From: Candidatus Eiseniibacteriota bacterium
Lineage (GTDB): Bacteria > Eisenbacteria > RBG-16-71-46
Reading direction: 5' to 3'
Assembly (NCBI GenBank): GCA_963707915.1
Contig: OY970178.1
Coordinates: 701,821-765,820 of the forward strand
DNA length: 64,000 bases
Part shown: in pieces, positions 1 to 64,000 of the stretch
Layout: each line of letters opens with the position of its first letter
Position numbering within the stretch: the first letter of the stretch is position 1
Translations under genes and position numbers: made by a program
Notes under the pieces: model-generated
Told to the model about the DNA's origin: nothing
What the model saw: the letters and a program-made list of their open reading frames with translations, nothing else
Databases searched by the model: none

Positions 1-1599
1 GACACCGACGAGAGCAACCTGGTCTCGATCCTCGCGGACGGCCACGGCGGGGTGTTCGCGGGCGGCGACTCCAAGGGCCGCGTCTACCACGCGCTCGCCG
101 ACGGCTCGATCCGCACGGTGTTCGACGCCAGCGAGGACGAGGTCCGCGCCCTCGCCTTCGGTCCGGACGGCGCCCTCTACGCGGCGGCCTTGAGCACCCC
201 GGGCACGACCGAGGAAGAGAAGGCCGGGACACCCGCGCCGGTGGAGAGCGCCCCGGCGGGCGGACGGGCGACGCTCTACCGCATCGTCCCGGACTCCTCG
301 GCGATGGCATGGTGGACTTCGCCGCAGTCGCTCGTCTTCGCCCTCGCCGGGGCGGGTGGGGCCTCCGGGGAACGCAGGGGGCTGGTCGCGGCCACCGGGA
401 GCCGGGCGGCCGTGTACCTGGTCGAGCGCGCCGGCGGCGCGACCCAGTGGCTCGCCAGCCCCGCCGGGCAGGTCACGGCCCTGGCAGCGGGCCCGGATGG
501 CCGCTTCTACGCCGCGACCTCGAACCCGGCCACAGTGTGGCAGCTCGGCCCCGATCCCGCGCCGCGGGGCGAGCTGCTCTCCCAGGCCCTCGACGCGCGC
601 CGCGTCGCGCGCTTCGGACAGCTCCGGTGGCGGGGGGACGCCGCCGGGGGCCGGGTCTCGGTCGGCACGCGCAGCGGCAACACGGACGAGCCCGATTCGA
701 CCTGGGGACCGTGGGCCCCGGTGACCGGCGGCGAACACGGTGGCGCGATCCGCTCCCTGCCCGCGCGCTACCTGCAGTGGCGGGTCGTGTTCGAAGGCGG
801 CCACCCGCGGGTCGAGTCGGTCGAGGCCGCCTGGCGGGAGCAGAACCAGGCACCCCGGGTCGAGGACGTGCTGGTCTCGCCCCAGGGGGGAGCGTTCCGC
901 GAGGGCGAGCTCCAGCCCCGCATGGACGCCGTCACCCAGACGTTGCCCGGCGGGCAGCGCGTCGAGTACAGCGCCCCGTCCGCCACCACGCCGGCCCGGT
1001 TGCGCGACCTGCCGATGTGGGCCCGCGGACTTCGGACGGTCCAGTGGCGGGCGAGCGACCCCAACGGCGACCCGCTGCGCTTCCGACTCGACGTCCGGCC
1101 CGAGCCCGCCGGGCCCTGGACCCCGGTCGCGAAGGACCTCGAGCAGACGAACCACACCTGGGACACGAGCGCGCTGCCCGACGGGCGTTACCGCCTGCGG
1201 GTGACGGCCAGCGACGCGGACGGCAACGCAGTGGGCGAGGAGCTGCGCATCGAGGCCCTCAGCCAGCCCTTCACGCTCGACAACACGCCACCGCTCGTCA
1301 CCGACCTGGAGGCGCGCGGCGAGGCCGGTGCCGTGGTCGTGACCGGCAGGGCCGAGGACGCGGTGGGCCCGCTCCAGCGCATCGAGGTTTCGCTCGACGA
1401 CGCGGGCTGGCGCGCGGTGACGCCCGAGGGCGGGTTCACCGACCAGGCCGCGCACTCGTTCCGCGTCCGGCTGGAGGACGTGGCCCCGGGTGATCACACC
1501 GCCAGCGTGCGCGTGGTGGACCTCTCGGGCAACCCCGCCGTGCGGTCCGTGCGTGCCACGGTGCCGGCCCGGGCGGGCCCAGCGCCCCCGGGCCGCTGA
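1..1599 (+). CDS. Hypothetical secreted protein with beta-propeller-like N-terminal repeats and Ig-like C-terminal region; 5' partial (reading frame open from base 1)
   Basis: Frame 1 open from window start through stop at 1597-1599; repeated G-x-x-Y/WD-like segments (GRVYHALADGS, GPDGALYAA, GPDGRFYAA); no family recognised with certainty. Confidence 0.55.
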   Translation, partial: DTDESNLVSILADGHGGVFAGGDSKGRVYHALADGSIRTVFDASEDEVRALAFGPDGALYAAALSTPGTTEEEKAGTPAPVESAPAGGRATLYRIVPDSSAMAWWTSPQSLVFALAGAGGASGERRGLVAATGSRAAVYLVERAGGATQWLASPAGQVTALAAGPDGRFYAATSNPATVWQLGPDPAPRGELLSQALDARRVARFGQLRWRGDAAGGRVSVGTRSGNTDEPDSTWGPWAPVTGGEHGGAIRSLPARYLQWRVVFEGGHPRVESVEAAWREQNQAPRVEDVLVSPQGGAFREGELQPRMDAVTQTLPGGQRVEYSAPSATTPARLRDLPMWARGLRTVQWRASDPNGDPLRFRLDVRPEPAGPWTPVAKDLEQTNHTWDTSALPDGRYRLRVTASDADGNAVGEELRIEALSQPFTLDNTPPLVTDLEARGEAGAVVVTGRAEDAVGPLQRIEVSLDDAGWRAVTPEGGFTDQAAHSFRVRLEDVAPGDHTASVRVVDLSGNPAVRSVRATVPARAGPAPPGR

Positions 1600-1624
1600 C
1601 CGGGCCGACCGGAGAGACACGGCC

Positions 1625-2047
1625 ATGCAGATCCAGCCCACCCGCTACGGGTACGCCGTCAGGATCGAGACCGGCGAGGAGATCATCGCCTCGCTGGCCG
1701 GGTTCGCCCGCCGCGAGAACGTCCGCGCCGGGCTCATCTCCGGGCTGGGGGCGGTCGGGGAGTGCGAGCTGGGCTTCTTCATCCGCTCCACGAAGGAGTA
1801 CGTCCGCCGCGTGTTCACCGGCGAGCACGAGATCGGCTCGCTCACCGGCAACTTCAGCGAGCTGGACGGGGAGCCGTTCCCGCACTGCCACGTCCTGATC
1901 GCAGGGGAGGACCTCGTCGCCTGGACCGGGCACCTGTTCCGTGGCGTCGTCACGGTGACCTGCGAGGTCCAGGTCGTGACGGACCCCGGAACGCTGCGGC
2001 GGGTGCGCCGGCCGGACCTGGGCTTCAACCCGCTCGAGCTGGGATGA
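1625..2047 (+). CDS. PPC-domain (DUF296-like) protein
   Basis: ATG at 1625; 140 aa; conserved-looking core (GEHEIGSLTGNFS...PHCHVLIAGED) typical of small PPC/DUF296 proteins; family assignment from memory. Confidence 0.55.
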   Translation: MQIQPTRYGYAVRIETGEEIIASLAGFARRENVRAGLISGLGAVGECELGFFIRSTKEYVRRVFTGEHEIGSLTGNFSELDGEPFPHCHVLIAGEDLVAWTGHLFRGVVTVTCEVQVVTDPGTLRRVRRPDLGFNPLELG

Positions 2048-2113
2048 GCAGGAGGCACGCTCCGCGAACCCTGCTATAATCGGCGCCGCCCTTTGCGCCC
2101 GTGCGGGCCGCGC

Positions 2114-2869
2114 TCAGGCGCGCAGGGCCGCGAGGCCCCAGTGGCGCCCGGTGAGACCGGCGTCGCGGCGGTGGGAGAAGTACCGCGTGCGCTCGCAGCA
2201 GGTGCAGGCGCCGACGTCCTCGAGGGCTTCCGCGGGGAGGCCGGCGTCGGTCAACTGGACGCGGGCGGCACCCGGCAGGTCGAGATGCAGGCGGCCGTCC
2301 ACGGTCCTCACGGCCGAGGCGGGGAAGCGCCGGGCGACGTCGGGGCCGACTTCGTAGCAGCAGGCGCGGATGCACGGCCCGATGGCCACTCGCACCGCCG
2401 CCGGCGGCACGCCGCCGGCGGCGCAGAGGGCGTCCAGGGTGGCGGCGGGAAGGCCGGCGGCGGCTCCGCGCCAGCCGGCGTGTGCGGCGGCAACCGCGCC
2501 CGGGGCGGAGTAGAGCAGGCTCATGCAATCGGCGGTCGCGACGGCGAGGACGACGCCGCGCGAGAGGGTCAATAGCGCGTCGCAGCCGGGCTCGTGCCCG
2601 GGGCGCGAGACGGAACGGATGGAGACCCCGTGGACCTGGCCGGCGGTGGCGAGGTTCGCGGGATCGAGCCCCAGGCTCTCGAGCAGGCGGCGGCGGTTCT
2701 CGAGCACGGATTCGGCCCGGTCGCCGCAGGAGAGCCCGAGGTTGAGCGTGTCCCAGGGCGGGAGGCTCATCCCGCCAAGCCGCGTCGAGAAGGCGAACAC
2801 GCGGGCCGGGTCGGCGGGCGCCGGGCGCCAGCCGGGCACGGTCGCGGCGGAATCGAAGGTCCAGGTCAC
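2114..2869 (-). CDS. yfiH: YfiH/PgeF family protein (purine nucleoside phosphorylase / laccase-domain, DUF152)
   Basis: C-terminal 251 aa of the 1472-aa antisense ORF carries YfiH-type motifs (GWRG, CxxxxC...TCCERTRYFSHRRD); GTG start at 2869 in frame with stop at 2114; remainder of the long ORF is antisense to the PPIase gene. Confidence 0.7.
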   Translation of the reverse strand: MTWTFDSAATVPGWRPAPADPARVFAFSTRLGGMSLPPWDTLNLGLSCGDRAESVLENRRRLLESLGLDPANLATAGQVHGVSIRSVSRPGHEPGCDALLTLSRGVVLAVATADCMSLLYSAPGAVAAAHAGWRGAAAGLPAATLDALCAAGGVPPAAVRVAIGPCIRACCYEVGPDVARRFPASAVRTVDGRLHLDLPGAARVQLTDAGLPAEALEDVGACTCCERTRYFSHRRDAGLTGRHWGLAALRA

Positions 2870-2935
2870 AGCTCCGCACGCTAGTGAAGGGCGCGCGGCA
2901 GCGTCAAGGCGGCGGTCAGGAAGGGAGAGTTCCGG

Positions 2936-5899
2936 ATGAACGAGTCCAGGTGGCGGACCGTGGCGGCGGTGGTGGCGGTGTCGGCGATGGCCGCATGCAT
3001 CGCGGGCGCGCAGGTCGCGCCGCGGGCCCCGGCCGCGCCTCCGGCCGCTGCGACCGTGGGCGACCTGCGTATCGCGCAGGCCGAGCTCGATCGGCGCGGG
3101 CAGATGACGATCTCGGACTACAAGGCCCGCACGGGCAGCGACCTGCCGGCCGAGTTCCAGCCCCTCATGCGCCGCCAGATCCTCGAGAGCCTCATCCGCC
3201 GCGACCTGCTCACGCTCGAGGCCAGGCGCCGCGGGCTGCTGGCCAGCGAGCAGGAGGCCGAGGCCCAGCTCAAGAAGGACCCGTTCTTCCAGGTGAACGG
3301 GCGTTTCGATCCCGCGCGATACGAGGCGGCCCGTCTCCAGAACCCCGCCCTGCTGGCGAGCACCCTGCAGAACCTGCGGGCGACCCTCGGCGCGCAGGTT
3401 CTCATCGAGCGGGTGCAGAAGGAGAAGGCGCCGGGCGAAGCCCGGCTGCGCGCCCGGGCCGCCCGCGCGCTCACCCGCGCCTCCATCGACTACCTCGCCT
3501 TCCGCACTCCCGATTTCGACGACACGCCGACCGAGCCGCGCGAGATCGACGTGCTGAACGAGTATCGCGCCCATGCCGCCGACTACCTCCAACCGGCGCG
3601 CGCCGTGCTTTCCATCGTCTTCGTCGATCAGCCGGAGCTCCCCGCCGCCGAGGCTGCGGCCCCGGCGGCGCTCGCGGCCTGGAGCGCCCGCATGAAGCAG
3701 CGCGCCGACAGCGTCCTTGCCGCGGTCGCCGGTGGCGCGACGCTGGAGACGGCCTCGGTGGACCTCGGCGGCCCGCGCCCGAACCAGGTCGTCCTGCCCG
3801 GCAACTTCCCGGGCTACTGGCGCGGCGACCCCGCGACGAACGCCGCCCTCTTCGCGTCCCCGGCCGGCACCGTCCTGCCCCGGCCGGTACCGGCGCAGAA
3901 GGGCTGGCTGGTCGTGCGTACCGACGAGGTCGAGCCGGCCCACACGCGGCCGCTCGAGGAGGTCGCCCGCGAGATCCGTTCGCGGCTGCGCTCCGGGCAG
4001 CGCGCGGCGCTCGATGAGCGCGAGCTCCGGGCACTGTACGGCGAGGTGCGGGACAGCCTGAAGGTGACGGCGTATCGGCTGCGATACGCCGTCGCCGACA
4101 CCGCCGTCGTCGCGGTCGCCCGGCCGACCGCGGCGGAGGTCGAGCGGTACTACCGCGGTCACCTGGCCGACTATTCCTCGTTCAGCAGCCGGACGGGAGG
4201 CGTCGTGGCCCGGAGTCTCGACGAGGTGGAGGGCGACGTGCGGGCGCGGATGCTGAGCGAGCGCCGGTTCGAGCAGTCCCGCGTGCTCGCGAGCCAGCTG
4301 GCCGACACCTGGGCGCGCGGCCGGCGGGACGCGGCGCTCGAGCGGCGGTTGCGGACATGGGACGGTGACCCGGTCGTCCCGGGCCTGCCGGCGGATAGCG
4401 GGAGCCTGGGGGCGATGCTGGGGGACACGCTGGCGGGCCGCGCGGGCGCGCTCGGGTCCGGCCTCGCTCGTGCCACGCGGGGTTGGGTCGCGTTCGACAT
4501 CTACCAGGAGGTCCCGGGACACGTGCCGTCGTTCGAGCAGGCCCGCAAGGACCTCGCGGACCGCCGGGCCGCGCGGCGGCTCGCGCGCGAGGAGGAGGGG
4601 GCGCGACGGCTCTACGATTCCTCGCCGCAGCGATTCACCGGGGCACCCGTCATCCACTATTCGCGCGCGTTCGTGCCCATCCCGAAGGCGCTCACGATCC
4701 ACCTCACGCGGGCGGAGGTCGAACGGTTCCACCGCGACCACATGGATCTCTTCTCGGCCCCCGAGTTGGTGCGCGCGAGCCACATCCTCATCAGCCCGCG
4801 CGACTCGACGCCGGCGGCCGACCGCGAGGCCCGGGCCCGGGCCGACAGCCTGCTCGCCCGCCTGCGCGAGGGTGAGGACTTCGCGGAGATGGCGGCGCGG
4901 GTGACCGACGACCCGGCCACGAAGGATACCGGCGGGGATCTCGGCACGTTCGGACGCGGCGCGATGCTGCCCGAGATCGAGCGCGCCGCGTTCGCGATGC
5001 GTCCCGGGGACCTGAGCCCCGCGCCGGTCCGCAGCCCGGTCGGCTATCACCTCATCAAGACGCGGGAATACGTGCCGATGGTCGCGCAGCCCCTGGCGCA
5101 CATCTACTCCGACGTCGCCGAGATGGCGGCCGAGCAGAAGGCGGACTCCGTGGCGGCCCGGCGCGCCGACAGCCTGCTGCGCGTCCTGAAGAACGCCGGC
5201 CAGGCGCGCGAGGCGGCGAGGCGCATGGACCTCACGACCTACTCCTACCAGTACTCGATCGGCGAGTGGAGCAAGAACCCGCCGAACCTCCAGGCCTACT
5301 ACCAGCAGCTCGAGCGGCTGGCGGTCGGGCAGCTCGTCCCGCTGCACCCCCGGATCGGCGCACTGGGCTACGCGGTGACCTGGGTGGACAGCATCAGCCC
5401 GCCCGGCCCGGCGAGCTGGGAGAACGCCCGTGACCGGGCGCTCGAGGCCTACCGTGCCGACGGGGCCCTGCGCACGCTCACGGCCAAGCGGGTCGAGCTG
5501 GATTCCCTCCTGCAGGGCGGCTGGTCGTTCGACAGCATCGGCGCGCTCTGGGGCGGACTGCGGCACGCCGCGGACGTCGCTCCGGGCCAGACCATCGCCG
5601 GGATCGGCACCAGCGGCGCGGTGGACACGTTGATCTTCGGGCTCCACGGCACCGACGGTCTCGCGCCCGGCGTCCTCAGCGACTGGGTCACGCTCCCGGC
5701 CGGAGTCCTTCGCCTGCGCACGAAAGAGATCCGGCCGCCGGACGCGGGCGCCCTGACGACCCGGGTGGAGACCGAGCGCCGGACCGAGACGGAGCGTGCG
5801 CTGGTCGGCTTCTTCGAGGACCTCAAGAAGCGCTACCCCGTGCGGATCCTGGACCGCGGGCTGCGCGACGTGACGTTGCCTCCGCCGCCCACGCGCTGA
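2936..5899 (+). CDS. Periplasmic peptidyl-prolyl cis-trans isomerase, SurA/PpiD-like (parvulin domain) chaperone
   Basis: 987-aa ORF; N-terminal signal/TM (VAAVVAVSAMAACIAGAQ); SurA-N-like region; parvulin-type PPIase motif (HILISPRD...GGDLGTFGRGAMLPEIERAAFAMRPGDLS...GYHLIK); RBS aagggagag upstream. Confidence 0.75.
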   Translation: MNESRWRTVAAVVAVSAMAACIAGAQVAPRAPAAPPAAATVGDLRIAQAELDRRGQMTISDYKARTGSDLPAEFQPLMRRQILESLIRRDLLTLEARRRGLLASEQEAEAQLKKDPFFQVNGRFDPARYEAARLQNPALLASTLQNLRATLGAQVLIERVQKEKAPGEARLRARAARALTRASIDYLAFRTPDFDDTPTEPREIDVLNEYRAHAADYLQPARAVLSIVFVDQPELPAAEAAAPAALAAWSARMKQRADSVLAAVAGGATLETASVDLGGPRPNQVVLPGNFPGYWRGDPATNAALFASPAGTVLPRPVPAQKGWLVVRTDEVEPAHTRPLEEVAREIRSRLRSGQRAALDERELRALYGEVRDSLKVTAYRLRYAVADTAVVAVARPTAAEVERYYRGHLADYSSFSSRTGGVVARSLDEVEGDVRARMLSERRFEQSRVLASQLADTWARGRRDAALERRLRTWDGDPVVPGLPADSGSLGAMLGDTLAGRAGALGSGLARATRGWVAFDIYQEVPGHVPSFEQARKDLADRRAARRLAREEEGARRLYDSSPQRFTGAPVIHYSRAFVPIPKALTIHLTRAEVERFHRDHMDLFSAPELVRASHILISPRDSTPAADREARARADSLLARLREGEDFAEMAARVTDDPATKDTGGDLGTFGRGAMLPEIERAAFAMRPGDLSPAPVRSPVGYHLIKTREYVPMVAQPLAHIYSDVAEMAAEQKADSVAARRADSLLRVLKNAGQAREAARRMDLTTYSYQYSIGEWSKNPPNLQAYYQQLERLAVGQLVPLHPRIGALGYAVTWVDSISPPGPASWENARDRALEAYRADGALRTLTAKRVELDSLLQGGWSFDSIGALWGGLRHAADVAPGQTIAGIGTSGAVDTLIFGLHGTDGLAPGVLSDWVTLPAGVLRLRTKEIRPPDAGALTTRVETERRTETERALVGFFEDLKKRYPVRILDRGLRDVTLPPPPTR

Positions 5900-6153
5900 T
5901 GGGAGCAGCGGGCGCCAGGGTCTCCCGGGACCGGGCGCCCGCTGGACCGGCGTCTCCGGCCGCCCGGGGGACAGCACCCGGACCCGCGGACGATACCGCC
6001 ATTCCGCAACCCCCCCGGCTCCACGTCGTGCGCGATGCCCGGCCGCGTTCGCTCCGGCTCGGCCGAAAGGGCGGCCGAACCGCGGACTGCGGGAGCCCGG
6101 CCCGTGGTACGGTCCCTGCATTCGCCGTAGCGGCCCTGGGCCAGGAGCTCTCC

Positions 6154-7485
6154 GTGACTTCATCCGCGACGACGTCCAACGAGTCCATCCCCAAGCGGGT
6201 CGTGCTGGTCGACTTCGACTGGCGCGACGCCGACCTGATGCCCGAGCTGCTGGCGCGGCCGGGGCTCTCGGTACGCCTGGTGGCGGGCCCGGCGGGGGAC
6301 GGGCCGGGGCTGAAGATGGCCGAGCTCTGCGAGCTGCCGCGCACCACGGACCTGGCGGACCTGACCCGCGAGATCTTCGATCTGGCCATCGTGAGCGAGC
6401 GGAGCCCGCGGCGCACGCAGGTCGAAGGCCTGCTGCTCGCGCTGGGCACCCCCTGCGTCTCGCCCGAGTCCCTGCTGCACGGGACCGACCTGGAGCACGC
6501 CCACACCCCCGGCGTCGAGGCGCCGCTCGCACTGCACGCGATCGCGCTGGAGAACGCCCTGGGCGGAGCGGAGTTCGATGCGCTGATCGAGCACGCGCTC
6601 CCGGACATCGGCGAGGGCGGTACGACCGCCCCGCGGGAGGTAGCGCCCATCGGACGCTCCGAGCTGCAGGTGCGAAGCCTCGCGGAGTTCCCCTCGATCG
6701 AGGACCGGCAGGGGCTCGAGCGGGCGCTCGCCGATCTCGCCAACGGCACCGGGGCGCGGTCGGCCGAGATGCGCGCGGGCCGCTCCGGAGCGGTCCAGTT
6801 GCTGGCGCGCGTCGGGGAAGAGGACACGCTGCTCGCCGGCCTGATCGACCTCGCCTTGAGCGAGAACACGCCCCAGGTGATCACGCGCCTGACGGGGCCG
6901 CAGGAGGGCAAGGCCTGGGGGGCGTGGCCGTTCCGCACCACGCGCAGCCACGGAGTGATCGCGGCCGCCGCCATCGACCCGGCCTCGGGCTGGACGACGT
7001 GGCAGCAGACCGTCGAGGACCTGCGCCAGGCCTGGGACCAGCGCGACCGCGAACAGGTGGTCCCGGCCTTCCCGCTCGTGCCGGAGGACCAGCACGGGTG
7101 GCTCGACCTCGAGGGCTTCCGCTCCGCGCTCTCGCTCGCGGTCGCGCGCAACCAGCGCGACGGGCTCGCCTTCGCCGCGCACCACTTCGAGTTCGCGGAC
7201 CACGTGGAGGCGCTGGCCTGGCTGTGCGAGCGGCTCCCGTCACAGCTGCGCGACACCGACCGGCTGTTCCGGCCCCGGCAGAACGTCGTCGTGATGCTCA
7301 CGGCCTGCTCGCTCGTGGCCTTCGGACCGGTGCGGCGGCGCATCGCGGCGCTCTGGGAGGCGGCATGGCGGGAGGGCGGTGGCTCCCTGCCGGCCCCCGT
7401 GCCGGCCGAGGACCGCGTCCAGGTCGCCACGCCCGCCGAGGCGGAGCGCTTCCTGGCCACCGCCAGCGGCTGGCTGGCTCCGTAG
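6154..7485 (+). CDS. Hypothetical protein
   Basis: ORF 5899..7485; preferred start GTG 6154 preceded by AGGAG (6143-6147) with 6-nt spacer; the 5899-6153 portion translates as low-complexity Pro/Ala/Arg text; no family recognised. Confidence 0.5.
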   Translation: MTSSATTSNESIPKRVVLVDFDWRDADLMPELLARPGLSVRLVAGPAGDGPGLKMAELCELPRTTDLADLTREIFDLAIVSERSPRRTQVEGLLLALGTPCVSPESLLHGTDLEHAHTPGVEAPLALHAIALENALGGAEFDALIEHALPDIGEGGTTAPREVAPIGRSELQVRSLAEFPSIEDRQGLERALADLANGTGARSAEMRAGRSGAVQLLARVGEEDTLLAGLIDLALSENTPQVITRLTGPQEGKAWGAWPFRTTRSHGVIAAAAIDPASGWTTWQQTVEDLRQAWDQRDREQVVPAFPLVPEDQHGWLDLEGFRSALSLAVARNQRDGLAFAAHHFEFADHVEALAWLCERLPSQLRDTDRLFRPRQNVVVMLTACSLVAFGPVRRRIAALWEAAWREGGGSLPAPVPAEDRVQVATPAEAERFLATASGWLAP

Positions 7486-7641
7486 CCTCGAAGGCCGTCC
7501 CCCGGCGCGGCGACCGGCGATCCGCCGCCCGCCAGCCCATCCTTCCATCCCGCAGGACTGCGACGGCGCAGTTATCCACAGCTCGTTCTTGACCGGGCTT
7601 CCGGCGGTCGGGTATTGCTCCGCCCCTCAAGCGGAGGCCCG

Positions 7642-9381
7642 ATGGAAGGCTCCATCCGGCGGCTGCCGCCCGAGACCGCCTCCCGCATCGCGGCGGGGGA
7701 GGTCATCGAGCGGCCGCTCTCGGCCCTGAAGGAGATCCTCGAGAACGCGCTCGATTCCGGGGCGCGCTCGGTCGAAGTGCGCGTGGAGCGGGCGCTCGAC
7801 CACCTCTTCGCGGTCGCCGATGACGGCTCCGGCATCCGCGCCGACGAGCTGGACCTGGCGCTGGAACGTCACGCGACGAGCAAGCTCGCGCGCCTCGAGG
7901 ACCTCGACCGCCTCGCCTCCCTCGGGTTTCGCGGCGAGGCCCTGCCGAGCGTCGCGGCGGTGAGCCGGCTGCGGCTCACCAGCCGCCCCGCCGCCTCGGC
8001 GTCCGCCGCCTTCGTCGCGCTCGAGGGGGGCGCGGTCACCGACCGCGGCAGCGCGGCGCGTGCGCCCGGGACCACGGTCGAGGTCGCGGAGTTGTTCTAC
8101 AACACGCCGGCGCGGCGCAAGTTCCTGACCTCGCCGACCAGCGAGTTGCGCGCGGCCCTGCGGCTGCTGGAGGCCTACGCGCTGGCCTATCCGCAGGTCG
8201 GCTTCCGGCTGGTGGTGGACTCCAAGGAGCGGCTGCAGTGGCCCGCCGTGCCGGGGACGGGCCTCGCGTCCCGGCGCGACCGCGCCTCCGCGCTCTGGGG
8301 GGCCCGCCACGCCACGCAGTTGCTCGAGGTGGAGGCCGAGCGCGAGGGCATGAGGATCGAGGCGCTGCTCGGGCTTCCCGAGCACGCGCGCGCCACGCGC
8401 GAGGGGCAGATCTACATCGTGAACGGGCGCTGGATCCAGAGCCCCATGCTGGGTGCGGCGCTGCGGCAGGCCTACGGCAACCTGCTCCCGCCGGGACGCT
8501 TCCCCGCGGCGACGCTGTGGCTCACGGTGCCCCCCGAGCGACTCGACGTCAACGTGCACCCGACCAAGCGCGAGGTGCGCTTCGCGGACGAGGACCGCGT
8601 CTTCTCACTGGTCACCTCGGCCTGCTCCCGGCCCCTGTCCCAGGTCGCGCCGCCCTTCGCGGTCGTGGCCGGCGGCACGCGGGAGACCGGTGCGTACCCG
8701 GCGTGGTCCGAGCGCGTGCGCGAAGGGCCGCCGGAACAGACCTACCTCGGCCTCGAGCTCCCGGGTGCACCCGCGACGGCCGCCCCGCCGGCCGCGCCCG
8801 CCGCCGGGGCCGAGCCCGTGCTCTGGCAGCTCCACCAGACCTACGTGCTGGCCCCGGTGCGGGGCGGCCTGGTGATCATCGACCAGCACGCCGCGCACGA
8901 GCGCATCCTCTACGAGGAGGCGCTGGCGCGGCTGCAGGGCGAGCACGGGGTCGCGCAGCAGCTGCTCTTTCCGACGCTGGTGGACCTCACCAACGACCAG
9001 TTCGAGCTGCTGCTCGAGCTGGGCCCGTACCTCAAGCAACTGGGCTGGGACCTCTCCCTGCTGGGCCCGCCCACCGTGGTCGTCCAGGGCGTGCCCTCCG
9101 GGCTGCGCCACGAGCGCCCGGGCCAGCTCCTCCAGGACGTCCTCGACGGCATGAACGAGAGCACCGGCCGTTCCCCGGACGAGGACCTCTCGCACCGGCT
9201 CGCCGCGTCCTGGGCCTGCCATGCCGCGACCCGCGCCGGCGACCCGCTCACGCAGGAAGAGATGCGCTCGCTGGTGGACCGGCTGTTCGCCACCTCGCGG
9301 CCCCACGGCGACCCGCACGGGCGCGTCACCTTCGTGCGGCTCGACCTCGACGAGCTGCACCGGCGCTTCGGCCGGGCGTAG
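7642..9381 (+). CDS. mutL: DNA mismatch repair protein MutL
   Basis: N-terminal GHKL ATPase motifs (IAAGEVIERPLSALKEILENALDSGA, DDGSGI, GFRGEAL); C-terminal dimerisation region; ATG 7642 with GGAGG 5 nt upstream. Confidence 0.9.
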   Translation: MEGSIRRLPPETASRIAAGEVIERPLSALKEILENALDSGARSVEVRVERALDHLFAVADDGSGIRADELDLALERHATSKLARLEDLDRLASLGFRGEALPSVAAVSRLRLTSRPAASASAAFVALEGGAVTDRGSAARAPGTTVEVAELFYNTPARRKFLTSPTSELRAALRLLEAYALAYPQVGFRLVVDSKERLQWPAVPGTGLASRRDRASALWGARHATQLLEVEAEREGMRIEALLGLPEHARATREGQIYIVNGRWIQSPMLGAALRQAYGNLLPPGRFPAATLWLTVPPERLDVNVHPTKREVRFADEDRVFSLVTSACSRPLSQVAPPFAVVAGGTRETGAYPAWSERVREGPPEQTYLGLELPGAPATAAPPAAPAAGAEPVLWQLHQTYVLAPVRGGLVIIDQHAAHERILYEEALARLQGEHGVAQQLLFPTLVDLTNDQFELLLELGPYLKQLGWDLSLLGPPTVVVQGVPSGLRHERPGQLLQDVLDGMNESTGRSPDEDLSHRLAASWACHAATRAGDPLTQEEMRSLVDRLFATSRPHGDPHGRVTFVRLDLDELHRRFGRA

Positions 9382-9385
9382 TCCC

Positions 9386-10327
9386 GTGGCCGCGCCCCGC
9401 GTCATCGCCGTCGTCGGCGCGACCGCCACCGGCAAGACCGACCTCGGCGAGGCGCTGGCCGATGCGATCGGCGGCGAGGTGGTGTGCGCCGACTCGCGCC
9501 AGGTCTTCCGCGAGCTCGAGATCGGCACCGGCAAGCCGTCGGCCGCCGAGCGCGGGACGCGGCCGCACCACCTGTTCGACGCGCTCGAGCTCGGGCAACG
9601 GCCGAGCGCCGGCTGGTACGCGAAGGCGGCCGGCGCGGTCTGCGGGGCGATCCACTCGCGCGGCCGCACTCCCGTGCTGGTGGGCGGCTCGGGGCTCTGG
9701 CTGCGCGCCGCCCAGCACGGCCTCTCGGGGGAGCCGCCGCACGACGCCGCGGTGCGGGCCCGCGTCCAGGCGGAGCTGGACGCGGCCGGCCCCGAAGCAC
9801 TGCACGAACGACTGGCCGCCGTCGACCCGGTCACCGCCGCGCGGCTCTCGCCCCGCGACCGCCAGCGCGTCACGCGCGCGCTCGAGGTCCACGAGGCCAG
9901 CGGCCGGCCGCTCTCGTGGTGGCACGAGCGCGAGGGCGAGCCCGCGGTGGTGGGGGAGTGGGCGGTGCTGGAACTGGCGCTGCCGTCACCGGAGCTGGAC
10001 GGGCGGATCGAGCGGCGCACGCGCTGGATGTTCGAGAACGGGCTGGTCGACGAGACGCGGGCGCTGGTCGGGGCGGGAAAGGCGGAGCCGCTGCGGGCGC
10101 TGCGCGCCGTGGGCTACGACGAGGCGCTCGACCTGATCGCGGGAGGAATCGGTCGCGCCGAGGCCGAGGCACGCACGAGCCTGCGCACCCGCCAGCTGGC
10201 CAAGCGCCAGCGGACCTGGTTCCGGCACCAGGGCGAGGCGATCCGGCTGGAGGCCGGCGGGCCCGCGGGTGGCCGGCTCCTCGAGGCCGCACTGCGGGCG
10301 CTGGGCCCCGGCCGGGCACGATCCTGA
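9386..10327 (+). CDS. miaA: tRNA dimethylallyltransferase MiaA
   Basis: P-loop AVVGATATGKTDL, VCADSRQVFRELEIGTGKP, SGLW motifs; GTG start 9386 just after mutL stop. Confidence 0.85.
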   Translation: MAAPRVIAVVGATATGKTDLGEALADAIGGEVVCADSRQVFRELEIGTGKPSAAERGTRPHHLFDALELGQRPSAGWYAKAAGAVCGAIHSRGRTPVLVGGSGLWLRAAQHGLSGEPPHDAAVRARVQAELDAAGPEALHERLAAVDPVTAARLSPRDRQRVTRALEVHEASGRPLSWWHEREGEPAVVGEWAVLELALPSPELDGRIERRTRWMFENGLVDETRALVGAGKAEPLRALRAVGYDEALDLIAGGIGRAEAEARTSLRTRQLAKRQRTWFRHQGEAIRLEAGGPAGGRLLEAALRALGPGRARS

Positions 10328-10341
10328 GCGCCCCAGCCCGG

Positions 10342-10370
10342 TTGACACCATCGCGTTCGGGCACTAGGTT
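10342..10370 (+). promoter_or_regulatory. Putative sigma70-type promoter for tRNA-Gly (TTGACA-N17-TAGGTT)
   Basis: Perfect -35 hexamer TTGACA at 10342-10347, 17-nt spacer, weak -10 TAGGTT at 10365-10370, about 30 nt upstream of mature tRNA 5' end. Confidence 0.25.
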
Positions 10371-10400
10371 CAGCCCCGGCTTGAAGCGGACCTCGTGTGG

Positions 10401-10476
10401 GCGGGCATAGCTCAGTTGGTAGAGCGCGAGCTTCCCAAGCTTGAGGTCGCGGGTTCGACCCCCGTTGCCCGCTCCA
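10401..10476 (+). tRNA. tRNA-Gly (anticodon CCC)
   Basis: 76-nt cloverleaf folded by hand: acceptor GCGGGCA/TGCCCGC, D-arm GCTC-AGTTGGTA-GAGC, anticodon loop TTCCCAA, T-arm GCGGG-TTCGACC-CCCGT, discriminator T, encoded CCA. Confidence 0.9.
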
Positions 10477-10581
10477 TATCATCATGGCCTGAGGCGCACC
10501 GGCGCGGGTGGAACATCCTGCCGGCGCGTCGAGCCTTCCGAGGAGGCTTCCCTGGCCGCACCCGCGACTCGACAGCCCATC

Positions 10582-11877
10582 GTGGCCATCATCGGCCGCC
10601 CGAACGTCGGCAAGTCGACGTTCTTCAACCGCGTGCTCGGCGAGCGTCGCGCGGTGGTGCACGACCGGCCCGGGATCACCCGCGACCGCAACACCGCGCA
10701 GGCCGATTGGGCCGGCTACACCTTCCTGCTGGTGGACACCGGCGGCTTCCTGCCCGGCGCTGCCGAGGGCCGCGACGCGCGGGTCCGCCGCCAGGCCGAG
10801 ATCGCCATCGAGCTGGCCGACGCGGTGATCTTCATGGTGGACGTCAAGACCGGCGTGACGGACCTGGACGTCGCCATCGCCCGCGATCTGCGCCGCCGCC
10901 AGGTGAAGAGCCTGCTCGTGGTCAACAAGGTGGACAAGCCGGGCGACCTCGGCACCCATGACTTCCACCGCCTCGGGCTGGGCGTGCCCCAGCCGGTCTC
11001 ATCGGAGAACGGCTTCGGTGTCGGCGACCTGCTGGACGAGGTGGTCGCGCTGCTGCCCGGGCGCTCCGAGGAACTGGCGCCCCCGAGCACGCGGGTCGCC
11101 ATCGTGGGACGGCCCAACGTCGGCAAGTCGTCGATCGTGAACATGCTGCTGCGCGAGGACCGTGTCCTGGTGGAGCCCCTGGCCGGCACCACGATGGACG
11201 CCATCGACACCGAGTGGAAGACCCCCGCCGGCACCTTCACCCTGATCGACACGGCCGGCATCCGCCGCGAGTCGCGCTACCAGGACGAGGCCGAGTTCTA
11301 TGCCGTGGTGAGGGCGCTGAACGCCCTGCAGCGCGCGGACGTCGCCTGCCTGGTCCTGGACGCGACGCAGGGGTTCCTCAAGCAGGAGGCCCGGCTCGCG
11401 CACAACGCCCTGGACGCCGGCTGCGCGCTGTTGCTGGTCTACAACAAGTGGGACCTGATCGAGGGCCGGCACGAGGCCTGGGAGCGCCTGACGCTCGAGC
11501 GGACCGACCGCTACCCGACGCTCAAGGACCTCCCCGCGGTCCCGGTGTCGGCCACCGAGAAGATCAACCTCGGCCGCCTTCCGAAGCTCATCCTGCAGCG
11601 CGTCGAGGAGCACTCGCGCAAGATCCCCACCCGCGCGCTGAACGACTGGCTGGAGCAGGTGCAGCGGCAGCGCGGCGTGCCGTCCACCGGGAGCGGACTC
11701 ATCCCCAAGCTGTACTACATCGCCCAGACCGGCTCCTCGCCGCCCGAGTTCACCCTGTTCGTGAACCACCCGCAGCGGCTCAACGACAACTACCGCCGCT
11801 TCCTCTGGCTGCGCTTCGCGGAGCACTTCGGCTTCCACGGCACGCCGCTGAAGATGCGCGTGCGCAAGAGCGAGTAG
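10582..11877 (+). CDS. der: Ribosome-associated GTPase Der (EngA), two GTPase domains
   Basis: Two G-domains (GRPNVGKSTFFN...DTGG and GRPNVGKSSIVN...DTAG) and KH-like C-terminus; no ATG between tRNA and first G1 motif; start placed at GTG 10582 but uncertain (alternative CTG about 10554 behind GAGGAGG). Confidence 0.8.
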   Translation: MAIIGRPNVGKSTFFNRVLGERRAVVHDRPGITRDRNTAQADWAGYTFLLVDTGGFLPGAAEGRDARVRRQAEIAIELADAVIFMVDVKTGVTDLDVAIARDLRRRQVKSLLVVNKVDKPGDLGTHDFHRLGLGVPQPVSSENGFGVGDLLDEVVALLPGRSEELAPPSTRVAIVGRPNVGKSSIVNMLLREDRVLVEPLAGTTMDAIDTEWKTPAGTFTLIDTAGIRRESRYQDEAEFYAVVRALNALQRADVACLVLDATQGFLKQEARLAHNALDAGCALLLVYNKWDLIEGRHEAWERLTLERTDRYPTLKDLPAVPVSATEKINLGRLPKLILQRVEEHSRKIPTRALNDWLEQVQRQRGVPSTGSGLIPKLYYIAQTGSSPPEFTLFVNHPQRLNDNYRRFLWLRFAEHFGFHGTPLKMRVRKSE

Positions 11878-11881
11878 CGCG

Positions 11882-12520
11882 GTGGCCGCGGCCCTGCTGC
11901 TGTGCGTCGCCATCGCCTACGGGAGCGGCTCGCTGCCCTGGGGACTGTGGATCGGCCGGCTGGCGCGCGGCGTGGACGTCCGCACGATCGGCTCCGGCAA
12001 CCTGGGGGCCACGAACGTCTACCGCTCCCTGGGCCCCGCGCTCGGCATCCTCACGCTCGTCCTGGACATCGCGAAGGGGGCATTGCCGGTGTGGCTGCTG
12101 CCGCACGCCGCCTTCGCCGCGGCGTTCCCGGGCGGTCCCGAGTGGTGCCGGCTGGCCGTGGGGGTCGCCGCGGTGGCCGGGCACGTCTGGACCTGCCTGG
12201 CCGGCTTCAAGGGCGGCAAGGGCGTGGCCACCACCACGGGCGTGCTGCTCGCGCTGGCCCCCGTCGCCTTCGGCGTCTTCGTGGGGGTCTTCCTGCTCAC
12301 CCTGGCGGCCACGCGCTTCGTCTCGCTGGGCTCGACGCTGGGCGCGCTCGCCTTCGCCGTGGCGCTCGGCTTCCTGGCGCCGGGCGGCCTGCGCAGCCCC
12401 ACGTTCCTGCTGGGCCTGTTGCTCGCGGTGCTCGTGGTGTTCCGGCACCGCGACAACTTTCGCCGGCTCGCGCGCGGCGAGGAGCGACGCTTCTCGTTCC
12501 GGGGAGGGCGGACGTCATGA
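11882..12520 (+). CDS. plsY: Glycerol-3-phosphate acyltransferase PlsY
   Basis: GTG start; PlsY motifs (GSGNLGATN, KGGKGVAT); multi-pass membrane protein; conserved der-plsY-gpsA order. Confidence 0.85.
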   Translation: MAAALLLCVAIAYGSGSLPWGLWIGRLARGVDVRTIGSGNLGATNVYRSLGPALGILTLVLDIAKGALPVWLLPHAAFAAAFPGGPEWCRLAVGVAAVAGHVWTCLAGFKGGKGVATTTGVLLALAPVAFGVFVGVFLLTLAATRFVSLGSTLGALAFAVALGFLAPGGLRSPTFLLGLLLAVLVVFRHRDNFRRLARGEERRFSFRGGRTS

Positions 12521-13506
12521 GCACCGTGGCGGTGCTGGGGGCCGGCTCCTGGGGAACGACGCTGGCGATCCACCTGTGCCGGGCCGGGTCCGACGTCCGG
12601 CTCTGGTGCAACGTGCAGGCGGACCTCGAGGCCATGCTCCGCGACCGGGAGAACCGGAAGTTTTTGGCTGGCATCAGGCTCCCCGATGGGGTTAAGGTTC
12701 TACCGGAGCTGGAGGCCGCGCTCGAGTCGGCGGATTTCACGTTTTACGTGGTGCCCTCGCAGGCGGTCCGCGAGGTGGCGCGCAAGGTCGCTCTCGTCGG
12801 GCACGGCGGCGTGCCGGTGTGCGCGGCCAAGGGCCTCGAGCTCGGCAGCCTCAAGCGCATGAGCGAGGTGCTCTCGGAGTGCCTCGGCGATCCCGGCCCG
12901 GTGGTCCTCACGGGCCCGAGCCACGCCGAGGAGGTCAGTCGCGGCATCCCGACCACGGTGGTGGCCGCCGCGGCGGACGAATCGCGGGGCCGGGCGGTGC
13001 AGTTGCTGTGCTCGACACCGGCGTTCCGCGTCTACACGAACACCGACGTCGTCGGCTGCGAGTACGCCGCGGCGTTGAAGAACGTCATGGCGATCGCCGC
13101 CGGGGTGTGCGACGGCATCGGCTGGGGGGACAACACCAAGGGCGCGCTGCTCACGCGGGGGCTGGCCGAGATCTCGCGACTGGGCGTCGCACTCGGCGGG
13201 CGCCGCGAGACCTTCTTCGGGCTCGCGGGCCTGGGGGACCTGATCACGACGGCCATGAGCCGCCATAGCCGGAACCGGCACGTGGGGGAGGAGATCGGGC
13301 GCGGCCGCCCGCTCGCCGACGTGCTGGGGGACATGGTGATGGTCGCGGAAGGCGTGACCACCGCCCGCGCGGCCCGCGACCTGGGCCGGGCACACGAGGT
13401 CGAGTTGCCGATCACGGAACAGGTGTGCGCGATGCTGTTCGAGGGCCGCAGCCCCCGCGAGGCGGTGCAGAGCCTCATGACGCGAGACCTGAAGAGCGAG
13501 CAGTGA
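12517..13506 (+). CDS. gpsA: NAD(P)H-dependent glycerol-3-phosphate dehydrogenase GpsA
   Basis: Rossmann motif VLGAGSWGT; GpsA core (KGLE, GPSHAEEV, YTNTDVVGCEYAAALKNVMAIAAG); ATG overlaps plsY stop (ATGA). Confidence 0.9.
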   Translation: MSTVAVLGAGSWGTTLAIHLCRAGSDVRLWCNVQADLEAMLRDRENRKFLAGIRLPDGVKVLPELEAALESADFTFYVVPSQAVREVARKVALVGHGGVPVCAAKGLELGSLKRMSEVLSECLGDPGPVVLTGPSHAEEVSRGIPTTVVAAAADESRGRAVQLLCSTPAFRVYTNTDVVGCEYAAALKNVMAIAAGVCDGIGWGDNTKGALLTRGLAEISRLGVALGGRRETFFGLAGLGDLITTAMSRHSRNRHVGEEIGRGRPLADVLGDMVMVAEGVTTARAARDLGRAHEVELPITEQVCAMLFEGRSPREAVQSLMTRDLKSEQ

Positions 13507-13958
13507 AACCCGCATCGCCCGCGCCACGCCGCGGCGGGACCGGCACGGGCCGGCAGGGGAGGATCGAATTGTCGCCGCTCAAGACGGAACCCGAGTCCGA
13601 GTCCAGGCTCTACCGGCCCATCAGCGATGTCGCCGAGGTCGTCGGCGTGAAGCCGCACGTGCTGCGTTACTGGGAGACGCAGTTCAGCATGCTGCGCCCC
13701 AAGAAGAACCGGGCCGGGAACCGCATGTACCGGCCCGACGAGGTGAAGCTGCTGTTCCGGATCAAGGAGCTGCTCTATGACCGGCGCTTCACCATCGCCG
13801 GTGCGAAGCGGCACCTGCTGGACCTGCGCAAGGAGCCCGCGCCGCAGCAGGTGGAACTGGTCTTCGGCGAGGCCGAGAAGAAGCTCGCGATCCACGAGGT
13901 GAAGACCGAGCTCAAGCAACTCCTCAGCCGCCTGCGCAAGCCGGGGCTGCACGCCTGA
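13503..13958 (+). CDS. MerR-family transcriptional regulator
   Basis: HTH resembling MerR family ([22 protein letters not shown]...NRMYRPDEV) followed by coiled-coil; start uncertain (GTG 13503 overlapping gpsA stop, or TTG near 13570). Confidence 0.65.
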
Positions 13959-13988
13959 TCGGCGCCCCGGCCCCGCCCGGACGCCCAC

Positions 13989-14017
13989 TTGCGCGATGGG
14001 CCGCGGTCGCATAGATT
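13989..14017 (+). promoter_or_regulatory. Putative promoter for tRNA-Pro(GGG) (TTGCGC-N17-TAGATT)
   Basis: -35-like TTGCGC 13989-13994, 17-nt spacer, -10-like TAGATT 14012-14017, 19 nt upstream of tRNA 5' end. Confidence 0.25.
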
Positions 14018-14036
14018 CACGTCGCAACGCATCGGT

Positions 14037-14113
14037 CGGGGCGTAGCGCAGCCCGGTAGCGCACCTGCATGGGGGGCAGGGGGTCGAAGGTTCAAATCCT
14101 TTCGCCCCGACCA
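14037..14113 (+). tRNA. tRNA-Pro (anticodon GGG)
   Basis: 77-nt cloverleaf: acceptor CGGGGCG/CGCCCCG, D-arm GCGC-AGCCCGGTA-GCGC, anticodon stem CCTGC/GCAGG with loop ATGGGGG (U33, G37), T-arm GAAGG-TTCAAAT-CCTTT, encoded CCA. Confidence 0.9.
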
Positions 14114-14200
14114 CTTTCACTGCGGCGTTCCCCACGCCGCCCGGCGCACCCCGCGCCTCCCGCCTCGCCCGCCCCGCGCCTTGACCGCGCTCCGTTCGTC

Positions 14201-14228
14201 GTGTTACGAAGTGCGCGAAAGGTCACAC
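14201..14228 (+). promoter_or_regulatory. Candidate NikR operator: imperfect palindrome GTGTTAC-N14-GTCACAC ending immediately before the nikR ATG
   Basis: Half-sites at 14201-14207 and 14222-14228; right half differs at one position from the exact reverse complement GTAACAC; resembles the NikR box consensus GTGTTAC-N13/14-GTAACAC as I recall it. Confidence 0.4.
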
Positions 14229-14229
14229 C

Positions 14230-14646
14230 ATGAACAGACCCCCGCTCACCCGGTTCACCATCTCGATGCCACGCGTCCTGGCCGGGCAACTCGACTCCAT
14301 GGCCAGGGCCAAGGGCTACGCCAACCGCTCCCAGGCGGTCGCGGACATGGTCCGCGCCCACCTGCTGGAACATCGCGCGCAGGCCGGGACCCACGAGATC
14401 GCCGGCACCATCACGCTGGTCTACGACCACCACCGGCGGAACATCCAGGCGCTCCTGACGAACCTCCAGCACGACCACGGCGACCTCATCGTGGCCACGC
14501 TGCACGTCCACCTGAGCCACCACGACTGCATGGAGGTGCTCGCGGTGCGCGGGCCGGCGGATGCCGTGAAGCGCCTGGCCGACCGCCTCACCGCCGCGAA
14601 GGGTGTCACGCACGGCCGGCTGACCGTGACGACGACCGGCGAGTAG
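14230..14646 (+). CDS. nikR: Nickel-responsive regulator NikR (ribbon-helix-helix plus C-terminal metal-binding domain)
   Basis: N-terminal RHH (RFTISMPRVLAGQLDSMARAKGYANRSQAVADMVR) and C-terminal His/Cys-rich domain (HVHLSHHDCMEVLAVRG). Confidence 0.85.
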   Translation: MNRPPLTRFTISMPRVLAGQLDSMARAKGYANRSQAVADMVRAHLLEHRAQAGTHEIAGTITLVYDHHRRNIQALLTNLQHDHGDLIVATLHVHLSHHDCMEVLAVRGPADAVKRLADRLTAAKGVTHGRLTVTTTGE

Positions 14647-14697
14647 CCCCGCGATCGCGCGGCGGCTGCCACCCGGCCCCGAGAAGGAGGGACCCCA

Positions 14698-15690
14698 GTG
14701 CACATCCCCGACGGCTTCCTCGACGCGAAGACGGCGGTGACGACCGGCGTGCTGGCGACCGCCGGCCTGGGGCTGGCGCTGGCAGCCGTGCGTCGCACCG
14801 TCCCCCCGCGGCGGATTCCGTTGATCGGCCTGGCGGCGGCCTTCGTCTTCGCCGCGCAGATGCTCAACTTCCCGGTCGCGGGCGGGACCTCGGGGCACCT
14901 CATCGGAGCCGTGCTCGCGGCGGTGCTGCTCGGTCCGGCCGCCGCGGTGCTGGTCATGAGCGCCGTGCTCATCCTGCAGTGCCTGATGTTCGCCGACGGG
15001 GGCGTGACGGCGCTCGGCGCGAACCTGTTCAACATGGCGCTGGTCGCGCCGACCGTGGGCTACGTCGTCTACCGCGTCCTGCGACGCGTCGCGGGGGAGG
15101 GGTTGCGCGGGCGGCTCTTCGCCACGGCCTTCGCCGCCTGGTCCTCGACCGTCGCCGCCGCGCTCTCCTGCGCCGGGCAGCTCGCGCTGTCGGGCACCGT
15201 CCCGCTGCGGGCCGCGCTGCCCGCGATGGGCGGCGTCCACATGTTCATCGGCCTCGGCGAGGCCGTCATCACCACCCTCGTGGTCGCGGCGGTCGCCCGG
15301 GCGCGCCCCGAGCTGCTGCTCGAACCGGCCGGACCGGGGCCACGGCCGCGCCTGGGCGAGCTCGCGGCGCGGGGTCTGCTGGTCGCGCTGGCGCTGGCGC
15401 TCTTCGTGGCGCCATTCGCCTCGCGCTGGCCCGACGGCCTCGAGCGGGTCGCCGCGACCCTGGGCTTCGAGCACCGGGCGGCGCCCCCCGTCCTCGCTTC
15501 CCCGCTCCGCGACTACCGCTTCCCCGGGATCGGCTCCGCCGCGCTCGCCACGGGCATCGCCGGCGGCGCCGGCACCCTGGTCGCGTTCGTCCTGGCCTGG
15601 TTGCTCGCCACCCTGCTGACGCCTTCCCGCGGCGCCGGCGCCCCGCGGGGCGGGAAGGGGCCCCATGGCGATGCGCCGCGCCCTGCTTGA
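14698..15690 (+). CDS. cbiM: ECF transporter substrate-specific component CbiM/NikM with C-terminal PDGLE-motif domain
   Basis: Canonical CbiM N-terminus MHIPDGFLD (GTG start translated as M); multi-TM; C-terminal extension containing WPDGLERVA (PDGLE-domain-like); RBS aaggaggga. Confidence 0.85.
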   Translation: MHIPDGFLDAKTAVTTGVLATAGLGLALAAVRRTVPPRRIPLIGLAAAFVFAAQMLNFPVAGGTSGHLIGAVLAAVLLGPAAAVLVMSAVLILQCLMFADGGVTALGANLFNMALVAPTVGYVVYRVLRRVAGEGLRGRLFATAFAAWSSTVAAALSCAGQLALSGTVPLRAALPAMGGVHMFIGLGEAVITTLVVAAVARARPELLLEPAGPGPRPRLGELAARGLLVALALALFVAPFASRWPDGLERVAATLGFEHRAAPPVLASPLRDYRFPGIGSAALATGIAGGAGTLVAFVLAWLLATLLTPSRGAGAPRGGKGPHGDAPRPA

Positions 15691-16285
15691 GCCGTACCAG
15701 CACCGCCCGAGCGCGATCCACCGGCTCCCGGCGGGGGTCAAGGCCGGCGCGGCGCTCGCGTTCGTGCTCGCCGTCGTTCTGCTGCCCCGCGCGTCGTGGG
15801 CCGCCTACGGGGCCGGGGCGGGGCTGCTGCTGCTGGTCGCCGGGCTCTCGCGCATCGCGCCGGCGGCGCTCGCCCGCCGGCTCCTGCTGGTCGAGCCCTT
15901 CGCCCTCGGCGTCGCGCTGCTCACGCTCCTGCAGCCGGACGGGGTCCGGGTCTTCGCCGTCACGCTGACCCGGAGCACGCTGTGCCTGTCCTGCATGGTG
16001 CTGCTCTCCGCCACGACGCGCTTCTCCGCCGTCCTCGGCGTGCTCCGGCGCGTCCGCGTCCCGTCCCTGCTGGTCACCACGCTGGCGCTCATGCACCGCT
16101 ACCTCTTCGTGCTCGCCGACGAGGGCGGCCGCATGGCGCGCGCCCGTCGCAGCCGCACCTTCACCGCGGACCGCGCGTCGGCCTGGCGCTCGTCCGCCTC
16201 GGTCATCGCGCACCTCTTCGTGCGCAGCAGCGAGCGCGCCGAGCGCATCTACGCGGCGATGTGTGCGCGGGGCTGGAGGACATGA
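15665..16285 (+). CDS. cbiQ: ECF transporter transmembrane (T) component CbiQ/NikQ
   Basis: 206-aa hydrophobic protein with CbiQ-like Arg-rich C-terminal region; overlaps cbiM by 26 nt and cbiO start. Confidence 0.75.
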   Translation: MAMRRALLEPYQHRPSAIHRLPAGVKAGAALAFVLAVVLLPRASWAAYGAGAGLLLLVAGLSRIAPAALARRLLLVEPFALGVALLTLLQPDGVRVFAVTLTRSTLCLSCMVLLSATTRFSAVLGVLRRVRVPSLLVTTLALMHRYLFVLADEGGRMARARRSRTFTADRASAWRSSASVIAHLFVRSSERAERIYAAMCARGWRT

Positions 16286-17030
16286 ACGCGCTGGAGGTCC
16301 GGGGCCTCGGCTACCGCTACCCCGACGGCACGACCGCCCTTCACGACGTCCGATTCGACGTGGCCGAAGGCGAACGCGTGGCGCTCATCGGTCCCAACGG
16401 CGCCGGCAAGTCCACGCTGCTGCTCCACCTCAACGGGCTGCTGCCCGAGCGTGCGGCCGCGGTCCCCGCCGTCCACGTCTTCGGCAACCCGGTCGCCGAG
16501 CCCCACCTGGCGGCCATCCGGGCCCGCGTCGGACTGCTGTTCCAGGACCCGGACGACCAGATCTTCTGCCCGACCGTGTGGGAGGACGTCGCGTTCGGCC
16601 CGCAGCAGCTCGGCCTGCGCGGGGCCGACCTCGCCGCCCGCGTGAACGCGGGCCCTCGACCAGGTCGGCCTCGCGGGCTTCGACGAGCGCCTGCCCCATC
16701 ACCTCAGCCGGGGCGAGAAGCGCCGTGTCTGCCTGGCGGGCCTGCTCGCCTGCGAGGCCCGCCTGCTGGCGCTGGACGAGCCGACCAGCGACCTCGACCC
16801 GCGCGGCCGCCGGGAGCTGAAGGGCCTGCTCGCGAACCTCCCGGTGGCCCAGGTGATCGCGACCCACGACCTCGAGCTGGTGGTCGAGCTCTGCCCGCGC
16901 GTGATCGTGCTCGACCGGGGGAGCGTGGTGGCACAGGGGCCGACGCGCGGAGCTGCTCGCGGACGAGGACCTGATGCTGGCGCACGGCCTCGAGCGACCG
17001 CACGTCCTCCGCCACCGGCATCCGCACTGA
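16282..17030 (+). pseudogene. cbiO: ECF transporter ATPase CbiO/NikO, disrupted by two +1 frameshifts (pseudogene or sequence error)
   Basis: Walker A GPNGAGKST and Q-loop LLFQDPDDQ in frame 1 (16282 to about 16647); signature LSRGEKRR, Walker B LLALDEPTSDLD, H-loop IATHDLE in frame 2 (about 16652-16948); C-terminus ELLADEDLMLAHGLERPH in frame 0 to stop 17028-17030. Confidence 0.8.
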
Positions 17031-17092
17031 GCCCGCGGCGCCCCGGGCGCGGGCTTGCAAGTTGCCGGTCCGCGCCGCAAAGTGACTCCGAC

Positions 17093-17914
17093 ATGCTCAC
17101 CTGGATGCTGTATCTCGCCGCCGACCGGCTGGTCCGCGCGCTGCCCGCCGCGGCGGCCGACCGCCTGGCCGTGGGGATCGCGCGGCTGGTCTTCGCGCTG
17201 CGGGTGCCGGCCCGTGCCCGCCTCGAGGAGAACCTGGCGCGGCTGCTCGCGGGCGAGCCCGGGGCGCCGTTCGACGCCGTGGCGCGCGAGGCGTTCGACA
17301 ACTTCGCGAGAAACTTCGTCGACTTCCTGAGGCTCGGCCACGCTCCGCCCGGCGCCCTGGCCGGGGCGGTCGAGGTGCACGGCGCGGAACACCTCGAGGC
17401 CGCGCGCAACTCGGGGCGCGGCGTGATCCTGCTGTCGGCGCACCTCGGCAACTGGGAGCTGGGCGCCGCCTGGCTCGCCGCCGGCGGCACGCCGGTCCAC
17501 CTGGTCGCGCGTCCGCACGGGAGTCCGCGGGTCGAGCGCTTCTACGCGCGCCGCCGCCGCGCCTGGGGCGTGCGCCTGATGCCCGAGCGGCCGCTCTGGC
17601 GCCCGGCGGCCGCCGCCCTTCGCCGCCGCGAGTGGGTCGCCCTGATGGCGGATCGCGGGGCGCCCGGACCGCAAACGGGCCGGCGCGCCTCGGTCTGTGC
17701 CTGGGCCGCGGTGCTGGCCCGGCGCACCGGCGCCCTGGTGCTCCCGGCGGTGATCGTGCGCCGGCCCGGCGGACGCTACGCGCTCCACTTCGAGCATCCG
17801 CTCGAGCCCGCCGCGGTGCGCGCCGACGGCTTCGTCGAGAGCCTGCGCCGTCACCTGCGACAGCATCCGCGGCAGTGGTCCGCGTTCGAGCCCCTGCCGG
17901 AGGGCCTGGCCTGA
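17093..17914 (+). CDS. Lysophospholipid/lipid A acyltransferase family protein (HtrB/LpxL-like)
   Basis: LPLAT-type motifs (GVILLSAHLGNWELG, ADRGAPGP, LPAVIVRRPGGRY); ATG 17093. Confidence 0.7.
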   Translation: MLTWMLYLAADRLVRALPAAAADRLAVGIARLVFALRVPARARLEENLARLLAGEPGAPFDAVAREAFDNFARNFVDFLRLGHAPPGALAGAVEVHGAEHLEAARNSGRGVILLSAHLGNWELGAAWLAAGGTPVHLVARPHGSPRVERFYARRRRAWGVRLMPERPLWRPAAAALRRREWVALMADRGAPGPQTGRRASVCAWAAVLARRTGALVLPAVIVRRPGGRYALHFEHPLEPAAVRADGFVESLRRHLRQHPRQWSAFEPLPEGLA

Positions 17915-18660
17915 TGCGTCTCGCCGCACTCGTTCCCGCGTACCAGGCGGCCGCGAAGCTCGGCGACGTGCTGCTGCGGCTCGCCGCGCTCGAGCAGCCT
18001 CCGGCCGTGCTGGTGGTGGATGACGGCTCGCCCGACGACACCGCCGAGGTCGCGCGACGGCACGGCGCCCGCGTGCACTCCTTCGCGACGAACCGCGGCA
18101 AGGGACACGCCCTACTGGCGGGCTTCGCCGCGCTCCGCGACGAGTTCGACGCGGTGGTGACGCTGGACGCCGACGGCCAGCACCCGCCCGAGTGCCTGCC
18201 CGCCCTGGTGCGCGCGGCGGAGCGCGGCGCGGACCTGGTGCTGGGGACGCGGGCGCGCACCTCCGACATGCCGCTGGCGCGCCGCTTCGCGAACGCGTTC
18301 TCCTCGCGGTGGGCGACCTGGCTCGCCGGGCAGCGCGTCTCCGACAGCCAGTGCGGCTACCGCCTCCACTCGAGCCGCCTGCTCGAACGCACACCGCTCA
18401 CGCCCGGTCGCTACGAGGTCGAGACCGAGATGGTGGTGCGCGCTGCGCGCCTCGGCTTCCGCATCGCCGAGGTCGAGATCCCGACGATCTACGGCGAGGA
18501 GCGCAGCCAGGTCCGCGCCTTCCAGGACGTGCCACGCATCATCGGCACGCTGCTGCGCCTCACCGGCGAGGGCGTGATGCCGCCCGCCGCGATGCGCGCG
18601 GCGCACCGGGCCGGGATCGCGGGGCCACGCTCCGCCGGAGCGGGAGGGACGGTCCGGTGA
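17914..18660 (+). CDS. Family 2 glycosyltransferase (polyprenol-phosphate/dolichol-phosphate glycosyltransferase-like)
   Basis: GT2 motifs (VVDDGSPDDT, TLDADGQHPP, QCGYRL); ATG overlaps upstream stop. Confidence 0.8.
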   Translation: MRLAALVPAYQAAAKLGDVLLRLAALEQPPAVLVVDDGSPDDTAEVARRHGARVHSFATNRGKGHALLAGFAALRDEFDAVVTLDADGQHPPECLPALVRAAERGADLVLGTRARTSDMPLARRFANAFSSRWATWLAGQRVSDSQCGYRLHSSRLLERTPLTPGRYEVETEMVVRAARLGFRIAEVEIPTIYGEERSQVRAFQDVPRIIGTLLRLTGEGVMPPAAMRAAHRAGIAGPRSAGAGGTVR

Positions 18661-19403
18661 ACGTGCTGCTCACCAACGACGACGGCATCCAGGCGCCCGC
18701 GCTGCGTCACCTCAAGGACGCGCTGACCCCGCTGGGACGGGTGATCATCGTCGCGCCGGACCGCGACCAGAGCGCCACCTCGCACGCCCTCACGCTCCAG
18801 CGCCCCTTCCGCATCCAGCAGCACGAACCCGACGTCTACAGCGTCGACGGCACGCCGACCGACTGCGTGATCACGTCGTTCTACGGTCTGCTGGATCGCG
18901 CCCCCGACCTGGTCATCTCCGGCATCAACCTGGGACCCAACATGGGGGAGGACGTGTTCTACTCGGGCACGGTGGCGGCGGCCATCGAGGGTTCCCTGCA
19001 GGGCACCCCGGCGATCGCGGCCTCCTTCGCCACGCGGACGGTGCCCGACATGGCTGAGCCCGCGCGGTTCATCGCCCGCCTGGTCGGGCGGCTGCTCGAC
19101 GAGGGCCTGCCGCGCCGCCACCTGCTGAACGTCAACTTCCCCGGCGGCCCGTGGTCCGAGTCCCGCGGGGTCAAGGTCACCCGCCTCGGCAGCCGCGTCT
19201 ACCACGACACGCTGGTGAAGAAGGTGGACCCGCGCGGCCGCGACTACTATTGGATCGGCGGGGAAGACCCCGAGTGGGAGTCCATCGAGGGCACCGACTT
19301 CCATGCCGTGCACGACGGCTGGATCTCGGTTACCCCGTTGCGTCTGGACTTCACCGCCGACACGGCGCTCGCGGAGCTGGAGGCATGGCGCCTGGAGAAG
19401 TAG
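18657..19403 (+). CDS. surE: 5'/3'-nucleotidase SurE
   Basis: N-terminal LLTNDDGIQAPAL, SGINLGPNMGEDVFYSGTVAAA; GTG start overlapping GT2 stop. Confidence 0.9.
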   Translation: MNVLLTNDDGIQAPALRHLKDALTPLGRVIIVAPDRDQSATSHALTLQRPFRIQQHEPDVYSVDGTPTDCVITSFYGLLDRAPDLVISGINLGPNMGEDVFYSGTVAAAIEGSLQGTPAIAASFATRTVPDMAEPARFIARLVGRLLDEGLPRRHLLNVNFPGGPWSESRGVKVTRLGSRVYHDTLVKKVDPRGRDYYWIGGEDPEWESIEGTDFHAVHDGWISVTPLRLDFTADTALAELEAWRLEK

Positions 19404-20095
19404 CGCCGGATCCGGGGCAGGCGGAGCCCGACGCCTTCGCGTCCGAGCGGGCTCGCATGGTGGACGAGCAGCTCCGCGCGCGCGGGGTGCGCGATCCGCG
19501 GATCCTGGCCGCCATGCGCGAGCTGCCCCGGCACCTGTTCCTGCCGCGCGAGCGGTGGAGCGCGGCGTACGGCGACTGGGCGCTGCCGACCGCCTGGGGG
19601 CAGACGATCTCCCAGCCCTACATCGTGGCACGCATGCTCGAGCTGGCCGAGCTCGAGCCTGGCCACCGCGTCCTGGAGATCGGCACCGGGAGCGGCTACC
19701 AGGCCGCACTGCTGGCCCGGCTGGTCCGCGAGGTCTGCAGCGTCGAGCGGATCGGCGGACTGCTGGCGGAGGCGCGGGAACGCCTGACCGCCCTGGGCGC
19801 GGCGGACGTTCGCCTGCTCGAAGGCGACGGCACCCTCGGCTGGCGGGAGTTCGCGCCCTATGATAGGGTCGTTGTCGCTGCGGCGGCTCCCCGGGTTCCG
19901 GAGGCCCTCAAGGAACAACTCGGCGCGCGGGGCGTGCTCGTGATTCCCGTGGGCGGGGCCGCGATCCAGCGCCTGGAGGTCTGGCGCCGGTCGCCGGTCG
20001 GCGAATGGCAGTGCAGCCGACACGGGGAGTGCCGTTTCGTCCCGCTGCTCGGACTTGACGCGTGGCGGGAGGAACGGCACCCATCTCGGGATTGA
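19385..20095 (+). CDS. pcm: Protein-L-isoaspartate O-methyltransferase
   Basis: PIMT motifs (QTISQPYIVARMLE, VLEIGTGSGYQAALLA); conserved surE-pcm adjacency; start ATG 19385 (alternative 19457). Confidence 0.85.
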   Translation: MAPGEVAPDPGQAEPDAFASERARMVDEQLRARGVRDPRILAAMRELPRHLFLPRERWSAAYGDWALPTAWGQTISQPYIVARMLELAELEPGHRVLEIGTGSGYQAALLARLVREVCSVERIGGLLAEARERLTALGAADVRLLEGDGTLGWREFAPYDRVVVAAAAPRVPEALKEQLGARGVLVIPVGGAAIQRLEVWRRSPVGEWQCSRHGECRFVPLLGLDAWREERHPSRD

Positions 20096-20103
20096 TCATC
20101 GGT

Positions 20104-20180
<77 letters not shown>

Positions 20181-20271
20181 CTTCTTCCCTCGTCGTCTCC
20201 CCGCCTCCGCAGGACCGCCGGCGCGCCGCCCGGCCGGCGGGGACCCGCTGCGCACCCCTGCGGCCTGAGCC

Positions 20272-20550
20272 ATGGACCGCGTCGTCCTCGTGATCACGGG
20301 AAGCGTGCAGGGAGTGGGCTTCCGCTGGTACGTTCTCCAGGCGGCGAGGGCCCTCGGGCTCACCGGCGAGGTCCGCAACCGGTCCGACGGCGCCGTGGTG
20401 GTCGAGGCCGAGGGCGCGCGCGACGCGCTCGAACGACTCATGGAGATCGCGCGAGAGGGCCCCGCGATGGCGATAGTCGGGCAGGTGGAGGCGAGCTGGA
20501 GCGAGGGGCCCGCGCGATTCCGCGAATTCCGCATCGGCCGCTCGAGCTGA
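20272..20550 (+). CDS. acyP: Acylphosphatase
   Basis: 92 aa; acylphosphatase signatures (VxGxVQGVGFR, GEVRNRSDGAVVVEAEG). Confidence 0.8.
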   Translation: MDRVVLVITGSVQGVGFRWYVLQAARALGLTGEVRNRSDGAVVVEAEGARDALERLMEIAREGPAMAIVGQVEASWSEGPARFREFRIGRSS

Positions 20551-20558
20551 GGGGGCCC

Positions 20559-21632
20559 ATGGTCACCGGCCTGGTTCGGTTCCGCGATCGGCTCGCCGCC
20601 GCCCTCGCGGCGGCGCAGCCCCGCGGCGCGGTCCTCCAGGACGAGTACGAGGGCCTGCTCGTCGATCCGGACTTCGACGACGTCGAGTTCGAGCGCTTCC
20701 GTGCCGACGCGCTCCAGGCCGGGGTGGAACTGCCGGAGCCGGAGATCGAGCCCGGGGCGGGGACGCGGGAGCCCGCCGTCGGGGCGGACCGGGCCGAGCG
20801 CGACCTCCTGGACATCTACCTCGCCGAGATCGGGCGCGTGCCGCTGCTCGAACATCCCGAGTTGATGGAACTGGCGGGCCGCGCCCGCGCCGGCGACGCC
20901 GAGGCCCGCAAGCGGATCATCGTCGCGAACCTGCGGCTCGTGGTGTACCTCGCGCGCGCCTACCGCAACCGCGGCCTGCCGATGCTCGACCTCATCGAGG
21001 AGGGCAACCTCGGGCTCATCCAGGCGGCGGACCGCTTCGACCCGGGACGCGGACTGCGGTTCTCGACGTACGCCGCGATCTGGATCCGCCAGGCCATCCT
21101 GCGGAGCGTGGCCGAGCAATCGCGCACGGTCCGCATCCCGGTGCAGATGTTCCAGCAGGTCAACCGCTTCGTGCGGGTCGAGCGCGCGTTGCGCGCGCGC
21201 CTCGGGCGCGACCCGACCGCCGAGGAGGTCGCGCACACGATGGAGATCTCGACCCCGCGCGCGGCGCGGCTCGGGGGCCTGCTCGCGAGCCTGCGGTCGC
21301 TCGACGAAGGCACCAGCGTGCAGGCCTACGAGCAGCTCTCGACCGAGGACCTGGCCGAATCGCCCCCCTCGGTCGAACGCCTCATCGAGCTGCAACTCGA
21401 GCACGAGCAGGTGGGCCGCCTGCTGCGCTCGCTGAGCCAGCGCGAGGAGCAGATCGTGCGCATCCGCTACGGCTTCTACGACGGGGTGGCGCGAACGCTG
21501 GCGCAGACCGGCGGCCTGTTCGGGATCTCGCGCGAACGCGTGCGGCAGATCGAGGCCCGCGCCCTGCAGAAGCTGCGCCGGGCGATCGAGTTGCAGGAGA
21601 CGGCGCGCGCCGGCGACGGCAGCGTCCAGTGA
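20559..21632 (+). CDS. Sigma-70 family RNA polymerase sigma factor (group 2-like, RpoS/RpoD-type)
   Basis: Region 1.2-2.4 (DLLDIYLAEIGRVPLL, NLRLVVYLARAYRNRGLPMLDLIEEGNLGLIQAADRFDPGRGLRFSTYAAIWIRQAI) and region 4 (TLAQTGGLFGISRERVRQIEARALQKLR); closely parallels E. coli RpoS core as I recall it. Confidence 0.85.
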   Translation: MVTGLVRFRDRLAAALAAAQPRGAVLQDEYEGLLVDPDFDDVEFERFRADALQAGVELPEPEIEPGAGTREPAVGADRAERDLLDIYLAEIGRVPLLEHPELMELAGRARAGDAEARKRIIVANLRLVVYLARAYRNRGLPMLDLIEEGNLGLIQAADRFDPGRGLRFSTYAAIWIRQAILRSVAEQSRTVRIPVQMFQQVNRFVRVERALRARLGRDPTAEEVAHTMEISTPRAARLGGLLASLRSLDEGTSVQAYEQLSTEDLAESPPSVERLIELQLEHEQVGRLLRSLSQREEQIVRIRYGFYDGVARTLAQTGGLFGISRERVRQIEARALQKLRRAIELQETARAGDGSVQ

Positions 21633-21687
21633 GGGCCGCGGGGAGCTCGCGACGCCGCCCGCCAACCGGAACCATGGAGAGCCGCGC

Positions 21688-22209
21688 ATGGACGACCTGA
21701 AGAAGTACATCCGCGACGTCCCCGACTTCCCCCGCAAGGGGATCGTCTTCAAGGACATCACGCCGCTGCTGCACGATGCGGCGGCCCTCGGCCGTGCCGT
21801 CGAGCGGATGAGCCAGCGCGCCGCGCGGCCGGCAGGCGTCGTGGCCATCGAGTCGCGCGGCTTCGTGTTCGGCACCGCGCTCGCGCTGCACTGGCGGGTG
21901 CCGCTGGTGCTGGCGCGCAAGTTCGGCAAGCTGCCCGGCCGGACCGTCCGGCAGGTCTACTCGCTCGAGTACGGCGAGGACACGCTCGAGATCCACGCGG
22001 ACGCACTCGGCCCCGGGCAGCAGGTCGTGGTGGTGGACGACCTGCTGGCGACCGGCGGCACCGCCCTTGCCACGGTCCGCCTCGTCGAGCAACTCCAGGC
22101 CCGGGTGCTGGCGACGCTGTTCCTCATCGAGCTGGCCGGGCTCGGCGGCCGTGAGCGCCTTGCCGGATACCCGGTGGAGTCGCTGCTGCGCTACGAGGTG
22201 ACGGGGTAG
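21688..22209 (+). CDS. apt: Adenine phosphoribosyltransferase
   Basis: 173 aa; PRTase motif VVVVDDLLATGGT and Apt N-terminus (IRDVPDFPRKGIVFKDITPLL). Confidence 0.9.
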   Translation: MDDLKKYIRDVPDFPRKGIVFKDITPLLHDAAALGRAVERMSQRAARPAGVVAIESRGFVFGTALALHWRVPLVLARKFGKLPGRTVRQVYSLEYGEDTLEIHADALGPGQQVVVVDDLLATGGTALATVRLVEQLQARVLATLFLIELAGLGGRERLAGYPVESLLRYEVTG

Positions 22210-22308
22210 GGGCGGCTCGACGTCCGCAAAGAGAGGGGCGCCGTGCCGGCCCATGTCGCAGGTGCCGGACGGCGCCCCTCCCGTATGGCGTGCTGGTCCC
22301 GGGGCCTG

Positions 22309-22509
22309 CTAGACCTTGCGGACGTTCGCGGCCTGAAGTCCCTTGGGGCCCTGGTTCACGTCGAACTCCACGGCATCGCCTTCGGCGAGCGTCTTGAATC
22401 CTTCGCCAGAGATCGCCGAGAAGTGGACGAACACGTCCTCGCCACCCTCCTGAGAGATGAATCCGAACCCCTTCGCTTCGTTGAACCACTTCACGGTGCC
22501 ACGAGCCAC
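22309..22509 (-). CDS. Cold-shock protein (CspA family)
   Basis: 66 aa; RNP1/RNP2 motifs ([23 protein letters not shown]); GTG start with AGGAG 6 nt upstream on minus strand. Confidence 0.85.
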
Positions 22510-22754
22510 TTGGAACTCCTTGATGCCGGGTCCGGGGACCCTCTCGTGCCGCCTGGACGCGGCGGCTGCGCCCGGCCACTCTGACCGGCTTCGGTCTGCC
22601 CGCGATGACGGAACCAGCGGCCGGGGCCGGGGCGGACCCCGACGCACGGACCGGAGGTTCGACCCCCCGCAGGTGACCAAGGCGGACGCAAGTATCGGCA
22701 GGGCCCGCTGGAGTGTCAAGCTCCCGGTGGGGCCTGCGGCGCTCCATCCCCCGG

Positions 22755-22784
22755 TTCGCACGGACCCGGAGCGAGAGGTAGAAT
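22755..22784 (+). promoter_or_regulatory. Putative promoter upstream of GH57-like gene (TTCGCA-N18-TAGAAT)
   Basis: -10-like TAGAAT 22779-22784 and -35-like TTCGCA 22755-22760; by-eye only. Confidence 0.2.
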
Positions 22785-22844
22785 CATCGCCCGCGCGCGT
22801 GGAGCCGTCACGCACTCGCAGGCACCATCGACCAGGAGTCCCCC

Positions 22845-25800
22845 ATGCGGGCGCCAAAGGCCGCCGCACTCGCAGCCCTCCTCCTCCTCCCGGAGGCTTT
22901 CGCCGCCGCGGCGGCCCCGGCCGCGGCCGCCGCGGATCCGCCCATCTACGTCGCCTTCCTCTGGCACATGCACCAGCCGATCTACTGGCCCTACGAGTCC
23001 GTCCTCCAGACCGAGGCCGGCCAGCGCTACCCCTACTCGGTGGTGGACATCCACAGCCAGCGCAGCGGGCCGTATACGGGATGGCCCAGGGACGCGGTCG
23101 AGAAGGGGATCGCCGCGGGCCTCGGCCATCTCGGTGCACAGGTCAGCCTCAGCGGCTCCCTGATCGAGAACCTCGACGCCCTCGAGGCGGGCGGCAACCC
23201 CAACTTCCAGCAGTGGAAGAGCCCCTGGACCTCGATCCACTCCCAGACCACCGTCCTCGGCCACCCGCGCGTCGACCTGGTCGGCTTCGGCTACCACCAT
23301 CCGCTCATGGGCCTGATCGAACCCGCCGACCTGCGCAGGCAGATCCAGGCCCACCGCGGCCGCCTCGCCTCCGCGTTCGGCGGCGCCACCTCGCGCGGGA
23401 TCTTCCCGCCCGAGAACGCGTTCACGCAGCGCATGATCCCGGCCCTCGCGGCCGAGGGGCTCGAGTGGGTCCTGGTGGACAACGTCCACTTCGACCGCGC
23501 CGCGACGGCCTACCCCTACAGCACCGGCGGGAACCTGGTCGAACCGAACCGGGCCGACGTGCGCAACCCGGACCCTGCCGACTGGGTCCAGCTGAGCGGG
23601 GTCTGGGCCCCGACGCCGGTCTCCGGCGCGTGGGGCCACCGCCCGCACTTCGTCCAGTACCGCGACCCGGCGAGCGGGCAGACCTCGCGCATGATCGCCG
23701 TCCCGGCCGATCGCTACCTGGGCAACGAGGACGGCCGCGGCGGCTTCGGCGCCCTGCAGTACGACGCCGTCATGAGCCAGCTCCAGCCCTACAACACCGA
23801 TCCCGCGCATCCGCTCCTCGTCGTGCTCCACCACGACGGTGACAACTACGGCGGCGGGAGCGAGAGCTACTACCACGGGAACTTCCAGGCCTTCGTGGAC
23901 TGGCTCGCGGCCAACCCCGGCCGCTTCGTCGGCACGACGGTCGAGGACTACCTCGAGATGTTCCCGCCCGACACCGGCGACGTGATCCACGTCGAGAACG
24001 GCTCGTGGAGCGGCGCGGACAACGGCGACCCCGAGTTCAAGAAGTGGCTCGGCGATCCCGGATCGACCGGCTACAGCCCCGACCGCAACTCCTGGGCGGT
24101 GGTGACCGCCGCCCGGAACGTCGTGGCCACCGCCGAGCTGATCGCCCCGGCGGCGTCCGGCACCATCGACGCGTGGCGCGACCTGCTCAACGCCGAGGCC
24201 AGCGACTACTGGTACTGGGACGGCGCGCAGGGCGGCATCTGGGACGCGCACCCCACGCGGGCAGCGAACCAGGCCGTGCTGCACGCCCAGCCGGTCGTGA
24301 GCGGCGGCGCGGACCTCGCCGGGCCGACCGTGTTCGTCCCACAGCGCGAGCCCTACAACCCCGGCGGCACCGAGTGGACGATCGCCCAGTCCGGCGATTT
24401 CGAGGTCTGGACCTTCGCCTACGACGTGAGCGGCCTCGCGTCGGTCACCCTCCGCTACCGGCTCGACGATGACGGGCAGCTGGCGGTGGACGCGGCGGCG
24501 AACGACACCTACGCCGGCGGGGCCGGCGTGGGCGCGTGGGTCTCCGTGGCCTGCACGGCCAGCGACCTGGCCTCGACGACCGACCCGCTGCCGCTGCGCC
24601 GGGCGAAGCGCTACGCCGCCCGCGTCACCGGGCTCGCCAGCGTCCTGGTGGACTACTACATCGAGGCCGCCGACTCGCTCGGCAACCTGAGCCGCTCCGC
24701 CATCCAGCACGTCTGGGTGGGCGCGGGCGGCGCTGGCCCGACCGGCGTCACCGTCATCCCCGGCGCCCCGCAGCAGACCGACTCCGTCACGATCACCGTG
24801 CACGGCACGACGCAGCCGGCGCGGCTCCACTGGGGCGTCAACGGTTTTGCCACCCCGATCCCGGCCTACCGTCCGGCCGGCACCACGCTCTACAACGGCA
24901 CCGGCCCGGCGGTCGAGACCCCGTTCAACGTGACGGGCGGCGACCTGGCGCTCACGCTCGGCCCGTTCGCCGCCACCGGCCAGGCCGTGACCTCGCTGGA
25001 CTTCGTCATCCACTACGACGCCGGGGCCTGGGACAACAACGGCGGCCAGGACTGGCACGTCCCGGTCGCGGGCGGCGCCGGCCGGAGGCTCTACGTCATG
25101 GACGGCGCGCTCGACGCGGGCGTCGCCGTGGCCTGCAGCAACGCCGGCGTGGACCTGTACCTGGACTGGAACGGCACCGAGCTCTACGCCGCCACGCCGG
25201 CCGCCGGCGCGGCGGGGTGTGACGTCTTCATCCTGGTGGCCGGCACGCGTGGTGTCCTGCGCGGCGCGCCCTGGGCGAAGGCCGGCCAAATCGGCACGTG
25301 GGCCGCCTTCCTCGGCAACGAGAGCTCCAACAACTGGTGCGGATGGTCCGACCAGCAGGGGACGGTGGGCAAGGCCGCCGCCAGCTTCCTCGAGGGGACC
25401 ATCGACCTCGGCGCCGAGCTGGGGAGCGTGCCGCCGAGCGTCTTCGTCGCGGTCGGGCGCTACGCAACCGCCGACGGCGGCGCCCTGCTCGCCCAGGCGC
25501 CGGCCGGCAACGGCGACGCGAACCTCGACGGCACCGAGTACCTCGAGTTCCCGCTCGGCACCACGGCCGTGCGGCCGGAGCCCCGGGGGACGGCAGTGGC
25601 CCTGCTGCCCCTGGCGCCGACCCCGCTCCACGGACCGGCCTCGATCACCTACGTGCTGCCGCGCGCAGCGCACGTATCGCTCGAGGTGTTCGACACCGGC
25701 GGCCGGCGCGTGGCTGCGCTGGTGGACGGGGTGGAGCCCGCCGGCACGCGCGGGGCGCGGTGGGACGCGGCCGGCCTCGGCCCCGGCGTCTACTTCGTGC

Positions 25801-25853
25801 GGCTGCGCGCCGCGGGGGAGAGCATCACCCGGCGCGCCGTCGTGATCCGCTAG
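22845..25853 (+). CDS. Secreted glycoside hydrolase, GH57-like N-terminal catalytic region, C-terminal FlgD-Ig/T9SS-type sorting domain
   Basis: Signal peptide; [13 protein letters not shown] resembles the GH57 conserved HQP region; C-terminal about 80 aa ([30 protein letters not shown]...GVYFVRLRA) matches the FlgD-like C-terminal sorting domain pattern. Confidence 0.6.
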
Positions 25854-25997
25854 GGAAGCCGGGCCCGCGTTCCGGCCCGCATCCGGACGGGGCAGCGTGC
25901 ATCGAAGGGGTATCCACGCGCCCGGTGCTAAGATGCCACCGCGCCGGGCGCCCGCACGGGCCCCTCCCTTCGATCACCCACTCCCAGGAGGTTTCAC

Positions 25998-26603
25998 ATG
26001 GGCGTTCTGGTCGGCCGCAAGGCCCCCGACTTCACGGCGGCCGCCGTCCACGGCGACGGCAGCATCGTGGAGTCCTACAACTTCTCCGCCGCCACCCGTG
26101 GCAAGTACGCCGTCGTCTTCTTCTGGCCGCTCGACTTCACCTTCGTCTGCCCCTCCGAGCTCATCGCCTTCCACCACCGCCTCGAGGACTTCAAGTCCCG
26201 CAACGTCGAGGTGGTCGGGGTGTCGGTGGATTCGCAGTGGACCCACAACGCGTGGCGCAACGTCCCGGTGGCGCAGGGCGGCATCGGAGCGGTGGGCTAC
26301 ACCATGGTCGCCGACCTCTCGCACGCGGTCTGCAAGGCCTACGACGTCGAGCATCCCGACGGCACGGTCGCCTTCCGCGGATCCTTCCTCATCGACCGCG
26401 ACGGCGTGGTGCAGCACCAGGTGGTGAACAACCTGCCCCTCGGCCGCAACATCGACGAGATGCTGCGCATGGTGGACGCCCTGCAGTTCCACGAGGCGAA
26501 CGGCGAGGTCTGTCCGGCCGGCTGGCAGAAGGGCGGGAAGGGCATGAAGGCCACGCCGCATGGCGTCGCCGACTACCTCGCCGCCAACGCCGCGAAGCTC
26601 TGA
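25998..26603 (+). CDS. Peroxiredoxin (typical 2-Cys, AhpC/Prx1 subfamily)
   Basis: Peroxidatic Cys motif FFWPLDFTFVCPSE and resolving Cys in GEVCPAGW; RBS caggagg. Confidence 0.9.
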   Translation: MGVLVGRKAPDFTAAAVHGDGSIVESYNFSAATRGKYAVVFFWPLDFTFVCPSELIAFHHRLEDFKSRNVEVVGVSVDSQWTHNAWRNVPVAQGGIGAVGYTMVADLSHAVCKAYDVEHPDGTVAFRGSFLIDRDGVVQHQVVNNLPLGRNIDEMLRMVDALQFHEANGEVCPAGWQKGGKGMKATPHGVADYLAANAAKL

Positions 26604-26683
26604 GCCCGCGCGTCCGCCGCATCACGGGCCTGCGGGCGGCGTGCCCGCCCGCCGGCCCGCAACGTTCCCGGAGGGAGCGCACC

Positions 26684-28309
26684 ATGAGCCGTCTGCATCC
26701 TGTCGTCGCCGGTCTCGCGTTCGCCTCGGTCCTCGCCGCCGCGCTCCCCGCGCATGCGGTGCGGGCGGGCGAGGCCCTGCCGGTGTTCGCGCCGGAGACG
26801 TTCGAGGCGCACCTGCGCTTCCTCGCCGACGACCTGCTCGAGGGCCGCGGGATCGGCACGCGCGGCGGACGGTTCGCCGCCGCGTACGTCGAGTCGGTGT
26901 TCCGCACCGCCGGGCTGCAGCCCGGCACGCGCGGCGGGTTCCTGCAGAAGGTCCCGATGGAGGCGTTCGCGCCGGACCCGCAGGCGAGCATCACGCTGGA
27001 GCGCGGGGACGCGCGGGCCCAGCTGTCCACGGGCGACGACTTCGCCGTGGTCAACTGCGGGCTGCCGGGCGGCGTGCTGAGCACCGAGCCGCTGTTCGTC
27101 GGCTACGCCATCAGCGCGCGCGAGGAGGACTGGGACGACTACAAGGACACCGACGTGCGCGGCCGCCTGCTCGTCGCGCTGGTGAACGAGCCGGGGCGCG
27201 ACGACTCCACGCGGTTCCGCGGGCGCGCGCTGACCCTGCACGGGCGCTGGCGGACGAAGCTCGAGGAGGCGGCGCGACGCGGGGCCGCCGGCATGCTGCT
27301 GATCCACACCGACGCCGACGCGGGCTACTCCTGGGACGTCGCCCGCAGCACGGCGACCAAGCGCACGCTTGCGCTGGCGGACGACCCCGTGCGCCTCCCG
27401 GTGGGCGGCTGGATCCGGGAGGCCGCCGCGCGCCAGCTCCTGCGCATGGCGGGCCAGGACCTCGACGAGCTGCGCCGGCTGGCCGAGCAGCGCTCGTTCC
27501 AGCCGGTGCGGCTGCCGGTCAGCGTGCGCATCGCGTCCCGCCTGTCCCGCAGCCCGCTGGCCGGCACCAACGTGGTCGGCGTGCTGCCCGGGGCGGGCCC
27601 GGACGCCATCGTGCTGACCGCGCACCTGGACCATCTCGGGATCGGCCGGGCGGTGGACGGCGATTCGATCTACAACGGCGCCGTGGACAACGGCACCGCC
27701 CTGGCCGTGCTCCTCGGGCTCGCGCAGGGCTTCGCGCGCGCCGGCTCCGCATCGCATCCCACGCTGGTCTTCGTCGCGGCCGACGCCGAGGAGGAGGGCC
27801 TGCTCGGGTCGCTCTACCAGGTGCGGCACCCCGCAGTCCCGCTGGAGCGGACGCTGGCCGCCCTCAACTTCGAGATGTCCAATCCCTGGGGCCTGACGCG
27901 CGACGTGCTGCTCATCGGCGCCCCGTTCGCCGCCTTCGCCCGCGCGCTCGCGCCCGTGCTCGGCCCCCGCGGCATGCGCGTCAGCCGCGACCCGGCCCCC
28001 GAGCAGGGCTTCATGTTCCGCTCGGACCAGCTCGCCTGGGCCCAGGCCGGCGTCCCCGCGGCATGGATCGACGGCGGGACCGACTACGTGGGCCGACCGG
28101 CCGGGTGGGGGGAGGCGAAGCGCGCCGAGTACCGCGCCCGGACCTACCATCGCCCCACGGACGACGTGCGCGCGGACTTCGACTACTCCGGGCTCGCCCA
28201 GCTCGCCGAGATCTCCGCCGCGCTCGTGCAGCGGATCGGAGCCGGCGGCACGGCCGCGTGGAAGACCGACCCGGAACTCGTGGGCATGCGGAGCAGCGCG
28301 AGCCGCTGA
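26684..28309 (+). CDS. M28-family metallopeptidase (aminopeptidase) with PA domain, secreted
   Basis: Signal peptide; M28 zinc-ligand region (TAHLDHLG...DNGTALAVLL...DAEEEGLLGS); RBS ggaggg. Confidence 0.8.
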   Translation: MSRLHPVVAGLAFASVLAAALPAHAVRAGEALPVFAPETFEAHLRFLADDLLEGRGIGTRGGRFAAAYVESVFRTAGLQPGTRGGFLQKVPMEAFAPDPQASITLERGDARAQLSTGDDFAVVNCGLPGGVLSTEPLFVGYAISAREEDWDDYKDTDVRGRLLVALVNEPGRDDSTRFRGRALTLHGRWRTKLEEAARRGAAGMLLIHTDADAGYSWDVARSTATKRTLALADDPVRLPVGGWIREAAARQLLRMAGQDLDELRRLAEQRSFQPVRLPVSVRIASRLSRSPLAGTNVVGVLPGAGPDAIVLTAHLDHLGIGRAVDGDSIYNGAVDNGTALAVLLGLAQGFARAGSASHPTLVFVAADAEEEGLLGSLYQVRHPAVPLERTLAALNFEMSNPWGLTRDVLLIGAPFAAFARALAPVLGPRGMRVSRDPAPEQGFMFRSDQLAWAQAGVPAAWIDGGTDYVGRPAGWGEAKRAEYRARTYHRPTDDVRADFDYSGLAQLAEISAALVQRIGAGGTAAWKTDPELVGMRSSASR

Positions 28310-28461
28310 TCCGCGTCCGCCGGATGGCAACGGGAGCGCCGGAAGCGTCGCTTCCCCGCGCCGCCCTCACGCGGTAGGGTGCCGGCATGCCGCCTCCCCG
28401 TGCGCCCGCGGGCCGCGGGGTCGATCCGTCCCGCAACGTCCCAGGTCACGGGAGCCCTGCC

Positions 28462-30450
28462 ATGCGACGCCTCGTCCTTGCCGCGCTAACGCTCACCGTC
28501 GTGCTGTCCGCCCCACCGGCGGCGGCCGCGACGGACTCGCCCGCTCGCCCCACGATCCAGCAGTTCCTTCGCATCCGCACCCCCGGCGCCCCGGTCATCC
28601 TGCCGGACGGCTCGCTGCTGCTGCGCGACTGGCCGGACGGCGTGCGCCAGCTCTATCGCGTCGTGCCGAAGCTGCGTGACGGACAGGAGCCCTCGTACCA
28701 GCCGGGCGAGGCGACGACCCTCCGGCTCACCGACTTCCCGGACGGGCTCTCGGGCTTCTCGCTCTCGCCCGACGGGAGCAAGGTCATCCTCTCGCATGCG
28801 CGCGGCGGCAACGAGAACACGCAGCTGACCCTGCTCGACCCGCTGGCGGAGCCCGGCAAGGGACTCACCCCGCTCTTCGCGAACCCGAAGGCGCAGGCCG
28901 CGGTGAACGCCTGGCTGCGGGACGGCTCGGGCTTCGTCTACTCGGCGAACGACGAGAGCCCGAACGACTTCTACCTCTACCGCTACGACTTCGCGACCGG
29001 CCGCACGACCCGGCTGCTGGGGGAGAGTGGCTCCTGGTCGGCCCAGGACATCACGGACGACGGCCGGCGCCTGCTCGTGCAGAAGTACCTCTCGGCTTCC
29101 GACGCGCAGTGCTACGAGCTGGACCTCGCCACCGGCCGGCTGAAGGACCTGACCATCCGGCCCGAGGGCGGGACCGCCGCCTGCTCGTTCGCGGGCTACA
29201 TGCCGGGCGAGCGCTCCGTGCTCATGCTGTCGGACCTCAAGGACGGGATGCAGCGCCTGTACCTGAAGGACCTCAGGAGTGGCGCGGTGCGCGAGCCGGT
29301 CCCCGCGCTCGGCCGCTTCGAGCTGGACGGCGCCGGTCCCAACGACGGGCGCGACTACCTCTTCGCCATCGCGAACGAGGACGGCTACGGCGTCCTGAGC
29401 GTCTTCACCCTGCCGGACTTCAGGCCGGTGCCCATGCCCGCGACGGACCCCGGGGTGATCTCCGTCGCCTCGTTCCGGGGCCCCACGCTGGTCTGGACGC
29501 TCGGCAACTCCCGCACGGCCGGCACCGCCTCCGCCACCACCTTCACGCGGCCCGCCCGCGGCCCCACGACGCAGCACACGCGCCAGCTCACCTGGACCCA
29601 GGACCAGGGCATCGACCTGAAGAGCTTCCCGCTGCCCCGGCTGGTCCGCTACCCCGCGTCCGACGGCCGGCAGATCCCCGCCTTCCTGTTGCTGCCGCCG
29701 GGCCACGTCGCGGGGACGCCCGTCCCGTTCGTGATCGAGTACCACGGTGGCCCGGAGGGCCAGAGCCGGCCGGGCTTCAGCGCCACCGACCAGTACCTGC
29801 TCTCGCGCGGCTTCGGCATCCTGCTGCCGAACGTCCGCGGCAGCACCGGCTACGGGCGGGCCTACCAGATGCTCGACGACTACAAGGGCCGCTGGGGCAG
29901 CGTCCGCGACGGGGTCGACGCCGCCGAGTGGCTGGTGAAGAGCGGGTACGGCGCGCCCGGGAGGATCGCCGCCTACGGCGGCTCCTACGGCGGCTTCATG
30001 TCCGTGGCCTGCGTCGTCGAGGACCAGGAGCGCGTCGAGCGCGGCGAGCGCCCGGAGCGCCTGTTCGGCGCCTGCGTGGACATCGTGGGCATCGTGAACC
30101 TGAAGACCTTCCTCGAGAAGACCAGCGGGTACCGGCGCAAGCTGCGCGAGGTGGAGTACGGCCCGCTCACCGATCCGGAGTTCCTGACCAGCATCTCGAG
30201 CCTCGAGCGCGTGGACAAGATCCGGGTGCCGGTCTTCATCGCGCACGGCTTCAACGATCCGCGCGTGCCGGTGCAGGAGGCGATGCAGCTGGCGACGGCG
30301 CTGAAGGAGCTCGGCCGCGAGCCGCGCCTGTTCGTCGCCCCCGACGAGGGACACGGCTTCGCGAAGCTCGACAACCGGGTCTACTTCAACGAGCGGATGA
30401 CGCAGTTCCTCGACGAGACCATCGGTGGCGGGAGGGGGGCGGCCCGGTAG
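28462..30450 (+). CDS. S9-family serine peptidase (prolyl oligopeptidase/acylaminoacyl-peptidase-like) with N-terminal beta-propeller
   Basis: Signal peptide; C-terminal alpha/beta hydrolase with nucleophile elbow GGSYGG and catalytic Asp/His region (HGFNDPRVP...DEGHGF). Confidence 0.8.
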   Translation: MRRLVLAALTLTVVLSAPPAAAATDSPARPTIQQFLRIRTPGAPVILPDGSLLLRDWPDGVRQLYRVVPKLRDGQEPSYQPGEATTLRLTDFPDGLSGFSLSPDGSKVILSHARGGNENTQLTLLDPLAEPGKGLTPLFANPKAQAAVNAWLRDGSGFVYSANDESPNDFYLYRYDFATGRTTRLLGESGSWSAQDITDDGRRLLVQKYLSASDAQCYELDLATGRLKDLTIRPEGGTAACSFAGYMPGERSVLMLSDLKDGMQRLYLKDLRSGAVREPVPALGRFELDGAGPNDGRDYLFAIANEDGYGVLSVFTLPDFRPVPMPATDPGVISVASFRGPTLVWTLGNSRTAGTASATTFTRPARGPTTQHTRQLTWTQDQGIDLKSFPLPRLVRYPASDGRQIPAFLLLPPGHVAGTPVPFVIEYHGGPEGQSRPGFSATDQYLLSRGFGILLPNVRGSTGYGRAYQMLDDYKGRWGSVRDGVDAAEWLVKSGYGAPGRIAAYGGSYGGFMSVACVVEDQERVERGERPERLFGACVDIVGIVNLKTFLEKTSGYRRKLREVEYGPLTDPEFLTSISSLERVDKIRVPVFIAHGFNDPRVPVQEAMQLATALKELGREPRLFVAPDEGHGFAKLDNRVYFNERMTQFLDETIGGGRGAAR

Positions 30451-30453
30451 CGG

Positions 30454-31500
30454 TCACCGCCCCGCGCCCGGCGGCTCGCCTCCGCCCCGCCGCGAGGCGT
30501 CGCGCGGGCTGCCGCCGAAATCCATGCGGCGCAGCGCCGTCGCGGTGATCAGCCCGATGACGATCATCGCGACGGCGAAGCCGAGGTACGCGATCCGCCA
30601 GTTGATGCCGCTGGTCATCATGCTGTACTCGGACATGCCCCCGATCCCCGCGATCAGGTTGAGCGGCAGGAACACCACGTTGATCCGGGTCAGGTTCTTG
30701 AGCAGCTGGTTCATGTTGTTGTTGACCAGGCTGCCGCGGGCGTCCATCAGCCCCGAGAGCACCGTGGAGTAGATCTCCGCCTGCTTGAAGCACTGGTCGT
30801 TCTCGATGACCAGGTCGTCGAGGAACTCCAGATCGGCGGTGGAGAACCCGGTCTTCTCCGCGTGGACCCGCAGCCGCGCCAGCGCGACGCCGTTGGAGTT
30901 GATGGCGTTGAGGTAGTAGATCAGGCTCTCGCTGAGGTTGAACATCTGGATGAGGTGCTTGTTCTCCATCGAGGTGTTGATCTTCTGCTGGAGGTCCCGC
31001 GCGATCATCTTGATGACCTTGAGGTGCTCGAGGTAGTGCTGGATGGTGTGCGCCAGCAGCCCGAGCAGGACGTCGGCGGGACGGTGGAACGCGGGAACAT
31101 GCCGGGCCCCGCTGGTCAGGGGCAGGGTGTCCGTCACGATGACGGCCATGCGCCGCTCGAGCAGCAGGATCCCGATCGAGGCCACGTCGAAGTAGAACGT
31201 GTCCCTGCCCGAGTAACTGGTCGGCCGTTTCCAGATCAGCAGCACGCGGCCGGGCGCCAGCTCGACGCGGGGCACCTCGTCGGGGTCCAGCGCGGAGGAC
31301 AGCGTGTGCTCGTCCAGGCCGAAGCCGGTGCGCAGCAGGTCCCGCTCGGCGGCGTCGGGGTTCACGAAGACCTGGATGGCGGGGTCCAGCGAGGTGGCCG
31401 GTACCATGGCGCCGTCCGCCAGGTCGAAGAGTTGGATCATCTGCGCCTCCCGCAGCGGGTGCCGGTGGACCTCGGGGACATCGCGCTGCGTTCGAAGCAT
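30454..31500 (-). CDS. corA: CorA-family divalent cation transporter with non-canonical GMS in place of GMN
   Basis: C-terminal two TM helices around FLPLNLIAGIGGMSEYS (canonical CorA is YGMNF); start ATG 31500 (alternative 31440). Confidence 0.7.
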   Translation of the reverse strand: MLRTQRDVPEVHRHPLREAQMIQLFDLADGAMVPATSLDPAIQVFVNPDAAERDLLRTGFGLDEHTLSSALDPDEVPRVELAPGRVLLIWKRPTSYSGRDTFYFDVASIGILLLERRMAVIVTDTLPLTSGARHVPAFHRPADVLLGLLAHTIQHYLEHLKVIKMIARDLQQKINTSMENKHLIQMFNLSESLIYYLNAINSNGVALARLRVHAEKTGFSTADLEFLDDLVIENDQCFKQAEIYSTVLSGLMDARGSLVNNNMNQLLKNLTRINVVFLPLNLIAGIGGMSEYSMMTSGINWRIAYLGFAVAMIVIGLITATALRRMDFGGSPRDASRRGGGEPPGAGR

Positions 31501-31665
31501 GGGAGCCCCACCCGCGGACCGGTCCCATCCGATCCGCGCGTCCCGCAGCCGCGCACCGGCCAATATGGCGCGGGTGCGCATGCCGGGCAAGCGGGCCCGC
31601 GCGGGCCGGCCCACGCCACGCGGCGGTCGCTTGACGCGGGCCGCGCGGCTCCCGAACATGCCGCC

Positions 31666-32928
31666 ATGAACCCGCTCCCGACGCAGTCCCCGCTCGCGCC
31701 GTCCCGCTTCCCGTTCTACCCCGCCGTCTCGAGCATCCACGACGGCCAGGCGCTCCGCGACCTGGTCGAATCCTACGCGGCGCCGCTGCGGGCCCTCGGG
31801 GGCGAGGCGTGGGCGCCCGCCGCCGGGCCGGCGTCGTCCACCCCGCTGGTCTTCGTCGCCACCGGCGGCACGGAGCGCCTGATCCTCGACGGCGCGGGCT
31901 TCGACGCGCGCGAACCGGCTTTGCTGGTCGCGCACCCGGGGCACAACTCGCTGCCGGCCGCGATGGAGGTGCTCGCGCGCGTCCAGCAGCTCGGCATCCG
32001 CGGGGAGATCGTCTACCTCCGCGGGCCGGAGGACGACGCCGGGCTGCAACGGCTCGCCGCGGCACTCCACGACCGGCAGGTGCGGCGGGCCCTCCGCGCG
32101 AGCCGCATCGGGCTGGTGGGGGAGCCGTCGGACTGGCTGGTCGCGAGCAGTCCTCCGCTCGCGACGGTCACCGAGGTCTGGGGGCCGGCCGTGGTCCCGG
32201 TCCCGCTCGAGTCGATCCTCGCCGACCCCGACGCCGAGGTCGCGGCCCGCGGAGCCGCTCTCGCCGACGATTTCCGTGCGGGCGCGAGCGCGCTGGTGGA
32301 ACCGGCGGAGTCCGACCTGCTGGCCGCCGGAAACGTTTACGAGCTGCTCCGCCGGGTGGTGCAGGCCGGGCGCTTCGACGCGGTCGCGGTGCGGTGCTTC
32401 GACCTCGTGGTGCGCAAGCGGACCACCGGCTGCCTGGCACTGGCCCGCATGAACGAGCAGGGCGTGATCGCCGGCTGCGAGGGCGACCTGATCGCCACCG
32501 TCGCGATGCTCTGGGTCCGCCGGCTGCTCGGCAGCATCTCGTGGATGGCCAACCCGTCACGGATCGACCTGGACGGCCCCCGCCTGAGCCTCGCCCATTG
32601 CACCGTCCCCCGCAGTCCGGGCGGCGCGTATCGCCTGCGCTCGCACTTCGAATCGGGCCTGGGGGTCGGCATCCAGGGCACGCTCCCCGCCGGCCCGGTC
32701 ACGCTGGTGCGCATCGGCGGCGCCCGCATGGAGCGGCTGCTGGCCGTCGACGGGGACCTCGTCCGCAACACCGACCACCCGGACCTGTGCCGCACGCAGG
32801 TCGAGGTCGAGGTCGGCCGCGACGTGTTGCAGGAGTTGCTCGACCGGCCGCTCGGCAACCACGTGGTGGTCGTGCCGGGTCACCACGCCGCCGCCCTCCG
32901 GCGGTGGCACGGGACGATGATCGCCTGA
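31666..32928 (+). CDS. Hypothetical protein, possibly sugar isomerase-like fold
   Basis: 420-aa ORF with good start context; weak resemblance to L-fucose/L-arabinose isomerase-like proteins (FVATGGTE, RCFDLVVRKRTTGCLALARMNEQGVIAGCEGDL); product not secure. Confidence 0.5.
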   Translation: MNPLPTQSPLAPSRFPFYPAVSSIHDGQALRDLVESYAAPLRALGGEAWAPAAGPASSTPLVFVATGGTERLILDGAGFDAREPALLVAHPGHNSLPAAMEVLARVQQLGIRGEIVYLRGPEDDAGLQRLAAALHDRQVRRALRASRIGLVGEPSDWLVASSPPLATVTEVWGPAVVPVPLESILADPDAEVAARGAALADDFRAGASALVEPAESDLLAAGNVYELLRRVVQAGRFDAVAVRCFDLVVRKRTTGCLALARMNEQGVIAGCEGDLIATVAMLWVRRLLGSISWMANPSRIDLDGPRLSLAHCTVPRSPGGAYRLRSHFESGLGVGIQGTLPAGPVTLVRIGGARMERLLAVDGDLVRNTDHPDLCRTQVEVEVGRDVLQELLDRPLGNHVVVVPGHHAAALRRWHGTMIA

Positions 32929-33818
32929 TGCTCCGACCCGCCGGACAGAGCGCGCCGGAACCCTGCCGGCCGGCGCTGGTCGTGCTCGACTTCGACGGGA
33001 CGCTGACCGACGCGGACGCCCACGCTCCGGCCTTCCACGAGGCCTCCGGCCGGGAGCTGGCGCGCCGGCTCGGCTGGGACGACGCCACGCTGAAGTCGGA
33101 ATGGCGGCGCGCGCGGGGCGCGGTGGCGCGGCTGCCGGCGAGCGCGGCGTGGATGGTGGACGGGCGTGGAGTCTGTCCCGCGGCGGCCGACCCGTACCTG
33201 GTCGCGAACAGCGTGACCCGGCGGCTGCTGCGCGAGCACCGCCCCGGCCTCGACGACGCGGCGCTCACCGCCGGCGTGCTCGAGGTGCACCGCGCGACCT
33301 ACCAGCGCGTGGCGCCGCCCTTCCGGCCGGACGCCCGCGGGCTGCTCGAGGCGCTCTGCGCGGACGGTCTCCACGTGCGGGTGGTCACCAATTCGGACAC
33401 GCGCGCCGTGGCCGCGATGCTGGACGCGCTGGGCTTCGCCGGCCGGCAGCGGGTGGTCGTGCGCGGGGAAGCGGGCAAGTTCTCGGTCTGCGCGAGCTCC
33501 CGACCGGACGAACGCTTCGACGCGCTGCCGGAGACCGTGGACTGGCCGGGGGTCGGCCGGCCGATCCACCTGCGCCGCGGCAGGTACTTCGACCTGCTGC
33601 GCGCCGCCTGGGACGAGACCGGCACCGCTCCGGCGTCGACACTGGTGGTGGGCGACGTCTTCGAGCTCGACCACGCCATGCCGGCCGCGCTCGGGACTCA
33701 CGTCCACCTGGTCACGCGCGCCGGCACGATGCCCCACGAGGAGAGGCTGGCGCGGATGATGGTCCGGGGCGACGCCGACGGGCGGCTGGCGGCCATCGTG
33801 GAGCGGGTCCTCCGATAG
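32928..33818 (+). CDS. HAD-superfamily hydrolase
   Basis: Motif I VVLDFDGTLTD; later VVTNSD and GDVFELD motifs; ATG overlaps upstream stop (TGATG). Confidence 0.75.
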   Translation: MLRPAGQSAPEPCRPALVVLDFDGTLTDADAHAPAFHEASGRELARRLGWDDATLKSEWRRARGAVARLPASAAWMVDGRGVCPAAADPYLVANSVTRRLLREHRPGLDDAALTAGVLEVHRATYQRVAPPFRPDARGLLEALCADGLHVRVVTNSDTRAVAAMLDALGFAGRQRVVVRGEAGKFSVCASSRPDERFDALPETVDWPGVGRPIHLRRGRYFDLLRAAWDETGTAPASTLVVGDVFELDHAMPAALGTHVHLVTRAGTMPHEERLARMMVRGDADGRLAAIVERVLR

Positions 33819-34086
33819 CCGGGGCCGTCACGGCGCGGCGGCGTCCTTCGCCGGCCCGGGACCCGCGGCCGGGCGATCGTCCGCGTCCTTTCGCGCGGTG
33901 GGCGACAGGCCGCCGTGCTCATCCACCGGCGGGCGCCGCTGACCCTGCTTCCGCCACGCCGACTCCCGCGCTCGTCACCCGATTGCACCCTTCCCACGGC
34001 ATGCGCGCGCGGTGTACTCTTCCCGCTTCCGCCGCCAGCCCATGGCGGCCATCCATTTTGGCGCCACGCGCCTCGGGAGGTCTTCG

Positions 34087-35595
34087 ATGGCAGCACAGCC
34101 CGCCGTCCCCACGTACGCCCCGCGCGGCTACGAGTTCGCCGACGCGGGCCTGGCCCGCAACTGGATCGGCGGCGAGTGGCGCGATTCGTCCACCGGCGCC
34201 ACCCTGGACGTCGAGAACCCCCGCCACGGCCGCACGATGGGCCGGGTGGTCGTCTCGCCCCCGGCCGACGTGGACGCCGCCGTGCAGGCGGCCCGTGCCG
34301 CCCTGCCGGGCTGGCGCGCGCTGGCGCTGCGCGAGCGCGCCCAGGTGCTCTACCGCCTCAAGGCCATCCTCGAGCGCGACATGGAAGAGCTGTGCTGGCT
34401 GCTCTCCGCCGAGAACGGCAAGGTCTACAGCGAGGCCCTCGGCGACGTCGGCAAGGGCATCGAGTGCATCGAGTTCGCGGCCTCGCTCGCGATGGGCGGC
34501 GCCGGACCGCAGCTCGACGTGAGCCGCGGCGTGAACTGCAAGGTCAGCTACGAGCCGCTCGGCGTGGTCGCCGGCATCACGCCGTTCAACTTCCCGATGA
34601 TGGTGCCGCTCTGGATGATCCCGAATGCGCTGATGGGCGGCAACGCCTTCATCCTGAAGCCCGCGTCCAGCGTCCCCTTCGGCCCGACCCGCATCGCCGC
34701 CGCGTTCGAGGAGGCCGGCCTGCCCCGGGGGATCCTCAACATCGTCAACGGGCGCCGCGAGGTGGTGAGCGCCATCGTCCAGCACCCCGGCATCGCCGCC
34801 GTGCAGTTCGTCGGCTCGACCGCGGTCGCGAAGAGCCTCTACGCGCAGGGCGCGTCCCTCGGCAAGCGCATGATGTGCCTGGGCTCGGCGAAGAACCACG
34901 CCATCGTGGTGCCCGACGCCGATCCCGAGCTCACCGCCTCGACCATGGTGGCCTCGGCGTACGGCTGCGCGGGCCAGCGCTGCATGGCCGCCACGCTCAT
35001 GGTCGCCGTCGGCGACGTGCAGCACATCATCGACGACATGGCCCGGCGCACGCGCCTGCTGAAGCTCGGCCAGGACATGGGCCCGATCATCACCCGCGAG
35101 GACCACGCGCGCATCCTGGCGCACATCGACCGGGCCGAGGCGATGGGCGCCCGGATCCTGGTGGACGGCCGCAAGGCCACCGTCGACGGCTGCGCCGGAG
35201 GCCACTGGATCGGCCCGACGCTCCTCGATGGCGTCACCCCGGACATGCCGTGCGCCCGCGAGGAGATCTTCGGGCCGGTGTTCGGCATCGTGCACACCCG
35301 GACGCTGGACGAGGCCATCGACTTCGCCAACGGCAGCCCTTACGGCAACGGCGGCGCCATCTTCACGCAGAGCGGCAACGTCGCCCGGATCGCGGCCGAG
35401 CGGCTCGACGTCGGCATGTTCGGCGTGAACATCGGCATCCCGGTGCCGCGCGAGCCGTTCGCCTTCGGCGGCTGGAAGGACAGCGGCTTCGCCCACATGG
35501 ACATCACCGGCCTGGACGGCTTCCGCTTCTGGACCCGTACCAAGAAGACCACCGAGAAGTGGGCGCAGCAGGCCGGCGGATCGTGGATGTCGTGA
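34087..35595 (+). CDS. mmsA: CoA-acylating (methyl)malonate-semialdehyde dehydrogenase
   Basis: ALDH superfamily; MMSDH-type features (catalytic Cys in GQRCMA, GSAKNHAIVVPDAD); RBS gggagg. Confidence 0.85.
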   Translation: MAAQPAVPTYAPRGYEFADAGLARNWIGGEWRDSSTGATLDVENPRHGRTMGRVVVSPPADVDAAVQAARAALPGWRALALRERAQVLYRLKAILERDMEELCWLLSAENGKVYSEALGDVGKGIECIEFAASLAMGGAGPQLDVSRGVNCKVSYEPLGVVAGITPFNFPMMVPLWMIPNALMGGNAFILKPASSVPFGPTRIAAAFEEAGLPRGILNIVNGRREVVSAIVQHPGIAAVQFVGSTAVAKSLYAQGASLGKRMMCLGSAKNHAIVVPDADPELTASTMVASAYGCAGQRCMAATLMVAVGDVQHIIDDMARRTRLLKLGQDMGPIITREDHARILAHIDRAEAMGARILVDGRKATVDGCAGGHWIGPTLLDGVTPDMPCAREEIFGPVFGIVHTRTLDEAIDFANGSPYGNGGAIFTQSGNVARIAAERLDVGMFGVNIGIPVPREPFAFGGWKDSGFAHMDITGLDGFRFWTRTKKTTEKWAQQAGGSWMS

Positions 35596-35727
35596 GCCCG
35601 GCCCGCCGGCGGGGCGGGGCGCTTCGGCTGGACCGGTAGGTTCACGCGCGTGGCATCGCCGGCGTCCGCGCGACGGCTTCGATCGGCACGGGCTCGATCG
35701 GTTTACGTCTCACTGGAGGCTTCCGCC

Positions 35728-37116
35728 ATGCGGGTGCTCATCAAGAACGGCACCGTCACGACCTCGGTCGACTCCTGCAAGGCCGACGTATGGATCGACG
35801 ACGGGACCATCGTCGCGGTCGCCGCCCCCTCGGCCCGCGCCCGCTTCGAGGCGGACCGCGAGATCGACGCCACCGGCAAGCTGGTGATGCCGGGCGGCAT
35901 CGACGTCCACACCCACCTCGACATGCCCTTCATGGGGACGGTGTCCAAGGACGACTTCGAGACCGGCACGATCGCCGCGGCCCACGGCGGCACGACCACG
36001 ATCATCGACTTCGCCATCCAGGCGCGCGGCGCGGCGCTGCGGGCCGGCCTCGACGCCTGGCACGCCAAGGCCGAGGGCAAGGCGGTCATCGATTACGGTT
36101 TCCACATGATCATGTCCGACGTCAACCCGGCCACGCTCGACGAGATGCAGGGGCTGGCCGGCGAGGGCATCACCTCCTACAAGCTGTTCACGGCCTACCC
36201 GGGCGCGCTCTACTCGGACGACGGCCAGATCCTCCGCGCGCTGCAGCGGGCCCGGGAGGTCGGGGCGCTGGTGCAGATGCACGCCGAGAACGGCATCGCC
36301 ATCAACGCGCTCATCGAGCAGGCCGTCGCGCGCGGCGAGACCGCGCCCCGCCACCACGCCCTCAGCCGGCCGGAGATCGCCGAGGCCGAGGCCACGCACC
36401 GTTCGCTGTGCCTCGCCGAGATCGCGGGCGCACCCATCTACATCGTGCACCTCACCGCCACGCGCGCGCTCGAGGCGGTGACGCGCTTCCGCGAGCGCGG
36501 GCTGCCGGTGTACGCCGAGACCTGCCCCCAGTACCTCTATTGCTCGCTCGACGACATCTCGCGCGAGGGGTTCGAGGGCGCCAAGTTCGTCTGCAGCCCG
36601 CCGGTCCGGCCGAAGGCCATGCAGGACGACCTCTGGCGCGGCCTCGCGAACGGCAACCTCCAGGTGGTGGCCACCGACCATTGCCCGTTCGACTTCGCCA
36701 CCGACAAGCAGATGGGGCGCGAGGTGTTCACCCGGATCCCCAACGGCATGCCGACCATCGAGACGCGGCTGCACCTGCTGTGGGAGGGCGTGCACACCGG
36801 CCGCATCACCGCGCAGCGCTTCGTCGACGTCGTCTCGACCGCCCCGGCGAAGCTGTTCGGGCTCTATCCCCGCAAGGGCACCATCGCCCCCGGGGCCGAC
36901 GCCGACCTGGTGGTCTGGGACCCCGCGAAGCGCCAGGACCTCTCGGTCGCCCACATGCACATGCGCGTCGACTACTCACCCTACGAGGGCAAGGTGGTGC
37001 AGGGCGCTCCCGACCAGGTCCTGTCCCGCGGCCGTGTCATCGTCGACGGCGGCACGTTCCTCGGCCAGCGCGGCACCGGCCGGTTCCTCAAGCGCGCGGC
37101 GTTTTCGCCCATCTAG
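35728..37116 (+). CDS. Dihydropyrimidinase / D-hydantoinase
   Basis: Cyclic amidohydrolase motifs (PGGIDVHTHLDMPFMG, carbamylated-Lys region TSYKLFTAY, VATDHCPF). Confidence 0.85.
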   Translation: MRVLIKNGTVTTSVDSCKADVWIDDGTIVAVAAPSARARFEADREIDATGKLVMPGGIDVHTHLDMPFMGTVSKDDFETGTIAAAHGGTTTIIDFAIQARGAALRAGLDAWHAKAEGKAVIDYGFHMIMSDVNPATLDEMQGLAGEGITSYKLFTAYPGALYSDDGQILRALQRAREVGALVQMHAENGIAINALIEQAVARGETAPRHHALSRPEIAEAEATHRSLCLAEIAGAPIYIVHLTATRALEAVTRFRERGLPVYAETCPQYLYCSLDDISREGFEGAKFVCSPPVRPKAMQDDLWRGLANGNLQVVATDHCPFDFATDKQMGREVFTRIPNGMPTIETRLHLLWEGVHTGRITAQRFVDVVSTAPAKLFGLYPRKGTIAPGADADLVVWDPAKRQDLSVAHMHMRVDYSPYEGKVVQGAPDQVLSRGRVIVDGGTFLGQRGTGRFLKRAAFSPI

Positions 37117-37125
37117 GAGAGCACG

Positions 37126-37998
37126 ATGAGCCCTGTCGTCCGCTGTGGCCTGATCCAGTGCAGCAACCCGCTGAACGATCCGTCGCGTCCGATCGCCGAG
37201 ATCCAGCGGGCGATGATCGACAAGCACCTGCCGTTCATCGAGGCGGCGGGGGAGAAGAAGGTCCAGATCCTCGGCTTCCAGGAGATCTTCAACGGGCCGT
37301 ACTTCTGCCCGAGCCAGGACCCCCGGTGGTACGAGGCGGCCGAGCCCGTCCCGGGGCCCACCACCGAGCTGATGGCGGGCTACGCACGGCGCTTCGAGAT
37401 GGCGATGGTGGTGCCGGTGTACGAGCAGGCCGCGCGCGGCGTGTTCTTCAACACCGCGGCGGTCCTCGACGCCGATGGCCGCTATCTCGGCAAGTACCGC
37501 AAGCAGCACATCCCGCACGTCGCCGGCTTCTGGGAGAAGTTCTTCTTCACCCCGGGGGACGGCGGCTACCCGGTGTTCGCCACGCGCTACGCCCGGGTCG
37601 GCGTGTACATCTGCTACGACCGCCACTTCCCCGAGGGCGCGCGCTGCCTCGGCCTGAACGGGGCCGAGATCGTCTTCAACCCGAGCGCGACCGTGGCAAG
37701 CGTCTCGCGGCACCTGTGGAAGCTCGAGCAACCCGCGCACGCGGTGGCCAACGGCTACTACGTGGCCGCGTCGAACCGCGTCGGCACCGAGCCGCCGTGG
37801 AACATCGGCCGCTTCTTCGGCAACTCGTACTTCGTGAGCCCCCGTGGCCAGATCCTCGCCGAGGCCAGCGAGGACCAGGACGAACTGCTGGTCGCCGACC
37901 TCGACCTCGCCTTCATCGACGAGGTCCGCAAGTCCTGGCAGTTCTACCGTGACCGTCGGCCCGATGCGTACCACGAGATCGAGCGTCGATTCTCGTAG
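37126..37998 (+). CDS. Nitrilase-superfamily N-carbamoyl amidohydrolase (beta-ureidopropionase / N-carbamoyl-amino-acid hydrolase)
   Basis: CN-hydrolase catalytic triad context (FQE, YRKQH, VYICYDRHFPE); adjacent to dihydropyrimidinase. Confidence 0.75.
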   Translation: MSPVVRCGLIQCSNPLNDPSRPIAEIQRAMIDKHLPFIEAAGEKKVQILGFQEIFNGPYFCPSQDPRWYEAAEPVPGPTTELMAGYARRFEMAMVVPVYEQAARGVFFNTAAVLDADGRYLGKYRKQHIPHVAGFWEKFFFTPGDGGYPVFATRYARVGVYICYDRHFPEGARCLGLNGAEIVFNPSATVASVSRHLWKLEQPAHAVANGYYVAASNRVGTEPPWNIGRFFGNSYFVSPRGQILAEASEDQDELLVADLDLAFIDEVRKSWQFYRDRRPDAYHEIERRFS

Positions 37999-38055
37999 CC
38001 GCGGGCCCGCCGGCGCCCGCGGTGGCGCCGGTCCCCCGGCTTCGGCGACTGGAGA

Positions 38056-39381
38056 GTGGTGATGAACACGCAGGAGATGATCGATCTCTGCAAGCAGCAC
38101 ACGATGTACACCTGGGCGGCCACCGACCAGGTCACGCCACTGCCCGTCGCCCGCGCCCAGGGCGTCTACATCTACACGCCCGAGGGCCGGCGCATCCTCG
38201 ACTTCAACAGCGCAGCTGATGAGCGTGCTCATCGGCCACCACCACCCCCGCGTCATCGCGGCGATGAAGGCCCAGCTCGACGAGCTGATCTACGCGTACC
38301 CGCAGACCGCCACGGCGGTACGCGCGCGGCTGGGCAAGCTGATGGCCGAGGTCATCCCCGGCTTTCACACCTTCTTCTTCACGCTCGGCGGCGCCGAGGC
38401 CAACGAGAACGCCATCCGCGCCGCGCGCCTCTACACCGGGCGCCAGAAGATCCTGAGCCGCTACCGCAGCTACCACGGCGCCACCAACCTCACGATGCAG
38501 CTCACCGGCGACCCGCGCCGCTGGCCGAGCGAGCCCGGCTCCCCGGGCATCGTCCGCGTGATGGACCCGCAGCCCTACCGGTTCTCGTTCGGCAGGACCG
38601 ACGAGGAGAAGACCGCCGCGAACCTCGCCTACCTCGAGGAGATCATCGAGTACGAGGGCCCGCACACCATCGCGGCGATGATCATCGAGACGGTCACCGG
38701 CACCAACGGCGTGCTCCCGCCGCCCGCCGGCTACCTGCAGGGCCTCAAGCGGCTGCTCGAGAAGCACGGCATCCTGCTGATCTGCGACGAGGTGATGTGC
38801 GGCATGGGCCGCACCGGCAAGATGATGGCCTACGAGCACGGCGGCATCGTTCCCGACATCGTGCACGATGGCCAAGGGGCTCACCAGCTCCTACTTCCCG
38901 CTCGGCGCCATGGGCGTCTCCGACGCCATCGCCGCGCACTTCCGCAAGAACGTCTTCTGGGGCGGCCTCACCTACAACTCGCACCCGCTCGGCCTCGCCA
39001 CGGCGGAGGCGGTCATCCAGGTGATGATCGACGAGAAGATGATCGAGAACGCCGCCCGGCTCGAGCGGGTGATGCGGCGGGAGATGGACCGGCTCCAGGC
39101 GAAGCACCGCTCGGTGGCCGAGGGCCGCTGCATCGGCCTGTTCGGGATGATCGACATCCGCAAGAACGCCAAGCGGCGACTCGATCGCGCCGTACAACGG
39201 CAGCCACCCGGCCATGGCGAAGCTCCAGGCGTTCTTCCGCGAGAACGGCCTGTTCACCTTCGTGCGCTGGTCCAGCTTCACCTGCAAGCCGCCGCTGTGC
39301 ATCACCGAGGAGCAGCTGCTCGAGGGCTTCGAGATCATCGATCGCGGCCTCGACATCACCGACGCGGCGTTCGAAGGATAG
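38056..39381 (+). pseudogene. Class-III (omega) aminotransferase, likely beta-alanine aminotransferase; disrupted by three +1 frameshifts
   Basis: Four in-frame segments that concatenate into a roughly 440-aa class-III aminotransferase: frame 1 38056-38211, frame 2 38213-38863, frame 0 38868-39173, frame 1 39175-39381 (stop TAG 39379-39381). Confidence 0.8.
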
Positions 39382-39462
39382 GAGAGAAAGGCGTGACCGC
39401 AACACCCCGGTGCGAGCTCGCGGCAGAGACCGTGACTTCCCCGCTCCACGGCCGCAACCCCC

Positions 39463-40857
39463 ATGGCGATTTCGCACCTGTCGGGAGGTGACGTGCTGAA
39501 AGCCGCAAGACGGACGACCCAGAGGCTCAAGAACCTGACGGACATGGAGGTCGGGTTCACGCTGTCCCAGGCCATCGCGGAGGCCTCGCGCTGCCTGCTG
39601 TGCCACGACGCGCCGTGCTCCAGGGGTTGCCCCGCCGGCACCGACCCGGGCACGTTCATCTGGAAGCTGCGGGTCCGGAACGTCCGCGGGGCGATCCGGA
39701 CGATCCGGCAGAACAACCCGCTGGGCGGGGTCTGCGGCGTCGCCTGCCCGGTCGAGCGCCTGTGCCAGAAGAACTGCAGCGCCACCGGCATCGACCGGCC
39801 GATCGAGATCGGCCGGCTCCAGCGGTTCCTGGTCGAGCAGGGCTGGGGCATGGGGTTCGACCCCATCGCCCAGGCGCCACCGCGGAAGGAGTCCGTGGCC
39901 ATCGTCGGGTCGGGCCCCGCCGGGCTCACCTGCGCCGTGGAACTGGCGCGCGCCGGCATCCAGGCCACGGTCTTCGAGGCCCGACCGCGACCGGGCGGCG
40001 TGCTGCGCTACGGCGTGCCCCGGTTCCGCCTGCACGAGGAGTTCCTCGACCGCGAGCTCGAGGACGTCCGCAAGCTCGGCGTCACCTTCCGCTGCAACAC
40101 CACGATCCAGCGCGACCAGGCGGGACGGCTGCTCGAGAAGGGCTACGCCGCGGTGTTCATCGCCCCGGGGGTGTGGGAGCCCCGGCGCCTGCCCCTGCCG
40201 GGAGCCGGCCTCCGGAACGTGACCACGGCCACCGAGCTGCTCGCGGGGGTCCGCGCCGGCGCCGCGGCCGCGGTCGCCCGGATGGTCCGCAAGAAGAACG
40301 TCGCCATCATCGGCGGCGGCTCCGTCGCCATGGACGTCGCCAGCACCTGCAAGGCCCTCAGCGCCGCCAAGGTGTACTGCATCTGCCTCGAGAGCCTGGC
40401 CGAGATCCCGGCGTCGAAGGCCGATCTCGGCATGGCGCTCGAGAACTTCGTGGTCGTCAAGCCGCAGGCGCAGGTCACGCGGATCCTGGGACTGGCCGGC
40501 AAGGTCACCGGCGTGCAGGGCATCGAGACCGTGTGGAAGCGGCCCGGCTCGTTCGCGCCCGCCAACGCCCGGCCCGTGCCTGGCACCGAGTTCAAGCTGC
40601 GGGTCGACGCGGTGGTCTTCTCGATCGGCTCCGGCCCCGCCGCGGAGGGCCGGGAGCTCGCCGCCGGCCTCAAGACCGCCCGCGACGGGCTGATCCAGAC
40701 GAAGCGGGACGGGGTCTCCACCTCGAAGCCCGGGATCTTCGCCGGCGGCGACATCGTGCGCGGACCGGCGCTCATCGTGAACGCCGTGGCCGACGGCAAG
40801 GCGGCCGCGAAACGCATCCTCGAGTCGCTGGGCGCGGGGGAGAACCACCATGACTAG
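39463..40857 (+). CDS. preT: NAD-dependent dihydropyrimidine dehydrogenase subunit PreT (glutamate synthase small-subunit-like)
   Basis: N-terminal Fe-S cluster Cys motifs (EASRCLLCHDAPCSRGCPAGTD, CGVACPVERLCQKNC) matching E. coli PreT as I recall it; FAD/NAD Rossmann motifs (IVGSGPAGL, IIGGGSVAMD); start ATG 39463 or GTG 39493. Confidence 0.8.
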   Translation: MAISHLSGGDVLKAARRTTQRLKNLTDMEVGFTLSQAIAEASRCLLCHDAPCSRGCPAGTDPGTFIWKLRVRNVRGAIRTIRQNNPLGGVCGVACPVERLCQKNCSATGIDRPIEIGRLQRFLVEQGWGMGFDPIAQAPPRKESVAIVGSGPAGLTCAVELARAGIQATVFEARPRPGGVLRYGVPRFRLHEEFLDRELEDVRKLGVTFRCNTTIQRDQAGRLLEKGYAAVFIAPGVWEPRRLPLPGAGLRNVTTATELLAGVRAGAAAAVARMVRKKNVAIIGGGSVAMDVASTCKALSAAKVYCICLESLAEIPASKADLGMALENFVVVKPQAQVTRILGLAGKVTGVQGIETVWKRPGSFAPANARPVPGTEFKLRVDAVVFSIGSGPAAEGRELAAGLKTARDGLIQTKRDGVSTSKPGIFAGGDIVRGPALIVNAVADGKAAAKRILESLGAGENHHD

Positions 40858-42091
40858 TCACCGGGACCTCAGCGTCGAGATGTGCGGGGTGACGTTCCCC
40901 AACCCGTTCATGCTCTCGTCCTCGCCGGTCTCCAACACCGCCGAGATGATCGGCCGCGCGTTCGATCACGGTTTCGGCGGCACGGTCTACAAGACCATCG
41001 TCGACGACAAGACCAAGATCATCCACCCCTCGCCGCGGATGGCGAGCTACGACGTCGGCACCCGGCGGATCGTCGGCGTGCAGAACGTCGAGCAGACCAC
41101 CGACCGCTCGCTCGCCGACAACCTGGCCGACATCCGCTACCTCAAGAAGAACTGGCCCCGGCACGTGCTGATCGTGAGCATCATGGGCTTCAGCGAGGAC
41201 GAGTGGGTCATGCTCGCCCGGGCCAGCGAGGACGCCGGCGCCGACATGGTGGAGCTCAACTTCTCCTGCCCGCACATGACGGTCGAGGGGTCGGGGATGA
41301 AGGTCGGGCAGGCGATGGAGCTGGTCGAGCGGTTCACCGCCGCCGCGCGGCGCGCCATCCAGGTCCCGATCCTGGCCAAGCTCACCTCCAACGTCACCGA
41401 CATCACCGTGCCCGCGCGGTACGCGAAGAACGGCGGCGCGGACGGCATCACCGCCATCAACACCGTCCGGGCCCTCACCGAGGTCGGGCTCGACGACCTG
41501 GTCCCCAGGCCGAACGTGTTCGGCAGGGGCGCGATGAGCGGCTACTCGGGGCCGGCGATCAAGCCCATCGGACTCAAGTGCGTCACCGAGCTGGCCAAGT
41601 GCGCGGAGCTGGGCCTGCCGATCTCGGGCTGCGGCGGCGTCGAGACCTGGGTCGACGCGGTCGAGTACCTGGCCTGCGGGGCCTCGACCGTCCAGATGAC
41701 CACCGGCGTCATCCACTACGGCCAGCGCATCGTCGAGAGCCTCAACGAGGGGCTGGCCGACTACCTCGACCTGAAGGGACTCGCGAGCGTCGGGCAGCTC
41801 GTCGGCGCCGCCCTGCCCAACGTCCATCCCACCGACGCCTTCGACCTCACGCGCCAGGGCGTGGCCGACTACGACCTCACGCGCTGCGTCGGCTGCGGCC
41901 AGTGCTTCATCGTCTGCCAGGACGCCGGCGGCCAGAACCTGCGATGGGACGACCGGAAGCGGCGGCCGATCCTCAACGACGAGGGCTGCCTGAGCTGCAT
42001 GGTCTGCAGCTTCGTCTGCCCGGTCGACGGCCTGATCACCTACCGCGAGGTCAAGGACAAGAAGGCCGTCGTGCCGCCGGTCTCGGTCTAG
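40850..42091 (+). CDS. preA: NAD-dependent dihydropyrimidine dehydrogenase subunit PreA (DHODH-like TIM barrel plus C-terminal 2x[4Fe-4S] ferredoxin)
   Basis: DHOD-like motifs (GVTFPNPFMLSSSP, ELNFSCPHM, GADGITAINT) and two C-x2-C-x2-C-x3-C ferredoxin motifs; overlaps preT stop by 8 nt. Confidence 0.85.
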   Translation: MTSHRDLSVEMCGVTFPNPFMLSSSPVSNTAEMIGRAFDHGFGGTVYKTIVDDKTKIIHPSPRMASYDVGTRRIVGVQNVEQTTDRSLADNLADIRYLKKNWPRHVLIVSIMGFSEDEWVMLARASEDAGADMVELNFSCPHMTVEGSGMKVGQAMELVERFTAAARRAIQVPILAKLTSNVTDITVPARYAKNGGADGITAINTVRALTEVGLDDLVPRPNVFGRGAMSGYSGPAIKPIGLKCVTELAKCAELGLPISGCGGVETWVDAVEYLACGASTVQMTTGVIHYGQRIVESLNEGLADYLDLKGLASVGQLVGAALPNVHPTDAFDLTRQGVADYDLTRCVGCGQCFIVCQDAGGQNLRWDDRKRRPILNDEGCLSCMVCSFVCPVDGLITYREVKDKKAVVPPVSV

Positions 42092-42102
42092 CGGGAAGAC
42101 GA

Positions 42103-44130
42103 ATGGCTCGCGCCGCGATCGCCGCGATCGCTGCAGCACTGGCGTGGGGACCGGGGGCTGCCGCCCAGCCACCGGCGCCCCGCGCCGATTCCGCGGTCGT
42201 GCAGCTGCCCGAGGTCCTCGTGCGGGGCTCGCGCCCGGTCGTCACGCCGGGCGGGGCGGGGGCGATCACCGCCGCACTCGACTCGATCCCGCTGACGCCC
42301 GACCCGACGATGGAGGAGGTGCTGCGCGCGCTCCCGGGCACGCACCTGCGGACGAACTCCCGCGGCGAGGCCGAGGTCACCGTGCGGGGCTCCGAATCGC
42401 GGCAGGTCGCCGTCCTGCTCGACGGCGTCCCGCTGACCTTCGCCTGGGACGGCAGGGCGGACGTCTCCGTGATCCCGGTGCTCGCCGTCCGTGAAGTGAC
42501 GCTGGTGCGCGGCCTGTCCTCGCTGTCCCACGGACCGAACACCCTGGGCGGCGTCGTGGAGTTCGACACCCGCGACCCCGACCCGGCCGGCGTCCGGCGC
42601 GAGCTGCAACTGCGCAGCGGCGTGGACCAGTTCGGCGCCTACGGCGTGGCCGCTTCCGTGGCGGCGCCGCTGCGCCTGCGCCCGGGGGTCTTCACCGCCC
42701 GTGCCGGTGCGGGGTTCCGTGACTCCCCGGGCCAGGGGCTGCCCGGGACCGTCGCCGAGCCCGTGCCGACCGGCCGCGGCATGCGCCGCAACACGGACGT
42801 CCGGCAGGCCAACGGTTTCCTCTCCCTGCGTCTCGACACCGACGGCGGCGCGTTCCTCTCGCTGCTCGGCACCGGCTACCAGGCGGAGCGCGGCATCGCC
42901 GCCCAGCTCGGAGTCGCCTCCGCCCGGTTCTGGCGCTACCCCAGGCTGGCCCGCGGGATCGGCATCCTCTCCGCGGGCAGCGGGCGGCACCCGATGCCGT
43001 GGGGCGGGCGCGCCGACGTCCAGGTCAGCGCCGGGCTCGACCGGGGCCGGACCGAGATCGACGCCTACTCCTCGCGGCAGTACTCCACCGTGACCTCGCA
43101 GGAGGACGGCGAAGACCGGATCTGGACCCTGCGCTCCGTCGCCTCCCAGTCGCTCGGGCAGCGCGCCAGCCTGGCGCTCGGGTTCTCCCGCGGCGACATC
43201 CTCCACGACGAGGTCCTGGACGGCGTCCTCAACCCCTACGAGCAGCATCTCTGGGACGCCTTCGGCCAGGCGACGATCGGCCTCCCGGGCTTCGGTGCGG
43301 CGCGGCGTTTCGACCTGAGCCTGGGCACGGCGCTGGACGGCGCCAGCACGCCGGTGACGGGGGACAAGCCGTCGCTCGGGGACCTGCAGCGCTGGGGCGG
43401 GCGCTTCGGCCTGGCCGTGCATCTCGACGGCGGGACGACGGCCCACGCCAGCGTGAGCCGCAGGGCGCGCTTCCCGTCACTGCGGGAGCTGTACTCGGGC
43501 GGACTGAAGCGGTTCGAGCCGAACCCGGCGCTCCTGCCCGAGAACCTGCTGGCCGTCGAGACCGGCGTCACCTCGCGTACCGCTCACGGCGACCTGCAGC
43601 TGGTGGGGTTCCACCACCTGCTCTCGGACGCCGTCGTGAAGGTCCGTCTGCCGGGGCCGGCCAAGATGGATCAACGCGTGAACCAGCGGGGCATCCGCAG
43701 CACCGGCGCCGAGGCGCTCGCCTCCCGGGCCTTCGGCCGGCTGGAGCTCGGCGGGGACCTCGTGGTGCAGAGCGTCCGGGTGCTCGACCCGGCGGCCGGG
43801 CTCGCGCGGCCGGAGAACATGCCCGGGGTCATGGCGGGCCTCCGCGCGCGCGCGCCGCTCGCGGCGGGGTTGTCGGTGGCGACGGAGGTGCGTTTCACCG
43901 GGGAGCAGTTCGTGCTCGACCCCGACTCCGGTCTCGAGTCCCGGCTGGCCCCGGCGGGGCGATGGGACCTCGAAGTCTCCCGCGAGTGGCCGCTCGGCGC
44001 CGGGACCGCGTGGTTCGACCGCATGCAGGTCCGCGCGTCCCTCGACAACCTGACCGACGCCGTCCAGTACGATGCCTTCGGCCTTCCGCGACCCGGCCGG
44101 ACCCTCCGAATGGACGTCTGCGTGAACTGA
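42103..44130 (+). CDS. TonB-dependent outer-membrane receptor
   Basis: Signal peptide; plug-domain motifs (AEVTVRGS...VLLDGVPL); long beta-barrel with periodic aromatic residues; substrate unknown. Confidence 0.75.
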   Translation: MARAAIAAIAAALAWGPGAAAQPPAPRADSAVVQLPEVLVRGSRPVVTPGGAGAITAALDSIPLTPDPTMEEVLRALPGTHLRTNSRGEAEVTVRGSESRQVAVLLDGVPLTFAWDGRADVSVIPVLAVREVTLVRGLSSLSHGPNTLGGVVEFDTRDPDPAGVRRELQLRSGVDQFGAYGVAASVAAPLRLRPGVFTARAGAGFRDSPGQGLPGTVAEPVPTGRGMRRNTDVRQANGFLSLRLDTDGGAFLSLLGTGYQAERGIAAQLGVASARFWRYPRLARGIGILSAGSGRHPMPWGGRADVQVSAGLDRGRTEIDAYSSRQYSTVTSQEDGEDRIWTLRSVASQSLGQRASLALGFSRGDILHDEVLDGVLNPYEQHLWDAFGQATIGLPGFGAARRFDLSLGTALDGASTPVTGDKPSLGDLQRWGGRFGLAVHLDGGTTAHASVSRRARFPSLRELYSGGLKRFEPNPALLPENLLAVETGVTSRTAHGDLQLVGFHHLLSDAVVKVRLPGPAKMDQRVNQRGIRSTGAEALASRAFGRLELGGDLVVQSVRVLDPAAGLARPENMPGVMAGLRARAPLAAGLSVATEVRFTGEQFVLDPDSGLESRLAPAGRWDLEVSREWPLGAGTAWFDRMQVRASLDNLTDAVQYDAFGLPRPGRTLRMDVCVN

Positions 44131-44272
44131 GACGGCCGCGCGGGCCCCCACGATCACCGTGCCGCGAATGCGATCCCGAAGCGGCCGGCGGCGGCGACGC
44201 CGGGCGTGACGCGCCCGCGTCCCGTGCCGCCGGCACTCCCAGCGAATCCCGACGAGAGGAGAGACGACACCG

Positions 44273-45310
44273 ATGGCCCACCGATTCCAGACCCCCGCCG
44301 GCTACCGCCCCGCACTGACCGCCCTCGAGACGGAGAAGGCGATCAAGGAGGTCAAGGACTTCTTCCAGGCCGCCCTGGCCCAGGCCCTGAACCTGCGCCG
44401 CGTGACGGCGCCGCTGTTCGTGGAGGCCGGCACCGGCATCAACGACGACCTGAACGGGGTGGAGCGCCCGGTCACGTTCACCGTGAAGGACCTCGGGAAC
44501 ACGACGGTCGAGGTCGTGCAGTCGCTGGCCAAGTGGAAGCGGTTGGCCCTGGCCGACCTGGCGATCCCCGCGGGCGAAGGGATCTACACCGACATGAACG
44601 CCATCCGCCCGGACGAGACGCTGGACAACCTCCACTCCATCTACGTCGACCAGTGGGACTGGGAGCGCGTGGTGGTCGCCGGGGAGCGCAACCTCGACCT
44701 GCTGAAGGCGACGGTGCGGGACATCTACCGCGCCATCCGCCGCGCCGAGGCGTTCGTCGGCGAGCGCCATCCGGTCCTCGGCGCCAGCCTGCCCGAGGAG
44801 ATCACGTTCGTGCACGCCGAGGAGCTCCAGGCGCGCTTCCCGCACCTGTCGCCCTCGGAGCGGGAGACGCAGGTCGTCCGCGAGCACGGGGCGGTCTTCG
44901 TGATCGGGATCGGCGCGCCGCTGGCCGACGGCAAGCCCCACGACGGCCGGGCCCCCGACTACGACGACTGGAGCACCCCCAACGGGCGCGGAAACGGCCT
45001 GAACGGGGACATCCTGCTCTGGTACCCGGTGCTGGACGCGGTCTTCGAGGTCTCCTCGATGGGCATCCGCGTGACCCCGGAGTCGCTGCGCCGGCAGCTC
45101 GCGATGTCCGGGCAGACCGCCCGCGAGGGCCTCTACTTCCACCGCCGCCTGCTCGCCGGCGAGCTGCCGCTCTCGATCGGTGGCGGCATCGGGCAGTCGC
45201 GGCTCTGCATGCTGCTCCTGAAGAAGGCGCACATCGGCGAGATCCAGGCCGGCATCTGGCCGGCCCGGATGCGCGCCGAGCACAAGGAGCGCGGCATCCT
45301 CCTGCTGTGA
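44273..45310 (+). CDS. asnA: Aspartate--ammonia ligase (asparagine synthetase A)
   Basis: Strong collinear similarity to E. coli AsnA from memory (SLAKWKR, GEGLYT, RPDE, SVYVDQWDWERV, RAPDYDDWSTP, GLNGDIL, SSMGIRV, IGGGIGQSRL). Confidence 0.9.
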   Translation: MAHRFQTPAGYRPALTALETEKAIKEVKDFFQAALAQALNLRRVTAPLFVEAGTGINDDLNGVERPVTFTVKDLGNTTVEVVQSLAKWKRLALADLAIPAGEGIYTDMNAIRPDETLDNLHSIYVDQWDWERVVVAGERNLDLLKATVRDIYRAIRRAEAFVGERHPVLGASLPEEITFVHAEELQARFPHLSPSERETQVVREHGAVFVIGIGAPLADGKPHDGRAPDYDDWSTPNGRGNGLNGDILLWYPVLDAVFEVSSMGIRVTPESLRRQLAMSGQTAREGLYFHRRLLAGELPLSIGGGIGQSRLCMLLLKKAHIGEIQAGIWPARMRAEHKERGILLL

Positions 45311-45457
45311 GCCCGCCCCCGCGCCGGGTGGTGGCCGGGGTCGGGGTCCCGGGCCTTCGGCGCGCAGTTGGAAGTCGCCGCCGCTGCGCGTAGGCTCGGC
45401 GCGGCGCGGCGGGAGACCCGCGGCGGTTCGTCGGAACCTGGGAACGGGAGGGACTCG

Positions 45458-45874
45458 ATGAGACTCGGGAGCGTTTGCCTGGTGGCGGCCGCGATCACGG
45501 TGCTGGCGTGCGGCGAGGCGGCCGCGGTCAAGCGAGCGGCCCAGGCCCGGCCGGCCGTCCAGGGCGCATGGGAACTGGTGTGGCCGGAGAAGACCGGCCA
45601 CGAGCGGCAGATCAAGCTCATCACGCCCACGCATTTCACCTGGACCTGCTGGGACACGGAGACCCGCCTCGTGCTGGCGAGCGGCGGCGGCGGCTACACG
45701 CTGGTGGGGGACGGCTACTGCGAGCAGCTGCTCTTCGCCCAGGGTTACGCGGAGCACCTCGGCGGACAGGTCCTGTGCTTCCAGGTGAAGGTCAAGGGCG
45801 ACACGCTGTTCCAGTTGAGCCCCCCCGGCGAGGACGGCATGCGCTCGCGCGAGGTGTGGAAGCGGATCCGCTGA
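45458..45874 (+). CDS. Hypothetical small secreted/lipoprotein-like protein
   Basis: 138 aa; N-terminal hydrophobic signal with Cys (VLACGE); RBS gggaggga; no family recognised. Confidence 0.5.
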   Translation: MRLGSVCLVAAAITVLACGEAAAVKRAAQARPAVQGAWELVWPEKTGHERQIKLITPTHFTWTCWDTETRLVLASGGGGYTLVGDGYCEQLLFAQGYAEHLGGQVLCFQVKVKGDTLFQLSPPGEDGMRSREVWKRIR

Positions 45875-46218
45875 CGCATGGATCCGCGGCGCCGTCAGGG
45901 AGGCGGGAGGAGAGGGCCGGCGGTGCCGTCCAAGGCGATCCCATGCGACGGGCATCCCCGGGCGCTCCCGCCTCACCCGTCGTCGATGCTCCACACCCGC
46001 CGGGCTCCCGCCGGCCGCGTCGGCCCCGGTGGCGCCGCAATCGCCGCAGCGGCCACGCACCGTCCCTCTGGCACGCGTGATGCTGTAGCCCGGCGTGGGG
46101 TGGGGGGTGTGCGGCTCGGCATGCACCAGAGCATGACAGCCTCTCCGGGCCAGCCCCACCCGCCTCACCTGGCCGACGACACTTCACGCGGCTCCCTGGA
46201 CTCACCCGCCGAGAGGGA

Positions 46219-47103
46219 ATGGACACCATGCGCAGACCGATCACGCTCGCCATGGCCGCGGCCATCGTGCTGCTGGCCGGGGCCGCCGGCCTCTTCTTCA
46301 CCAAGTACATGACCACCAAGTACGAGTACAACGACGTGAAGAACGCCGAGGAGTCGGCCCGCTCGCAGTACGCCGACGCGTTCAGCGCCATCGCGGAGAT
46401 CCAGGACAGCCTCAACGCGATCGCCATCGGCGACCGCGGCCTCCCGATGGTCTCGGACGGGCTCCGGGCCGAGCAGCGCCTGACGCAGCCCAACAAGCGC
46501 GAGGCCCTCGAACGCATCGCCATGCTCAACGCGGGCGTCGAGCGCACCAAGGAGAAGATCCGGCGCCTCGAGGGGACCCTCCATCGGAAGAACCTCCGCC
46601 TGGACGGCCTCGAGAAGCTGATCGCCACCCTCAAGCGCGACCTCTCCGGCAAGGAGATGCTGATCGCGCAGCTCTCGGGCAGCGTGGACTCCCTGCAGAC
46701 CGAGGTCACCGGGCTGCAGGGCACGGTCGTGGCGAACCAGACCGCGATGCGGGTGCAGGAGCAGACCATCGAGGAGAAGCGGCACGAGCTCGCCACCGTC
46801 GAGGTCATCGTCGGGACCAAGAAGGACCTGACGTCGTCCGGCGTCATCACGGCCAGGGGCGGCGCGCTGGGCCTGGGTCGAACCCTGGTCCTCTCCGGCC
46901 GCTTCGACCAGGGCCGCTCCACCCCGCTCGACACCGACCAGGAGACCATCGTCCGGGTCCCGGCCGCGAAGGTGGAGATCCTGAGTCCTCAGCCCGCCTC
47001 GAGCTTCACGGTGCAGGCGGTCGGCGGCCAGACCGAGATCCGCATTCTCGACCCGATGGAGTTCCGGAAGGTCAGGCACCTCGTCATCATGACGAAGGCC
47101 TAG
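46219..47103 (+). CDS. Hypothetical membrane-anchored coiled-coil protein
   Basis: 294 aa; N-terminal TM (ITLAMAAAIVLLAGAAGLFF), long heptad-like central region, C-terminal beta-rich region; lower GC than neighbours; stop TAG lies within the IS target-site duplication. Confidence 0.5.
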   Translation: MDTMRRPITLAMAAAIVLLAGAAGLFFTKYMTTKYEYNDVKNAEESARSQYADAFSAIAEIQDSLNAIAIGDRGLPMVSDGLRAEQRLTQPNKREALERIAMLNAGVERTKEKIRRLEGTLHRKNLRLDGLEKLIATLKRDLSGKEMLIAQLSGSVDSLQTEVTGLQGTVVANQTAMRVQEQTIEEKRHELATVEVIVGTKKDLTSSGVITARGGALGLGRTLVLSGRFDQGRSTPLDTDQETIVRVPAAKVEILSPQPASSFTVQAVGGQTEIRILDPMEFRKVRHLVIMTKA

Positions 47104-47104
47104 G
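47099..47104. repeat. Target-site duplication CCTAGG (left copy) of the IS481-family element
   Basis: Identical palindromic hexamer immediately flanks both IS termini. Confidence 0.7.
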
Positions 47105-48165
47105 TGTGGAGTCTCAGGACGTTGTTCTCACCCGGGGTCGCAACCGACTGAAGGGTGGTAGGCCGTCCAGACTACCGTGTGGACGTCTCTGGTTGTAGTA
47201 GCGAAGCCAGCGGGGCAGGACGCGGGCCCGGACCTCGGAGGTCAGGTAGGCGGCCCCGTAGGCCCACTCGCGGATCAGGGTCTGGATGAAGCGCTCGGCC
47301 TTGCCGTTCGTCCTCGGGCGGTAGGGCCGCGTACGTTTGTGGACCAAGCGCAGCCGTTCCACCTCGTGAGCAAAGCAGCGCGCGAGGTAGCCCGAGCCGT
47401 TGTCACTGAGGATTCGGCGGATGCGGATGCCCAAGGTGCGGAACCAGGCCACAGCACGACGCAGGAACGCTGCCGAGGTCACGCCGGTCTCGTCCCGCAG
47501 CACCTCGGCATAGGCGATCCGGCTGCGGTCGTCGATGGCGACGTGCACGTAGTCCCAGCCCACCCGATGACCCCGTCGCCGGCGGTCTCCGGTGATGCGG
47601 TGACCGTAGAAGCCACTGATCCGCCCCAGTTTCTTGACGTCGAAGTGGAGCAGGTCCCCCGGGCGACGATGCTGGTAGCGGTTCGCGGGCTCCTGCGGCT
47701 CGAGCTTCTGGAGCCGTTCCAGCCCGGCGCGTTTGAGCACCCGCGCCACCGTTGCCCGCGGACGCTTCAGGTCCCGGGCGATCTGCGGCCCGGTCATCCT
47801 CGTGCGCCGCAGCAGCAGGATCATCTCCCGCCATTCGATCGGGGTCGCGTGGGGGTGGCGCCGAGGCCGCGAGCTGCGGTCCTGCAGGCTGGCCGAGTCC
47901 TCGGCCTGGTAGCGGCCCAGCCACTTGTGGGCCGTCCGGCGGCTGATCCCTGCGGCCGTGGCCGCTCGGGTCACGCTCCAGCCCGACTCCCGTACCCGGC
48001 CAACAAGCAGTGCTCGACTGGCAGGGCAGGTCCGTGCTCCACTGTGGAGGTTCATCCGGGGTTCCTCGCTGGTCAGACGTTGACGGCTTCGAACACCACC
48101 AACATCTGTCAGAAGGACCCCGGTTGAACAGTCTCAACCTGTGAACAACCTAGTGAGACTCCACA
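47105..48165 (-). mobile_element. IS481-family insertion sequence, 1061 bp, apparently intact
   Basis: Imperfect terminal inverted repeats beginning TGTGGAGTCTCA (left 47105-47129 vs reverse complement of 48141-48165, about 20/25 identical); single DDE transposase ORF; 6-bp CCTAGG duplication. Confidence 0.8.
47114..48055 (-). CDS. IS481-family DDE transposase (integrase core domain)
   Basis: 313 aa; N-terminal HTH; rve-type catalytic core (HFDVKKLG...DNGSGY...RTNGKAERF). Confidence 0.9.
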   Translation of the reverse strand: MNLHSGARTCPASRALLVGRVRESGWSVTRAATAAGISRRTAHKWLGRYQAEDSASLQDRSSRPRRHPHATPIEWREMILLLRRTRMTGPQIARDLKRPRATVARVLKRAGLERLQKLEPQEPANRYQHRRPGDLLHFDVKKLGRISGFYGHRITGDRRRRGHRVGWDYVHVAIDDRSRIAYAEVLRDETGVTSAAFLRRAVAWFRTLGIRIRRILSDNGSGYLARCFAHEVERLRLVHKRTRPYRPRTNGKAERFIQTLIREWAYGAAYLTSEVRARVLPRWLRYYNQRRPHGSLDGLPPFSRLRPRVRTTS

Positions 48166-48171
48166 CCTAGG
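48166..48171. repeat. Target-site duplication CCTAGG (right copy) of the IS481-family element
   Basis: See left copy at 47099-47104. Confidence 0.7.
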
Positions 48172-48187
48172 CGTCCGACGCCCCGCC

Positions 48188-48224
48188 CTGGACCCGCGCG
48201 GCACCACCCCGCCGCGCGGTCCAG
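48188..48224. other. GC-rich hairpin (about 13-bp stem with one bulge, 9-nt loop) between the IS and the convergent downstream gene; possible terminator remnant
   Basis: CTGGACCCGCGCGG-caccacccc-GCCGCGCGGTCCAG; no U-tract on either strand, so not a canonical intrinsic terminator. Confidence 0.3.
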
Positions 48225-48246
48225 GCGCCGGGGGCCGTGCCCTGGT

Positions 48247-50052
48247 CTAGGCCGTCTCGCCGGGCCCCGCCACCTTCAGCCACGAGAACCACAGCGGGTG
48301 GTGCCGCTTGTACCAGCGCAGCACCTCGAGCAGCACCTTCTGCTGCTCGGGCGGGATCACCTCGGGCGGGATGCGATCGAAGTGGATGCGCATCTGCTGC
48401 TGGTCCAGGTACTCGATCGCCTCGGAGCACAGCGTCTGGAGCTCGTTGCGGATCCGGCCCGAGTCGGAGATCTTCACCGGCCGGGTGCGGAAGTCCTCGC
48501 CGTAGATGAAGCGGGTGAGCAGCGGGTTGAACACCAGCCGCGACACCCGGCGGTCCTCCATCAGGCGCAGGGTGAACAGCAGGCGCTTGTCGCCACGCGC
48601 CGTCGCCAGCCGCACCCCCACGCGGTAGGTGCCCGGCGCCGTCTCCACGACGCCCGCGGCGCCGGAGTAGGGGTCGTCGCGCATGTAGCCGGAGAGCGCC
48701 ACGACCTCCCAGCGCTTCTCGGGGAAGAAGTCGTCGGCGCCGATGACCGGCTTCTCGAGCGGGATCCCCGAGTCGCGGGCCTCGAGGATCAACCCGCGGT
48801 AGGCGGTCTGCCCGGCCTCGTCCACCGGATGCCCCAGCCGCGCGGCCAGCCGCCCGGCGAAGTCCGGGCCCTCCGGGTCGAGGTGCATGATGTGCTGTTC
48901 GGATTCGTAGGGCAGCTCGAACCTCGACGTGAACACCGCCAGCGAGGCCTCGAGGCCCAGCATCGGCGCCAGGCTCGCCGCCTGCATCGCCTCGGCCGAC
49001 GCCGCGTAGCCGTCGCACAGGAAGAGGTGCGACTGGCCGTCGCCGTCGGTCCACGCGCCGATCCGGTAGGTCGGGGCGTAGGTGCCGGACTCGTTGAAGG
49101 CCTTCATCCCCGAGGGCAGCACCCAGCCGTCCTCGACCACGTGCGCGCCGGCCGCCCGCCACTCGTCCCAGAGCTTCCCGATGCGCACCTCGCGGCTCTT
49201 CCCGCCCAGGGTCCAGACGTGGACGTTCCCGCGCTGCAGCCCGGGATAGGCCGCCTCGATGACCTCCATGACCCGCCCCCGCGGCGTACGGTAGTCGATC
49301 AACAGCGACTGCTCGGCGGCCTTCTCGACGACGACGCGGGGGAGGAACAGGTTCCCGACGTAGCCTTCGTAGGGGCGCCTCATCCGCAGCGGCTGGTCGA
49401 ACAGGTGCAGCACCGTCAGCGGCCCGGTGAGCTCGCCCTTCGCGAAGCGGGAGGTGTTCTCCAGCGTGTCGATGGCGGCGCCCCAGATGGTGATGCCGGC
49501 CGCCTTCACCTCGCGGTAGAAGGTGTCCCAGCCGTACTCCGGGAAGTTCAGCATCCGCGTGACCCGCTGCTCGAGCCAGCGCGCCACCTGCGGCCGGGCG
49601 TAGATGCGGCCGTAGCCGAGCTGGGGGTTGGAGCCCATCTCGGGCGTCTCCCCGGCCTTGGGCATGAGGCCCTCGCCCAGGCACACCATGATCGCGTGGT
49701 TCTCCGGCAGGTGCCGCGAGGCGAACCACAGGCCCTCGCTCATGGCGTAGGCGGAGATCGCGTCGGCGTCCTTCTTGACCTGGTTGAGCCCGGTCTTGTC
49801 CTTGCCCTGGCCCTCGCCGAAGCGGCCGAAGAGCTGGGTGCCCAGCGCGGTGACCGCCACCGTCATGGCCATCAGCCGCTCCATGCGGCCGTCCAGGAAG
49901 GAGATCTCGCCGGTGAACTCGGCCACGGGCTCGCCCCGGATCCACTCCACCGAGACGTCCTCGAGCCACAGGTGCAATCGACCCAGGATGGGACGGGTGT
50001 CGAAGGCCCACTGCGCGATCCGGTCCCGCTTGAGTCGATCCGCCTCGCTCAT
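48247..50052 (-). CDS. Large GlpX-like (class II fructose-1,6-bisphosphatase superfamily-like) protein with about 200-aa C-terminal extension; function unknown
   Basis: 641-aa ORF; preferred start ATG 50052 (601 aa); segments paralleling GlpX motifs as I recall them (IMVCLGEGLMPKAGETPEMG; WGAAIDTLENT; CDGYAASAEAMQAASLAPMLG). Confidence 0.45.
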   Translation of the reverse strand: MSEADRLKRDRIAQWAFDTRPILGRLHLWLEDVSVEWIRGEPVAEFTGEISFLDGRMERLMAMTVAVTALGTQLFGRFGEGQGKDKTGLNQVKKDADAISAYAMSEGLWFASRHLPENHAIMVCLGEGLMPKAGETPEMGSNPQLGYGRIYARPQVARWLEQRVTRMLNFPEYGWDTFYREVKAAGITIWGAAIDTLENTSRFAKGELTGPLTVLHLFDQPLRMRRPYEGYVGNLFLPRVVVEKAAEQSLLIDYRTPRGRVMEVIEAAYPGLQRGNVHVWTLGGKSREVRIGKLWDEWRAAGAHVVEDGWVLPSGMKAFNESGTYAPTYRIGAWTDGDGQSHLFLCDGYAASAEAMQAASLAPMLGLEASLAVFTSRFELPYESEQHIMHLDPEGPDFAGRLAARLGHPVDEAGQTAYRGLILEARDSGIPLEKPVIGADDFFPEKRWEVVALSGYMRDDPYSGAAGVVETAPGTYRVGVRLATARGDKRLLFTLRLMEDRRVSRLVFNPLLTRFIYGEDFRTRPVKISDSGRIRNELQTLCSEAIEYLDQQQMRIHFDRIPPEVIPPEQQKVLLEVLRWYKRHHPLWFSWLKVAGPGETA

Positions 50053-50278
50053 GACGCGTCCCTTTCCGGCGGGTTCGCCCCGACCGCTTGCATCCCGTCC
50101 CTGGCCCCGTCCACGCCGTCCCGGGAGCCGCCCGCGCGGGCCCGCTCCCGGTGGGGCACCCACCGAAGCCACCGCAGGCTAGCAGGACCGCGAAAGCCGG
50201 GGCAAGGACGACCGGATCGCGGACATCGCGCGTGGACGCGGCCCGCGCGCCCCTGCAGGACGAGAGGCGAGACGGAAC

Positions 50279-50935
50279 TCAGCGAGTCGAGCCTGGCCCG
50301 CCGTTCCAGCGCGGCGCGGGGAGGATGAACTCGCGTGCGACGTTCCACCCGGCGTTGAGGAGCAGGCTGTACGCCCCGCTCAGGAGGCCATCGGCGTACG
50401 TATACCGTGCCGGGTAGAGCGTGGTCGTCGTCACCACCGGCCCCACGAAGGGCGCGAGCGTCTTGCCGGGGGAGAAGCGCGCGGCCCCGCTCCGGTCGCG
50501 CGCCATGACCGTCATCGACGCCGCATGCCACAGGCGCGGGCCGAAACCGTCACGCGGGGAGCGGTAGTACTGCGCGTCCTGCCGCATCGCCGCCATGCTG
50601 AGCGAAAGCGAGGTCTCGCTCACGAAGGTCGTGAGCGAACCTGCACCGAAGCGCCGCCCGAAGCCCCGTCCGTCGGTGTCCCACTCGGCGGGCTCGTCCG
50701 TCACCCAGTGCCGCCACGAAGCGCCGACGAGATTGCCGGCGATCGCGGACGGGCCGACGGCATTGCTCGCCCACGCGCGGAACTGCACCCGCGGGGAGGG
50801 GAAGACGTACCCGGCGGGATCCGTGGCCCGCAGCGAGGACGAGTCGGGCGCCGCCGGCGCCACGCCGAGCGCGCGGCCGGGCATCAGGGCCCCTGCAAGC
50901 ACTGCGATCACGACGGTCCACCGCGGCCACGCCAT
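50279..50935 (-). CDS. Hypothetical secreted protein
   Basis: 218 aa from ATG 50935 with signal peptide (MAWPRWTVVIAVLAGALMPGRALG); the annotated 403-aa ORF upstream portion is low complexity. Confidence 0.45.
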   Translation of the reverse strand: MAWPRWTVVIAVLAGALMPGRALGVAPAAPDSSSLRATDPAGYVFPSPRVQFRAWASNAVGPSAIAGNLVGASWRHWVTDEPAEWDTDGRGFGRRFGAGSLTTFVSETSLSLSMAAMRQDAQYYRSPRDGFGPRLWHAASMTVMARDRSGAARFSPGKTLAPFVGPVVTTTTLYPARYTYADGLLSGAYSLLLNAGWNVAREFILPAPRWNGGPGSTR

Positions 50936-51260
50936 CGCCGACTCCTCGCGCGTCCCTCGCCGGGTCGGCGGGGAGGTCCGTGCCCCGCGCCCGACCGGCA
51001 CTGCGGGAGCATCTTCGCGCATCGGCTCCCGAGTGCCAAGCGGCCATCCCGGGTCGAGCTCCGTCGGAGCCTGTCCGGGACCCGTGCAGCTTCCGGATTG
51101 AACTCGCTCCGGCGCGGGTGCTAGCCTCCGCACGGTTCTGGATGCAACCTCGTGCCACCTCAACGTCGCGGGCGCGGGGGAGTGGTTGTCGTGTGCCGCG
51201 GCCGCGCCTCGACCCACCGCGCAGCGATGCGCCGCCGCGATCACCTGGGATGGCGGATCC

Positions 51261-53519
51261 ATGATGACCGCACGCATCGTGATGCCGTTGCTGCTCCGGC
51301 TGCTCTGCGCCGTGGCGATCGTGGCGCCTCCGTTGGCCCACCCGGACGACGCCGGAGCCGTCCCACCGGACCGGCCCCGCATCGGACTGGCGCTCAGCGG
51401 CGGCGGCGCCCGTGGCGCGGCCCACATCGGCGTGCTGAAGGTGCTCGAGCGGCACCGCATCCCGGTCGATCTCATCGCCGGCACCAGCATGGGCGCGCTG
51501 GTCGGCGGGCTCTACGCCTCCGGGCTTTCGCCCGCCCAGCTCGACAGCGTCGTCTCGGAGACCGACTGGGCGGAGGCGTTCGCGGACAACATCCCCCGGG
51601 GCGAACGCTCGTTCCGCCGCAAGCGCGACGACGACCTCTACCTCGTCAAGCACAAGCCCGGGTTCCGCGGCGGGCAACTGCTCCTGCCGCCCGGCATCCT
51701 CGACGGCCATCGCATCGACCTGCTGCTCAAGCGGCTGTCCCTGCCGGTCACCTCGGTGCGCGACTTCGACCAGCTCAGCATCCCGTACCGCGCCGTCGCC
51801 GCCGACATCGTGACCGGCGAGGCGGTGGTGCTCGACCACGGCGACCTGGCGCTCGCCATGCGCGCCAGCATGTCCATCCCCGTCGCCTTCGCGCCCCGGG
51901 AGATCGACGGCCGCCTGCTGGTGGACGGCGGCATCGTGAACAACTTCCCCATCGACGTCGTGCGCCGGATGGGGGCGGACGTCATCATCGCGGTGGACAT
52001 CGCCACGCCGCCCACGGACCGCGAGCACCTCTACTCGCTGCCCGCCATCTCCGGCCAGCTCGCCACGCTCGGCTCGGAGCAGAACAAGCGGCAGCAGATC
52101 GCCTCGCTGGCCGAGGGTGACGTGTTCATCCGGCCCGAGCTCGGCTCGATCACGGTGGCGTCCTTCGACCGCGCCGCCGAGGCCGTGCCGATCGGCGAAC
52201 GCGCGGCCGAGGCCGTGCTGGGCCGCCTCGAGCGCCTCGCCCTCCCGCCCGACGAGTACGCCGCGTACCGCGACCGCCGGGCGGAACGCGCCGCGCACGG
52301 ACCGCCCCCCACCCTCGCCGCGACCGTGTTCGTCAACCGTTCCCGGCTGGCCGACGAGGTCATCGCCGATCGCCTCGAGGCGCCGCCCGGCGGGCCCGTC
52401 CGCGTCGCGCGCATCGAGGAGGGGTTGAACCAGATCTACGGGCTCGAGCTGTTCGAGTCGGTGTACTACGACATCGCCCCCACGCCCCGCGGCGACGTGA
52501 TGACCGTCACCGCCCGCGAGCGCGCCTGGGGCCCCAACTACGTGCAGGGCGGCATCGCGGTGTTCGAGGACTTCGAGGGCCCGAACTTCAATCTCGCCGT
52601 GGCCTACAGCCGCACCGCGGTCAACCGCCTGAACGGGGAGTGGCGCACCGGCGTGCAGGTGGGGCAGGAGCCCACCGCGTGGACCGAGTTCTACCAGCCG
52701 CTCGACACCGGCCTGCGCAAGTTCGTCCATCTCGACGTGCTGGCGGCGGAGCGGACGATGAACCTGTTCGACCCGCGCGGCCACAAGCTCTCCGAGCTCG
52801 GCATCACGCGCTTCGGCGCCACGCTGGCCGCCGGGAGGGAGATCGGGACGTGGGGCGAGCTGCGATTCGGCGTGGTGCGCGAAGGCGGCGTCATCCGCGT
52901 CCAGGTGGGCGACCCCGCGCGCCCGGAGAGCCGCTACGACACCGGCGAAGCGTTCGCCCAGTACTTCGTCGACAAGCTCGACGAGCTCGCATTCCCTCAT
53001 CGGGGCGCGAGCCTGCGGGCGCGCGTCTCGGCCGGGCGCGATGCGCTCGGCTCCACCGTGAACTACGAGCAGGCCAGCCTCGAGGGCTCGCTGGCCGCCA
53101 CGCGGGGCCTGCTCACCGGCGGGTTGGGCGCGCTGTTCGGCACCACGCTGGAGAGCGACGCGCCGCTCGAGAAGCGCTTCGTCCTCGGCGGCCTCGGCCA
53201 GCTGTCCGGGCTCGAACAGGACGAGTTGATCGGACAGCACGCGCTGATGCTGCGCGCGACGCTCTACCGCCGCCTCACGCGTTCGCAGGTGGTCCGCGCC
53301 TACGCGGGGCTCTCGGCCGAGTACGGGAACGTGTTCCAGTCGCGGTCGGCCATCGGCCTCGAGCACGGGATATCGACCGGCAGCGTGTTCCTCGGTTTCG
53401 AGACGCTGCTCGGCCCCCTTTGCCTGGCCTACGGCCGGGCCGAGGGCGGTCGCAGCAACTACTACCTCACCCTGGGCCAGCCGGTCGGCGGCCGGCGGCC
53501 CGGATTCGGGGCCCGCTGA
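51261..53519 (+). CDS. Patatin-like phospholipase fused to C-terminal Omp85/surface-antigen beta-barrel (PlpD-like)
   Basis: Oxyanion hole GGGARG, nucleophile elbow GTSMG, catalytic DGG (LVDGGIVNNFP); C-terminal about 400 aa beta-rich ending in aromatic-rich strands; N-terminal signal. Confidence 0.8.
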   Translation: MMTARIVMPLLLRLLCAVAIVAPPLAHPDDAGAVPPDRPRIGLALSGGGARGAAHIGVLKVLERHRIPVDLIAGTSMGALVGGLYASGLSPAQLDSVVSETDWAEAFADNIPRGERSFRRKRDDDLYLVKHKPGFRGGQLLLPPGILDGHRIDLLLKRLSLPVTSVRDFDQLSIPYRAVAADIVTGEAVVLDHGDLALAMRASMSIPVAFAPREIDGRLLVDGGIVNNFPIDVVRRMGADVIIAVDIATPPTDREHLYSLPAISGQLATLGSEQNKRQQIASLAEGDVFIRPELGSITVASFDRAAEAVPIGERAAEAVLGRLERLALPPDEYAAYRDRRAERAAHGPPPTLAATVFVNRSRLADEVIADRLEAPPGGPVRVARIEEGLNQIYGLELFESVYYDIAPTPRGDVMTVTARERAWGPNYVQGGIAVFEDFEGPNFNLAVAYSRTAVNRLNGEWRTGVQVGQEPTAWTEFYQPLDTGLRKFVHLDVLAAERTMNLFDPRGHKLSELGITRFGATLAAGREIGTWGELRFGVVREGGVIRVQVGDPARPESRYDTGEAFAQYFVDKLDELAFPHRGASLRARVSAGRDALGSTVNYEQASLEGSLAATRGLLTGGLGALFGTTLESDAPLEKRFVLGGLGQLSGLEQDELIGQHALMLRATLYRRLTRSQVVRAYAGLSAEYGNVFQSRSAIGLEHGISTGSVFLGFETLLGPLCLAYGRAEGGRSNYYLTLGQPVGGRRPGFGAR

Positions 53520-53520
53520 G

Positions 53521-56016
53521 ATGGGCGGCTCACCGGCTTCCGACCGCCCGCGCCGGCCACGTGCGTGGCGGGCATTCGCGCCCCTGCTGGCCACGGCGCT
53601 GCTCGCGCCCCCCGCGTCCGCATACTCGGACCGTGCCGGCACCGACGTCGTCATGGACGCCCCCTGGCGGAGCGTGCGGGACTACATCCCCGTGCTGTTC
53701 TTCTTCCCGCAGTTCGAGGGCGGGCGCCGGGTGGAGCGGATCCGGATCTTCGAATGCGTCGCCGGCGTCCCGACCGGCCCGGCGGTGGTCACCGACGCGG
53801 CAGCCAGTCCCGACACGCTCCACGGCGCGACCTTCGTCGGTCCGCTCGGCGAGGCCCGCGGCGGGCTGGACGCCGGGGAGCGCGTCACCAGCTTCTGGCA
53901 CTACATCGTGCGCGTCCCGCACGCGGCGCTCTCCGGGCACGCGACGCCCGACGTCCACGAGCTGCGCGCCGAGGTCGATTGGACGCGGCCCGGGCTGCTC
54001 GGAGTCCGGCACTTCCGCAGCTTCCGCGTGGTGCGCGTCCTCGTCGACCCGGCGCGGTTCCCCTCCCTGCACCCGGAGGACCGCTACCTCGACACCCACG
54101 TCCATACCATCGCCGAGCAGACCACCTCCGCCGCGCTCGACGTGGACGGCGGGAGCAAGGCCTACGGCGGGCCCGTGGTCATGCTGCTCGAGTCGGCCTA
54201 CGCCCTGGGGCTGGTGGAGACGCAGCCGCGGGACGGCAACTGGGGAGCGTACCGGGACAGCATCGTGGTCACCGACCACAATCTCTTCTACTCGCGCGAG
54301 CCGTACGACGCCGGCGTGGCGCCACGCTTCGGCCCCACCGCGTCCACCGACGGGCACGCGGGCGAGGCCGCGTGGTACCGCGCCAACCTCGGGCGGCTGG
54401 CGGGGGAGGAGATCACGCTGCGACGCGGCTCCAACCAGGATGGCTCGCTCGCGCCGAACCTCGGCCACCACCTGCTGGCCTACGGCACGCGTCACTTCGA
54501 GGGGACGTGGCACGGCGGGCGCTTCCTGACCTCCCGGCTCGAGAACCCCAACACGCTGGAGACGGTCCTGGCGGGCATGAAGTCCGCCGGCGGCCCCGGC
54601 TTCCTCTACGCGGCCCACCCGAACCTCGACGGCTTCGTCTGGCCGGCCGAGTACTACGCGCAGGGGATCGGCTTCCCGCCCTACAACTCGCTCGCCGGCC
54701 CGCTGGTGGATTCCAGCGGCACGGAGTTCCTGTTCAAGGGCTCGGAGGTGTGGAACACCAGGATCGCACGGGTCGCGCGCGACAGCGGGCGCCTGCCCGC
54801 CTCGAGCGCCTTCGACGCGATGGACCCGTTCCCCGGGGGGCCCGAGGCGCAACGCTTCCGCCCGGTCGCGTGGGACGGCGAGTTGATGCGCTCGCTCGAC
54901 ACCTTCCTCGGGCTGCTCGGCCGCGGACTCCGCTTCTCGTTCAAGGAGGCCCCCGCGGACCGCTTCATCCGCAAGCTGTACATGACCGCCGGTTCCGACG
55001 CTCACGGCGACTTCAACTACTCCGACGAGGTCTCCGCCACGGTCGTGCCCTACTCCGGCGCGCTCCACGACAACGCCTACGCGCGGGCCCGCACCTACCT
55101 GCTGGCGCACGACCTCCCCGCGGACTCGCGCGGAGCGCTCGAGGCGCTGCGCAAGGGCAATGCCCTGATCACGGACGGGCCGGTGTTCGAGTACCAACTG
55201 GATGCGGATGGACGGCACGACCCCGATGCGGGAGCGGCCCGCTGGCACGACGCGGCCGTCCGCTGGGAGAACCCGGACGGCCGGATCGGCGGGTCCGGGG
55301 CGTTCGACGGCGCACGCACGATGCTGGTGCCGCTGCCGGGCGACGGCGTCTGGATCCGCAGCCGGTGGAAGCGGTCCGTGACCCCCGGCGCCGGGGACGT
55401 CACCCGGTTCAAGTTCGACCGCGTGACGGGCACCGCGCGGGACTCGTTCCACGTGGCCGCGGGCCCCGAGGGCGTCGAGGACTCCCGGCCGCTGCCGCGG
55501 GCGCTGGACAGTCTCGCCGCGCTGGTCGCCACCGCGCGCGACCTCGACCGGGACGAGCGCTGCATCGCGAACCCGGTGTGGGTCGCCCCGGTCCGCATCG
55601 AGATCGCGAGACCGGAGGGCGGGGGGCAGGCTCGAGCCGGGGTGGCGCTGCCCGCCGGGACCTTCCGGGTCACGTTCCGCTTCCCGATCTCCATGTCCGC
55701 GGCGCCCGGCACCCGCGCCTGCCTGCGGCCGCTGGACGCGCGCGGGAACAGCACGGATCCCGAGATCGAGCTGGCCGCGGACCCCGGCTGGCAGGAGGAT
55801 GACGGCGTCGGCTCCGCCCGCTACACTGCGGTCAACGTCGCGGACGTGGCCGATCCGCCCGGGGACTGGGACGCCGACTCGCACGCCGGCGTGTCGGGCG
55901 TCCGCTCCTTCGTCGTATACCTGAAGGGCCCGGCGGATCTGCATGGCAACCGCTTGAACGACGTCGCGAGGGCCTTCGCGGTCACGGGGCCGCGGACGTC
56001 GCCAGCGGCGCCGTAG
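53521..56016 (+). CDS. Large PHP-domain-like (CehA/McbA-type metallophosphoesterase) protein, probably secreted
   Basis: 831 aa; PHP motif I-like YLDTHVHT and terminal PHP motif-like GSDAHGD with long insertions between; ATG 2 nt after patatin stop. Confidence 0.55.
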   Translation: MGGSPASDRPRRPRAWRAFAPLLATALLAPPASAYSDRAGTDVVMDAPWRSVRDYIPVLFFFPQFEGGRRVERIRIFECVAGVPTGPAVVTDAAASPDTLHGATFVGPLGEARGGLDAGERVTSFWHYIVRVPHAALSGHATPDVHELRAEVDWTRPGLLGVRHFRSFRVVRVLVDPARFPSLHPEDRYLDTHVHTIAEQTTSAALDVDGGSKAYGGPVVMLLESAYALGLVETQPRDGNWGAYRDSIVVTDHNLFYSREPYDAGVAPRFGPTASTDGHAGEAAWYRANLGRLAGEEITLRRGSNQDGSLAPNLGHHLLAYGTRHFEGTWHGGRFLTSRLENPNTLETVLAGMKSAGGPGFLYAAHPNLDGFVWPAEYYAQGIGFPPYNSLAGPLVDSSGTEFLFKGSEVWNTRIARVARDSGRLPASSAFDAMDPFPGGPEAQRFRPVAWDGELMRSLDTFLGLLGRGLRFSFKEAPADRFIRKLYMTAGSDAHGDFNYSDEVSATVVPYSGALHDNAYARARTYLLAHDLPADSRGALEALRKGNALITDGPVFEYQLDADGRHDPDAGAARWHDAAVRWENPDGRIGGSGAFDGARTMLVPLPGDGVWIRSRWKRSVTPGAGDVTRFKFDRVTGTARDSFHVAAGPEGVEDSRPLPRALDSLAALVATARDLDRDERCIANPVWVAPVRIEIARPEGGGQARAGVALPAGTFRVTFRFPISMSAAPGTRACLRPLDARGNSTDPEIELAADPGWQEDDGVGSARYTAVNVADVADPPGDWDADSHAGVSGVRSFVVYLKGPADLHGNRLNDVARAFAVTGPRTSPAAP

Positions 56017-56062
56017 CCGGAGGCCCGCCAGCGCGGCGGGCACCCCGGGCGCCCCGGAGACT

Positions 56063-56722
56063 GTGGAGACCACTCGAATGAGATCCAGGATTCCCACCCG
56101 TCGGATGTGGACGCTCGCCGCGATCGGCCTGCTGTGCGTCGCGATGGCCGTGAACCTCCAGGGTTGCACCGCGGTCGGTTTCGCGGTCGGCGCCGCCGCC
56201 GATGCGCAGGAAGGCAGCGGCGGTCCCGCGCTGCTGCTGAGTGTGAAGACCGGTCGCCCGGTGACGTTGACGCTGTGGGACGGCCGCTCGCTCGAAGGCC
56301 GCTTCGCTGGATGGTCGCGCGATACCGCGGTCGCGATCGCGGCGGCCGACTCGATCTATCCGCGGGGAGCGACGGTGCGGCTCGCGACCCGGGACGGCGA
56401 GCTCCGCATACCGGCGGAGCGCATCGCCAAGGTCACGATCTCGGTCAACAGCCGCAAGTTCGTCGGGCTGCTGATCGGGCTCGCGGCGGACGCGCTGGTG
56501 ATCTCGACGCTCCGGTCGGCGTGGCATCCGACTCCGCTCGGTTGCGAGGGGGATAACCTCGGCTCCCCCTGGGCTCGGGTCGCCCCGGCCGGCGCACCCG
56601 CATCGGACCGACTGCCAGGGCGGTCCGTAGCGCGCGGCAGCTCCGTGTGGCCGTCGTCGGAATCCCCGGCGATGGGCTTCCGCCCGCGGGCTCGAGCCGG
56701 ACGAGGTGGAGGCCGTGGCTAG
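56063..56722 (+). CDS. Hypothetical lipoprotein
   Basis: Signal peptide with lipobox-like LQGC; 219-aa ORF with low-complexity C-terminal tail, true end uncertain. Confidence 0.45.
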   Translation: METTRMRSRIPTRRMWTLAAIGLLCVAMAVNLQGCTAVGFAVGAAADAQEGSGGPALLLSVKTGRPVTLTLWDGRSLEGRFAGWSRDTAVAIAAADSIYPRGATVRLATRDGELRIPAERIAKVTISVNSRKFVGLLIGLAADALVISTLRSAWHPTPLGCEGDNLGSPWARVAPAGAPASDRLPGRSVARGSSVWPSSESPAMGFRPRARAGRGGGRG

Positions 56723-56876
56723 AGCATCGTGGCTGAAGGTCGGCGCCGGGTTGAGCTTCTTCATGGCGGCATGCCAGGCGGTGATCTCGCACCTGGTGTT
56801 CCTGGCGGCAGGGATCGCGTACACGGTGGGGACCGTGGTCAACTGGCGAACCATGAAGTCCAATCGATAGGCCGCC

Positions 56877-57629
56877 ATGTCCAGACCGCGGACGATACTT
56901 CTTCTCGGCGGCACCGGGCGCACCGGCCGGCGCGTGCTGGAGCAGCTCCTGGGTCGCGGCTTCGCGGTACGCGCCATCGTGCGCTCGCGCGCCGGGCTGC
57001 CAGCGGGCGCACTGGCGAACCCCGACCTCACGGTGATCGACGCCGACCTGCTCTCCCTGACCGACGAGGACCTGCAACGTCACCTTCGCGGCTGCGACGC
57101 CGTGATCTCCTGCCTGGGCCACTTCCTCAGCCTCAAGGGGGTCTTCGGCCCACCGCGCGATCTCGTCACCCGGGCCACCTCGACGCTGTGCCGGACGATC
57201 GAAACGCTGGGGCCCGCCGCGCCGGTCAAGTTCGTCCTGATGAACAGCGTCTCGGTCCATCGCCCCGGGGGGCTCGACGCGCGACGCGGCGCCGTCGAGA
57301 GGGCGCTCCTCTGGATGCTGCGCGGCGTGCTCCCGCCGGCCCTCGACAACCAGCGCGCGGCGGACTTCCTGCGCGAGAGCGTCGGGGCGCTCCATCCATC
57401 CATCCAGTGGACGGTGGTCCGCCCCGACTCGCTGCTGGAAGGCGACGTGACGCGCTACACGCTGCACCAGGGGCTGGTGAGCAGCCTGTTCAAGCCCGAC
57501 AGCACGAACATCGCCAACGTCGCCCACTTCATGTGCGAGTTGGTGGCGAACCCGGCGACGTGGCGGGAATGGAACGCCGGCTTCCCCGTGATCATCAACG
57601 CGGCCGCGTCGGGCGGCACGGCCCCGTAG
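56877..57629 (+). CDS. NAD(P)-binding Rossmann-fold protein (NmrA/SDR-like)
   Basis: N-terminal LLLGGTGRTGRRV dinucleotide-binding motif; 250 aa. Confidence 0.7.
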   Translation: MSRPRTILLLGGTGRTGRRVLEQLLGRGFAVRAIVRSRAGLPAGALANPDLTVIDADLLSLTDEDLQRHLRGCDAVISCLGHFLSLKGVFGPPRDLVTRATSTLCRTIETLGPAAPVKFVLMNSVSVHRPGGLDARRGAVERALLWMLRGVLPPALDNQRAADFLRESVGALHPSIQWTVVRPDSLLEGDVTRYTLHQGLVSSLFKPDSTNIANVAHFMCELVANPATWREWNAGFPVIINAAASGGTAP

Positions 57630-57789
57630 CTCGGGCCGCCCCGTCCCCCGGCGAATCGCGGCGGGCGCCCGGGGCGACCCGACGCGGCGGCGTTCGACCG
57701 CCGTTCCTGCTACGCTCGGGGGAAGACGAGGCCGAGCGGTGCGGCGGCCGGCCGGCCGAGCCCGAGTCCAACCCCGGAGGCGATACCCG

Positions 57790-59010
57790 ATGGCGACCGT
57801 CGCAGACGTCCAGCAGCGCGTGCAGCAGCGCCGCGGCGAGATCATCCAGTTCCTGCGCGACATATGCGCCATCCCCTCGATGGACTCCCAGCTCGGTCCG
57901 GTCGGGGAGCGCATCCAGGCCGAGATGCGCAAGCTCGGCTTCGAGGAGGCGCGCTTCGACCGGATGGGCAACACCGTCGGGCGCATCGGCGACGGCCCCC
58001 GGGTCATCGTCTACGACTCGCACATCGACACCGTGGGCGTGGGCGACCCCACGGAGTGGGCCTGGGACCCGTTCGTGGGCAAGGTCGAGGACGGCCGGCT
58101 CTACGCGCGCGGCGCGGTGGACGAGAAGGGCAGCACGCCCGGCATGATCCACGGGCTGGCCATCGCCCGCGATCTCGGCCTGCTCGACGGCACGACCGTC
58201 TACTACTTCGGCAACATGGAGGAGTGGTGCGACGGCATCGCGCCCAACGCCTTCGTCGAGGTGGACCCGAAGGTGCGGCCCGACCTCGTCGTCATCGGCG
58301 AGCCGACCAACCTCGATATCTACCGCGGGCACAAGGGACGCATCGAGATGAAGATCACCGCCACCGGGCGGTCCGCGCACGCCGCCTCGCACTATCTCGG
58401 CGACAACGCCGTGTACAAGATGGCCGCGCTGATCAGCGACATCCGCGACCTCGACCGCCGGATGCGCTTCGGCATGGGCGCGCACCCGGTCCAGGGCTTC
58501 GCCTCGATCGCCGTGACCGACGTCGAGGCGCGCACCGCCTCGCTCAACGCGGTGCCCGACCAGTTCACCATCTTCCTTGACCGGCGCATCACCCTGAACG
58601 AGCCGCACGACGAGGTCATCGCCCAGGTCCGCGGCCTGATCCCCGACTACCTGCAGGACGAGATCTTCGTCGAGGAGCTGGTATTCGATCAGCCCTCGTA
58701 TACCGGCTTCCGCTTCCCGGTGACGAAGTACTACCCGGCCTGGCTGCTGGAGGACGCCCACCCACTGGTGCGCGCCGGGCAGCGGACCCGCGCGCAGCTC
58801 TGGGGACCGGAGCGCCCGCTCGGCACCTGGGACTTCTCGACCAACGGCACCTACTGGGCGGGCAAGGCCGGCATCCCCGCGATCGGCCTCGGGCCCGGCG
58901 ACGAGAAGACCGCCCACATGACCCACGAGAACGTGCCGCTCGACGAGGTCGTGCGCGCGGCCGAGTGGTACGCCTGGCTGCCCAAGGTGCTCGCCGACGG
59001 GGAACGCTGA
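57790..59010 (+). CDS. M20-family metallohydrolase (ArgE/DapE/YgeY-like)
   Basis: M20 metal-ligand motifs (YDSHIDTV, GAVDEKG, GEPTNL, dimerisation insert); ATG 57790 with RBS. Confidence 0.8.
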   Translation: MATVADVQQRVQQRRGEIIQFLRDICAIPSMDSQLGPVGERIQAEMRKLGFEEARFDRMGNTVGRIGDGPRVIVYDSHIDTVGVGDPTEWAWDPFVGKVEDGRLYARGAVDEKGSTPGMIHGLAIARDLGLLDGTTVYYFGNMEEWCDGIAPNAFVEVDPKVRPDLVVIGEPTNLDIYRGHKGRIEMKITATGRSAHAASHYLGDNAVYKMAALISDIRDLDRRMRFGMGAHPVQGFASIAVTDVEARTASLNAVPDQFTIFLDRRITLNEPHDEVIAQVRGLIPDYLQDEIFVEELVFDQPSYTGFRFPVTKYYPAWLLEDAHPLVRAGQRTRAQLWGPERPLGTWDFSTNGTYWAGKAGIPAIGLGPGDEKTAHMTHENVPLDEVVRAAEWYAWLPKVLADGER

Positions 59011-59021
59011 GAGGGACAAGA

Positions 59022-59525
59022 ATGGACTTCCAGGACCTGATCCGCGCCCGCTACAGCTGCCGTGCCTACCTCGACACGCCGGTCGAGGAGGAGAAGCTCG
59101 CGGCCGTGCTCGAGGCGGCTCGCCTCGCGCCGACGGCGGCCAACCGCCAGGCCTTCCGCGTGCACGTGCTCACGACCGCCGGCCGCCACGACGAGTTGCG
59201 CCGGCTCTACGCGCGCGACTGGCTCGCGCAGGCGCCGCTGGTGATCGGCGTCGCCGGGGAGCCCGCCCGCGGCTGGGTGCGCCGCGACGGGCGCAACTAC
59301 GTGGACGTGGACTGCGCGATCGTCATGGACCACCTCGTGCTGCAGGCCGCCGACCTCGGCCTCGGCACCTGCTGGATCGCGGCGTTCGACCCGCCCGCTG
59401 CGCGTGAGCTTCTCCAGCTGCCGCCCGGGTGGGAGCCGATCGCGTTCACGCCGCTGGGGTATCCCGCCGACACCTGCCCGCCCAGGAAACGCCGGCCGCT
59501 CGAGGAGATCGTGACCCGGCGGTAG
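59022..59525 (+). CDS. Nitroreductase-family protein
   Basis: 167 aa; nitroreductase fold motifs (RYSCRAY, LAPTAANRQAFRVHVL, DLGLGTCWI). Confidence 0.8.
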   Translation: MDFQDLIRARYSCRAYLDTPVEEEKLAAVLEAARLAPTAANRQAFRVHVLTTAGRHDELRRLYARDWLAQAPLVIGVAGEPARGWVRRDGRNYVDVDCAIVMDHLVLQAADLGLGTCWIAAFDPPAARELLQLPPGWEPIAFTPLGYPADTCPPRKRRPLEEIVTRR

Positions 59526-59607
59526 GCCTCATCCGCTGGCGCGCTTTCGGGGAGCCGGTTGAACCGCCTGCGCCGCTGATCGCGGCGACGAATCCGTGAC
59601 TGCTTCC

Positions 59608-60831
59608 CTAGGAGAGGAACAACCTGCGGTCGAGGTCGCCGGCCCGGACGGGCTTGCCTTGCAGGATGGTCCACTCGGGGATGATCCGCCTGGAGGTCCG
59701 GCGGATGTCGCCGGTCACGTCCTTGCAGGTGAATTCACCCTCGGCCAGTCTGAAGACGGTGAGGAAGGCTTCGGCGCCGGGCCGGATCTCCCGCTCGAGC
59801 TTGAGGAACTTCGCCGGCCCCGTGCTCGCCCGTTCCATGATCGCGGCGAGTGGCAGGCCCAGCGCCAGGAACTTGGTCAGCACATTGGCAAGAGTCTTGG
59901 CAGAGCCCGTGCTGAGGATATAGAGGTCGGAGCTGATGGTGAAATCGAGAAAGCCCTGGTCGAGCGCCTGCTCGGCCGCCTTGAACTCGAAGCTCGCCAT
60001 GCCGTGGCCGACGTCGAACTTCACGCCCCGGGCCAGGGCGTCTTTCACCGCCTCGTGAATCTTGCCGTTCTGGTCAATGATGCTGTTGCCATGGCCGCGC
60101 AAGAAATGCGTGACGACGTCGCCTTCCTTGAGATAGGGAAGCATATCCGTGAGGTAGGGCGGCGGTGGGCCGATATGGGCCATGCCCGGCAGATGGAGCA
60201 GGTCGCCGGCCTCGCGCAGCTTCTTCACGTAGTAGAGCTGGTCGGAGCGCGGCGACACCTGCTTGTCGGCCCGCACCTTGAGACCCACGATGCGGTGATT
60301 GCCTCCGGCGATGAGCTTCTCCATGGCCGGCAGATCGGCCCAGCCTTCCTTGGTCCGATAGTACTTGGTGATCTCGATCCCGTTCTTGACCACGCTCAGG
60401 AGGGCGAAGCAGGGCACTTCAGGGTTCGGTCCGACCGCGCGCTCCAGGCGGTCATAGTTGTTCACGCCCGTGGTGCCGGCGTCGAGCAGCGCGGTCACGC
60501 CGTGCGCCGCGCCCAGCCGCGAGATGGGTGACCCCGCGCTCTTGCCGTGTTGCCAATCCACGTAGTGAACGTGCAGGTCCACCCAGCCCGGGGAGACGTG
60601 GAGATCCCGGCCGGAAATCGTCTGGCCGGCTGAGGCCAGACTTCCCGGCGCGGCAATCTCGGCGATCCGGCCGTCCCGGATGCCCAGGTCGCAGCGCGAG
60701 AAGGACCCGCCCATCAGGGCCTGCACGTCGCGGAGCACCAGGTCGGCGACCGGCGCGGCCCAACCGCGGCCGGCCACCATCAGCCCCGCGGCGGATGCCG
60801 CGGTCCGCTTCACGAAGTCACGGCGCTTCAT
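59608..60831 (-). CDS. Tat-secreted metal-dependent amidohydrolase-family protein
   Basis: Twin-arginine signal MKRRDFVKRTAASAAGLMVAG; amidohydrolase-like metal ligands (HVHYVDW, GHG, FDVGHG); GGAGG RBS; lower GC than flanks. Confidence 0.7.
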   Translation of the reverse strand: MKRRDFVKRTAASAAGLMVAGRGWAAPVADLVLRDVQALMGGSFSRCDLGIRDGRIAEIAAPGSLASAGQTISGRDLHVSPGWVDLHVHYVDWQHGKSAGSPISRLGAAHGVTALLDAGTTGVNNYDRLERAVGPNPEVPCFALLSVVKNGIEITKYYRTKEGWADLPAMEKLIAGGNHRIVGLKVRADKQVSPRSDQLYYVKKLREAGDLLHLPGMAHIGPPPPYLTDMLPYLKEGDVVTHFLRGHGNSIIDQNGKIHEAVKDALARGVKFDVGHGMASFEFKAAEQALDQGFLDFTISSDLYILSTGSAKTLANVLTKFLALGLPLAAIMERASTGPAKFLKLEREIRPGAEAFLTVFRLAEGEFTCKDVTGDIRRTSRRIIPEWTILQGKPVRAGDLDRRLFLS

Positions 60832-61186
60832 CCTTCTGCCTCCGCAAGCTGGTACGTCGGCCACTATCCCGCCCCCGGACTCGCGGTTCAAGCGGCATCT
60901 TTCTTCCCATCGATCGCCCTCCGATCCCGGGACCGATCACGCGTGTTCGATAGAAGGGTGGAGGCGCCCTTGCTGCCCCTCCCGGCGATGAGGCCCAGGC
61001 TCCCTCTGGGCCGGGCACCGTCGGGCCGCCCGTGCCGCATCCTGCCGGCGGGGTGCTATATTGCCCACGAGGTTCATGGGAGGGAGGGGCTCGCTGGCCG
61101 CGCTTCCCGAGCAGCTCGCGATCTTCAGCGCACGTACCACCGTTTCCGCCGCGCCCCTCGGTGCGGCCGACGAAGGAGGTCCAAGC

Positions 61187-61786
61187 ATGAAGACGGCACT
61201 TGCTCTCGCGTTGGGAATGCTCCTCGCATCCTCCGCACTTGCCGAGCCTCCGCAAAGGAAGAATGAGGTCTTCATCGGAGTCGGCTCTGGCCCCGTCGTC
61301 TTCGTCCTGCAGGCGATTGGGGACGTGTTCGTCGACGTCGCATTCCACGGCGGGGGCAGCTACCGGACCGAGGGTTCGGGCGGCGGGCAATTCGTGGCCG
61401 GATACCAGCATCGGTTCAACCGTTTGCTGGGGGCTGGCGCGAGCGGATCCTGGGCCAAGATCAGCGAGGATCTGTACCGGGAGGGCGAGAACCAGAAGCT
61501 CTCCACGACCACCCGCCAGATGGTGACGATTCAGGTGGACGGGCGCCTGCACTGGGTCGACTGGCGTTGGGGGGGGCTCTACTCGAACGTCGGCCTGGGC
61601 TTCGCCGCGCGCCACTACGAGTACACCGACGATGAGTACCACGTCTCGTTTTCGCACGACTGGAGCCACGCCGCCGTGAACCTGATCCCGCTGGGCGTCC
61701 GCCTCGGGGGCGACGTCGCCGGGCACCTCGAGATCGGCGGCGTCACGAACAGCTGGGTCACCGCCGGGCTCTCCTACCGCTTCTAG
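61187..61786 (+). CDS. Small outer-membrane beta-barrel protein (OmpW/OmpA-like), C-terminal Phe
   Basis: Signal peptide MKTALALALGMLLASSALA; alternating hydrophobic beta-strand pattern; ends ...SYRF; RBS gaaggagg. Confidence 0.6.
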   Translation: MKTALALALGMLLASSALAEPPQRKNEVFIGVGSGPVVFVLQAIGDVFVDVAFHGGGSYRTEGSGGGQFVAGYQHRFNRLLGAGASGSWAKISEDLYREGENQKLSTTTRQMVTIQVDGRLHWVDWRWGGLYSNVGLGFAARHYEYTDDEYHVSFSHDWSHAAVNLIPLGVRLGGDVAGHLEIGGVTNSWVTAGLSYRF

Positions 61787-62905
61787 GCTCCAGGCGATGG
61801 CTGGCATCCCCGGCGTGCGGCTCCATCAAGCCGGCGCGCCGGGGATGTCGGTTTCCGCACGGCAAAGGCCAGCGCCACGCCATTCAGGACGTTGCCGTGG
61901 TGGTCAGCCGGGTGTTCGAAATCGGCGACCGCAGCCAGTCTGCTCCGAGTCCCTACGGAGGAGCCGGAGGAACGGGCAAGGCCACTTGGCATATCCTTGA
62001 AGGCCCTGGGGCCGCTGTCTCGGCAGCCGCGCGGCTCAGACGCTTCGGGACAGGAAGAGTGACGCTCGAGACCAGCACCAAAGCGGGACCAACAACCCGT
62101 GCACTTGCGCCCACAACCGCGGACCCGTAGCCACGCAGGGTAAGCAGGGTGCTGACCAGCTGCGTAGGTCCGCCGACCTGCCGGCTTCAGGCTGACCGAT
62201 GGCGGGAAGGCCACCACGCTGGCCAGGTCCTTCCGGCCGATGGTGAGCGTACCGAGGTGGCCGGTCCCGGCCCTCCGTGCTCAGGCACGGGCGAACGCCT
62301 GCCGTTGAGCTCTTCGTGTAGGTTCCTGCGATGTCCGGCAGATTGCAGCGTTCCACCGCCGCGGGAGACGGTGCCGGGGTCGCCGACCGCGGAGTCTCCG
62401 CGCGCTGTAGCCCGAGCAGAATGCACGCGGCGAGCGCACAAGGGATGAACCAGGGGAGGAAACGCGCGACCGTCCGGGTGAACGCAGAGCGACGAGGGTC
62501 CAGGTCTTGGTGGCACTCCTTCGACCTGGGGGAGGGCCTCCTGCACGATCGAGTGTTGCGACTCACAACGGAGTCGCCTGCGAAGCCGTCAGCACGCCAC
62601 GGCGGCCACCGGGGAGTTCGCAGCCACGACGCGGTTGCGTGGCCAGATCCTCCGAGACCACGAGGCGACATGTTACGCCTCGACCCGTCATGTACAAGGC
62701 TTCTTCGGACGACGGTCTGACGGACCGCGTGCCTGCTTGATTTCCCCCCTGAGCGAAGTGCGCTATCTTGCTGCCGCGTGGCCCCGTAGCTCAGACGGAT
62801 CGAGCAGCGGTTTCCCAAGACGTCACGGGCAAGCTGCGTCGCATCGTGTCGGCACGCGCCGAACCGTGCGCGCCCGGCTGCGGGGCCACCGAGGAGACGC
62901 CCCCG

Positions 62906-63679
62906 ATGTCGGACTTCTCGCTCGACAAGTGGTACATGGACGCCGCCGACGGCGAAGGCAATGTCTACATCGGCTACTGGGCGGCGCTGCACTGGAAGGG
63001 GCTGTCGTCCCACTTCGGCCACCACCTGTGGCGTGCCGCGACGGGCCGCTCATGGTCGCGGGCCGATCTCGGGGCGCCGCCCGCGCCAGACCGCGCGGCC
63101 TCCGACGTGTTCCACTGGCGCACTGCGCATGTCGATGCGACCTGGCGGCGGTCGGAGACGCCGCGCCTCTCCGAAACGCTGCTCGACACCGAACAGGGCC
63201 GGATCGAGTGGACCTGCCTGCTTCCCCGTGCGCGCGCGACGGTGCGCTCGCCGCGGCTCTCGGTCGAGGGCTGGGGCTACGTCGAGCGGCTCGAGCTCAC
63301 GCTGCCGCCGTGGGGCCTGCCACTCGAGACGCTCCACTGGGGCCGCTGCCTGTCGGACCACCACAGCCTGGTGTGGATCCGCTGGGACGGTCCCGACCCG
63401 CGGCGGCTGCTGTGGGTGGACGGCCGGCGCGGCACCGAATACGAGCTCACGGAAGACGGCCTCGTCGCTCCCGGTGCCCGCTGGGAGATCGAGAGCACGA
63501 TGACGCTCCGCACGGGCACGATCGGCGCGACGGTGTTGCGGCCGTTTCGCCGGCTATTGCGGCTGCTGCCCGACGCGGTGACACGCATCGACGAGCACAA
63601 GCGCTTCGCCCGCGGCGTGCTGCATGTCGGGGGCGCGTCTGAACCGGCCACCGCCATCACGGAGCGGGTGACGTGGTGA
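62906..63679 (+). CDS. Hypothetical protein
   Basis: Start ATG 62906 preceded by GAGGAG; 257 aa; no family recognised; ORF track start 62768 less likely. Confidence 0.5.
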   Translation: MSDFSLDKWYMDAADGEGNVYIGYWAALHWKGLSSHFGHHLWRAATGRSWSRADLGAPPAPDRAASDVFHWRTAHVDATWRRSETPRLSETLLDTEQGRIEWTCLLPRARATVRSPRLSVEGWGYVERLELTLPPWGLPLETLHWGRCLSDHHSLVWIRWDGPDPRRLLWVDGRRGTEYELTEDGLVAPGARWEIESTMTLRTGTIGATVLRPFRRLLRLLPDAVTRIDEHKRFARGVLHVGGASEPATAITERVTW

Positions 63680-64000
63680 CGAACGGCCGCGGGCTCGCGG
63701 GCCGGGTCGGCTACGGACTGCTGTTCGTGGCCGTGCTGCCGGCGCTCCTCCTGTCCTGGGCGAACCGGCTCGACGCCGTGCTCCGATGGCCCGTGCCGGA
63801 GTGGCACACGCCCGGCCTCGTGCTCGCCGGCGCGGGCTCCCTGCTCGCGCTTGCCGGCATGCGCGCGCTGATCGTCCGCGGGCGCGGGCTGCCCATGAAC
63901 GCCTATCCACCCCTCGTCTTCGTCACCAACGGCGTATACGCGCTCCTGGCGCACCCGATCTACGCGGGCGCCTTCCTCGCCGCGGTGGGCGCATCGCTCT
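63676..64000 (+). CDS. Membrane methyltransferase-family protein (isoprenylcysteine carboxyl methyltransferase/phospholipid methyltransferase-like); 3' partial
   Basis: GTG start overlapping upstream stop; TM segments and motif LVTNGVYALLAHPIYAG resembling the ICMT-family signature; runs off window end. Confidence 0.55.
   Translation, partial: MTNGRGLAGRVGYGLLFVAVLPALLLSWANRLDAVLRWPVPEWHTPGLVLAGAGSLLALAGMRALIVRGRGLPMNAYPPLVFVTNGVYALLAHPIYAGAFLAAVGASL

Follow-up and report, generated by a model that had tools for sequence, protein, structure and literature searches.

NikR boxes of the form GTGTTAC-[N13/14]-GTAACAC were derived from the upstream regions of delta-proteobacterial nikMQO operons (Rodionov et al. 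2004, Genome Biol 5:R90, PMC545781). Such a box is a 27-28-bp inverted repeat structured like the enterobacterial NikR signal and is itself a comparative-genomics prediction; the nik(MN)QO site of G. sulfurreducens, for instance, reads GTGTTAC-[N14]-GTgACAC (Table 4, PMC545781). In E. coli, the nickel-activated NikR tetramer sets its ribbon-helix-helix (RHH) beta-strands in the major groove at each half of a 28-bp dyad (PMC4486848). The repressing NikR sites of H. pylori overlap the transcription start or the core promoter, and NikR also regulates its own promoter (PMC5385501).

The window considered here, that is, the whole 64-kb stretch of DNA that was analysed, carries a 28-bp imperfect palindrome next to the start of a nikR gene. 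Judging from the sequence, this palindrome is very probably NikR's own operator, placed over the core promoter of a nikR-nik(MN)-nikQ-nikO operon. The predicted site would add one more instance to the GTGTTAC-type NikR boxes already predicted elsewhere, from a new lineage and with nikR as the leading gene.

Loci and searches

A genome collection was scanned with a NikR alignment, which yielded 80 nikR loci totalling 587 kb, and boxes were sought in these loci at up to 2 mismatches. A sample of 13 closer metagenomic loci, encoding NikRs 77-91% identical to the window NikR, was added. The closest genomes are those of Candidatus Eisenbacteria MAGs, whose NikRs share 91% and 87% identity with that of the window. 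Within the window, boxes were searched at up to 3 mismatches on both strands and in both orientations. Promoter-like and terminator-like sites were scanned for in the region 13900-17100, and the Rfam models were run over 13000-18000.

The predicted operator and its sequence

The predicted NikR operator extends from 14201 to 14228, with no strand assigned, and consists of 28 bp with half-sites at 14201-14207 and 14222-14228. Direct reading of the window letters across it gives cGTGTTACgaagtgcgcgaaagGTCACACcATG. In its context the site is arranged as cGTGTTAC-gaagtgcgcgaaag-GTCACAC-c-ATG, where the 14-nt spacer gaagtgcgcgaaag occupies 14208-14221 and a single base, C14229, stands between the operator and the nikR ATG at 14230. 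The right half GTCACAC differs from GTAACAC, the reverse complement of the left half, by one mismatch (A to C at 14224), and 13 of the 14 positions of the NikR box consensus are matched by the window site.

A preliminary description of this DNA had placed GTGTTAC-N14-GTCACAC one base before the nikR ATG and had likened it to the NikR box consensus with one deviation in the right half. Both statements hold, the consensus being the one printed in PMC545781. The site had also been described as overlapping the nikR translation start, which is correct in that it overlaps the Shine-Dalgarno-like sequence and abuts the ATG, and has to be amended in that the ATG itself is not overlapped.

The window site is the sole match to GTGTTAC-N13/14-GTAACAC at up to 3 mismatches in the 64 kb, both strands and both orientations included; boxes of reversed orientation, GTAACAC-N13/14-GTGTTAC, are absent from the 64-kb window at the same threshold. 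A site with at most 1 mismatch arose in 0 of 100 dinucleotide shuffles of the window. The number of such sites expected per window is 0.0033 by Markov-1 simulation and 0.0023 by analytical calculation, against one observed.

The NikR protein

Read from the ATG at 14230, the earliest start codon in its open reading frame, the nikR gene (14230..14646, + strand) encodes 138 aa, with an N-terminal RHH domain followed by NikR_C. The product matches Pfam NikR_C (2.4e-32) and NCBIfam NF003381 (159.6 bits, cutoff 105); the match to Pfam RHH_1 is borderline, at 20.6 bits for a cutoff of 20.5. The closest solved structures are those of P. horikoshii NikR (2BJ1, 1.3e-36 over residues 6-137) and E. coli NikR (1Q5V, 9e-26). 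HMMER places H81, H92, H94 and C100 on H76, H87, H89 and C95 of E. coli, which form the high-affinity nickel site, and all 33 aligned homologues keep these four ligands. The beta-strand R8-F-T10-I-S12 aligns with R3-V-T5-I-T7 of E. coli, R8, T10 and S12 thereby corresponding to R3, T5 and T7, which read the DNA.

Conservation across nikR loci

Of the 80 genome loci, 37 have a box directly upstream of nikR, which departs from the consensus by no more than 1 mismatch except in three of them. The 13 closer metagenomic loci all have one too, with 1 mismatch in 9 loci and 3 mismatches in 4. As the loci share descent and are all MAGs or metagenome contigs, these counts are not independent. The position of the box is shared as well. 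Counted from the first base of the site, the nikR ATG comes at exactly 29 nt in 34 of the 45 loci with a site, always with the N14 spacing, and each of the 13 metagenomic loci has its site 29 nt before the nikR start codon. A lack of conservation upstream of nikR orthologues, by which the preliminary description would have been refuted, is not what is seen; the palindrome recurs there, and in the same register. The 34 loci of identical register belong to MAGs labelled Eisenbacteria, Lentisphaerae, Verrucomicrobia, Sumerlaeota, Pirellulales and Zixibacteria.

Over the 587 kb of the 80 nikR loci, 43 sites with at most 1 mismatch were observed against 0.05 expected, and nearly all of them immediately precede nikR or a cbiM-like gene. 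Every site of this quality in loci L001-L093 has a 14-nt spacer; the matches of other spacing among these loci are just two, both N12 with 2 mismatches.

The conservation is concentrated in the half-sites. Among the 8 closest distinct sequences, none of the 14 half-site positions varies, against 11 of the 14 spacer positions (Fisher p=3e-5) and 13 of the 14 positions in the interval between the predicted -35 element described below and the site (Fisher p=6e-8). Within the clade of the window the right half reads GTCACAC, with TTCACAC in its place in two lineages that are more distant. Since GTCACAC is typical of the clade, the single deviation is to be seen as a conserved feature of the clade and not as decay. 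The idea that this deviation tracks the beta-strand residues of NikR was considered and rejected, because the strand reads R-F-T-I-S here and R-F-S-V-S in L001 and L002, with the same box. The palindrome before nikR is confirmed as real, non-random and conserved in sequence and in register.

In about half of the 80 genome loci nikR has no adjoining box, or none falls within the fetched flanks, and autoregulation is therefore not universal in the family. The sites located away from nikR are mostly found upstream of cbiM-like genes, with nikR further down. In seven loci devoid of a nikR-adjacent box (L023, L027, L029, L035, L036, L077 and L078), a box is present 1-3 kb upstream of nikR and precedes a cbiM-like gene which itself stands before nikR. 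This arrangement points to operons in which the transporter genes lead and nikR is last or nearly so.

Genomic neighbourhood

A tRNA-Pro(GGG) gene occupies 14037-14113, 87 nt upstream of the operator and 116 nt before the nikR ATG. The scan of 13900-17100 detected no terminator-like site between this tRNA gene and the operator, and the former could contribute read-through transcription into the operator region. A tRNA-Pro is also located between the MerR-like gene and nikR in L001 and L002, around 3810-3890. The order gpsA, MerR-like gene, nikR, nik(MN), nikQ is conserved in Eisenbacteria-like relatives, and the metagenomic loci with enough upstream sequence have gpsA and the MerR-like gene before nikR. 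In the window, the MerR-family open reading frame at 13425-13958 comprises 177 aa when read from its GTG, for 123-149 aa in the called orthologues; given these shorter orthologues, its true start is probably further downstream.

A Pfam survey of 20 other open reading frames of the window revealed no obvious nickel-dependent enzyme. The region 34012-42091, unrelated to the operator, contains an apparent cluster for reductive pyrimidine or related amide catabolism. Its genes encode an aldehyde dehydrogenase, an amidohydrolase, a carbon-nitrogen hydrolase and a PreT/PreA-like pair, the latter with the domains Fer4_20 and Pyr_redox_2 on the one hand and DHO_dh and 4Fe-4S on the other.

Transporter genes and probable extent of the operon

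The nik(MN)-type S component (14698..15690, + strand) begins 51 nt past the nikR stop, with a GTG start and the residues MHIPDG. It consists of CbiM (Pfam, 8e-61) and a C-terminal, CbiN-like PDGLE domain (2.7e-13), all NCBIfam CbiM models remaining below their cutoffs for this open reading frame; the same CbiM-PDGLE fusion follows nikR in relatives. The T component cbiQ/nikQ (15665..16285, + strand; Pfam CbiQ 1.4e-28, TIGR02454 123.8 bits for a cutoff of 111.8) overlaps the end of cbiM by 26 nt, and the ATPase gene cbiO/nikO (16282..17030, + strand) in turn overlaps the cbiQ stop (ATGA) and runs through three frames. The parts M+PDGLE, Q and O of an ECF transporter are all in one cluster, O bearing two frameshifting insertions relative to L001 and L002. 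That the transporter may be specific for nickel rather than cobalt is suggested by its context, namely the adjoining nikR, the NikR box and the lack of a cobalamin riboswitch.

The two insertions in cbiO are of 1 nt each and were located at about 16647 and 16946 by DNA alignments to L001 and L002. The successive segments, in frames +3, +1 and +2, are 88%, 95% and 81% identical to the intact CbiO of L002 (tblastn). These insertions are the only uncompensated 1-nt coding indels relative to L001 across about 8.3 kb, and are either assembly errors or a sign that the importer ATPase was inactivated very recently, cbiO then being a pseudogene. With cbiO frameshifted twice, the importer under this control might be non-functional here. 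A further consequence of the frameshifts is an artificial open reading frame at 16844-17914, fused with a downstream lipid A acyltransferase-like gene.

In agreement with the preliminary description, which had reported no similar palindrome between nikR and cbiM, no second NikR box is present there at up to 3 mismatches. The scan of 13900-17100 found no terminator-like site in this gap, and no riboswitch was detected in it with Rfam, whose sole match over 13000-18000 is the tRNA. The order nikR-cbiM+PDGLE-cbiQ is common to the 13 metagenomic loci. Because a second box, a terminator and a riboswitch are lacking and the genes are tightly packed, nikR is likely to be co-transcribed with nik(MN), cbiQ and cbiO as a single self-repressed transcript, as the preliminary description had suggested.

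Among the alternatives, the one that survives best holds that the operator governs nikR alone, the nik(MN)QO genes being expressed from a promoter of their own in the 51-nt gap or inside nikR. The gap does carry its own Shine-Dalgarno sequence, GAAGGAGG, before cbiM, and in some related loci (L009) the box sits between nikR and the transporter genes. This explanation is nevertheless unlikely, as the gap contains no promoter-like site, in addition to lacking a terminator-like site and a NikR box, and is poorly conserved in both length and sequence among close relatives. The adjacency of nikR and cbiM on one strand is, on the contrary, maintained in most box-bearing loci, and a nickel importer free of nickel control would be unusual.

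Predicted promoter and transcription start

A strict consensus scan for promoters and terminators in 13900-17100 found nothing, and the promoter was therefore deduced from conservation across loci. In 32 of the 38 aligned sites the left half-site is preceded, at 12-15 nt, by the motif TTGAC, which is kept in close relatives while its flanks diverge. On this basis, the predicted -35 element of the window is TTGACC (14181..14186, + strand), 14 nt upstream of the left half-site. With TTGAC at a fixed distance and a spacer of 17-18 nt, a -10 element TACnnn falls in the left half-site and a TG falls at the extended -10 place. The predicted extended -10 of the window, TG-t-TACGAA (14202..14210, + strand), is separated from the -35 by 18 nt; its hexamer TACGAA (14205-14210) lies within and just past the left half-site. 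The T and A of TAC are conserved at 97-100% across the aligned sites, and the predicted hexamer is weak because it has no T at -7.

The predicted transcription start is 14218 (give or take 1 nt, + strand). This base is the A at position +17 of the site, counted from 0, which is 95% conserved and lies 7-8 nt past the predicted -10. The exact -10 element and the start near 14217/14218 are to be taken as predictions for a putative promoter of the sigma-70 type, whose hexamers are 16-18 nt apart. A Shine-Dalgarno-like AAAGG (14218..14222, + strand), which closes the spacer and takes its last G from the start of the right half, precedes the ATG by 7 nt, and most of the loci with nikR at +29 keep A[A/G]AGG here. 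The mRNA of loci of the window class would open with AAAGGUCACACC-AUG, that is, with a 12-nt leader beginning with the Shine-Dalgarno sequence.

In five loci an in-frame nikR ATG begins inside the spacer, at precisely position +17, and lacks an upstream Shine-Dalgarno sequence (sites L013:182-209, L019:3963-3990, L045:3951-3978, L056:3960-3987 and L063:3969-3996). In L013 and L056 this ATG is the sole in-frame start of nikR, and in loci with the ATG at +17 the right half-site encodes codons 2-4. The position of these start codons suggests leaderless nikR mRNAs beginning at the predicted transcription start.

In five other sites (L008:3972-3999, L018:3972-3999, L022:1814-1841, L026:3972-3999 and L030:3969-3996), the palindrome extends inward as GTGTTACCTTT...AAAGGTAACAC. 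The AAAGG adjoining the right half could therefore belong to the NikR site, besides or instead of being a Shine-Dalgarno sequence. AAAGG is mostly missing from the sites that are far from any start codon.

These features may be combined into a nucleotide-exact module of promoter, operator and start shared by several phyla, in which the half-site would double as the extended -10 (TGnTAC), the 95%-conserved A would be the start, and nikR would be translated in two modes. In the first mode, represented by the window, a 12-nt leader would open with the Shine-Dalgarno sequence; in the second, confined to a minority of lineages, the mRNA would be leaderless, with its ATG inside the operator spacer. 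We put this module forward tentatively, as something that may quite possibly hold. If it does, the same bases encode recognition by the repressor and by the promoter machinery, which would explain the frozen register.

The inverted repeat might also act as RNA, by forming a hairpin in the nikR leader that affects translation or stability. If transcription started upstream, as by read-through from tRNA-Pro, the arms could pair as a 7-bp stem around the Shine-Dalgarno sequence. We find this very improbable. The conserved -35 puts the predicted start inside the spacer, so that the left arm would not be transcribed. Paired cells amount to 92.9%, compared with 92.4% in column shuffles, 103 of 500 shuffles reaching the observed value, and 2 double-changed cells stand against 19 uncompensated deviations, including the T/C clash of this clade. 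The minimum-free-energy fold of 14195-14245 leaves the arms unpaired, with a z-score of -0.2, and Rfam has no match in 13000-18000 beyond the tRNA.

That the conservation reflects core-promoter and leader sequence only, or a chance palindrome, without any role of NikR, is scarcely credible: the left half does double as the predicted extended -10 and the right half does lie in the leader, but the halves are reverse-complementary at a fixed spacing of 14 nt, which promoter function does not require, the palindrome also occurs before cbiM-like genes 1-3 kb from nikR and before delta-proteobacterial nickel transporters (PMC545781), and about 0.003 sites per window would arise by chance.

Proposed mechanism

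We infer that the window operator is bound by NikR in a nickel-dependent manner and that the genes behind it are co-transcribed. When nickel is sufficient, the nickel-loaded NikR tetramer would place one RHH dimer on each half-site and would cover roughly positions -17 to +11, counted from the predicted start. The predicted promoter and start being inside the span of the operator, such binding would block RNA polymerase. Its exclusion would shut off both nickel import and NikR synthesis; as nikR is the first gene of the operon, repression would at the same time be negative autoregulation. When nickel is scarce, NikR would depart and the operon would be expressed. The whole 12-nt leader, Shine-Dalgarno sequence included, would be contained in the spacer and the right half-site.

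Implications

The analysis provides a well-supported regulatory annotation for an uncultured, Candidatus Eisenbacteria-like lineage. The range of the predicted GTGTTAC-type box now reaches beyond the delta-proteobacteria, to MAGs of Eisenbacteria, Lentisphaerae, Verrucomicrobia, Sumerlaeota, Pirellulales and Zixibacteria. The 38 aligned nikR-proximal sites, together with the 13 metagenomic loci, could seed a weight matrix for nickel regulons. The fixed register of promoter and operator also leads to a concrete and easily testable prediction of the transcription start. A modest added interest comes from the base-exact register across phyla, from the possible use of a half-site as extended -10 and from the putative leaderless variant. 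Apart from these points, the window operator is an ordinary site of a known kind of regulation and leaves the current understanding of NikR unchallenged.

Comparison with known NikR systems

The window box resembles that of the delta-proteobacteria in its half-sites, its inverted-repeat geometry, its span of 27-28 bp and its association with ECF transporters of the nik(MN)QO type. The likeness is closest for the G. sulfurreducens nik(MN)QO site, which has the same N14 spacing and deviates at the same half-site position. Unlike the delta-proteobacterial box, that of the window stands before nikR, the leading gene of the predicted operon, and adjoins its start codon. The hosts differ as well, with a Candidatus Eisenbacteria-like genome here and delta-proteobacteria for the published box. 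Spacing is a further difference: the sites with at most 1 mismatch in the NikR clade of the window are N14, whereas most delta-proteobacterial sites are N13 (PMC545781).

The PnikABCDE operator of E. coli, GTATGA-N16-TCATAC, at which the nickel-activated tetramer represses nickel uptake (PMC4486848), has the same 28-bp span, and the nickel ligands of the E. coli protein are conserved here. The half-sites are distinct (GTATGA in E. coli, GTGTTAC in the window), and so are the transporters, an ABC system (NikABCDE) in E. coli and an ECF system (Nik(MN)QO) in the window. The E. coli nikR gene is located downstream of the transporter genes, whereas nikR comes first in the window operon.

P. horikoshii NikR (2BJ1), whose structure is the closest by sequence, is archaeal and shares the beta-strand motif R-F-S/T-I-S. 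The NikR of H. pylori recognizes AT-rich, pseudo-palindromic sites and is pleiotropic, also activating genes, and H. pylori, unlike the window, has no nikR-nik(MN)QO operon. The window operator is nevertheless similar to the H. pylori sites in its placement, over a transcription start and core promoter, here predicted, and on the promoter of nikR itself.

Follow-up and report, generated by a model that had tools for sequence, protein, structure and literature searches.

The nik locus and the reading frames of cbiO

We examined a 64,000-nt stretch of DNA (the window; G+C content, 72%) that contains a nik operon on its plus strand, where the acyltransferase and class-III aminotransferase genes described below also lie. 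The first gene is nikR (14230 to 14646), which encodes a nickel-responsive regulator (NCBIfam NF003381, 159.6 bits against a cutoff of 105; Pfam NikR_C and RHH_1). It is followed by a gene for a 330-aa fusion of CbiM/NikM with a CbiN-like PDGLE domain (14698 to 15690; Pfam CbiM positions 1 to 205 of 205, E = 8e-61; PDGLE, E = 3e-13), whose product begins with MHIPDG, and by cbiQ/nikQ, encoding a T component of 206 aa (15665 to 16285; TIGR02454, 123.8 bits against a cutoff of 111.8, covering positions 4 to 200 of 200). All three genes are intact and covered by family models, in agreement with the first-pass annotation, which had described the operon as otherwise undamaged. The TGA stop of cbiQ overlaps the ATG of cbiO (ATGA). 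Downstream of cbiO are a separate, intact gene for a lipid A-type acyltransferase of 273 aa (17093 to 17914; Pfam Lip_A_acyltrans, E = 1e-33) and a gene for a GT2 glycosyltransferase. The end of cbiM-PDGLE overlaps cbiQ by 26 nt, an arrangement that gives false frameshift flags in simple censuses (loci L002 and L141). The region also holds tRNA genes for Gly(CCC) at 10401 to 10476, Pro(GGG) at 14037 to 14113, and Pro(CGG) at 20104 to 20180; tRNA Pro(GGG) adjoins nikR on its upstream side, and in the relatives each Pro gene also matches the other.

The cbiO/nikO gene (16282 to 17030) occupies three successive reading frames in the deposited sequence, as seen in a three-frame translation of positions 16282 to 17040. 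The frame of 16282 encodes the N-terminal third of an ABC ATPase, with the Walker A motif GPNGAGKST and the Q-loop LLFQDPDDQ (segment 1, codons 1 to 122, 16282 to 16647). The frame of 16283 then supplies the signature LSRGE, the Walker B motif LLALDEPT, and the H-loop ATHD (segment 2, codons 123 to 221, 16649 to 16945), and the frame of 16284 supplies the final 27 residues, AELLADEDLMLAHGLERPHVLRHRHPH*, with the stop codon at 17028 to 17030 (segment 3, codons 222 to 248 plus stop, 16947 to 17030). A frame plot agrees with these translations: the third-position G+C signal, which is very sharp in this genome, changes phase at approximately 16650 and 16949. The first-pass annotation had reported two +1 shifts in cbiO with the ATPase motifs distributed over the frames in this order, and translation, frame plot, and alignment all bear it out.

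Two loci with synteny to window positions 6355 to 22734, both at 85% nucleotide identity, allowed us to place the extra bases: L002, from a short-read assembly, and L009, from a Nanopore metagenome-assembled genome (MAG) of the Microflora Danica project. A three-way alignment shows that cbiO carries two 1-nt insertions specific to the window. The first lies in the context GTGAAC[G]CGGGCC (16647 to 16652); an equivalent placement is one G of the GGG run, and the best placement is G16648 (AAC[G]CGG), which yields ..RVNRALDQ.. in the repaired translation and restores the Arg of the orthologue consensus (RVxRAL). The second lies in the context CCGACG[C]GCGGAG (16946 to 16949), best placed at C16946 (ACG[C]GCG, giving ..GPTAELL..), and it is unambiguous, given that the window reads CCGACGCGCGGAG where both L002 and L009 read CCGACG-GCGGAA; the inserted C is not part of a homopolymer. 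The junctions had initially been remarked on for their G/C-rich contexts. The remark holds only in part: the first site may involve the GGG run but need not, and the second is not a homopolymer. Homopolymer slippage was rejected as an explanation, being compatible with just one of the placements open to the first site.

Removing one base at each junction produces a cbiO open reading frame (ORF) of 248 codons plus stop, with the junction peptides ..ARVNRALDQVGL.. and ..AQGPTAELLADE... This length equals that of >100 orthologues, as expected from the earlier remark that the combined pieces are as long as an intact CbiO. The repaired protein aligns with positions 1 to 242 of the 277 in the NCBIfam CbiO model PRK13652 (E = 4e-65), and it scores 99.3 bits against a cutoff of 25 with Pfam ABC_tran, identifying an ABC nucleotide-binding domain. 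Upon realignment all the ABC motifs are present, and each of GPNGAGKST, FQDPDDQ, LSRGE, LLALDEPT, and ATHD falls in invariant alignment columns.

In its motifs and full-length model alignment, the repaired protein resembles the CbiO/NikO (EcfA-like) ATPase of the group-I ECF systems CbiMNQO and NikMNQO, and the gene order nikR, cbiM-PDGLE, cbiQ, cbiO extends the likeness, with CbiM-PDGLE and CbiQ encoded immediately upstream and NikR further upstream. Unlike known CbiO proteins, however, the gene as deposited is split over three frames instead of forming a single uninterrupted ORF, its signature is LSRGE rather than LSGGQ, and its NCBIfam scores are below the curated equivalog cutoffs used for naming (219.8 versus 476 for PRK13652; 189.1 versus 211.8 for TIGR01166, cbiO). 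The names given to orthologues also vary, with some called cobalt/nickel transport ATP-binding protein and others EcfA2 (JGI). Judged by its genes and their order, the locus encodes a group-I ECF transporter of the Nik(MN)QO type, associated with NikR. Nickel as its substrate is putative, following from the neighboring NikR and from general knowledge of such systems.

Orthologues and selective constraint

The nearest genomes to the window are uncultured Candidatus Eisenbacteria MAGs. In all close orthologues, cbiO is read in a single frame over residues 1 to 248, with 83 to 91% identity. The single frame was seen in 80 loci from genomes, 80 from metagenomes, and 120 proteins of 248 to 259 aa (nearly all 248 to 255 aa), and none of these approximately 280 orthologous loci or proteins has a shift at the corresponding positions. 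An intact cbiO from the same species was not found in the GTDB species representatives, the JGI metagenomes, or a set of 5.8 billion proteins, where the best match had 91% identity. A Logan contig from run ERR12037368 encodes an identical CbiQ and the first 42 codons of cbiO, ending 125 nt into the gene. Within the 16 kb of synteny, the other 1-nt differences specific to the window (7630, 14155, 21668, and 22643) are all intergenic.

The frameshifted ATPase resembles a bacterial pseudogene insofar as the frame of a recognizable gene is broken. It differs from one in several respects: dN/dS is not elevated, conserved residues are kept, there are no deletions, and the operon partners are undecayed. 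The repaired CbiO retains all 130+ invariant columns of the orthologue alignment. Leave-one-out counting gives it a single, conservative private change (Ile to Val) at otherwise invariant columns, which is typical for intact orthologues. Relative to L002, dN/dS is 0.18 for cbiO, below four of the five neighbors compared (nikR, 0.12; cbiMN, 0.23; cbiQ, 0.28; acyltransferase, 0.21; GT2, 0.26). Apart from the two insertions, cbiO is thus under the same purifying selection as its neighbors, with neither a raised dN/dS nor a loss of conserved residues. A long-dead gene with two independent indels should carry substitutions at constrained sites, and cbiO does not. The first-pass annotation had implied a frameshifted or pseudogenized ATPase, or a frameshifted product, and this part of it is not supported by the comparison, given the lack of relaxed constraint and the single-frame orthologues.

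The unusual signature LSRGE (16702 to 16716), which replaces the canonical LSGGQ, was considered as a sign of decay. This was rejected, since all 16 aligned sequences of the orthologue group have LSRGE. They also share the surrounding block, HHLSRGEKRR.CLAG.LAC, with little or no variation.

Frame changes across the window and in Nanopore-only loci

To survey the whole window, we trained a codon-usage HMM on its long ORFs and searched all 64 kb for changes of frame on the same strand without a stop. Such switches occur in only two genes, twice in cbiO and three times in a class-III aminotransferase gene (38062 to 39381), and all five are +1. The aminotransferase gene is read in frames 0, 1, 2, and 0, owing to single-base insertions at approximately 38212 (AGC[G]CAG), 38864 (GTG[C]ACG), and 39174 (AAG[C]GGC). 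Repair of these yields a protein of 438 aa that passes NCBIfam PRK06062 (485.5 bits against a cutoff of 472) and shares 85% identity across its full length with homologues of 439 aa, which JGI names taurine--2-oxoglutarate transaminase. Like CbiO, the repaired aminotransferase shows no decay: approximately 200 invariant columns are kept, including the catalytic-lysine motif TMAKGLTSSY, and there is one private change. A second conserved gene in the window therefore has the same type of lesion. In total, the window has five insertions and no deletions; four or five of the five lie outside homopolymer runs, and by inspection the sites share no sequence or methylation-like motif beyond generic GC-rich triplets. 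The lesions are confined to 2 of 52 genes, which has a probability of ~3.5e-4 under uniform placement.

Three further oddities flagged by the HMM, at 19401 to 20093 (pcm), 56105 to 56720 (a lipoprotein gene), and 21630 to 21688 (upstream of apt), were rejected as frameshifts because they proved intact or intergenic on translation. Two stretches of the window have no coding signal. The first, downstream of apt (22204 to 22820, 617 nt), aligns to L002 and L009 until approximately 22730, and its sole Rfam match is the cspA thermoregulator at 23.5 bits, far below the cutoff of 78. The second (61784 to 62884, ~1.1 kb) has a lower G+C content (0.67 to 0.68), lacks coding signal in all frames, and gave no Rfam match with E values as high as 0.1.

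Because productive reading of these genes as deposited would require +1 shifts, they invite comparison with the programmed frameshifting of prfB (RF2). They differ from prfB in having no CUU-UGA-type slippery/stop site and no conservation of the shift in orthologues, and no Shine-Dalgarno-like stimulator was seen when we read the sites by eye. The corresponding proposal, that two programmed +1 ribosomal frameshifts or some other bypass operate in cbiO and three in the aminotransferase gene, would account for the uniform direction of the shifts and for the perfect conservation of the flanking coding sequence. We nonetheless regard it as highly improbable. In-frame stops and obvious hungry codons are absent from all the sites (the cbiO contexts are AAC GCG GGC and ACG CGC GGA), and no site would permit P-site re-pairing in the +1 frame (AAC->ACG, ACG->CGC, AGC->GCG, GUG->UGC, AAG->AGC). 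The five sites have no common motif and no A/T runs that would favor transcriptional slippage, and the approximately 280 orthologous loci and proteins are unshifted at these positions. Lowest of all the readings we rate the full form of this proposal, in which the extra bases are real and at least two conserved genes, nikO and the aminotransferase gene, are expressed via multiple +1 recoding events at nonslippery, nonhomopolymer sites; it has almost no claim on belief, and if true, such multisite recoding would represent a mode of decoding not known from bacteria.

Consensus error offers a closer parallel. It is well documented that the consensus sequences of Nanopore assemblies contain frameshift errors (Sereika et al. 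2022, PMC9262707), and the proovframe preprint (10.1101/2021.08.23.457338) also deals with indels of this kind in Nanopore-only assemblies of bacteria and metagenomes. For the Microflora Danica MAGs, Nanopore reads alone were assembled with Flye and given one round of Medaka, with no short-read polishing (PMC12313526). One of these, L009, has ~10 single-base insertions of its own inside genes within the region syntenic with the window, clustered and outside homopolymers (for example, CT[C]GCAG, CCT[G]CAAG, and TCG[C]GTC); they fall in zones at approximately 2580 to 2690, 5941, and 15090 to 15540 of that locus. At each of these positions, the reading frame is unbroken in both the window and the short-read L002, whose sequences agree.

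We extended the comparison with a second census, in which a self-trained HMM was applied to 24 G+C-rich loci, six from Microflora Danica and eighteen others. Among the six Microflora Danica loci, 26 switches were flagged (14 in L037, six in L058, and four in L009), and 24 of the 26 were in the direction of one extra base, whereas the eighteen other loci had zero to two flagged switches each, in mixed directions. Aligned to a short-read relative, L037 has 10 single-base insertions and one deletion in 8 kb, at the positions flagged by the HMM (insertions at 2236 to 6053, 9170, and 9984). The signature is present in the Nanopore MAG loci L009, L037, and L058 and is not seen in L002, L052, or the JGI contigs. 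In L009 and L037, the insertions are clustered as they are in the window, and most are outside homopolymers. Overall, the pattern in the Microflora Danica loci looks like a systematic error signature of such assemblies.

These observations also bear on the idea that the lesions are genuine. Very recent pseudogenization would mean two real insertions in nikO and three in the aminotransferase gene, leaving the importer without its own ATPase. It would agree with the presence of the lesions in the deposited assembly, with their clustering in two genes (a pattern predicted for genes whose function has already been lost), and with the lack of an intact same-species copy among the collections searched. 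However, five independent indels without one damaging substitution are very unlikely in neutral decay, and bacterial pseudogenes are known to be biased to deletions, the opposite of five insertions. In addition, the identical lesion pattern appears at other genes of Nanopore-only MAG loci, and nikR, nikMN, and nikQ upstream are fully intact and still coupled to nikO. Given that two multiply hit genes combine insertion-only bias with no decay, we consider real pseudogenization unlikely. The notion of a real frameshift, implicit in the first-pass annotation, likewise finds no frameshift-promoting signals at the sites and meets the same lesion three times in a second gene of the window and again in the Nanopore-only loci. 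A biological double frameshift in cbiO is not supported.

Source assembly, probable origin of the extra bases, and gene calls

The proteins of the window are on record in NCBI and ENA on one contig of 3,623,634 bp, including the exact CbiQ, NikR, and 273-aa acyltransferase. The aminotransferase appears there as a called gene whose frameshifted product of 320 aa reads through the first two insertion sites. Because this frameshifted product is on record and the protein collection has no CbiO that is intact or near-identical, the frameshifts belong to the deposited assembly. The single 3.6-Mb contig, together with nearest relatives that are all uncultured MAGs, suggests a long-read metagenome assembly; we infer that it was made from long reads only, probably Nanopore reads.

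For the two extra bases in cbiO, we think that insertion errors in the consensus of this long-read, probably Nanopore-only, MAG are the likely origin. The lesions are like Nanopore consensus errors in that single-base indels break conserved genes, are absent from short-read relatives, and affect several genes per assembly. They are unlike the classic Nanopore errors, which are homopolymer indels, in being almost exclusively insertions, mostly nonhomopolymer, and clustered. Clustering of this degree (P ~3.5e-4) is not predicted by simple random error, so a local cause is needed, such as strain heterogeneity or a drop in coverage; local strain heterogeneity may be the cause here. Under such a mechanism, the errors would be introduced during assembly or polishing where the reads of coexisting strains disagree, with both alleles of a G/C third-position polymorphism possibly written consecutively into the consensus. 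At several sites, the inserted base and the third-position base before it do resemble two G/C alleles (GT[G/C], AC[G/C]). Disagreement among strains would explain why there are insertions only, why they lie outside homopolymers, and why they form local clusters.

Strain heterogeneity could instead be more than a source of error, if intact strains and a minority that is truly frameshifted were combined in the consensus. The clustering of the lesions suggests local heterogeneity, and microdiversity is documented in soil and sediment MAGs of this kind (PMC12313526). Such a mixture is indistinguishable from artifact at the level of the assembly. The minority strains would also have to carry several independent insertions in each gene, and we judge this reading very unlikely.

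If the extra bases are consensus errors, the gene of the organism would be a normal, single-frame nikO/cbiO of 248 codons, translationally coupled to nikQ, and its product would power a NikR-regulated, Nik(MN)QO-type ECF importer of nickel or cobalt. Most likely, the nickel/cobalt importer of this organism is an ordinary Nik(MN)QO system controlled by NikR. The biological significance of the broken frames is probably nil, and their value is as a warning about data quality: the assembly has clustered single-base insertions, mostly nonhomopolymer, that break conserved genes. Read literally, these breaks would raise pseudogene counts artificially or point to a loss of nickel uptake. The insertion-only signature of Nanopore-only MAG loci is relevant when such catalogues are mined.

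The breaks also mislead gene callers, here producing a spurious antisense ORF over cbiO and a chimeric aminotransferase of 320 aa. Because the second frame of cbiO stays open through 17914, mechanical calling gives an ORF at 16844 to 17914 that runs on into the acyltransferase gene. The first-pass annotation had pointed to this fusion; the ORF exists, and the source gene set still calls the acyltransferase separately (17093 to 17914). We compared 19 candidate calls for pieces of cbiO and overlapping ORFs with the record, and only that separate acyltransferase and the antisense ORF are on it. The latter, of 85 aa, lies on the minus strand over the 5' part of cbiO (16249 to 16506) and is apparently a miscall caused by the frameshifts.

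Follow-up and report, generated by a model that had tools for sequence, protein, structure and literature searches.

The window, the whole 64-kb stretch of DNA analysed here, contains 54 protein genes and three tRNAs. Only two of the protein genes have a broken reading frame. The first (16282..17030, + strand) encodes a cbiO/ecfA-type ABC ATPase of a NikR-CbiMN-CbiQ-CbiO Ni/Co ECF transporter operon, an identity backed by synteny with a related locus, L025. Two breaks distribute its coding sequence over three frames. Its partners, namely NikR, a CbiM-PDGLE fusion and CbiQ (14224..16285, + strand), are intact, with complete Pfam domains and single-frame tblastn matches to the L025 proteins.

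The second broken gene (38062..39381, + strand) encodes a class-III aminotransferase of the taurine/beta-alanine type and belongs to a reductive pyrimidine-catabolism cluster. It has three breaks and is read in frames 0, 1, 2 and 0. The surrounding pathway genes (34096..42091, + strand) encode an aldehyde dehydrogenase, a dihydropyrimidinase-like amidohydrolase and a beta-ureidopropionase (CN_hydrolase), followed by PreT/PreA-like dihydropyrimidine dehydrogenase subunits. All of these partners are intact, as judged by complete Pfam domains and by single-frame tblastn matches to the proteins of another relative, L024.

The initial annotation had described five frame breaks, all of them single-base insertions and confined to these two genes (two and three, respectively). 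DNA alignment and tblastn bear this out: each break is exactly one base more than in the DNA of relatives, and no residues are lost. In translation, the reading phase of cbiO changes from 0 to 1 at 16647/16648 and from 1 to 2 at 16946. That of the aminotransferase gene changes from 0 to 1 at 38212, from 1 to 2 at 38864, and from 2 back to 0 at about 39174. Over 749 nt, cbiO differs from L025 and L026 (88.5% nucleotide identity) by two indels only, both of them an extra base in the window. Compared with L024 (approximately 83–84% nucleotide identity), the aminotransferase gene has one extra base at 38212, one at 38864 and a net gain of one at 39167–39174. Besides the five +1 events there is a single in-frame gap of 3 nt relative to the relatives, and the same gap is present in the homologues P0034 and P0049.

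The five sites, all on the + strand, can be placed with different precision. Site 1 lies at 16647..16648 in cbiO; alignment to the DNA of L025 and L026 puts a gap at 16647, and tblastn switches frame at 16647/16649. From the reconstructed reading frames, the best placement would be C16647 (AA[C]GCGG, giving V-K-R-A-L) or G16648 (giving V-N-R-A-L), and an extra G or C within GGGCCC is less likely. The corresponding homologue column, 123, holds R in 72 of 120 sequences. Site 2, in the same gene, is an extra C at 16946 between ACG and GCG (ACG[C]GCGGAG). In the alignment with L025 and L026, the gap is flanked by 12 identical bases upstream and 5 downstream. Without the extra C the sequence reads T-A-E-L; homologue column 222 has A in 49 and V in 34 of 120 sequences, and R is outside its six commonest residues.

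The remaining sites are in the aminotransferase gene. Site 3 is an extra G at 38212, between AGC (Ser) and CAG (Gln), so that the window reads AGC[G]CAG. L024 has GACTTCAACAGC-CAGCTGATGAGC here with identical flanks, and the inserted G adjoins no other G. Site 4 is an extra C at 38864, between GTG (Val) and ACG (Thr), in the order GTG[C]ACG; L024 has CCCGACATCGTG-ACGATGGC, again with identical flanks. This site is two codons upstream of the lysine in the invariant TMAKG motif, which is probably the PLP-binding lysine, as is general for this enzyme class. Site 5 is one extra base within 39174..39177, where tblastn finds four nucleotides in the window for a single codon in L024. Its best placement is probably C39174 (AAG[C]GGCGAC, giving K-G-D-S-I), based on the homologue consensus KNAxGE/D and a reconstruction test.

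None of the five bases lengthens a run of the same base in the best-supported reconstructions. As read from the alignments, the insertions at sites 3 and 4, which lie between unlike bases, are certainly non-tandem, and those at sites 1, 2 and 5 probably are too. No site has a run of more than three bases (GGG/CCC, at site 1). Given such short runs and the non-tandem sites 3 and 4, the earlier suggestion of slippage-prone sites is rejected. It is true, as had also been stated, that the inserted bases are G or C, since this holds for every candidate base at all five sites. In DNA of 72% GC, five G/C bases out of five have P=0.19, which is not significant; five insertions out of five have P=0.03 under a 50:50 expectation. 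Visual inspection of the five contexts gave no convincing motif common to them, whether a plain sequence or one resembling a methylation site. GCGC or CGCG occurs at three of the five, partly created by the insertion itself and in a window that is GC-rich throughout.

To the extent that it could be tested, the claim that all other genes are free of frame breaks is correct. Scanning codon usage by frame revealed nowhere else in the window two coding segments that abut in different frames, and in Pfam scans of the 54 ORFs no further domain was split or truncated. In tblastn searches with 14 proteins from syntenic relatives, 12 other genes each gave a single full-length HSP; for about 10 genes that have no Pfam matches or relatives, frame integrity was judged by coding potential alone. 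A possible sixth break, between a lipoprotein gene (approximately 56075–56722) and a small ORF (56672–56870), was rejected. Across the gap, coding signal is present in none of the frames, and the small ORF, which starts from an ATG of its own, resembles an independent membrane protein.

Removal of the five bases restores two complete proteins. Corrected cbiO encodes 248 amino acids that are 91% identical, over 100% of the length, to homologues of 248 residues, and it contains a complete ABC_tran domain (1–137 of 137). The corrected aminotransferase has 438 amino acids, is 85% identical to the homologue P0001 over 100% of its length, and matches Aminotran_3 at 5–401 of 403. Used as a query, it finds relatives in genome contigs at no more than 76% identity. 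Neither corrected protein has in-frame stops or lost residues. Of the 233 columns in which 10 homologues are invariant, the aminotransferase departs from one, compared with 1 to 19 for its closest intact homologues; cbiO departs from none of 110 columns conserved at 98% or more. Judged by their sequences, both proteins look fully constrained, with no sign of relaxed selection.

The breaks are present in the deposited record and were not introduced into the window. A public protein collection holds the out-of-frame 320-aa product of 38062–39024, attributed to the NCBI/ENA contig of 3,623,634 bp, and the break at site 3 thus belongs to the deposited sequence. The probability that the frameshifts were added after deposition, so that the public record would lack them, is next to negligible, and for site 3 this exact translation refutes it.

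A check against independent data, which the initial annotation had proposed, was carried out indirectly with Logan contigs of the run ERR12037368. One contig of 2,281 bp encodes a 248-aa glycosyltransferase identical to the neighbour in the window. Its ORF of 149 aa at 2..451 runs unbroken over sites 1 and 2 and ends at the cbiO stop. A second contig, of 5,747 bp, encodes a 413-aa PreA-like protein identical to that of the window, and its ORF of 196 aa at 2..592 runs unbroken over sites 4 and 5 and ends at the aminotransferase stop. In the window, in-frame TGA codons, among them those at 16902–16904 and 39148–39150, interrupt the terminal frames of the two genes. Because these stops fall inside the ranges of the two Logan ORFs, the Logan contigs must be free of the breaks at sites 1, 2, 4 and 5, a deduction made from ORF coordinates and lengths and not from DNA letters. 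The offsets of all other genes agree between the window and both contigs. That the contigs come from the same strain is inferred solely from the neighbouring proteins that are 100% identical.

Both Logan contigs end within the broken genes, at about 16580 and 38790 of the window, and they cover four of the five sites. Site 3 was instead compared with other metagenome contigs, and the extra base is missing in all 120 that share its flanks of 12+12 nt. No contig of the same species was found among the 120 metagenome loci, the best being L024. None of 59 homologous loci is frame-broken.

Since an independent assembly has unbroken ORFs over four of the five sites, the breaks are read as consensus errors. 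The five extra bases are very probably errors of this kind in the deposited assembly, confined to local patches of a long-read-type metagenome assembly, and not mutations in the organism. In this model, the consensus would have been poor over roughly 300 nt of cbiO and 960 nt of the aminotransferase gene, perhaps because coverage was thin there or because reads of co-occurring strains were mixed, and single G or C bases that do not belong there would have entered both patches. Both genes would in reality be intact and functional, encoding the ATPase of the Ni/Co ECF transporter and the transaminase of reductive pyrimidine/beta-alanine catabolism, respectively. The platform was presumably one of long reads, as suggested by the record, a single contig of a high-GC organism of uncultured type that is Myxococcota/Deltaproteobacteria-like.

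The preference of the initial annotation for sequencing or assembly error over old pseudogene decay is thus supported, both by the unbroken Logan ORFs and by the constraint that the proteins have kept. It had also considered the error to be systematic, which the data do not show, as no shared motif was established and the clustering is strong. Random consensus error alone would not be expected to put all five errors into two genes and leave the other 52 untouched (P~3e-4 for five breaks within at most two of 54 genes). This clustering, on which the initial annotation had put no stress, speaks for two bad patches of local extent and not for error driven by a motif.

Clustering within a gene also matches the prediction of real pseudogene decay, since a dead gene is free to gather further lesions. 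The breaks could accordingly be real and very recent mutations in a strain or sub-population, making the two genes young pseudogenes, with the intact Logan copies derived from a co-occurring sister strain. The presence of the breaks in the deposited record fits this model too, and the ends of the two Logan contigs inside these genes would agree with strain variation that makes the assembly graph branch there. Against it, two or three frameshifts per gene are accompanied by no other damage: there are no stops or deletions, conserved columns are kept almost without exception, and the partner genes of both pathways are intact. Moreover, all five lesions are of one kind. Spontaneous indels in bacteria arise mostly by slippage in runs and are biased towards deletion, and non-tandem insertions are rare among spontaneous mutations. 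The uniform, non-tandem +1 pattern appears to be unlike such indels. As four of the five sites are also unbroken in an independent assembly with 100% identical neighbouring proteins, recent mutation is considered unlikely. A variant, in which the insertions are real and were produced in this high-GC lineage by a mutational process of an unusual kind, is less probable still. A candidate process would be non-templated addition of single nucleotides during error-prone end-joining repair, which would give clustered, non-tandem +1 insertions of G or C in a sub-population coexisting with the intact allele.

Another model places the correction in the living cell, by programmed +1 ribosomal frameshifting, transcriptional slippage or phase-variable contingency sites. 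Its sole support is the uniform +1 direction, three such shifts bringing the aminotransferase back to its original frame. As in programmed +1 frameshifting of the prfB/RF2 type or in slippage-based phase variation, a +1 shift would be needed at each site. Unlike those systems, however, the shift sites are not conserved: orthologues of 85–91% identity, and all 59 homologous loci, use a single frame at these positions. For this reason in vivo decoding is effectively refuted, and its probability is put very low indeed. There is also no slippery heptamer and no homopolymeric or short tandem repeat tract at the sites, and the five contexts, when read, hold no zero-frame stop or rare codon at the point of shift. 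Each gene would need two or three such sites, and we know of no precedent for so many recoding events within a single gene.

Consensus error in the assembly has close counterparts among known artefacts. That long-read assemblies yield artefactual frameshifts in gene calls is well recognised (PMC9262707; bioRxiv 10.1101/2021.08.23.457338), and approximately 4 indels per 100 kb have been reported for long-read metagenome assembly on a mock community (PMC13087279). The density in the window, 5 breaks per 64 kb, is of the same order. As with Nanopore or PacBio consensus indels, single-base changes split conserved genes in a contig of megabase scale, and an independent assembly is free of the breaks at four of the sites. 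Nanopore errors are classically miscalls of homopolymer length (PMC9262707). The extra bases in the window differ from this in lying outside runs, in being all insertions and in falling into two tight patches. Genuine frameshift pseudogenes resemble the two genes in having several breaks per gene and recognisable remnants; they differ in showing a mixture of lesions, with stops, deletions and an excess of changes at conserved residues, and here the pathway partners are intact.

It follows from the preferred reading that cbiO and the aminotransferase gene should not be scored as pseudogenes. Likewise, neither Ni/Co uptake nor pyrimidine/beta-alanine catabolism should be called defective on the basis of these breaks, which imply no new biology. 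The 3.6-Mb single-contig assembly probably has further indel errors, which would number about 8 per 100 kb provided that the window is representative. Statistics of gene content or pseudogenes drawn from this assembly need frameshift-aware handling. Proovframe is among the tools that mask frameshift artefacts (10.1101/2021.08.23.457338).

A further candidate for a consensus error, a substitution in the corrected aminotransferase, was rejected. The single deviation from the invariant columns is Cys246, a natural variant at a position where all 10 aligned homologues have Ala. Seven other homologous loci also encode Cys at this position, by TGC or TGT.

Two genes in the window are interrupted by single extra bases. 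One encodes a CbiO/EcfA-type ATPase (16282-17030, + strand), read through phases 0, 1 and 2 with extra bases at 16647/16648 and 16946 (sites 1 and 2). The other encodes a class-III aminotransferase (38062-39381, + strand), which passes through phases 0, 1, 2 and 0 again, with extra bases at 38212, 38864 and 39174 (sites 3 to 5). The best explanation is an assembly artefact rather than biology: the five extra bases are very probably consensus errors in the deposited assembly.

Taking out one base per junction restores the ATPase. The corrected protein has 248 residues, exactly the length of its homologues, matches them at up to 91% identity over 100% of its length, and contains a complete ABC_tran domain. 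It keeps all 110 columns whose conservation among 120 homologues is 98% or more. Against the syntenic relatives L025 and L026 (88.5% DNA identity), the 749 nt of the gene show only two indels, each one extra base on the window side. The gene belongs to a NikR / CbiM-PDGLE fusion / CbiQ / CbiO operon that follows a tRNA-Pro(GGG) (together 14037-17030, + strand), and its partners NikR, CbiM-PDGLE and CbiQ are all intact. From NikR to a sigma factor (14.2-21.6 kb), the gene order is fully syntenic with L025, a JGI metagenome contig.

The same correction of the aminotransferase yields 438 residues with a complete Aminotran_3 domain and, over its full length, 85% identity to the homologue P0001. 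The protein can be aligned along its whole length with ten homologues, and no junction lacks a residue. It departs at one of the 233 columns invariant in those ten, which is not above the closest intact homologues when each is left out in turn (1 to 19 departures). The departing residue, Cys246, is a natural variant present in seven other loci. Alignment with the DNA of L024, another relative's contig, places a single extra base at 38212, where the 12 bases to either side are identical, and another at 38864, where the identical flanks measure at least 8 bases each; within 39167-39174 there is a net gain of one base.

The aminotransferase lies in a compact cluster for reductive pyrimidine or beta-alanine catabolism (34096-42091, continuing to 44130, + strand). 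Its partners are intact: an aldehyde dehydrogenase, a dihydropyrimidinase-like amidohydrolase, a beta-ureidopropionase, and PreT-like (Fer4_20 and Pyr_redox_2) and PreA-like (DHO_dh and Fer4_21) subunits. Immediately after them comes a TonB-dependent receptor (42103-44130). L024 carries the same genes in a different order.

Confinement of the breaks to these genes, two in one and three in the other, had been noted in the initial annotation, and phases, DNA alignments and tblastn agree on it. When proteins of relatives were searched by tblastn, only these two of 14 were split between frames; the remaining 12 each gave one full-length HSP. Pfam scans of all 54 ORFs found no further split or truncated domain, and a frame scan of the window found no further abutting frame switch, so the claim that no other gene is broken holds as well within the reach of these checks; for about ten genes that lack Pfam hits or relatives, the check was by coding potential alone.

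Homologue columns and DNA alignments together favour the placements AA[C]GCGG or AAC[G]CGG (site 1), ACG[C]GCG (site 2), AGC[G]CAG (site 3), GTG[C]ACG (site 4) and AAG[C]GGC (site 5). At sites 3 and 4 the added base unambiguously stands between unlike bases, and the same is probable for sites 1, 2 and 5; the events are thus not changes in homopolymer length. That all five are insertions has P = 0.03 under 50:50 odds, and that all five are G or C is not significant at the window's base composition (P = 0.19). The statistically strongest feature is the clustering per gene, since five events within two or fewer of 54 genes have P of about 3e-4. The patches span about 300 nt in cbiO and about 960 nt in the aminotransferase.

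Independent evidence comes from Logan contigs, a separate assembly of public run ERR12037368, of which two were found by exact look-ups with window proteins. The first (2,281 bp) encodes an identical 248-aa glycosyltransferase and, at a matching offset, a 273-aa acyltransferase-family gene. Upstream, a 149-aa ORF (2..451) reaches the contig edge; at the common offset of 16,579 it ends at the cbiO stop (17030) and spans sites 1 and 2. The second (5,747 bp, offset 38,789) encodes an identical 413-aa PreA-like protein and genes of 454 and 675 aa at matching offsets. Its 196-aa ORF (2..592) ends at the aminotransferase stop (39381) and spans sites 4 and 5. In the window, the terminal frames carry TGA codons at 16902, 16854 and 16818 in cbiO and at 39148, 39070, 39040, 39025 and 39022 in the aminotransferase. 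Therefore the Logan contigs cannot share the window sequence. Judged from ORF coordinates and lengths, they are unbroken across these four sites, and the simplest difference is that the four extra bases are absent.

Each Logan contig starts within one of the two broken genes, near 16580 and 38790 respectively, and no more than some 70 nt upstream of a break site. Such starts hint at strain variation or graph branching among the reads, and a long-read consensus could have suffered from it as well.

For site 3, metagenome contigs were scanned with 12-nt flanks on either side and zero or one base between; all 120 stretches returned lack the extra base. A frame break occurs in none of 59 homologous loci (encoded protein identity of at least 55%): 44 encode the whole protein in a single frame, and the other 15 run into a contig or locus end.

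Recent, real pseudogenisation within a sub-population is an unlikely alternative. It would account for the clustering per gene, its sole support, but the corrected genes have no other damage, the lesions are of one unusual type, the pathway partners are intact and the Logan contigs are unbroken. The initial view that error, rather than old decay, produced the breaks is supported by those unbroken ORFs, the kept conserved columns and the intact partners. Slippage-prone sites, which it had also entertained, find no such backing: programmed frameshifting, slippage or phase variation is highly improbable, as the sites are not conserved and no slippery or repeat tract is present. An origin after deposition is less credible still. 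In the 320-aa product of 38062-39024, the first 50 residues are real and the other 270 out of frame, and exactly this product is already in a public protein collection, attributed to a 3.62-Mb NCBI/ENA contig. Six proteins of the window have exact matches in a public collection, and all six lie on a single NCBI/ENA contig of 3,623,634 bp. Such an origin is thereby refuted at site 3, and the breaks stand in the public record at least there.

Residual indels that lead to frameshifted gene calls are well described in long-read assemblies (PMC9262707; proovframe preprint 10.1101/2021.08.23.457338). A long-read mock community had about 4 indels per 100 kb, compared with some 8 breaks per 100 kb in the window, whose contig is presumably of long-read origin; frameshift truncation was more frequent in soil data (PMC13087279). 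The value of the case is as a warning for annotation of this genome.

Because G+C is 70-76% across the whole window, ORF lists are uninformative, and genes were therefore called by a scan of third-position GC and codon-usage log-odds. The window holds 54 protein-coding genes and three tRNAs. Its gene content and best database matches suggest an uncultured organism of Myxococcota or 'Deltaproteobacteria' type. About 1 kb at 61786-62753 has the lowest G+C (about 0.67), no frame with a convincing coding signal, and neither an Rfam nor a tRNA match. An apparently complete IS481-family transposase (47114-48133, - strand; 339-aa ORF with LZ_Tnp_IS481, HTH and rve domains) is adjoined by two same-strand hypothetical genes (48247-50178 and 50279-50947) without Pfam matches.

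The true end of a predicted lipoprotein gene (about 56075-56722, + strand; signal peptide ending in LQGC) is doubtful. Its last ~70 codons (56500-56722) score poorly for coding, and it overlaps an ORF of 65 aa (56672-56870) that starts at an ATG of its own and resembles a small membrane protein; the region shows no Pfam match and no evidence of a frameshift. Finally, a 1002-aa protein (22845-25853, + strand) with an Ig-like domain of the alpha-glucan water dikinase type matches GH57 at its N terminus, but the match is limited to profile positions 1-176 of 291; since the ORF is single and continuous, divergence seems likelier than a break.

What the first reader, a model, noticed from the sequence alone, without database searches (positions are those of the whole stretch)
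22845..25853. 1002-aa secreted GH57-like enzyme with a C-terminal sorting domain
The N-terminal [13 protein letters not shown] resembles the GH57 conserved region, suggesting alpha-glucan-active chemistry. The protein is far longer than typical GH57 enzymes, and its C-terminal 80 aa look like the FlgD-Ig/T9SS-type sorting domain found on secreted proteins of several high-GC Gram-negative phyla. The central 500 aa have no motif I can place and may include binding modules.
Basis: partly seen in the sequence, partly recalled or inferred. Interest (0 to 1): 0.45.

Follow-up and report, generated by a model that had tools for sequence, protein, structure and literature searches.

The report
Secreted GH57/GH119-type starch-degrading enzyme
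This gene encodes a large exported enzyme that most likely cuts starch- or glycogen-like sugars outside the cell; it belongs to a widespread but never-tested branch sitting between two known amylase families, so it is a sound annotation rather than a surprise.

Summary
The ORF at 22845-25853 (+) is real: 1002 aa, GC3 0.96, with more than 1,400 homolog clusters.

Domain order: Sec signal peptide; a GH57-type (beta/alpha)7 catalytic domain with all five GH57 conserved regions; helical bundle; beta-domain B1; a CBM25/CBM45-like module (B2); a CBM9-like module (B3); a type-A T9SS sorting domain. The nucleophile (E190) and acid/base (D331) positions are invariant.

The refinement is in classification. 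The protein passes Pfam's GH57 threshold only partially (59 bits; classical GH57s score 180-212). Its clade is closer to the Paenibacillus/Cohnella/Archangiaceae "alpha-amylase" clade that I infer to be CAZy GH119 (about 29% identity, 138 bits) than to classical GH57 (about 21%, 74 bits). It bridges the two families.

Relatives carry CBM25, CBM26, CBM20 or CBM53, and B2 is homologous to CBM25, so an alpha-glucan substrate is likely. Relatives outside the FCB group replace the T9SS tail with PEP-CTERM or MYXO-CTERM-like tags, which fits a conserved extracellular role.

I found no characterised member of this clade, no conserved gene neighbourhood, and no T9SS core genes in the window. Verdict: an uncharacterised subfamily of a known kind, of moderate-to-low interest.

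The parts
22755..22784 (+). Promoter-like site (TTCGCA-18 nt-TAGAAT), about 60 nt upstream of the start codon, in the divergent intergenic region shared with the cold-shock gene
   Evidence: 2 promoter-like sites found in 22200-26100 against 0.1 expected from shuffles. This is a consensus match only.
22834..22838 (+). Shine-Dalgarno-like AGGAG, 6 nt before the ATG
   Evidence: Read directly from the sequence printed.
22845..25853 (+). Complete CDS, 1002 aa plus stop codon
   Evidence: GC3 0.96; a 100% identical protein (P0001) lies on a 3.6-Mb public contig, and 1493 homologs have E<=1e-3.
22845..22934 (+). Sec-type signal peptide (residues 1-30: [30 protein letters not shown]|DPP), with no lipobox Cys
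   Evidence: Read by inspection. This region is not conserved in the family (mean identity 0.25) and has low pLDDT. No signal-peptide predictor was available.
22935..24059 (+). Catalytic (beta/alpha)7-barrel domain (residues 31-405) carrying GH57 conserved regions I-IV: HMHQP 41-45, VDLVGFG 143-149, PPENAF 188-193, HHDGDNYG 329-336
   Evidence: 125 of 375 positions are invariant in 35 homologs.
23412..23414 (+). Codon of E190, the predicted catalytic nucleophile (conserved region III)
   Evidence: Aligned to T. litoralis E123 (WLTERV) and to the Glu of WPPEG in an amylopullulanase-type GH57. Invariant in A1 and present in most wider-superfamily members checked.
23835..23837 (+). Codon of D331, the predicted general acid/base (conserved region IV, H-D-G-D-N)
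   Evidence: Aligned to the Asp of LDGEN in a classical GH57 and to HDDGEKFG of T. litoralis (that sub-alignment is weak on its own). Invariant in A1. HDGDN is shared with the GH119-type clade.
24060..24314 (+). Helical bundle (residues 406-490) carrying conserved region V (EASDYWYW 451-458)
   Evidence: helices 412-433, 438-452, 466-486; pLDDT 80-95. One search aligns EASDYWYW with EGSDWFWW.
24357..24740 (+). Beta-domain B1 (residues 505-632), a beta-sandwich that always follows the catalytic module
   Evidence: strands; homologous to the region directly after the catalytic domain in the GH119-type proteins (E 1e-11 to 1e-15).
24741..25079 (+). Beta-domain B2 (residues 633-745): a starch-binding-module-like domain (PF23166, related to CBM25 and probably CBM45) with LHWGVN and WDNNGGQDW motifs
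   Evidence: PF23166 33.3 bits against cut-off 27; hit in 35 of 35 members. E about 1e-18 to both PF23166 copies of P0200; homologous to CBM25 regions of P0226 and of GH119-type proteins (E 1e-7 to 1e-8).
25080..25559 (+). Beta-domain B3 (residues 746-905): an accessory module with no Pfam match and a CBM9-like fold
25560..25616 (+). Variable linker (residues 906-924)
   Evidence: mean identity 0.21; pLDDT below 50 at 906-915.
25617..25850 (+). Type-A T9SS C-terminal sorting domain (residues 925-1002)
   Evidence: TIGR04183 24.1 bits against cut-off 23. Por_Secre_tail in 35 of 35 members; six long beta-strands at 931-1000, pLDDT 86-93; the family CTD HMM scores 90 bits here.

Best explanation
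The gene encodes an exported, multi-modular, retaining alpha-glucan hydrolase (amylase or amylopullulanase type) of the GH57/GH119 superfamily. The steps below are marked as shown or inferred. (1) A Sec signal peptide takes the protein across the inner membrane (inferred from the sequence). (2) The type-A C-terminal domain routes it through the type IX secretion system, after which it is released or attached to the cell surface (domain shown; machinery not seen). (3) B2, a CBM25/CBM45-like module, and probably the CBM9-like B3, hold the enzyme on starch, glycogen or another insoluble alpha-glucan (homology shown; binding inferred). (4) The (beta/alpha)7 barrel cleaves alpha-glucosidic bonds by a double-displacement mechanism, with E190 as nucleophile and D331 as acid/base (positions shown by alignment and invariance; chemistry inferred from GH57). 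The products would then be taken up by the cell. The gene is transcribed on its own and is not part of a glucan-utilisation operon.
For: Catalytic machinery:
- Pfam GH57 scores above threshold.
- hhalign of the family profile against a classical GH57 gives 97.4% probability, E 1e-11, and matches E190, D331 and conserved region V.
- E190 and D331 are invariant in 35 homologs. The motifs persist in most tier-2 proteins checked and in all GH119-type proteins checked.

Fold:
- The AF2 model has mean pLDDT 75.5.
- The top Foldseek hits are GH57 amylopullulanases, a 4-alpha-glucanotransferase and branching enzymes, followed by GH38.

Nearest named relatives:
- The Cohnella/Paenibacillus/Archangiaceae/Corallococcus clade is named 'alpha-amylase' by several sources.
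- BLASTP to that clade gives E 1e-31 to 4e-35, and the query scores 138 bits on its HMM.
- PMC12093494 reports GH119 in exactly these taxa.
- GH119 holds one experimentally confirmed alpha-amylase (PMC6037648).

Substrate:
- Relatives of the catalytic domain are fused to CBM26 x3 (154 bits), CBM25 and CBM53, and to CBM25 x2 (236 bits) and CBM20 (104 bits).
- B2 hits PF23166 and is homologous to CBM25 copies.

Export:
- The T9SS type-A domain scores above its cut-off and is present in 35 of 35 members.
- Relatives outside the FCB group carry PEP-CTERM (above cut-off) or a MYXO-CTERM-like tail instead.

The whole length is strongly conserved across phyla, 52-80% identity to the query, which indicates a functional enzyme.
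Against: - I found no member of this clade or of tier 2 that has been characterised, and none of the names retrieved for them is a tested function. All of these are MAG proteins except the Thiodictyon homolog.
- Identifying the 'alpha-amylase' clade as GH119 is an inference. It rests on taxa, source names, and residue numbers (Glu231/Asp373) and a length (1290 aa) that I recalled from memory. No GH119 HMM or IgtZ sequence was available.
- The Pfam GH57 match covers only profile positions 1-176 of 291.
- The query's own direct CBM hits are limited to PF23166, whose equivalence to CBM45 is inferred.
- Neighbouring genes are unrelated to glycan use, both here and in three distant genomes.
- No T9SS core genes and no other T9SS cargo lie in the window.
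- Three highly conserved loops (219-259, 293-303, 386-401) are modelled with pLDDT below 50, so the active-site surroundings, and therefore the specificity, are unknown.
- GH57 also contains alpha-galactosidases and transferases.
Confidence: 0.72

Rival explanations
1. Same enzyme type, but in CAZy terms it belongs to GH119 (or to an unnamed sister family) rather than GH57. This is a rival on classification, not on mechanism.
For: The query scores 138 bits on an HMM of the putative GH119 clade and 74 bits on a classical GH57 HMM. The query-family HMM scores GH119-type proteins at 168-200 bits and classical GH57 at 46-57 bits. In an NJ tree the query clade, tier 2 and GH119 group together and exclude classical GH57. 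The HDGDN motif is shared, and B1 and B2 are also shared.
Against: The query passes Pfam's GH57 gathering score, while most GH119-type proteins do not (P0526 only just, 21.4 against 21.2). RefSeq names a 45% identical homolog 'glycosyl hydrolase family 57'. Identity to the GH119 clade is only 25-30%. Conserved region I differs: HMHQP here, HNHMP in the GH119-type proteins. My classical GH57 sample contained only amylopullulanase-type sequences.
Confidence: 0.4
2. A GH57/GH119-fold enzyme with a different specificity. Possibilities are another alpha-linked glycan (alpha-galactosides, alpha-1,6- or alpha-1,3-glucans, a bacterial or algal exopolysaccharide), or mainly transglycosylase activity (4-alpha-glucanotransferase or branching type) outside the cell.
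For: GH57 includes alpha-galactosidase, 4-alpha-glucanotransferase and branching enzymes (PMC6037648). The last two residues of conserved region V, described there as the best discriminator of specificity, are 'YW' here, which matches none of the specificities described in the passage read (compared). Large clade-specific conserved loops of unknown structure surround the barrel. There is no starch-utilisation gene context.
Against: Every accessory module identified in the superfamily is a starch-binding type: CBM20, 25, 26, 53 and PF23166. The nearest clade with functional names is labelled alpha-amylase. Extracellular transferases are rare.
Confidence: 0.2
3. A catalytically dead surface glycan-binding protein or adhesin that only keeps the GH57 fold.
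For: 'GH57-like' proteins lacking one or both catalytic residues are known (PMC6037648). The protein carries several binding-type beta-domains and a surface-sorting tag.
Against: E190, D331, D333 and the HQP motif are invariant, and a third of barrel positions are invariant across 35 homologs (125 of 375). The catalytic domain is the most conserved part of the protein, with mean identity 0.72 against about 0.53 for the beta-domains.
Confidence: 0.03

Closest known systems
CAZy GH119 alpha-amylases (founder: Bacillus circulans AM7 IgtZ), represented here by the Paenibacillus/Cohnella/Marinicrinis/Archangiaceae/Corallococcus proteins
   Same: This is the closest clade carrying functional names. 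The catalytic domain is 25-30% identical with E 1e-31 to 4e-35, and the query scores 138 bits on the clade HMM. Both have FP.E..F and HDGDN catalytic motifs with the same Glu-to-Asp spacing (141 against 142-144). Both have the B1 beta-domain after the catalytic module and a CBM25-related module. Both are secreted and multi-modular, with about 1,000-1,300 aa or more.
   Different: Conserved region I is HMHQP here and HNHMP in the GH119-type proteins. The GH119-type proteins have FN3 repeats, two canonical CBM25 copies and often CBM20 or CBM26, and they lack B3; no T9SS tail was reported among their Pfam domains. Most of them fail the Pfam GH57 model. Equating this clade with GH119 is inferred, not tested with a CAZy model.
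Classical GH57 enzymes (T. litoralis 4-alpha-glucanotransferase 1K1W; S. marinus amylopullulanase 7E1Y; A. aeolicus amylopullulanase; amylopullulanase-type proteins of L075-L078)
   Same: They share the (beta/alpha)7 barrel plus helical bundle fold, the five conserved regions and the Glu/Asp pair, and the 'FLWHMHQP' and 'AE.SD(W/Y)(F/W)(W/Y)W' signatures of the amylopullulanase type.
   Different: Sequence identity is only about 21%, and 12-16% in structural alignments. The query scores 59 bits on Pfam GH57 against 180-212 bits for classical members. The query has roughly 50 extra residues between regions III and IV. The classical enzymes tabulated are shorter on average (362-814 aa) and come largely from thermophiles; none of those I examined carries B2, B3 or a T9SS tail.
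Tier-2 uncharacterised relatives (e.g. verrucomicrobial P0226; P0205 with three CBM26 copies; P0200)
   Same: Catalytic domains are about 35% identical. HDGDN is shared, as are B1, a B2-type module (PF23166, CBM25 or CBM53) and, in P0226, B3. Several carry T9SS tails.
   Different: Conserved regions III and IV read FP(A/T)EM(A/C)F or WPAECSF with HDGDNAWG, instead of FPPENAF with HDGDNYGG. They have extra FN3, PKD or CBM26 modules. They are equally uncharacterised.
CBM25 and CBM45 starch-binding modules (plant glucan, water dikinase GWD1 N-terminal domain; bacterial amylase CBM25)
   Same: B2 scores above threshold on PF23166, the GWD1 N-terminal Ig-like domain. B2 aligns with CBM25 copies through the '...WDNN.G.D(W/Y)' segment. 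CBM45-1 lies at the N-terminus of GWD1 (PMC6243121).
   Different: The query itself does not reach the Pfam CBM25 threshold. The equivalence of PF23166 and CBM45 is inferred from position and name only. Binding has not been tested.
T9SS type-A cargo proteins of Bacteroidota (e.g. P. gingivalis RgpB-type C-terminal domains)
   Same: The C-terminal ~75-residue Ig-like beta-sandwich matches TIGR04183. The protein also has an N-terminal signal peptide.
   Different: The host is most probably Candidatus Eisenbacteria rather than Bacteroidota. The usual N-P-F motif reads T-P-L here. The secretion machinery was not seen in the window.

Membership tests
GH57 (Pfam PF03065 / CAZy GH57) | Score above the curated threshold of the family model | tested here: met
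   58.8 bits against a cut-off of 21.2, and 35 of 35 homologs hit. However, only profile positions 1-176 of 291 are matched, and classical members score 180-212 bits.
GH57 (Pfam PF03065 / CAZy GH57) | Five conserved sequence regions, with the catalytic Glu in region III and the Asp in region IV | tested here: met
   HMHQP 41-45, VDLVGFG 143-149, PPENAF (E190), HHDGDNYG (D331), EASDYWYW 451-458. hhalign to a classical GH57 gives 97.4% probability and aligns regions III, IV and V. The residues are invariant in 35 sequences.
GH57 (Pfam PF03065 / CAZy GH57) | (beta/alpha)7 barrel followed by a helical bundle | tested here: met
   AF2 model. Foldseek top hits are 7e1y, 1k1x, 5wu7, 9jlr and 2b5d, with E down to 8e-15.
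GH57 (Pfam PF03065 / CAZy GH57) | Assignment by the CAZy/dbCAN family models, and placement inside the GH57 tree | not testable with these tools
   No dbCAN or CAZy HMMs were available. In my limited tree the clade lies outside amylopullulanase-type GH57, together with the GH119-type proteins.
GH57 (Pfam PF03065 / CAZy GH57) | Retaining alpha-glycosidase or transferase activity | not testable with these tools
   This needs biochemistry.
GH119 (CAZy) | Significant similarity to IgtZ-type alpha-amylases | tested here: inconclusive
   E 1e-31 to 4e-35 at 25-30% identity to the clade I infer to be GH119, and 138 bits on its HMM. The clade's identity rests on taxa (PMC12093494), source names, and Glu231/Asp373 and a length of 1290 aa recalled from memory. 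Whether 25-30% identity falls inside CAZy's GH119 boundary is unknown.
GH119 (CAZy) | GH119-type sequence signatures (HNHMP in region I; FPTELGF; HDGDNS(S/G)GR) | tested here: not met
   The query has HMHQP, FPPENAF and HDGDNYGG. Only the HDGDN core is shared. These signatures were derived here from 16 sequences and are not taken from the literature.
T9SS type-A cargo | C-terminal sorting domain matching TIGR04183 / PF18962 | tested here: met
   TIGR04183 scores 24.1 against a cut-off of 23. PF18962 is sub-threshold here (15 bits) but is hit in 35 of 35 homologs, with E down to 3.5e-12.
T9SS type-A cargo | N-terminal Sec signal peptide | tested here: met
   Judged by inspection only: a basic n-region, a hydrophobic stretch, and Ala-rich sites that could be cleaved. 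No predictor was available.
T9SS type-A cargo | T9SS core machinery encoded in the same genome | not testable with these tools
   None was found among about 35 window proteins scanned, but only 64 kb of a contig of at least 3.6 Mb is available.
Starch-binding modules (CBM25 / CBM45 type) - domain B2 | Score above threshold on a family model | tested here: met
   PF23166 scores 33.3 against a cut-off of 27, and 35 of 35 members hit with best E 1.2e-15. The CBM25 model itself is not reached by the query, but B2 is homologous to bona fide CBM25 copies (E 4e-8 to 1e-6).
Starch-binding modules (CBM25 / CBM45 type) - domain B2 | Binding to starch or cyclodextrin | not testable with these tools
   This needs binding assays.
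CBM9 - domain B3 | Sequence or fold membership | tested here: inconclusive

The most novel reading that the evidence does not exclude
The clade (more than 1,400 90%-identity clusters, almost entirely from uncultured FCB-group and Planctomycetota bacteria) could be a separate, unnamed glycoside hydrolase family, or the missing link that merges GH57 and GH119 into one continuum. Its specificity might differ from those catalogued: it has large clade-specific conserved loops and a 'YW' ending of region V. Its B3 module might found a new carbohydrate-binding family, and B2 would show that CBM45-type modules, known from plant plastidial enzymes, are common in bacteria.
Probability: 0.25. Interest if true: 0.5.

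Novelty: new member of a known kind. Interest (0 to 1): 0.35.

Why it matters
If the prediction holds, this is one representative of a very widespread, strongly conserved extracellular amylase-type enzyme of uncultured sediment, soil and water bacteria (Eisenbacteria, Ignavibacteria, Bacteroidota, Cloacimonadota, Marinimicrobia, Planctomycetota). That points to starch- and glycogen-like necromass as a common carbon source for these groups.

For enzyme classification, the clade is detected by both classical GH57 and GH119 profiles, which barely detect each other. Characterising one member would anchor a large unannotated block of sequences now labelled 'hypothetical' or 'T9SS sorting domain protein', and would clarify how the two amylase families relate.

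It does not challenge any established concept.

Tried and rejected
- **Conserved gene neighbourhood:** none. The window neighbours are sigma-70, apt, a cold-shock protein, peroxiredoxin, and M28 and S9 peptidases. Three distant genomes have unrelated neighbours.
- **Exact-protein contig look-up for the source organism:** not on record. The cluster look-up gave no name.
- **Published GH119 signatures or the IgtZ sequence:** the papers are not held and 'IgtZ' is not found in relevant text.
- **Name look-ups for 28 related clusters:** only 'hypothetical protein' from MAGs.
- **Literature search combining GH119 with phylum names:** poorly targeted and gave nothing. GH57 + T9SS, GH57 + CBM45 and GH57 + Ignavibacteria searches found nothing on this architecture.
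- **AFDB50 fold search:** library unavailable.
- **Model coordinates:** not exposed, so I could not measure E190-D331 geometry.
- **Glu-to-Asp spacing (141) as a GH119 discriminator:** rejected as weak. Spacing already varies within classical GH57: 91 in T. litoralis (PMC5347038) and 96 in A. aeolicus E256/D352 (PDB titles).
- **T9SS core genes or other T9SS cargo in the window:** none.
- **Pseudo-enzyme reading:** rejected because the catalytic residues are invariant.
- **The long antisense ORF 22716..25673 (-):** rejected as a high-GC artefact.
Full report
**1. Observation**

The ORF is exactly as described: 22845..25853 on the + strand, ATG start, 1002 aa.
- GC at codon positions 1/2/3 is 0.71/0.54/0.96, the signature of true genes in this ~73% GC window. 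The 985-aa ORF on the opposite strand is the usual high-GC artefact.
- An AGGAG lies 6 nt upstream of the ATG.
- The divergent intergenic region shared with a cold-shock gene contains two promoter-like sites, one facing each gene, against 0.1 expected.
- [13 protein letters not shown] occupies residues 38-50.
- A 100% identical protein exists on a 3.6-Mb public contig, and 1493 homologs with E<=1e-3 were found among the candidates scored. The gene is real and conserved.

**2. Domain anatomy**

Pfam and NCBIfam give three hits above their cut-offs:

| Model | Bits (cut-off) | Residues |
|---|---|---|
| GH57, PF03065 | 58.8 (21.2) | 37-216 |
| PF23166, 'alpha-glucan water dikinase 1 Ig-like N-terminal domain' | 33.3 (27) | 639-741 |
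| TIGR04183, T9SS type-A sorting domain | 24.1 (23) | 933-1000 |

All 35 aligned homologs hit these same three domain families; for the sorting tail this was scored with Pfam's Por_Secre_tail.

An AlphaFold2 model built on a 35-sequence alignment has mean pLDDT 75.5, with confident domain cores. It shows:

| Residues | Part |
|---|---|
| 1-30 | Signal peptide |
| 31-405 | alpha/beta barrel |
| 406-490 | Helical bundle |
| about 505-632 | Beta-domain B1 |
| 633-745 | Beta-domain B2 |
| 746-905 | Beta-domain B3 |
| 906-924 | Variable linker |
| 925-1002 | C-terminal beta-sandwich |

Conservation is highest in the barrel: mean identity to the query is 0.72, and 125 of 375 positions are invariant. 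It is about 0.53 in B1-B3, and low in the signal peptide, the linker and the tail.

**3. Catalytic machinery**

- HMMER alignments to T. litoralis 4-alpha-glucanotransferase and S. marinus amylopullulanase place 'IFPPENAF' on the nucleophile region ('WLTERVW' and 'IWTPEMAF'). They place 'HHDGDNYG' on 'HDDGEKFG' and 'EASDYWYW' on region V.
- The T. litoralis catalytic pair is Glu123/Asp214 (PMC5347038).
- An independent profile-sequence alignment against a full-length amylopullulanase-type GH57 from a Chloroflexota MAG gives 97.4% probability, E 1e-11, over 253 columns. It aligns E190 with the Glu of WPPEG, D331 with the Asp of LDGEN, and EASDYWYW with EGSDWFWW.
- E190, D331 and D333 are invariant.
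- The fold search returns GH57 enzymes first (7e1y at E 8e-15, then 1k1x, 5wu7, 9jlr, 2b5d), followed by GH38 mannosidases of the same clan.

**4. Position relative to GH57 and GH119**

The protein is a GH57 outlier.
- Classical GH57s score 180-212 bits over the whole Pfam model, while the query scores 59 bits over the first 176 of 291 positions.
- An exhaustive phmmer of residues 31-490 against 1.84 billion cluster representatives finds only 515 clusters at E<=1e-3 and 154 at E<=1e-30. The family is discrete, and few if any classical GH57s can be within range.
- Two tiers are visible. The query clade has FPPENAF and HDGDNYGG. A second tier at about 35% identity has FP(A/T)EM(A/C)F or WPAECSF with HDGDNAWG.

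One distant hit, P0268, led to a third clade.
- It consists of Cohnella, Paenibacillus, Marinicrinis, Archangium, Stigmatella, Hyalangium, Cystobacter and Corallococcus proteins. Many are named 'alpha-amylase' by NCBI or UniRef.
- They are about 1,283-1,300 aa in several Paenibacillus proteins and carry CBM25, CBM20 or CBM26 plus FN3. Most have no Pfam GH57 hit.
- These are the taxa in which GH119 is reported (PMC12093494).
- In P0455 (1290 aa) and P0526 the catalytic Glu and Asp fall at positions 231 and 373. Those are the numbers I recall, from memory, for the GH119 founder IgtZ.
- I therefore take this clade to be GH119. This is an inference.

The three-way comparison of catalytic domains:

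| Measure | Against the GH119-type clade | Against classical GH57 |
|---|---|---|
| BLASTP of the query | E 1e-31 to 4e-35, 25-30% identity | not run |
| Mean catalytic-domain identity to the query clade | 29% | 21% |
| Query score on that group's HMM | 138 bits | 74 bits |
| Query-family HMM scoring that group | 168-200 bits | 46-57 bits |

- Tier 2 is 35% identical to the query clade on average.
- In an NJ tree the query clade, tier 2 and GH119 form one group that excludes classical GH57.
- The classical GH57 HMM scores GH119 members at only 11-14 bits, and the GH119 HMM returned no classical GH57.

So the query clade bridges the two families. My classical sample was only amylopullulanase-type sequences, and no CAZy models were available, so formal assignment remains open.

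**5. Accessory domains and substrate**

- **B1** is homologous to the segment that directly follows the catalytic domain in the GH119-type proteins (E 1e-11 to 1e-15). It is part of the conserved enzyme body.
- **B2** matches PF23166, both PF23166 copies of P0200 (E about 1e-18), and the CBM25-scoring region of P0226 (E 8e-7, through '...WDNN.GQDW...'). It also matches both CBM25 copies of several GH119-type proteins (E down to 4e-8).
- CBM45-1 lies at the N-terminus of GWD1 (PMC6243121), which is the region PF23166 is named for. B2 is therefore a CBM25/CBM45-type starch-binding-module homolog.
- Across the superfamily, the fused modules with a known ligand are all starch-binding types: CBM26 x3 (154 bits), CBM25 and CBM53, CBM25 x2 (236 bits) and CBM20 (104 bits).

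Together with the 'alpha-amylase' clade, this makes an alpha-glucan substrate the best-supported reading. No member of the query clade or tier 2 that I found has been characterised.

**6. Export**

- The N-terminus is a typical Sec signal peptide, judged by inspection.
- The C-terminal domain passes TIGR04183 and folds as a confident beta-sandwich.
- Planctomycetota copies match only to about residue 905.
- Other relatives end in a PEP-CTERM signal (P0137, 17.9 against a cut-off of 16) or a MYXO-CTERM-like tail (P0132, 18.5 against 20).
- So the sorting tag is exchanged to suit the host while the enzyme body is kept. This supports a conserved extracellular or surface location.
- T9SS core genes are not in the window, and no other ORF in the window has such a tail. 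The machinery remains unverified.

**7. Context and source**

- The neighbours are sigma-70, adenine phosphoribosyltransferase, a divergent cold-shock gene, peroxiredoxin, and M28 and S9 peptidases.
- Three distant homologs also sit among unrelated genes. The gene is a stand-alone unit.
- The nearest homologs in species-representative genomes are Candidatus Eisenbacteria MAGs (68% and 64% identity), which is the likely source phylum.
- The family also occurs in Ignavibacteria, Bacteroidota, Chlorobiota, Cloacimonadota, Neomarinimicrobiota, Zixibacteria, Rhodothermales, Balneolaceae and Planctomycetota.
- RefSeq names a 45% identical, 707-aa homolog on a Ca. Thiodictyon syntrophicum plasmid 'glycosyl hydrolase family 57'.

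**8. Verdict**

The refinement is that the enzyme belongs to an uncharacterised clade closer to GH119-type alpha-amylases than to classical GH57.

It is a new member of a known kind: a secreted, multi-modular amylolytic enzyme. The value lies in annotation and classification rather than in surprise. Interest 0.35.

Noticed in passing
window 34012-42091 (+): Apparent reductive pyrimidine-catabolism cluster: aldehyde dehydrogenase (34012-35595), dihydropyrimidinase-like amidohydrolase (35650-37116), carbon-nitrogen hydrolase that may be a beta-ureidopropionase (37126-37998), a GltD/PreT-like NAD(P)-binding subunit (39463-40857), and NAD-dependent dihydropyrimidine dehydrogenase PreA (40850-42091; 480 bits against cut-off 335).
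   Followed up: partly
window 22309-22509 (-) and 22691-22719 (-): A 66-aa cold-shock protein gene (CSD, 103 bits) is transcribed divergently from the GH57-type gene. It has a near-consensus promoter-like site (TTGACA-17-GATACT) in the shared intergenic region.
   Followed up: partly
window 5899-7485 (+), 48247-50172 (-), 53521-56016 (+), 46219-47103 (+): Four well-supported coding ORFs (GC3 0.92-0.96; 528, 641, 831 and 294 aa) have no Pfam hit. The three larger ones were also scanned with NCBIfam: two had no hit, and the 831-aa protein had only a weak CehA/McbA metallohydrolase match.
   Followed up: no
window 22845-25853, residues 219-259, 293-303 and 386-401: Three loops are among the most conserved stretches of the family, e.g. 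'YEPNKADV.NPNP.DWVQLNGLWAPT', '[12 protein letters not shown]' and '[20 protein letters not shown]'. They are nevertheless modelled with pLDDT below 50. They are clade-specific insertions around the barrel, and their role (substrate cleft, lid, or metal site) is unknown.
   Followed up: partly
relatives P0137, P0132, P0136, P0168 (not in the window): The same enzyme body carries different C-terminal sorting tags in different lineages: a T9SS domain in FCB phyla, PEP-CTERM in P0137, a MYXO-CTERM-like tail in P0132, and hydrophobic/Arg-rich tails in P0136 and P0168.
   Followed up: partly
L082 (NZ_CP020372.1, Ca. Thiodictyon syntrophicum plasmid pTs485) 7599-9722: A 707-aa homolog (45% identity) in a cultivated purple sulfur bacterium lies on a 485-kb plasmid directly downstream of pqqBCDE. 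It could serve as an experimentally tractable member of the clade.
   Followed up: no
window 51186-53519 (+) and 2936-5899 (+): A 777-aa patatin-like phospholipase (RssA-like domain, with weak similarity to CBASS and anti-phage phospholipases), and a 987-aa protein whose only recognisable part is a parvulin-type peptidyl-prolyl isomerase domain at residues 584-741.
   Followed up: no
window 30454-32070 (-) versus 30862-32928 (+): Two long ORFs with coding-like GC3 (0.88-0.91 and 0.85) overlap on opposite strands. The + strand product (688 aa) has only a weak match to sulfoquinovose isomerase at residues 395-660. Which of the two is the real gene was not resolved.
   Followed up: no
GH119-type proteins P0455, P0513 (not in the window): In the putative GH119 clade, conserved region I reads H-N-H-M-P instead of the H-Q-P of GH57. 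Only a few of these proteins (P0475; P0526 at 21.4 against 21.2) reach Pfam's GH57 threshold, so Pfam-based annotation misses the catalytic domain in most of them.
   Followed up: partly
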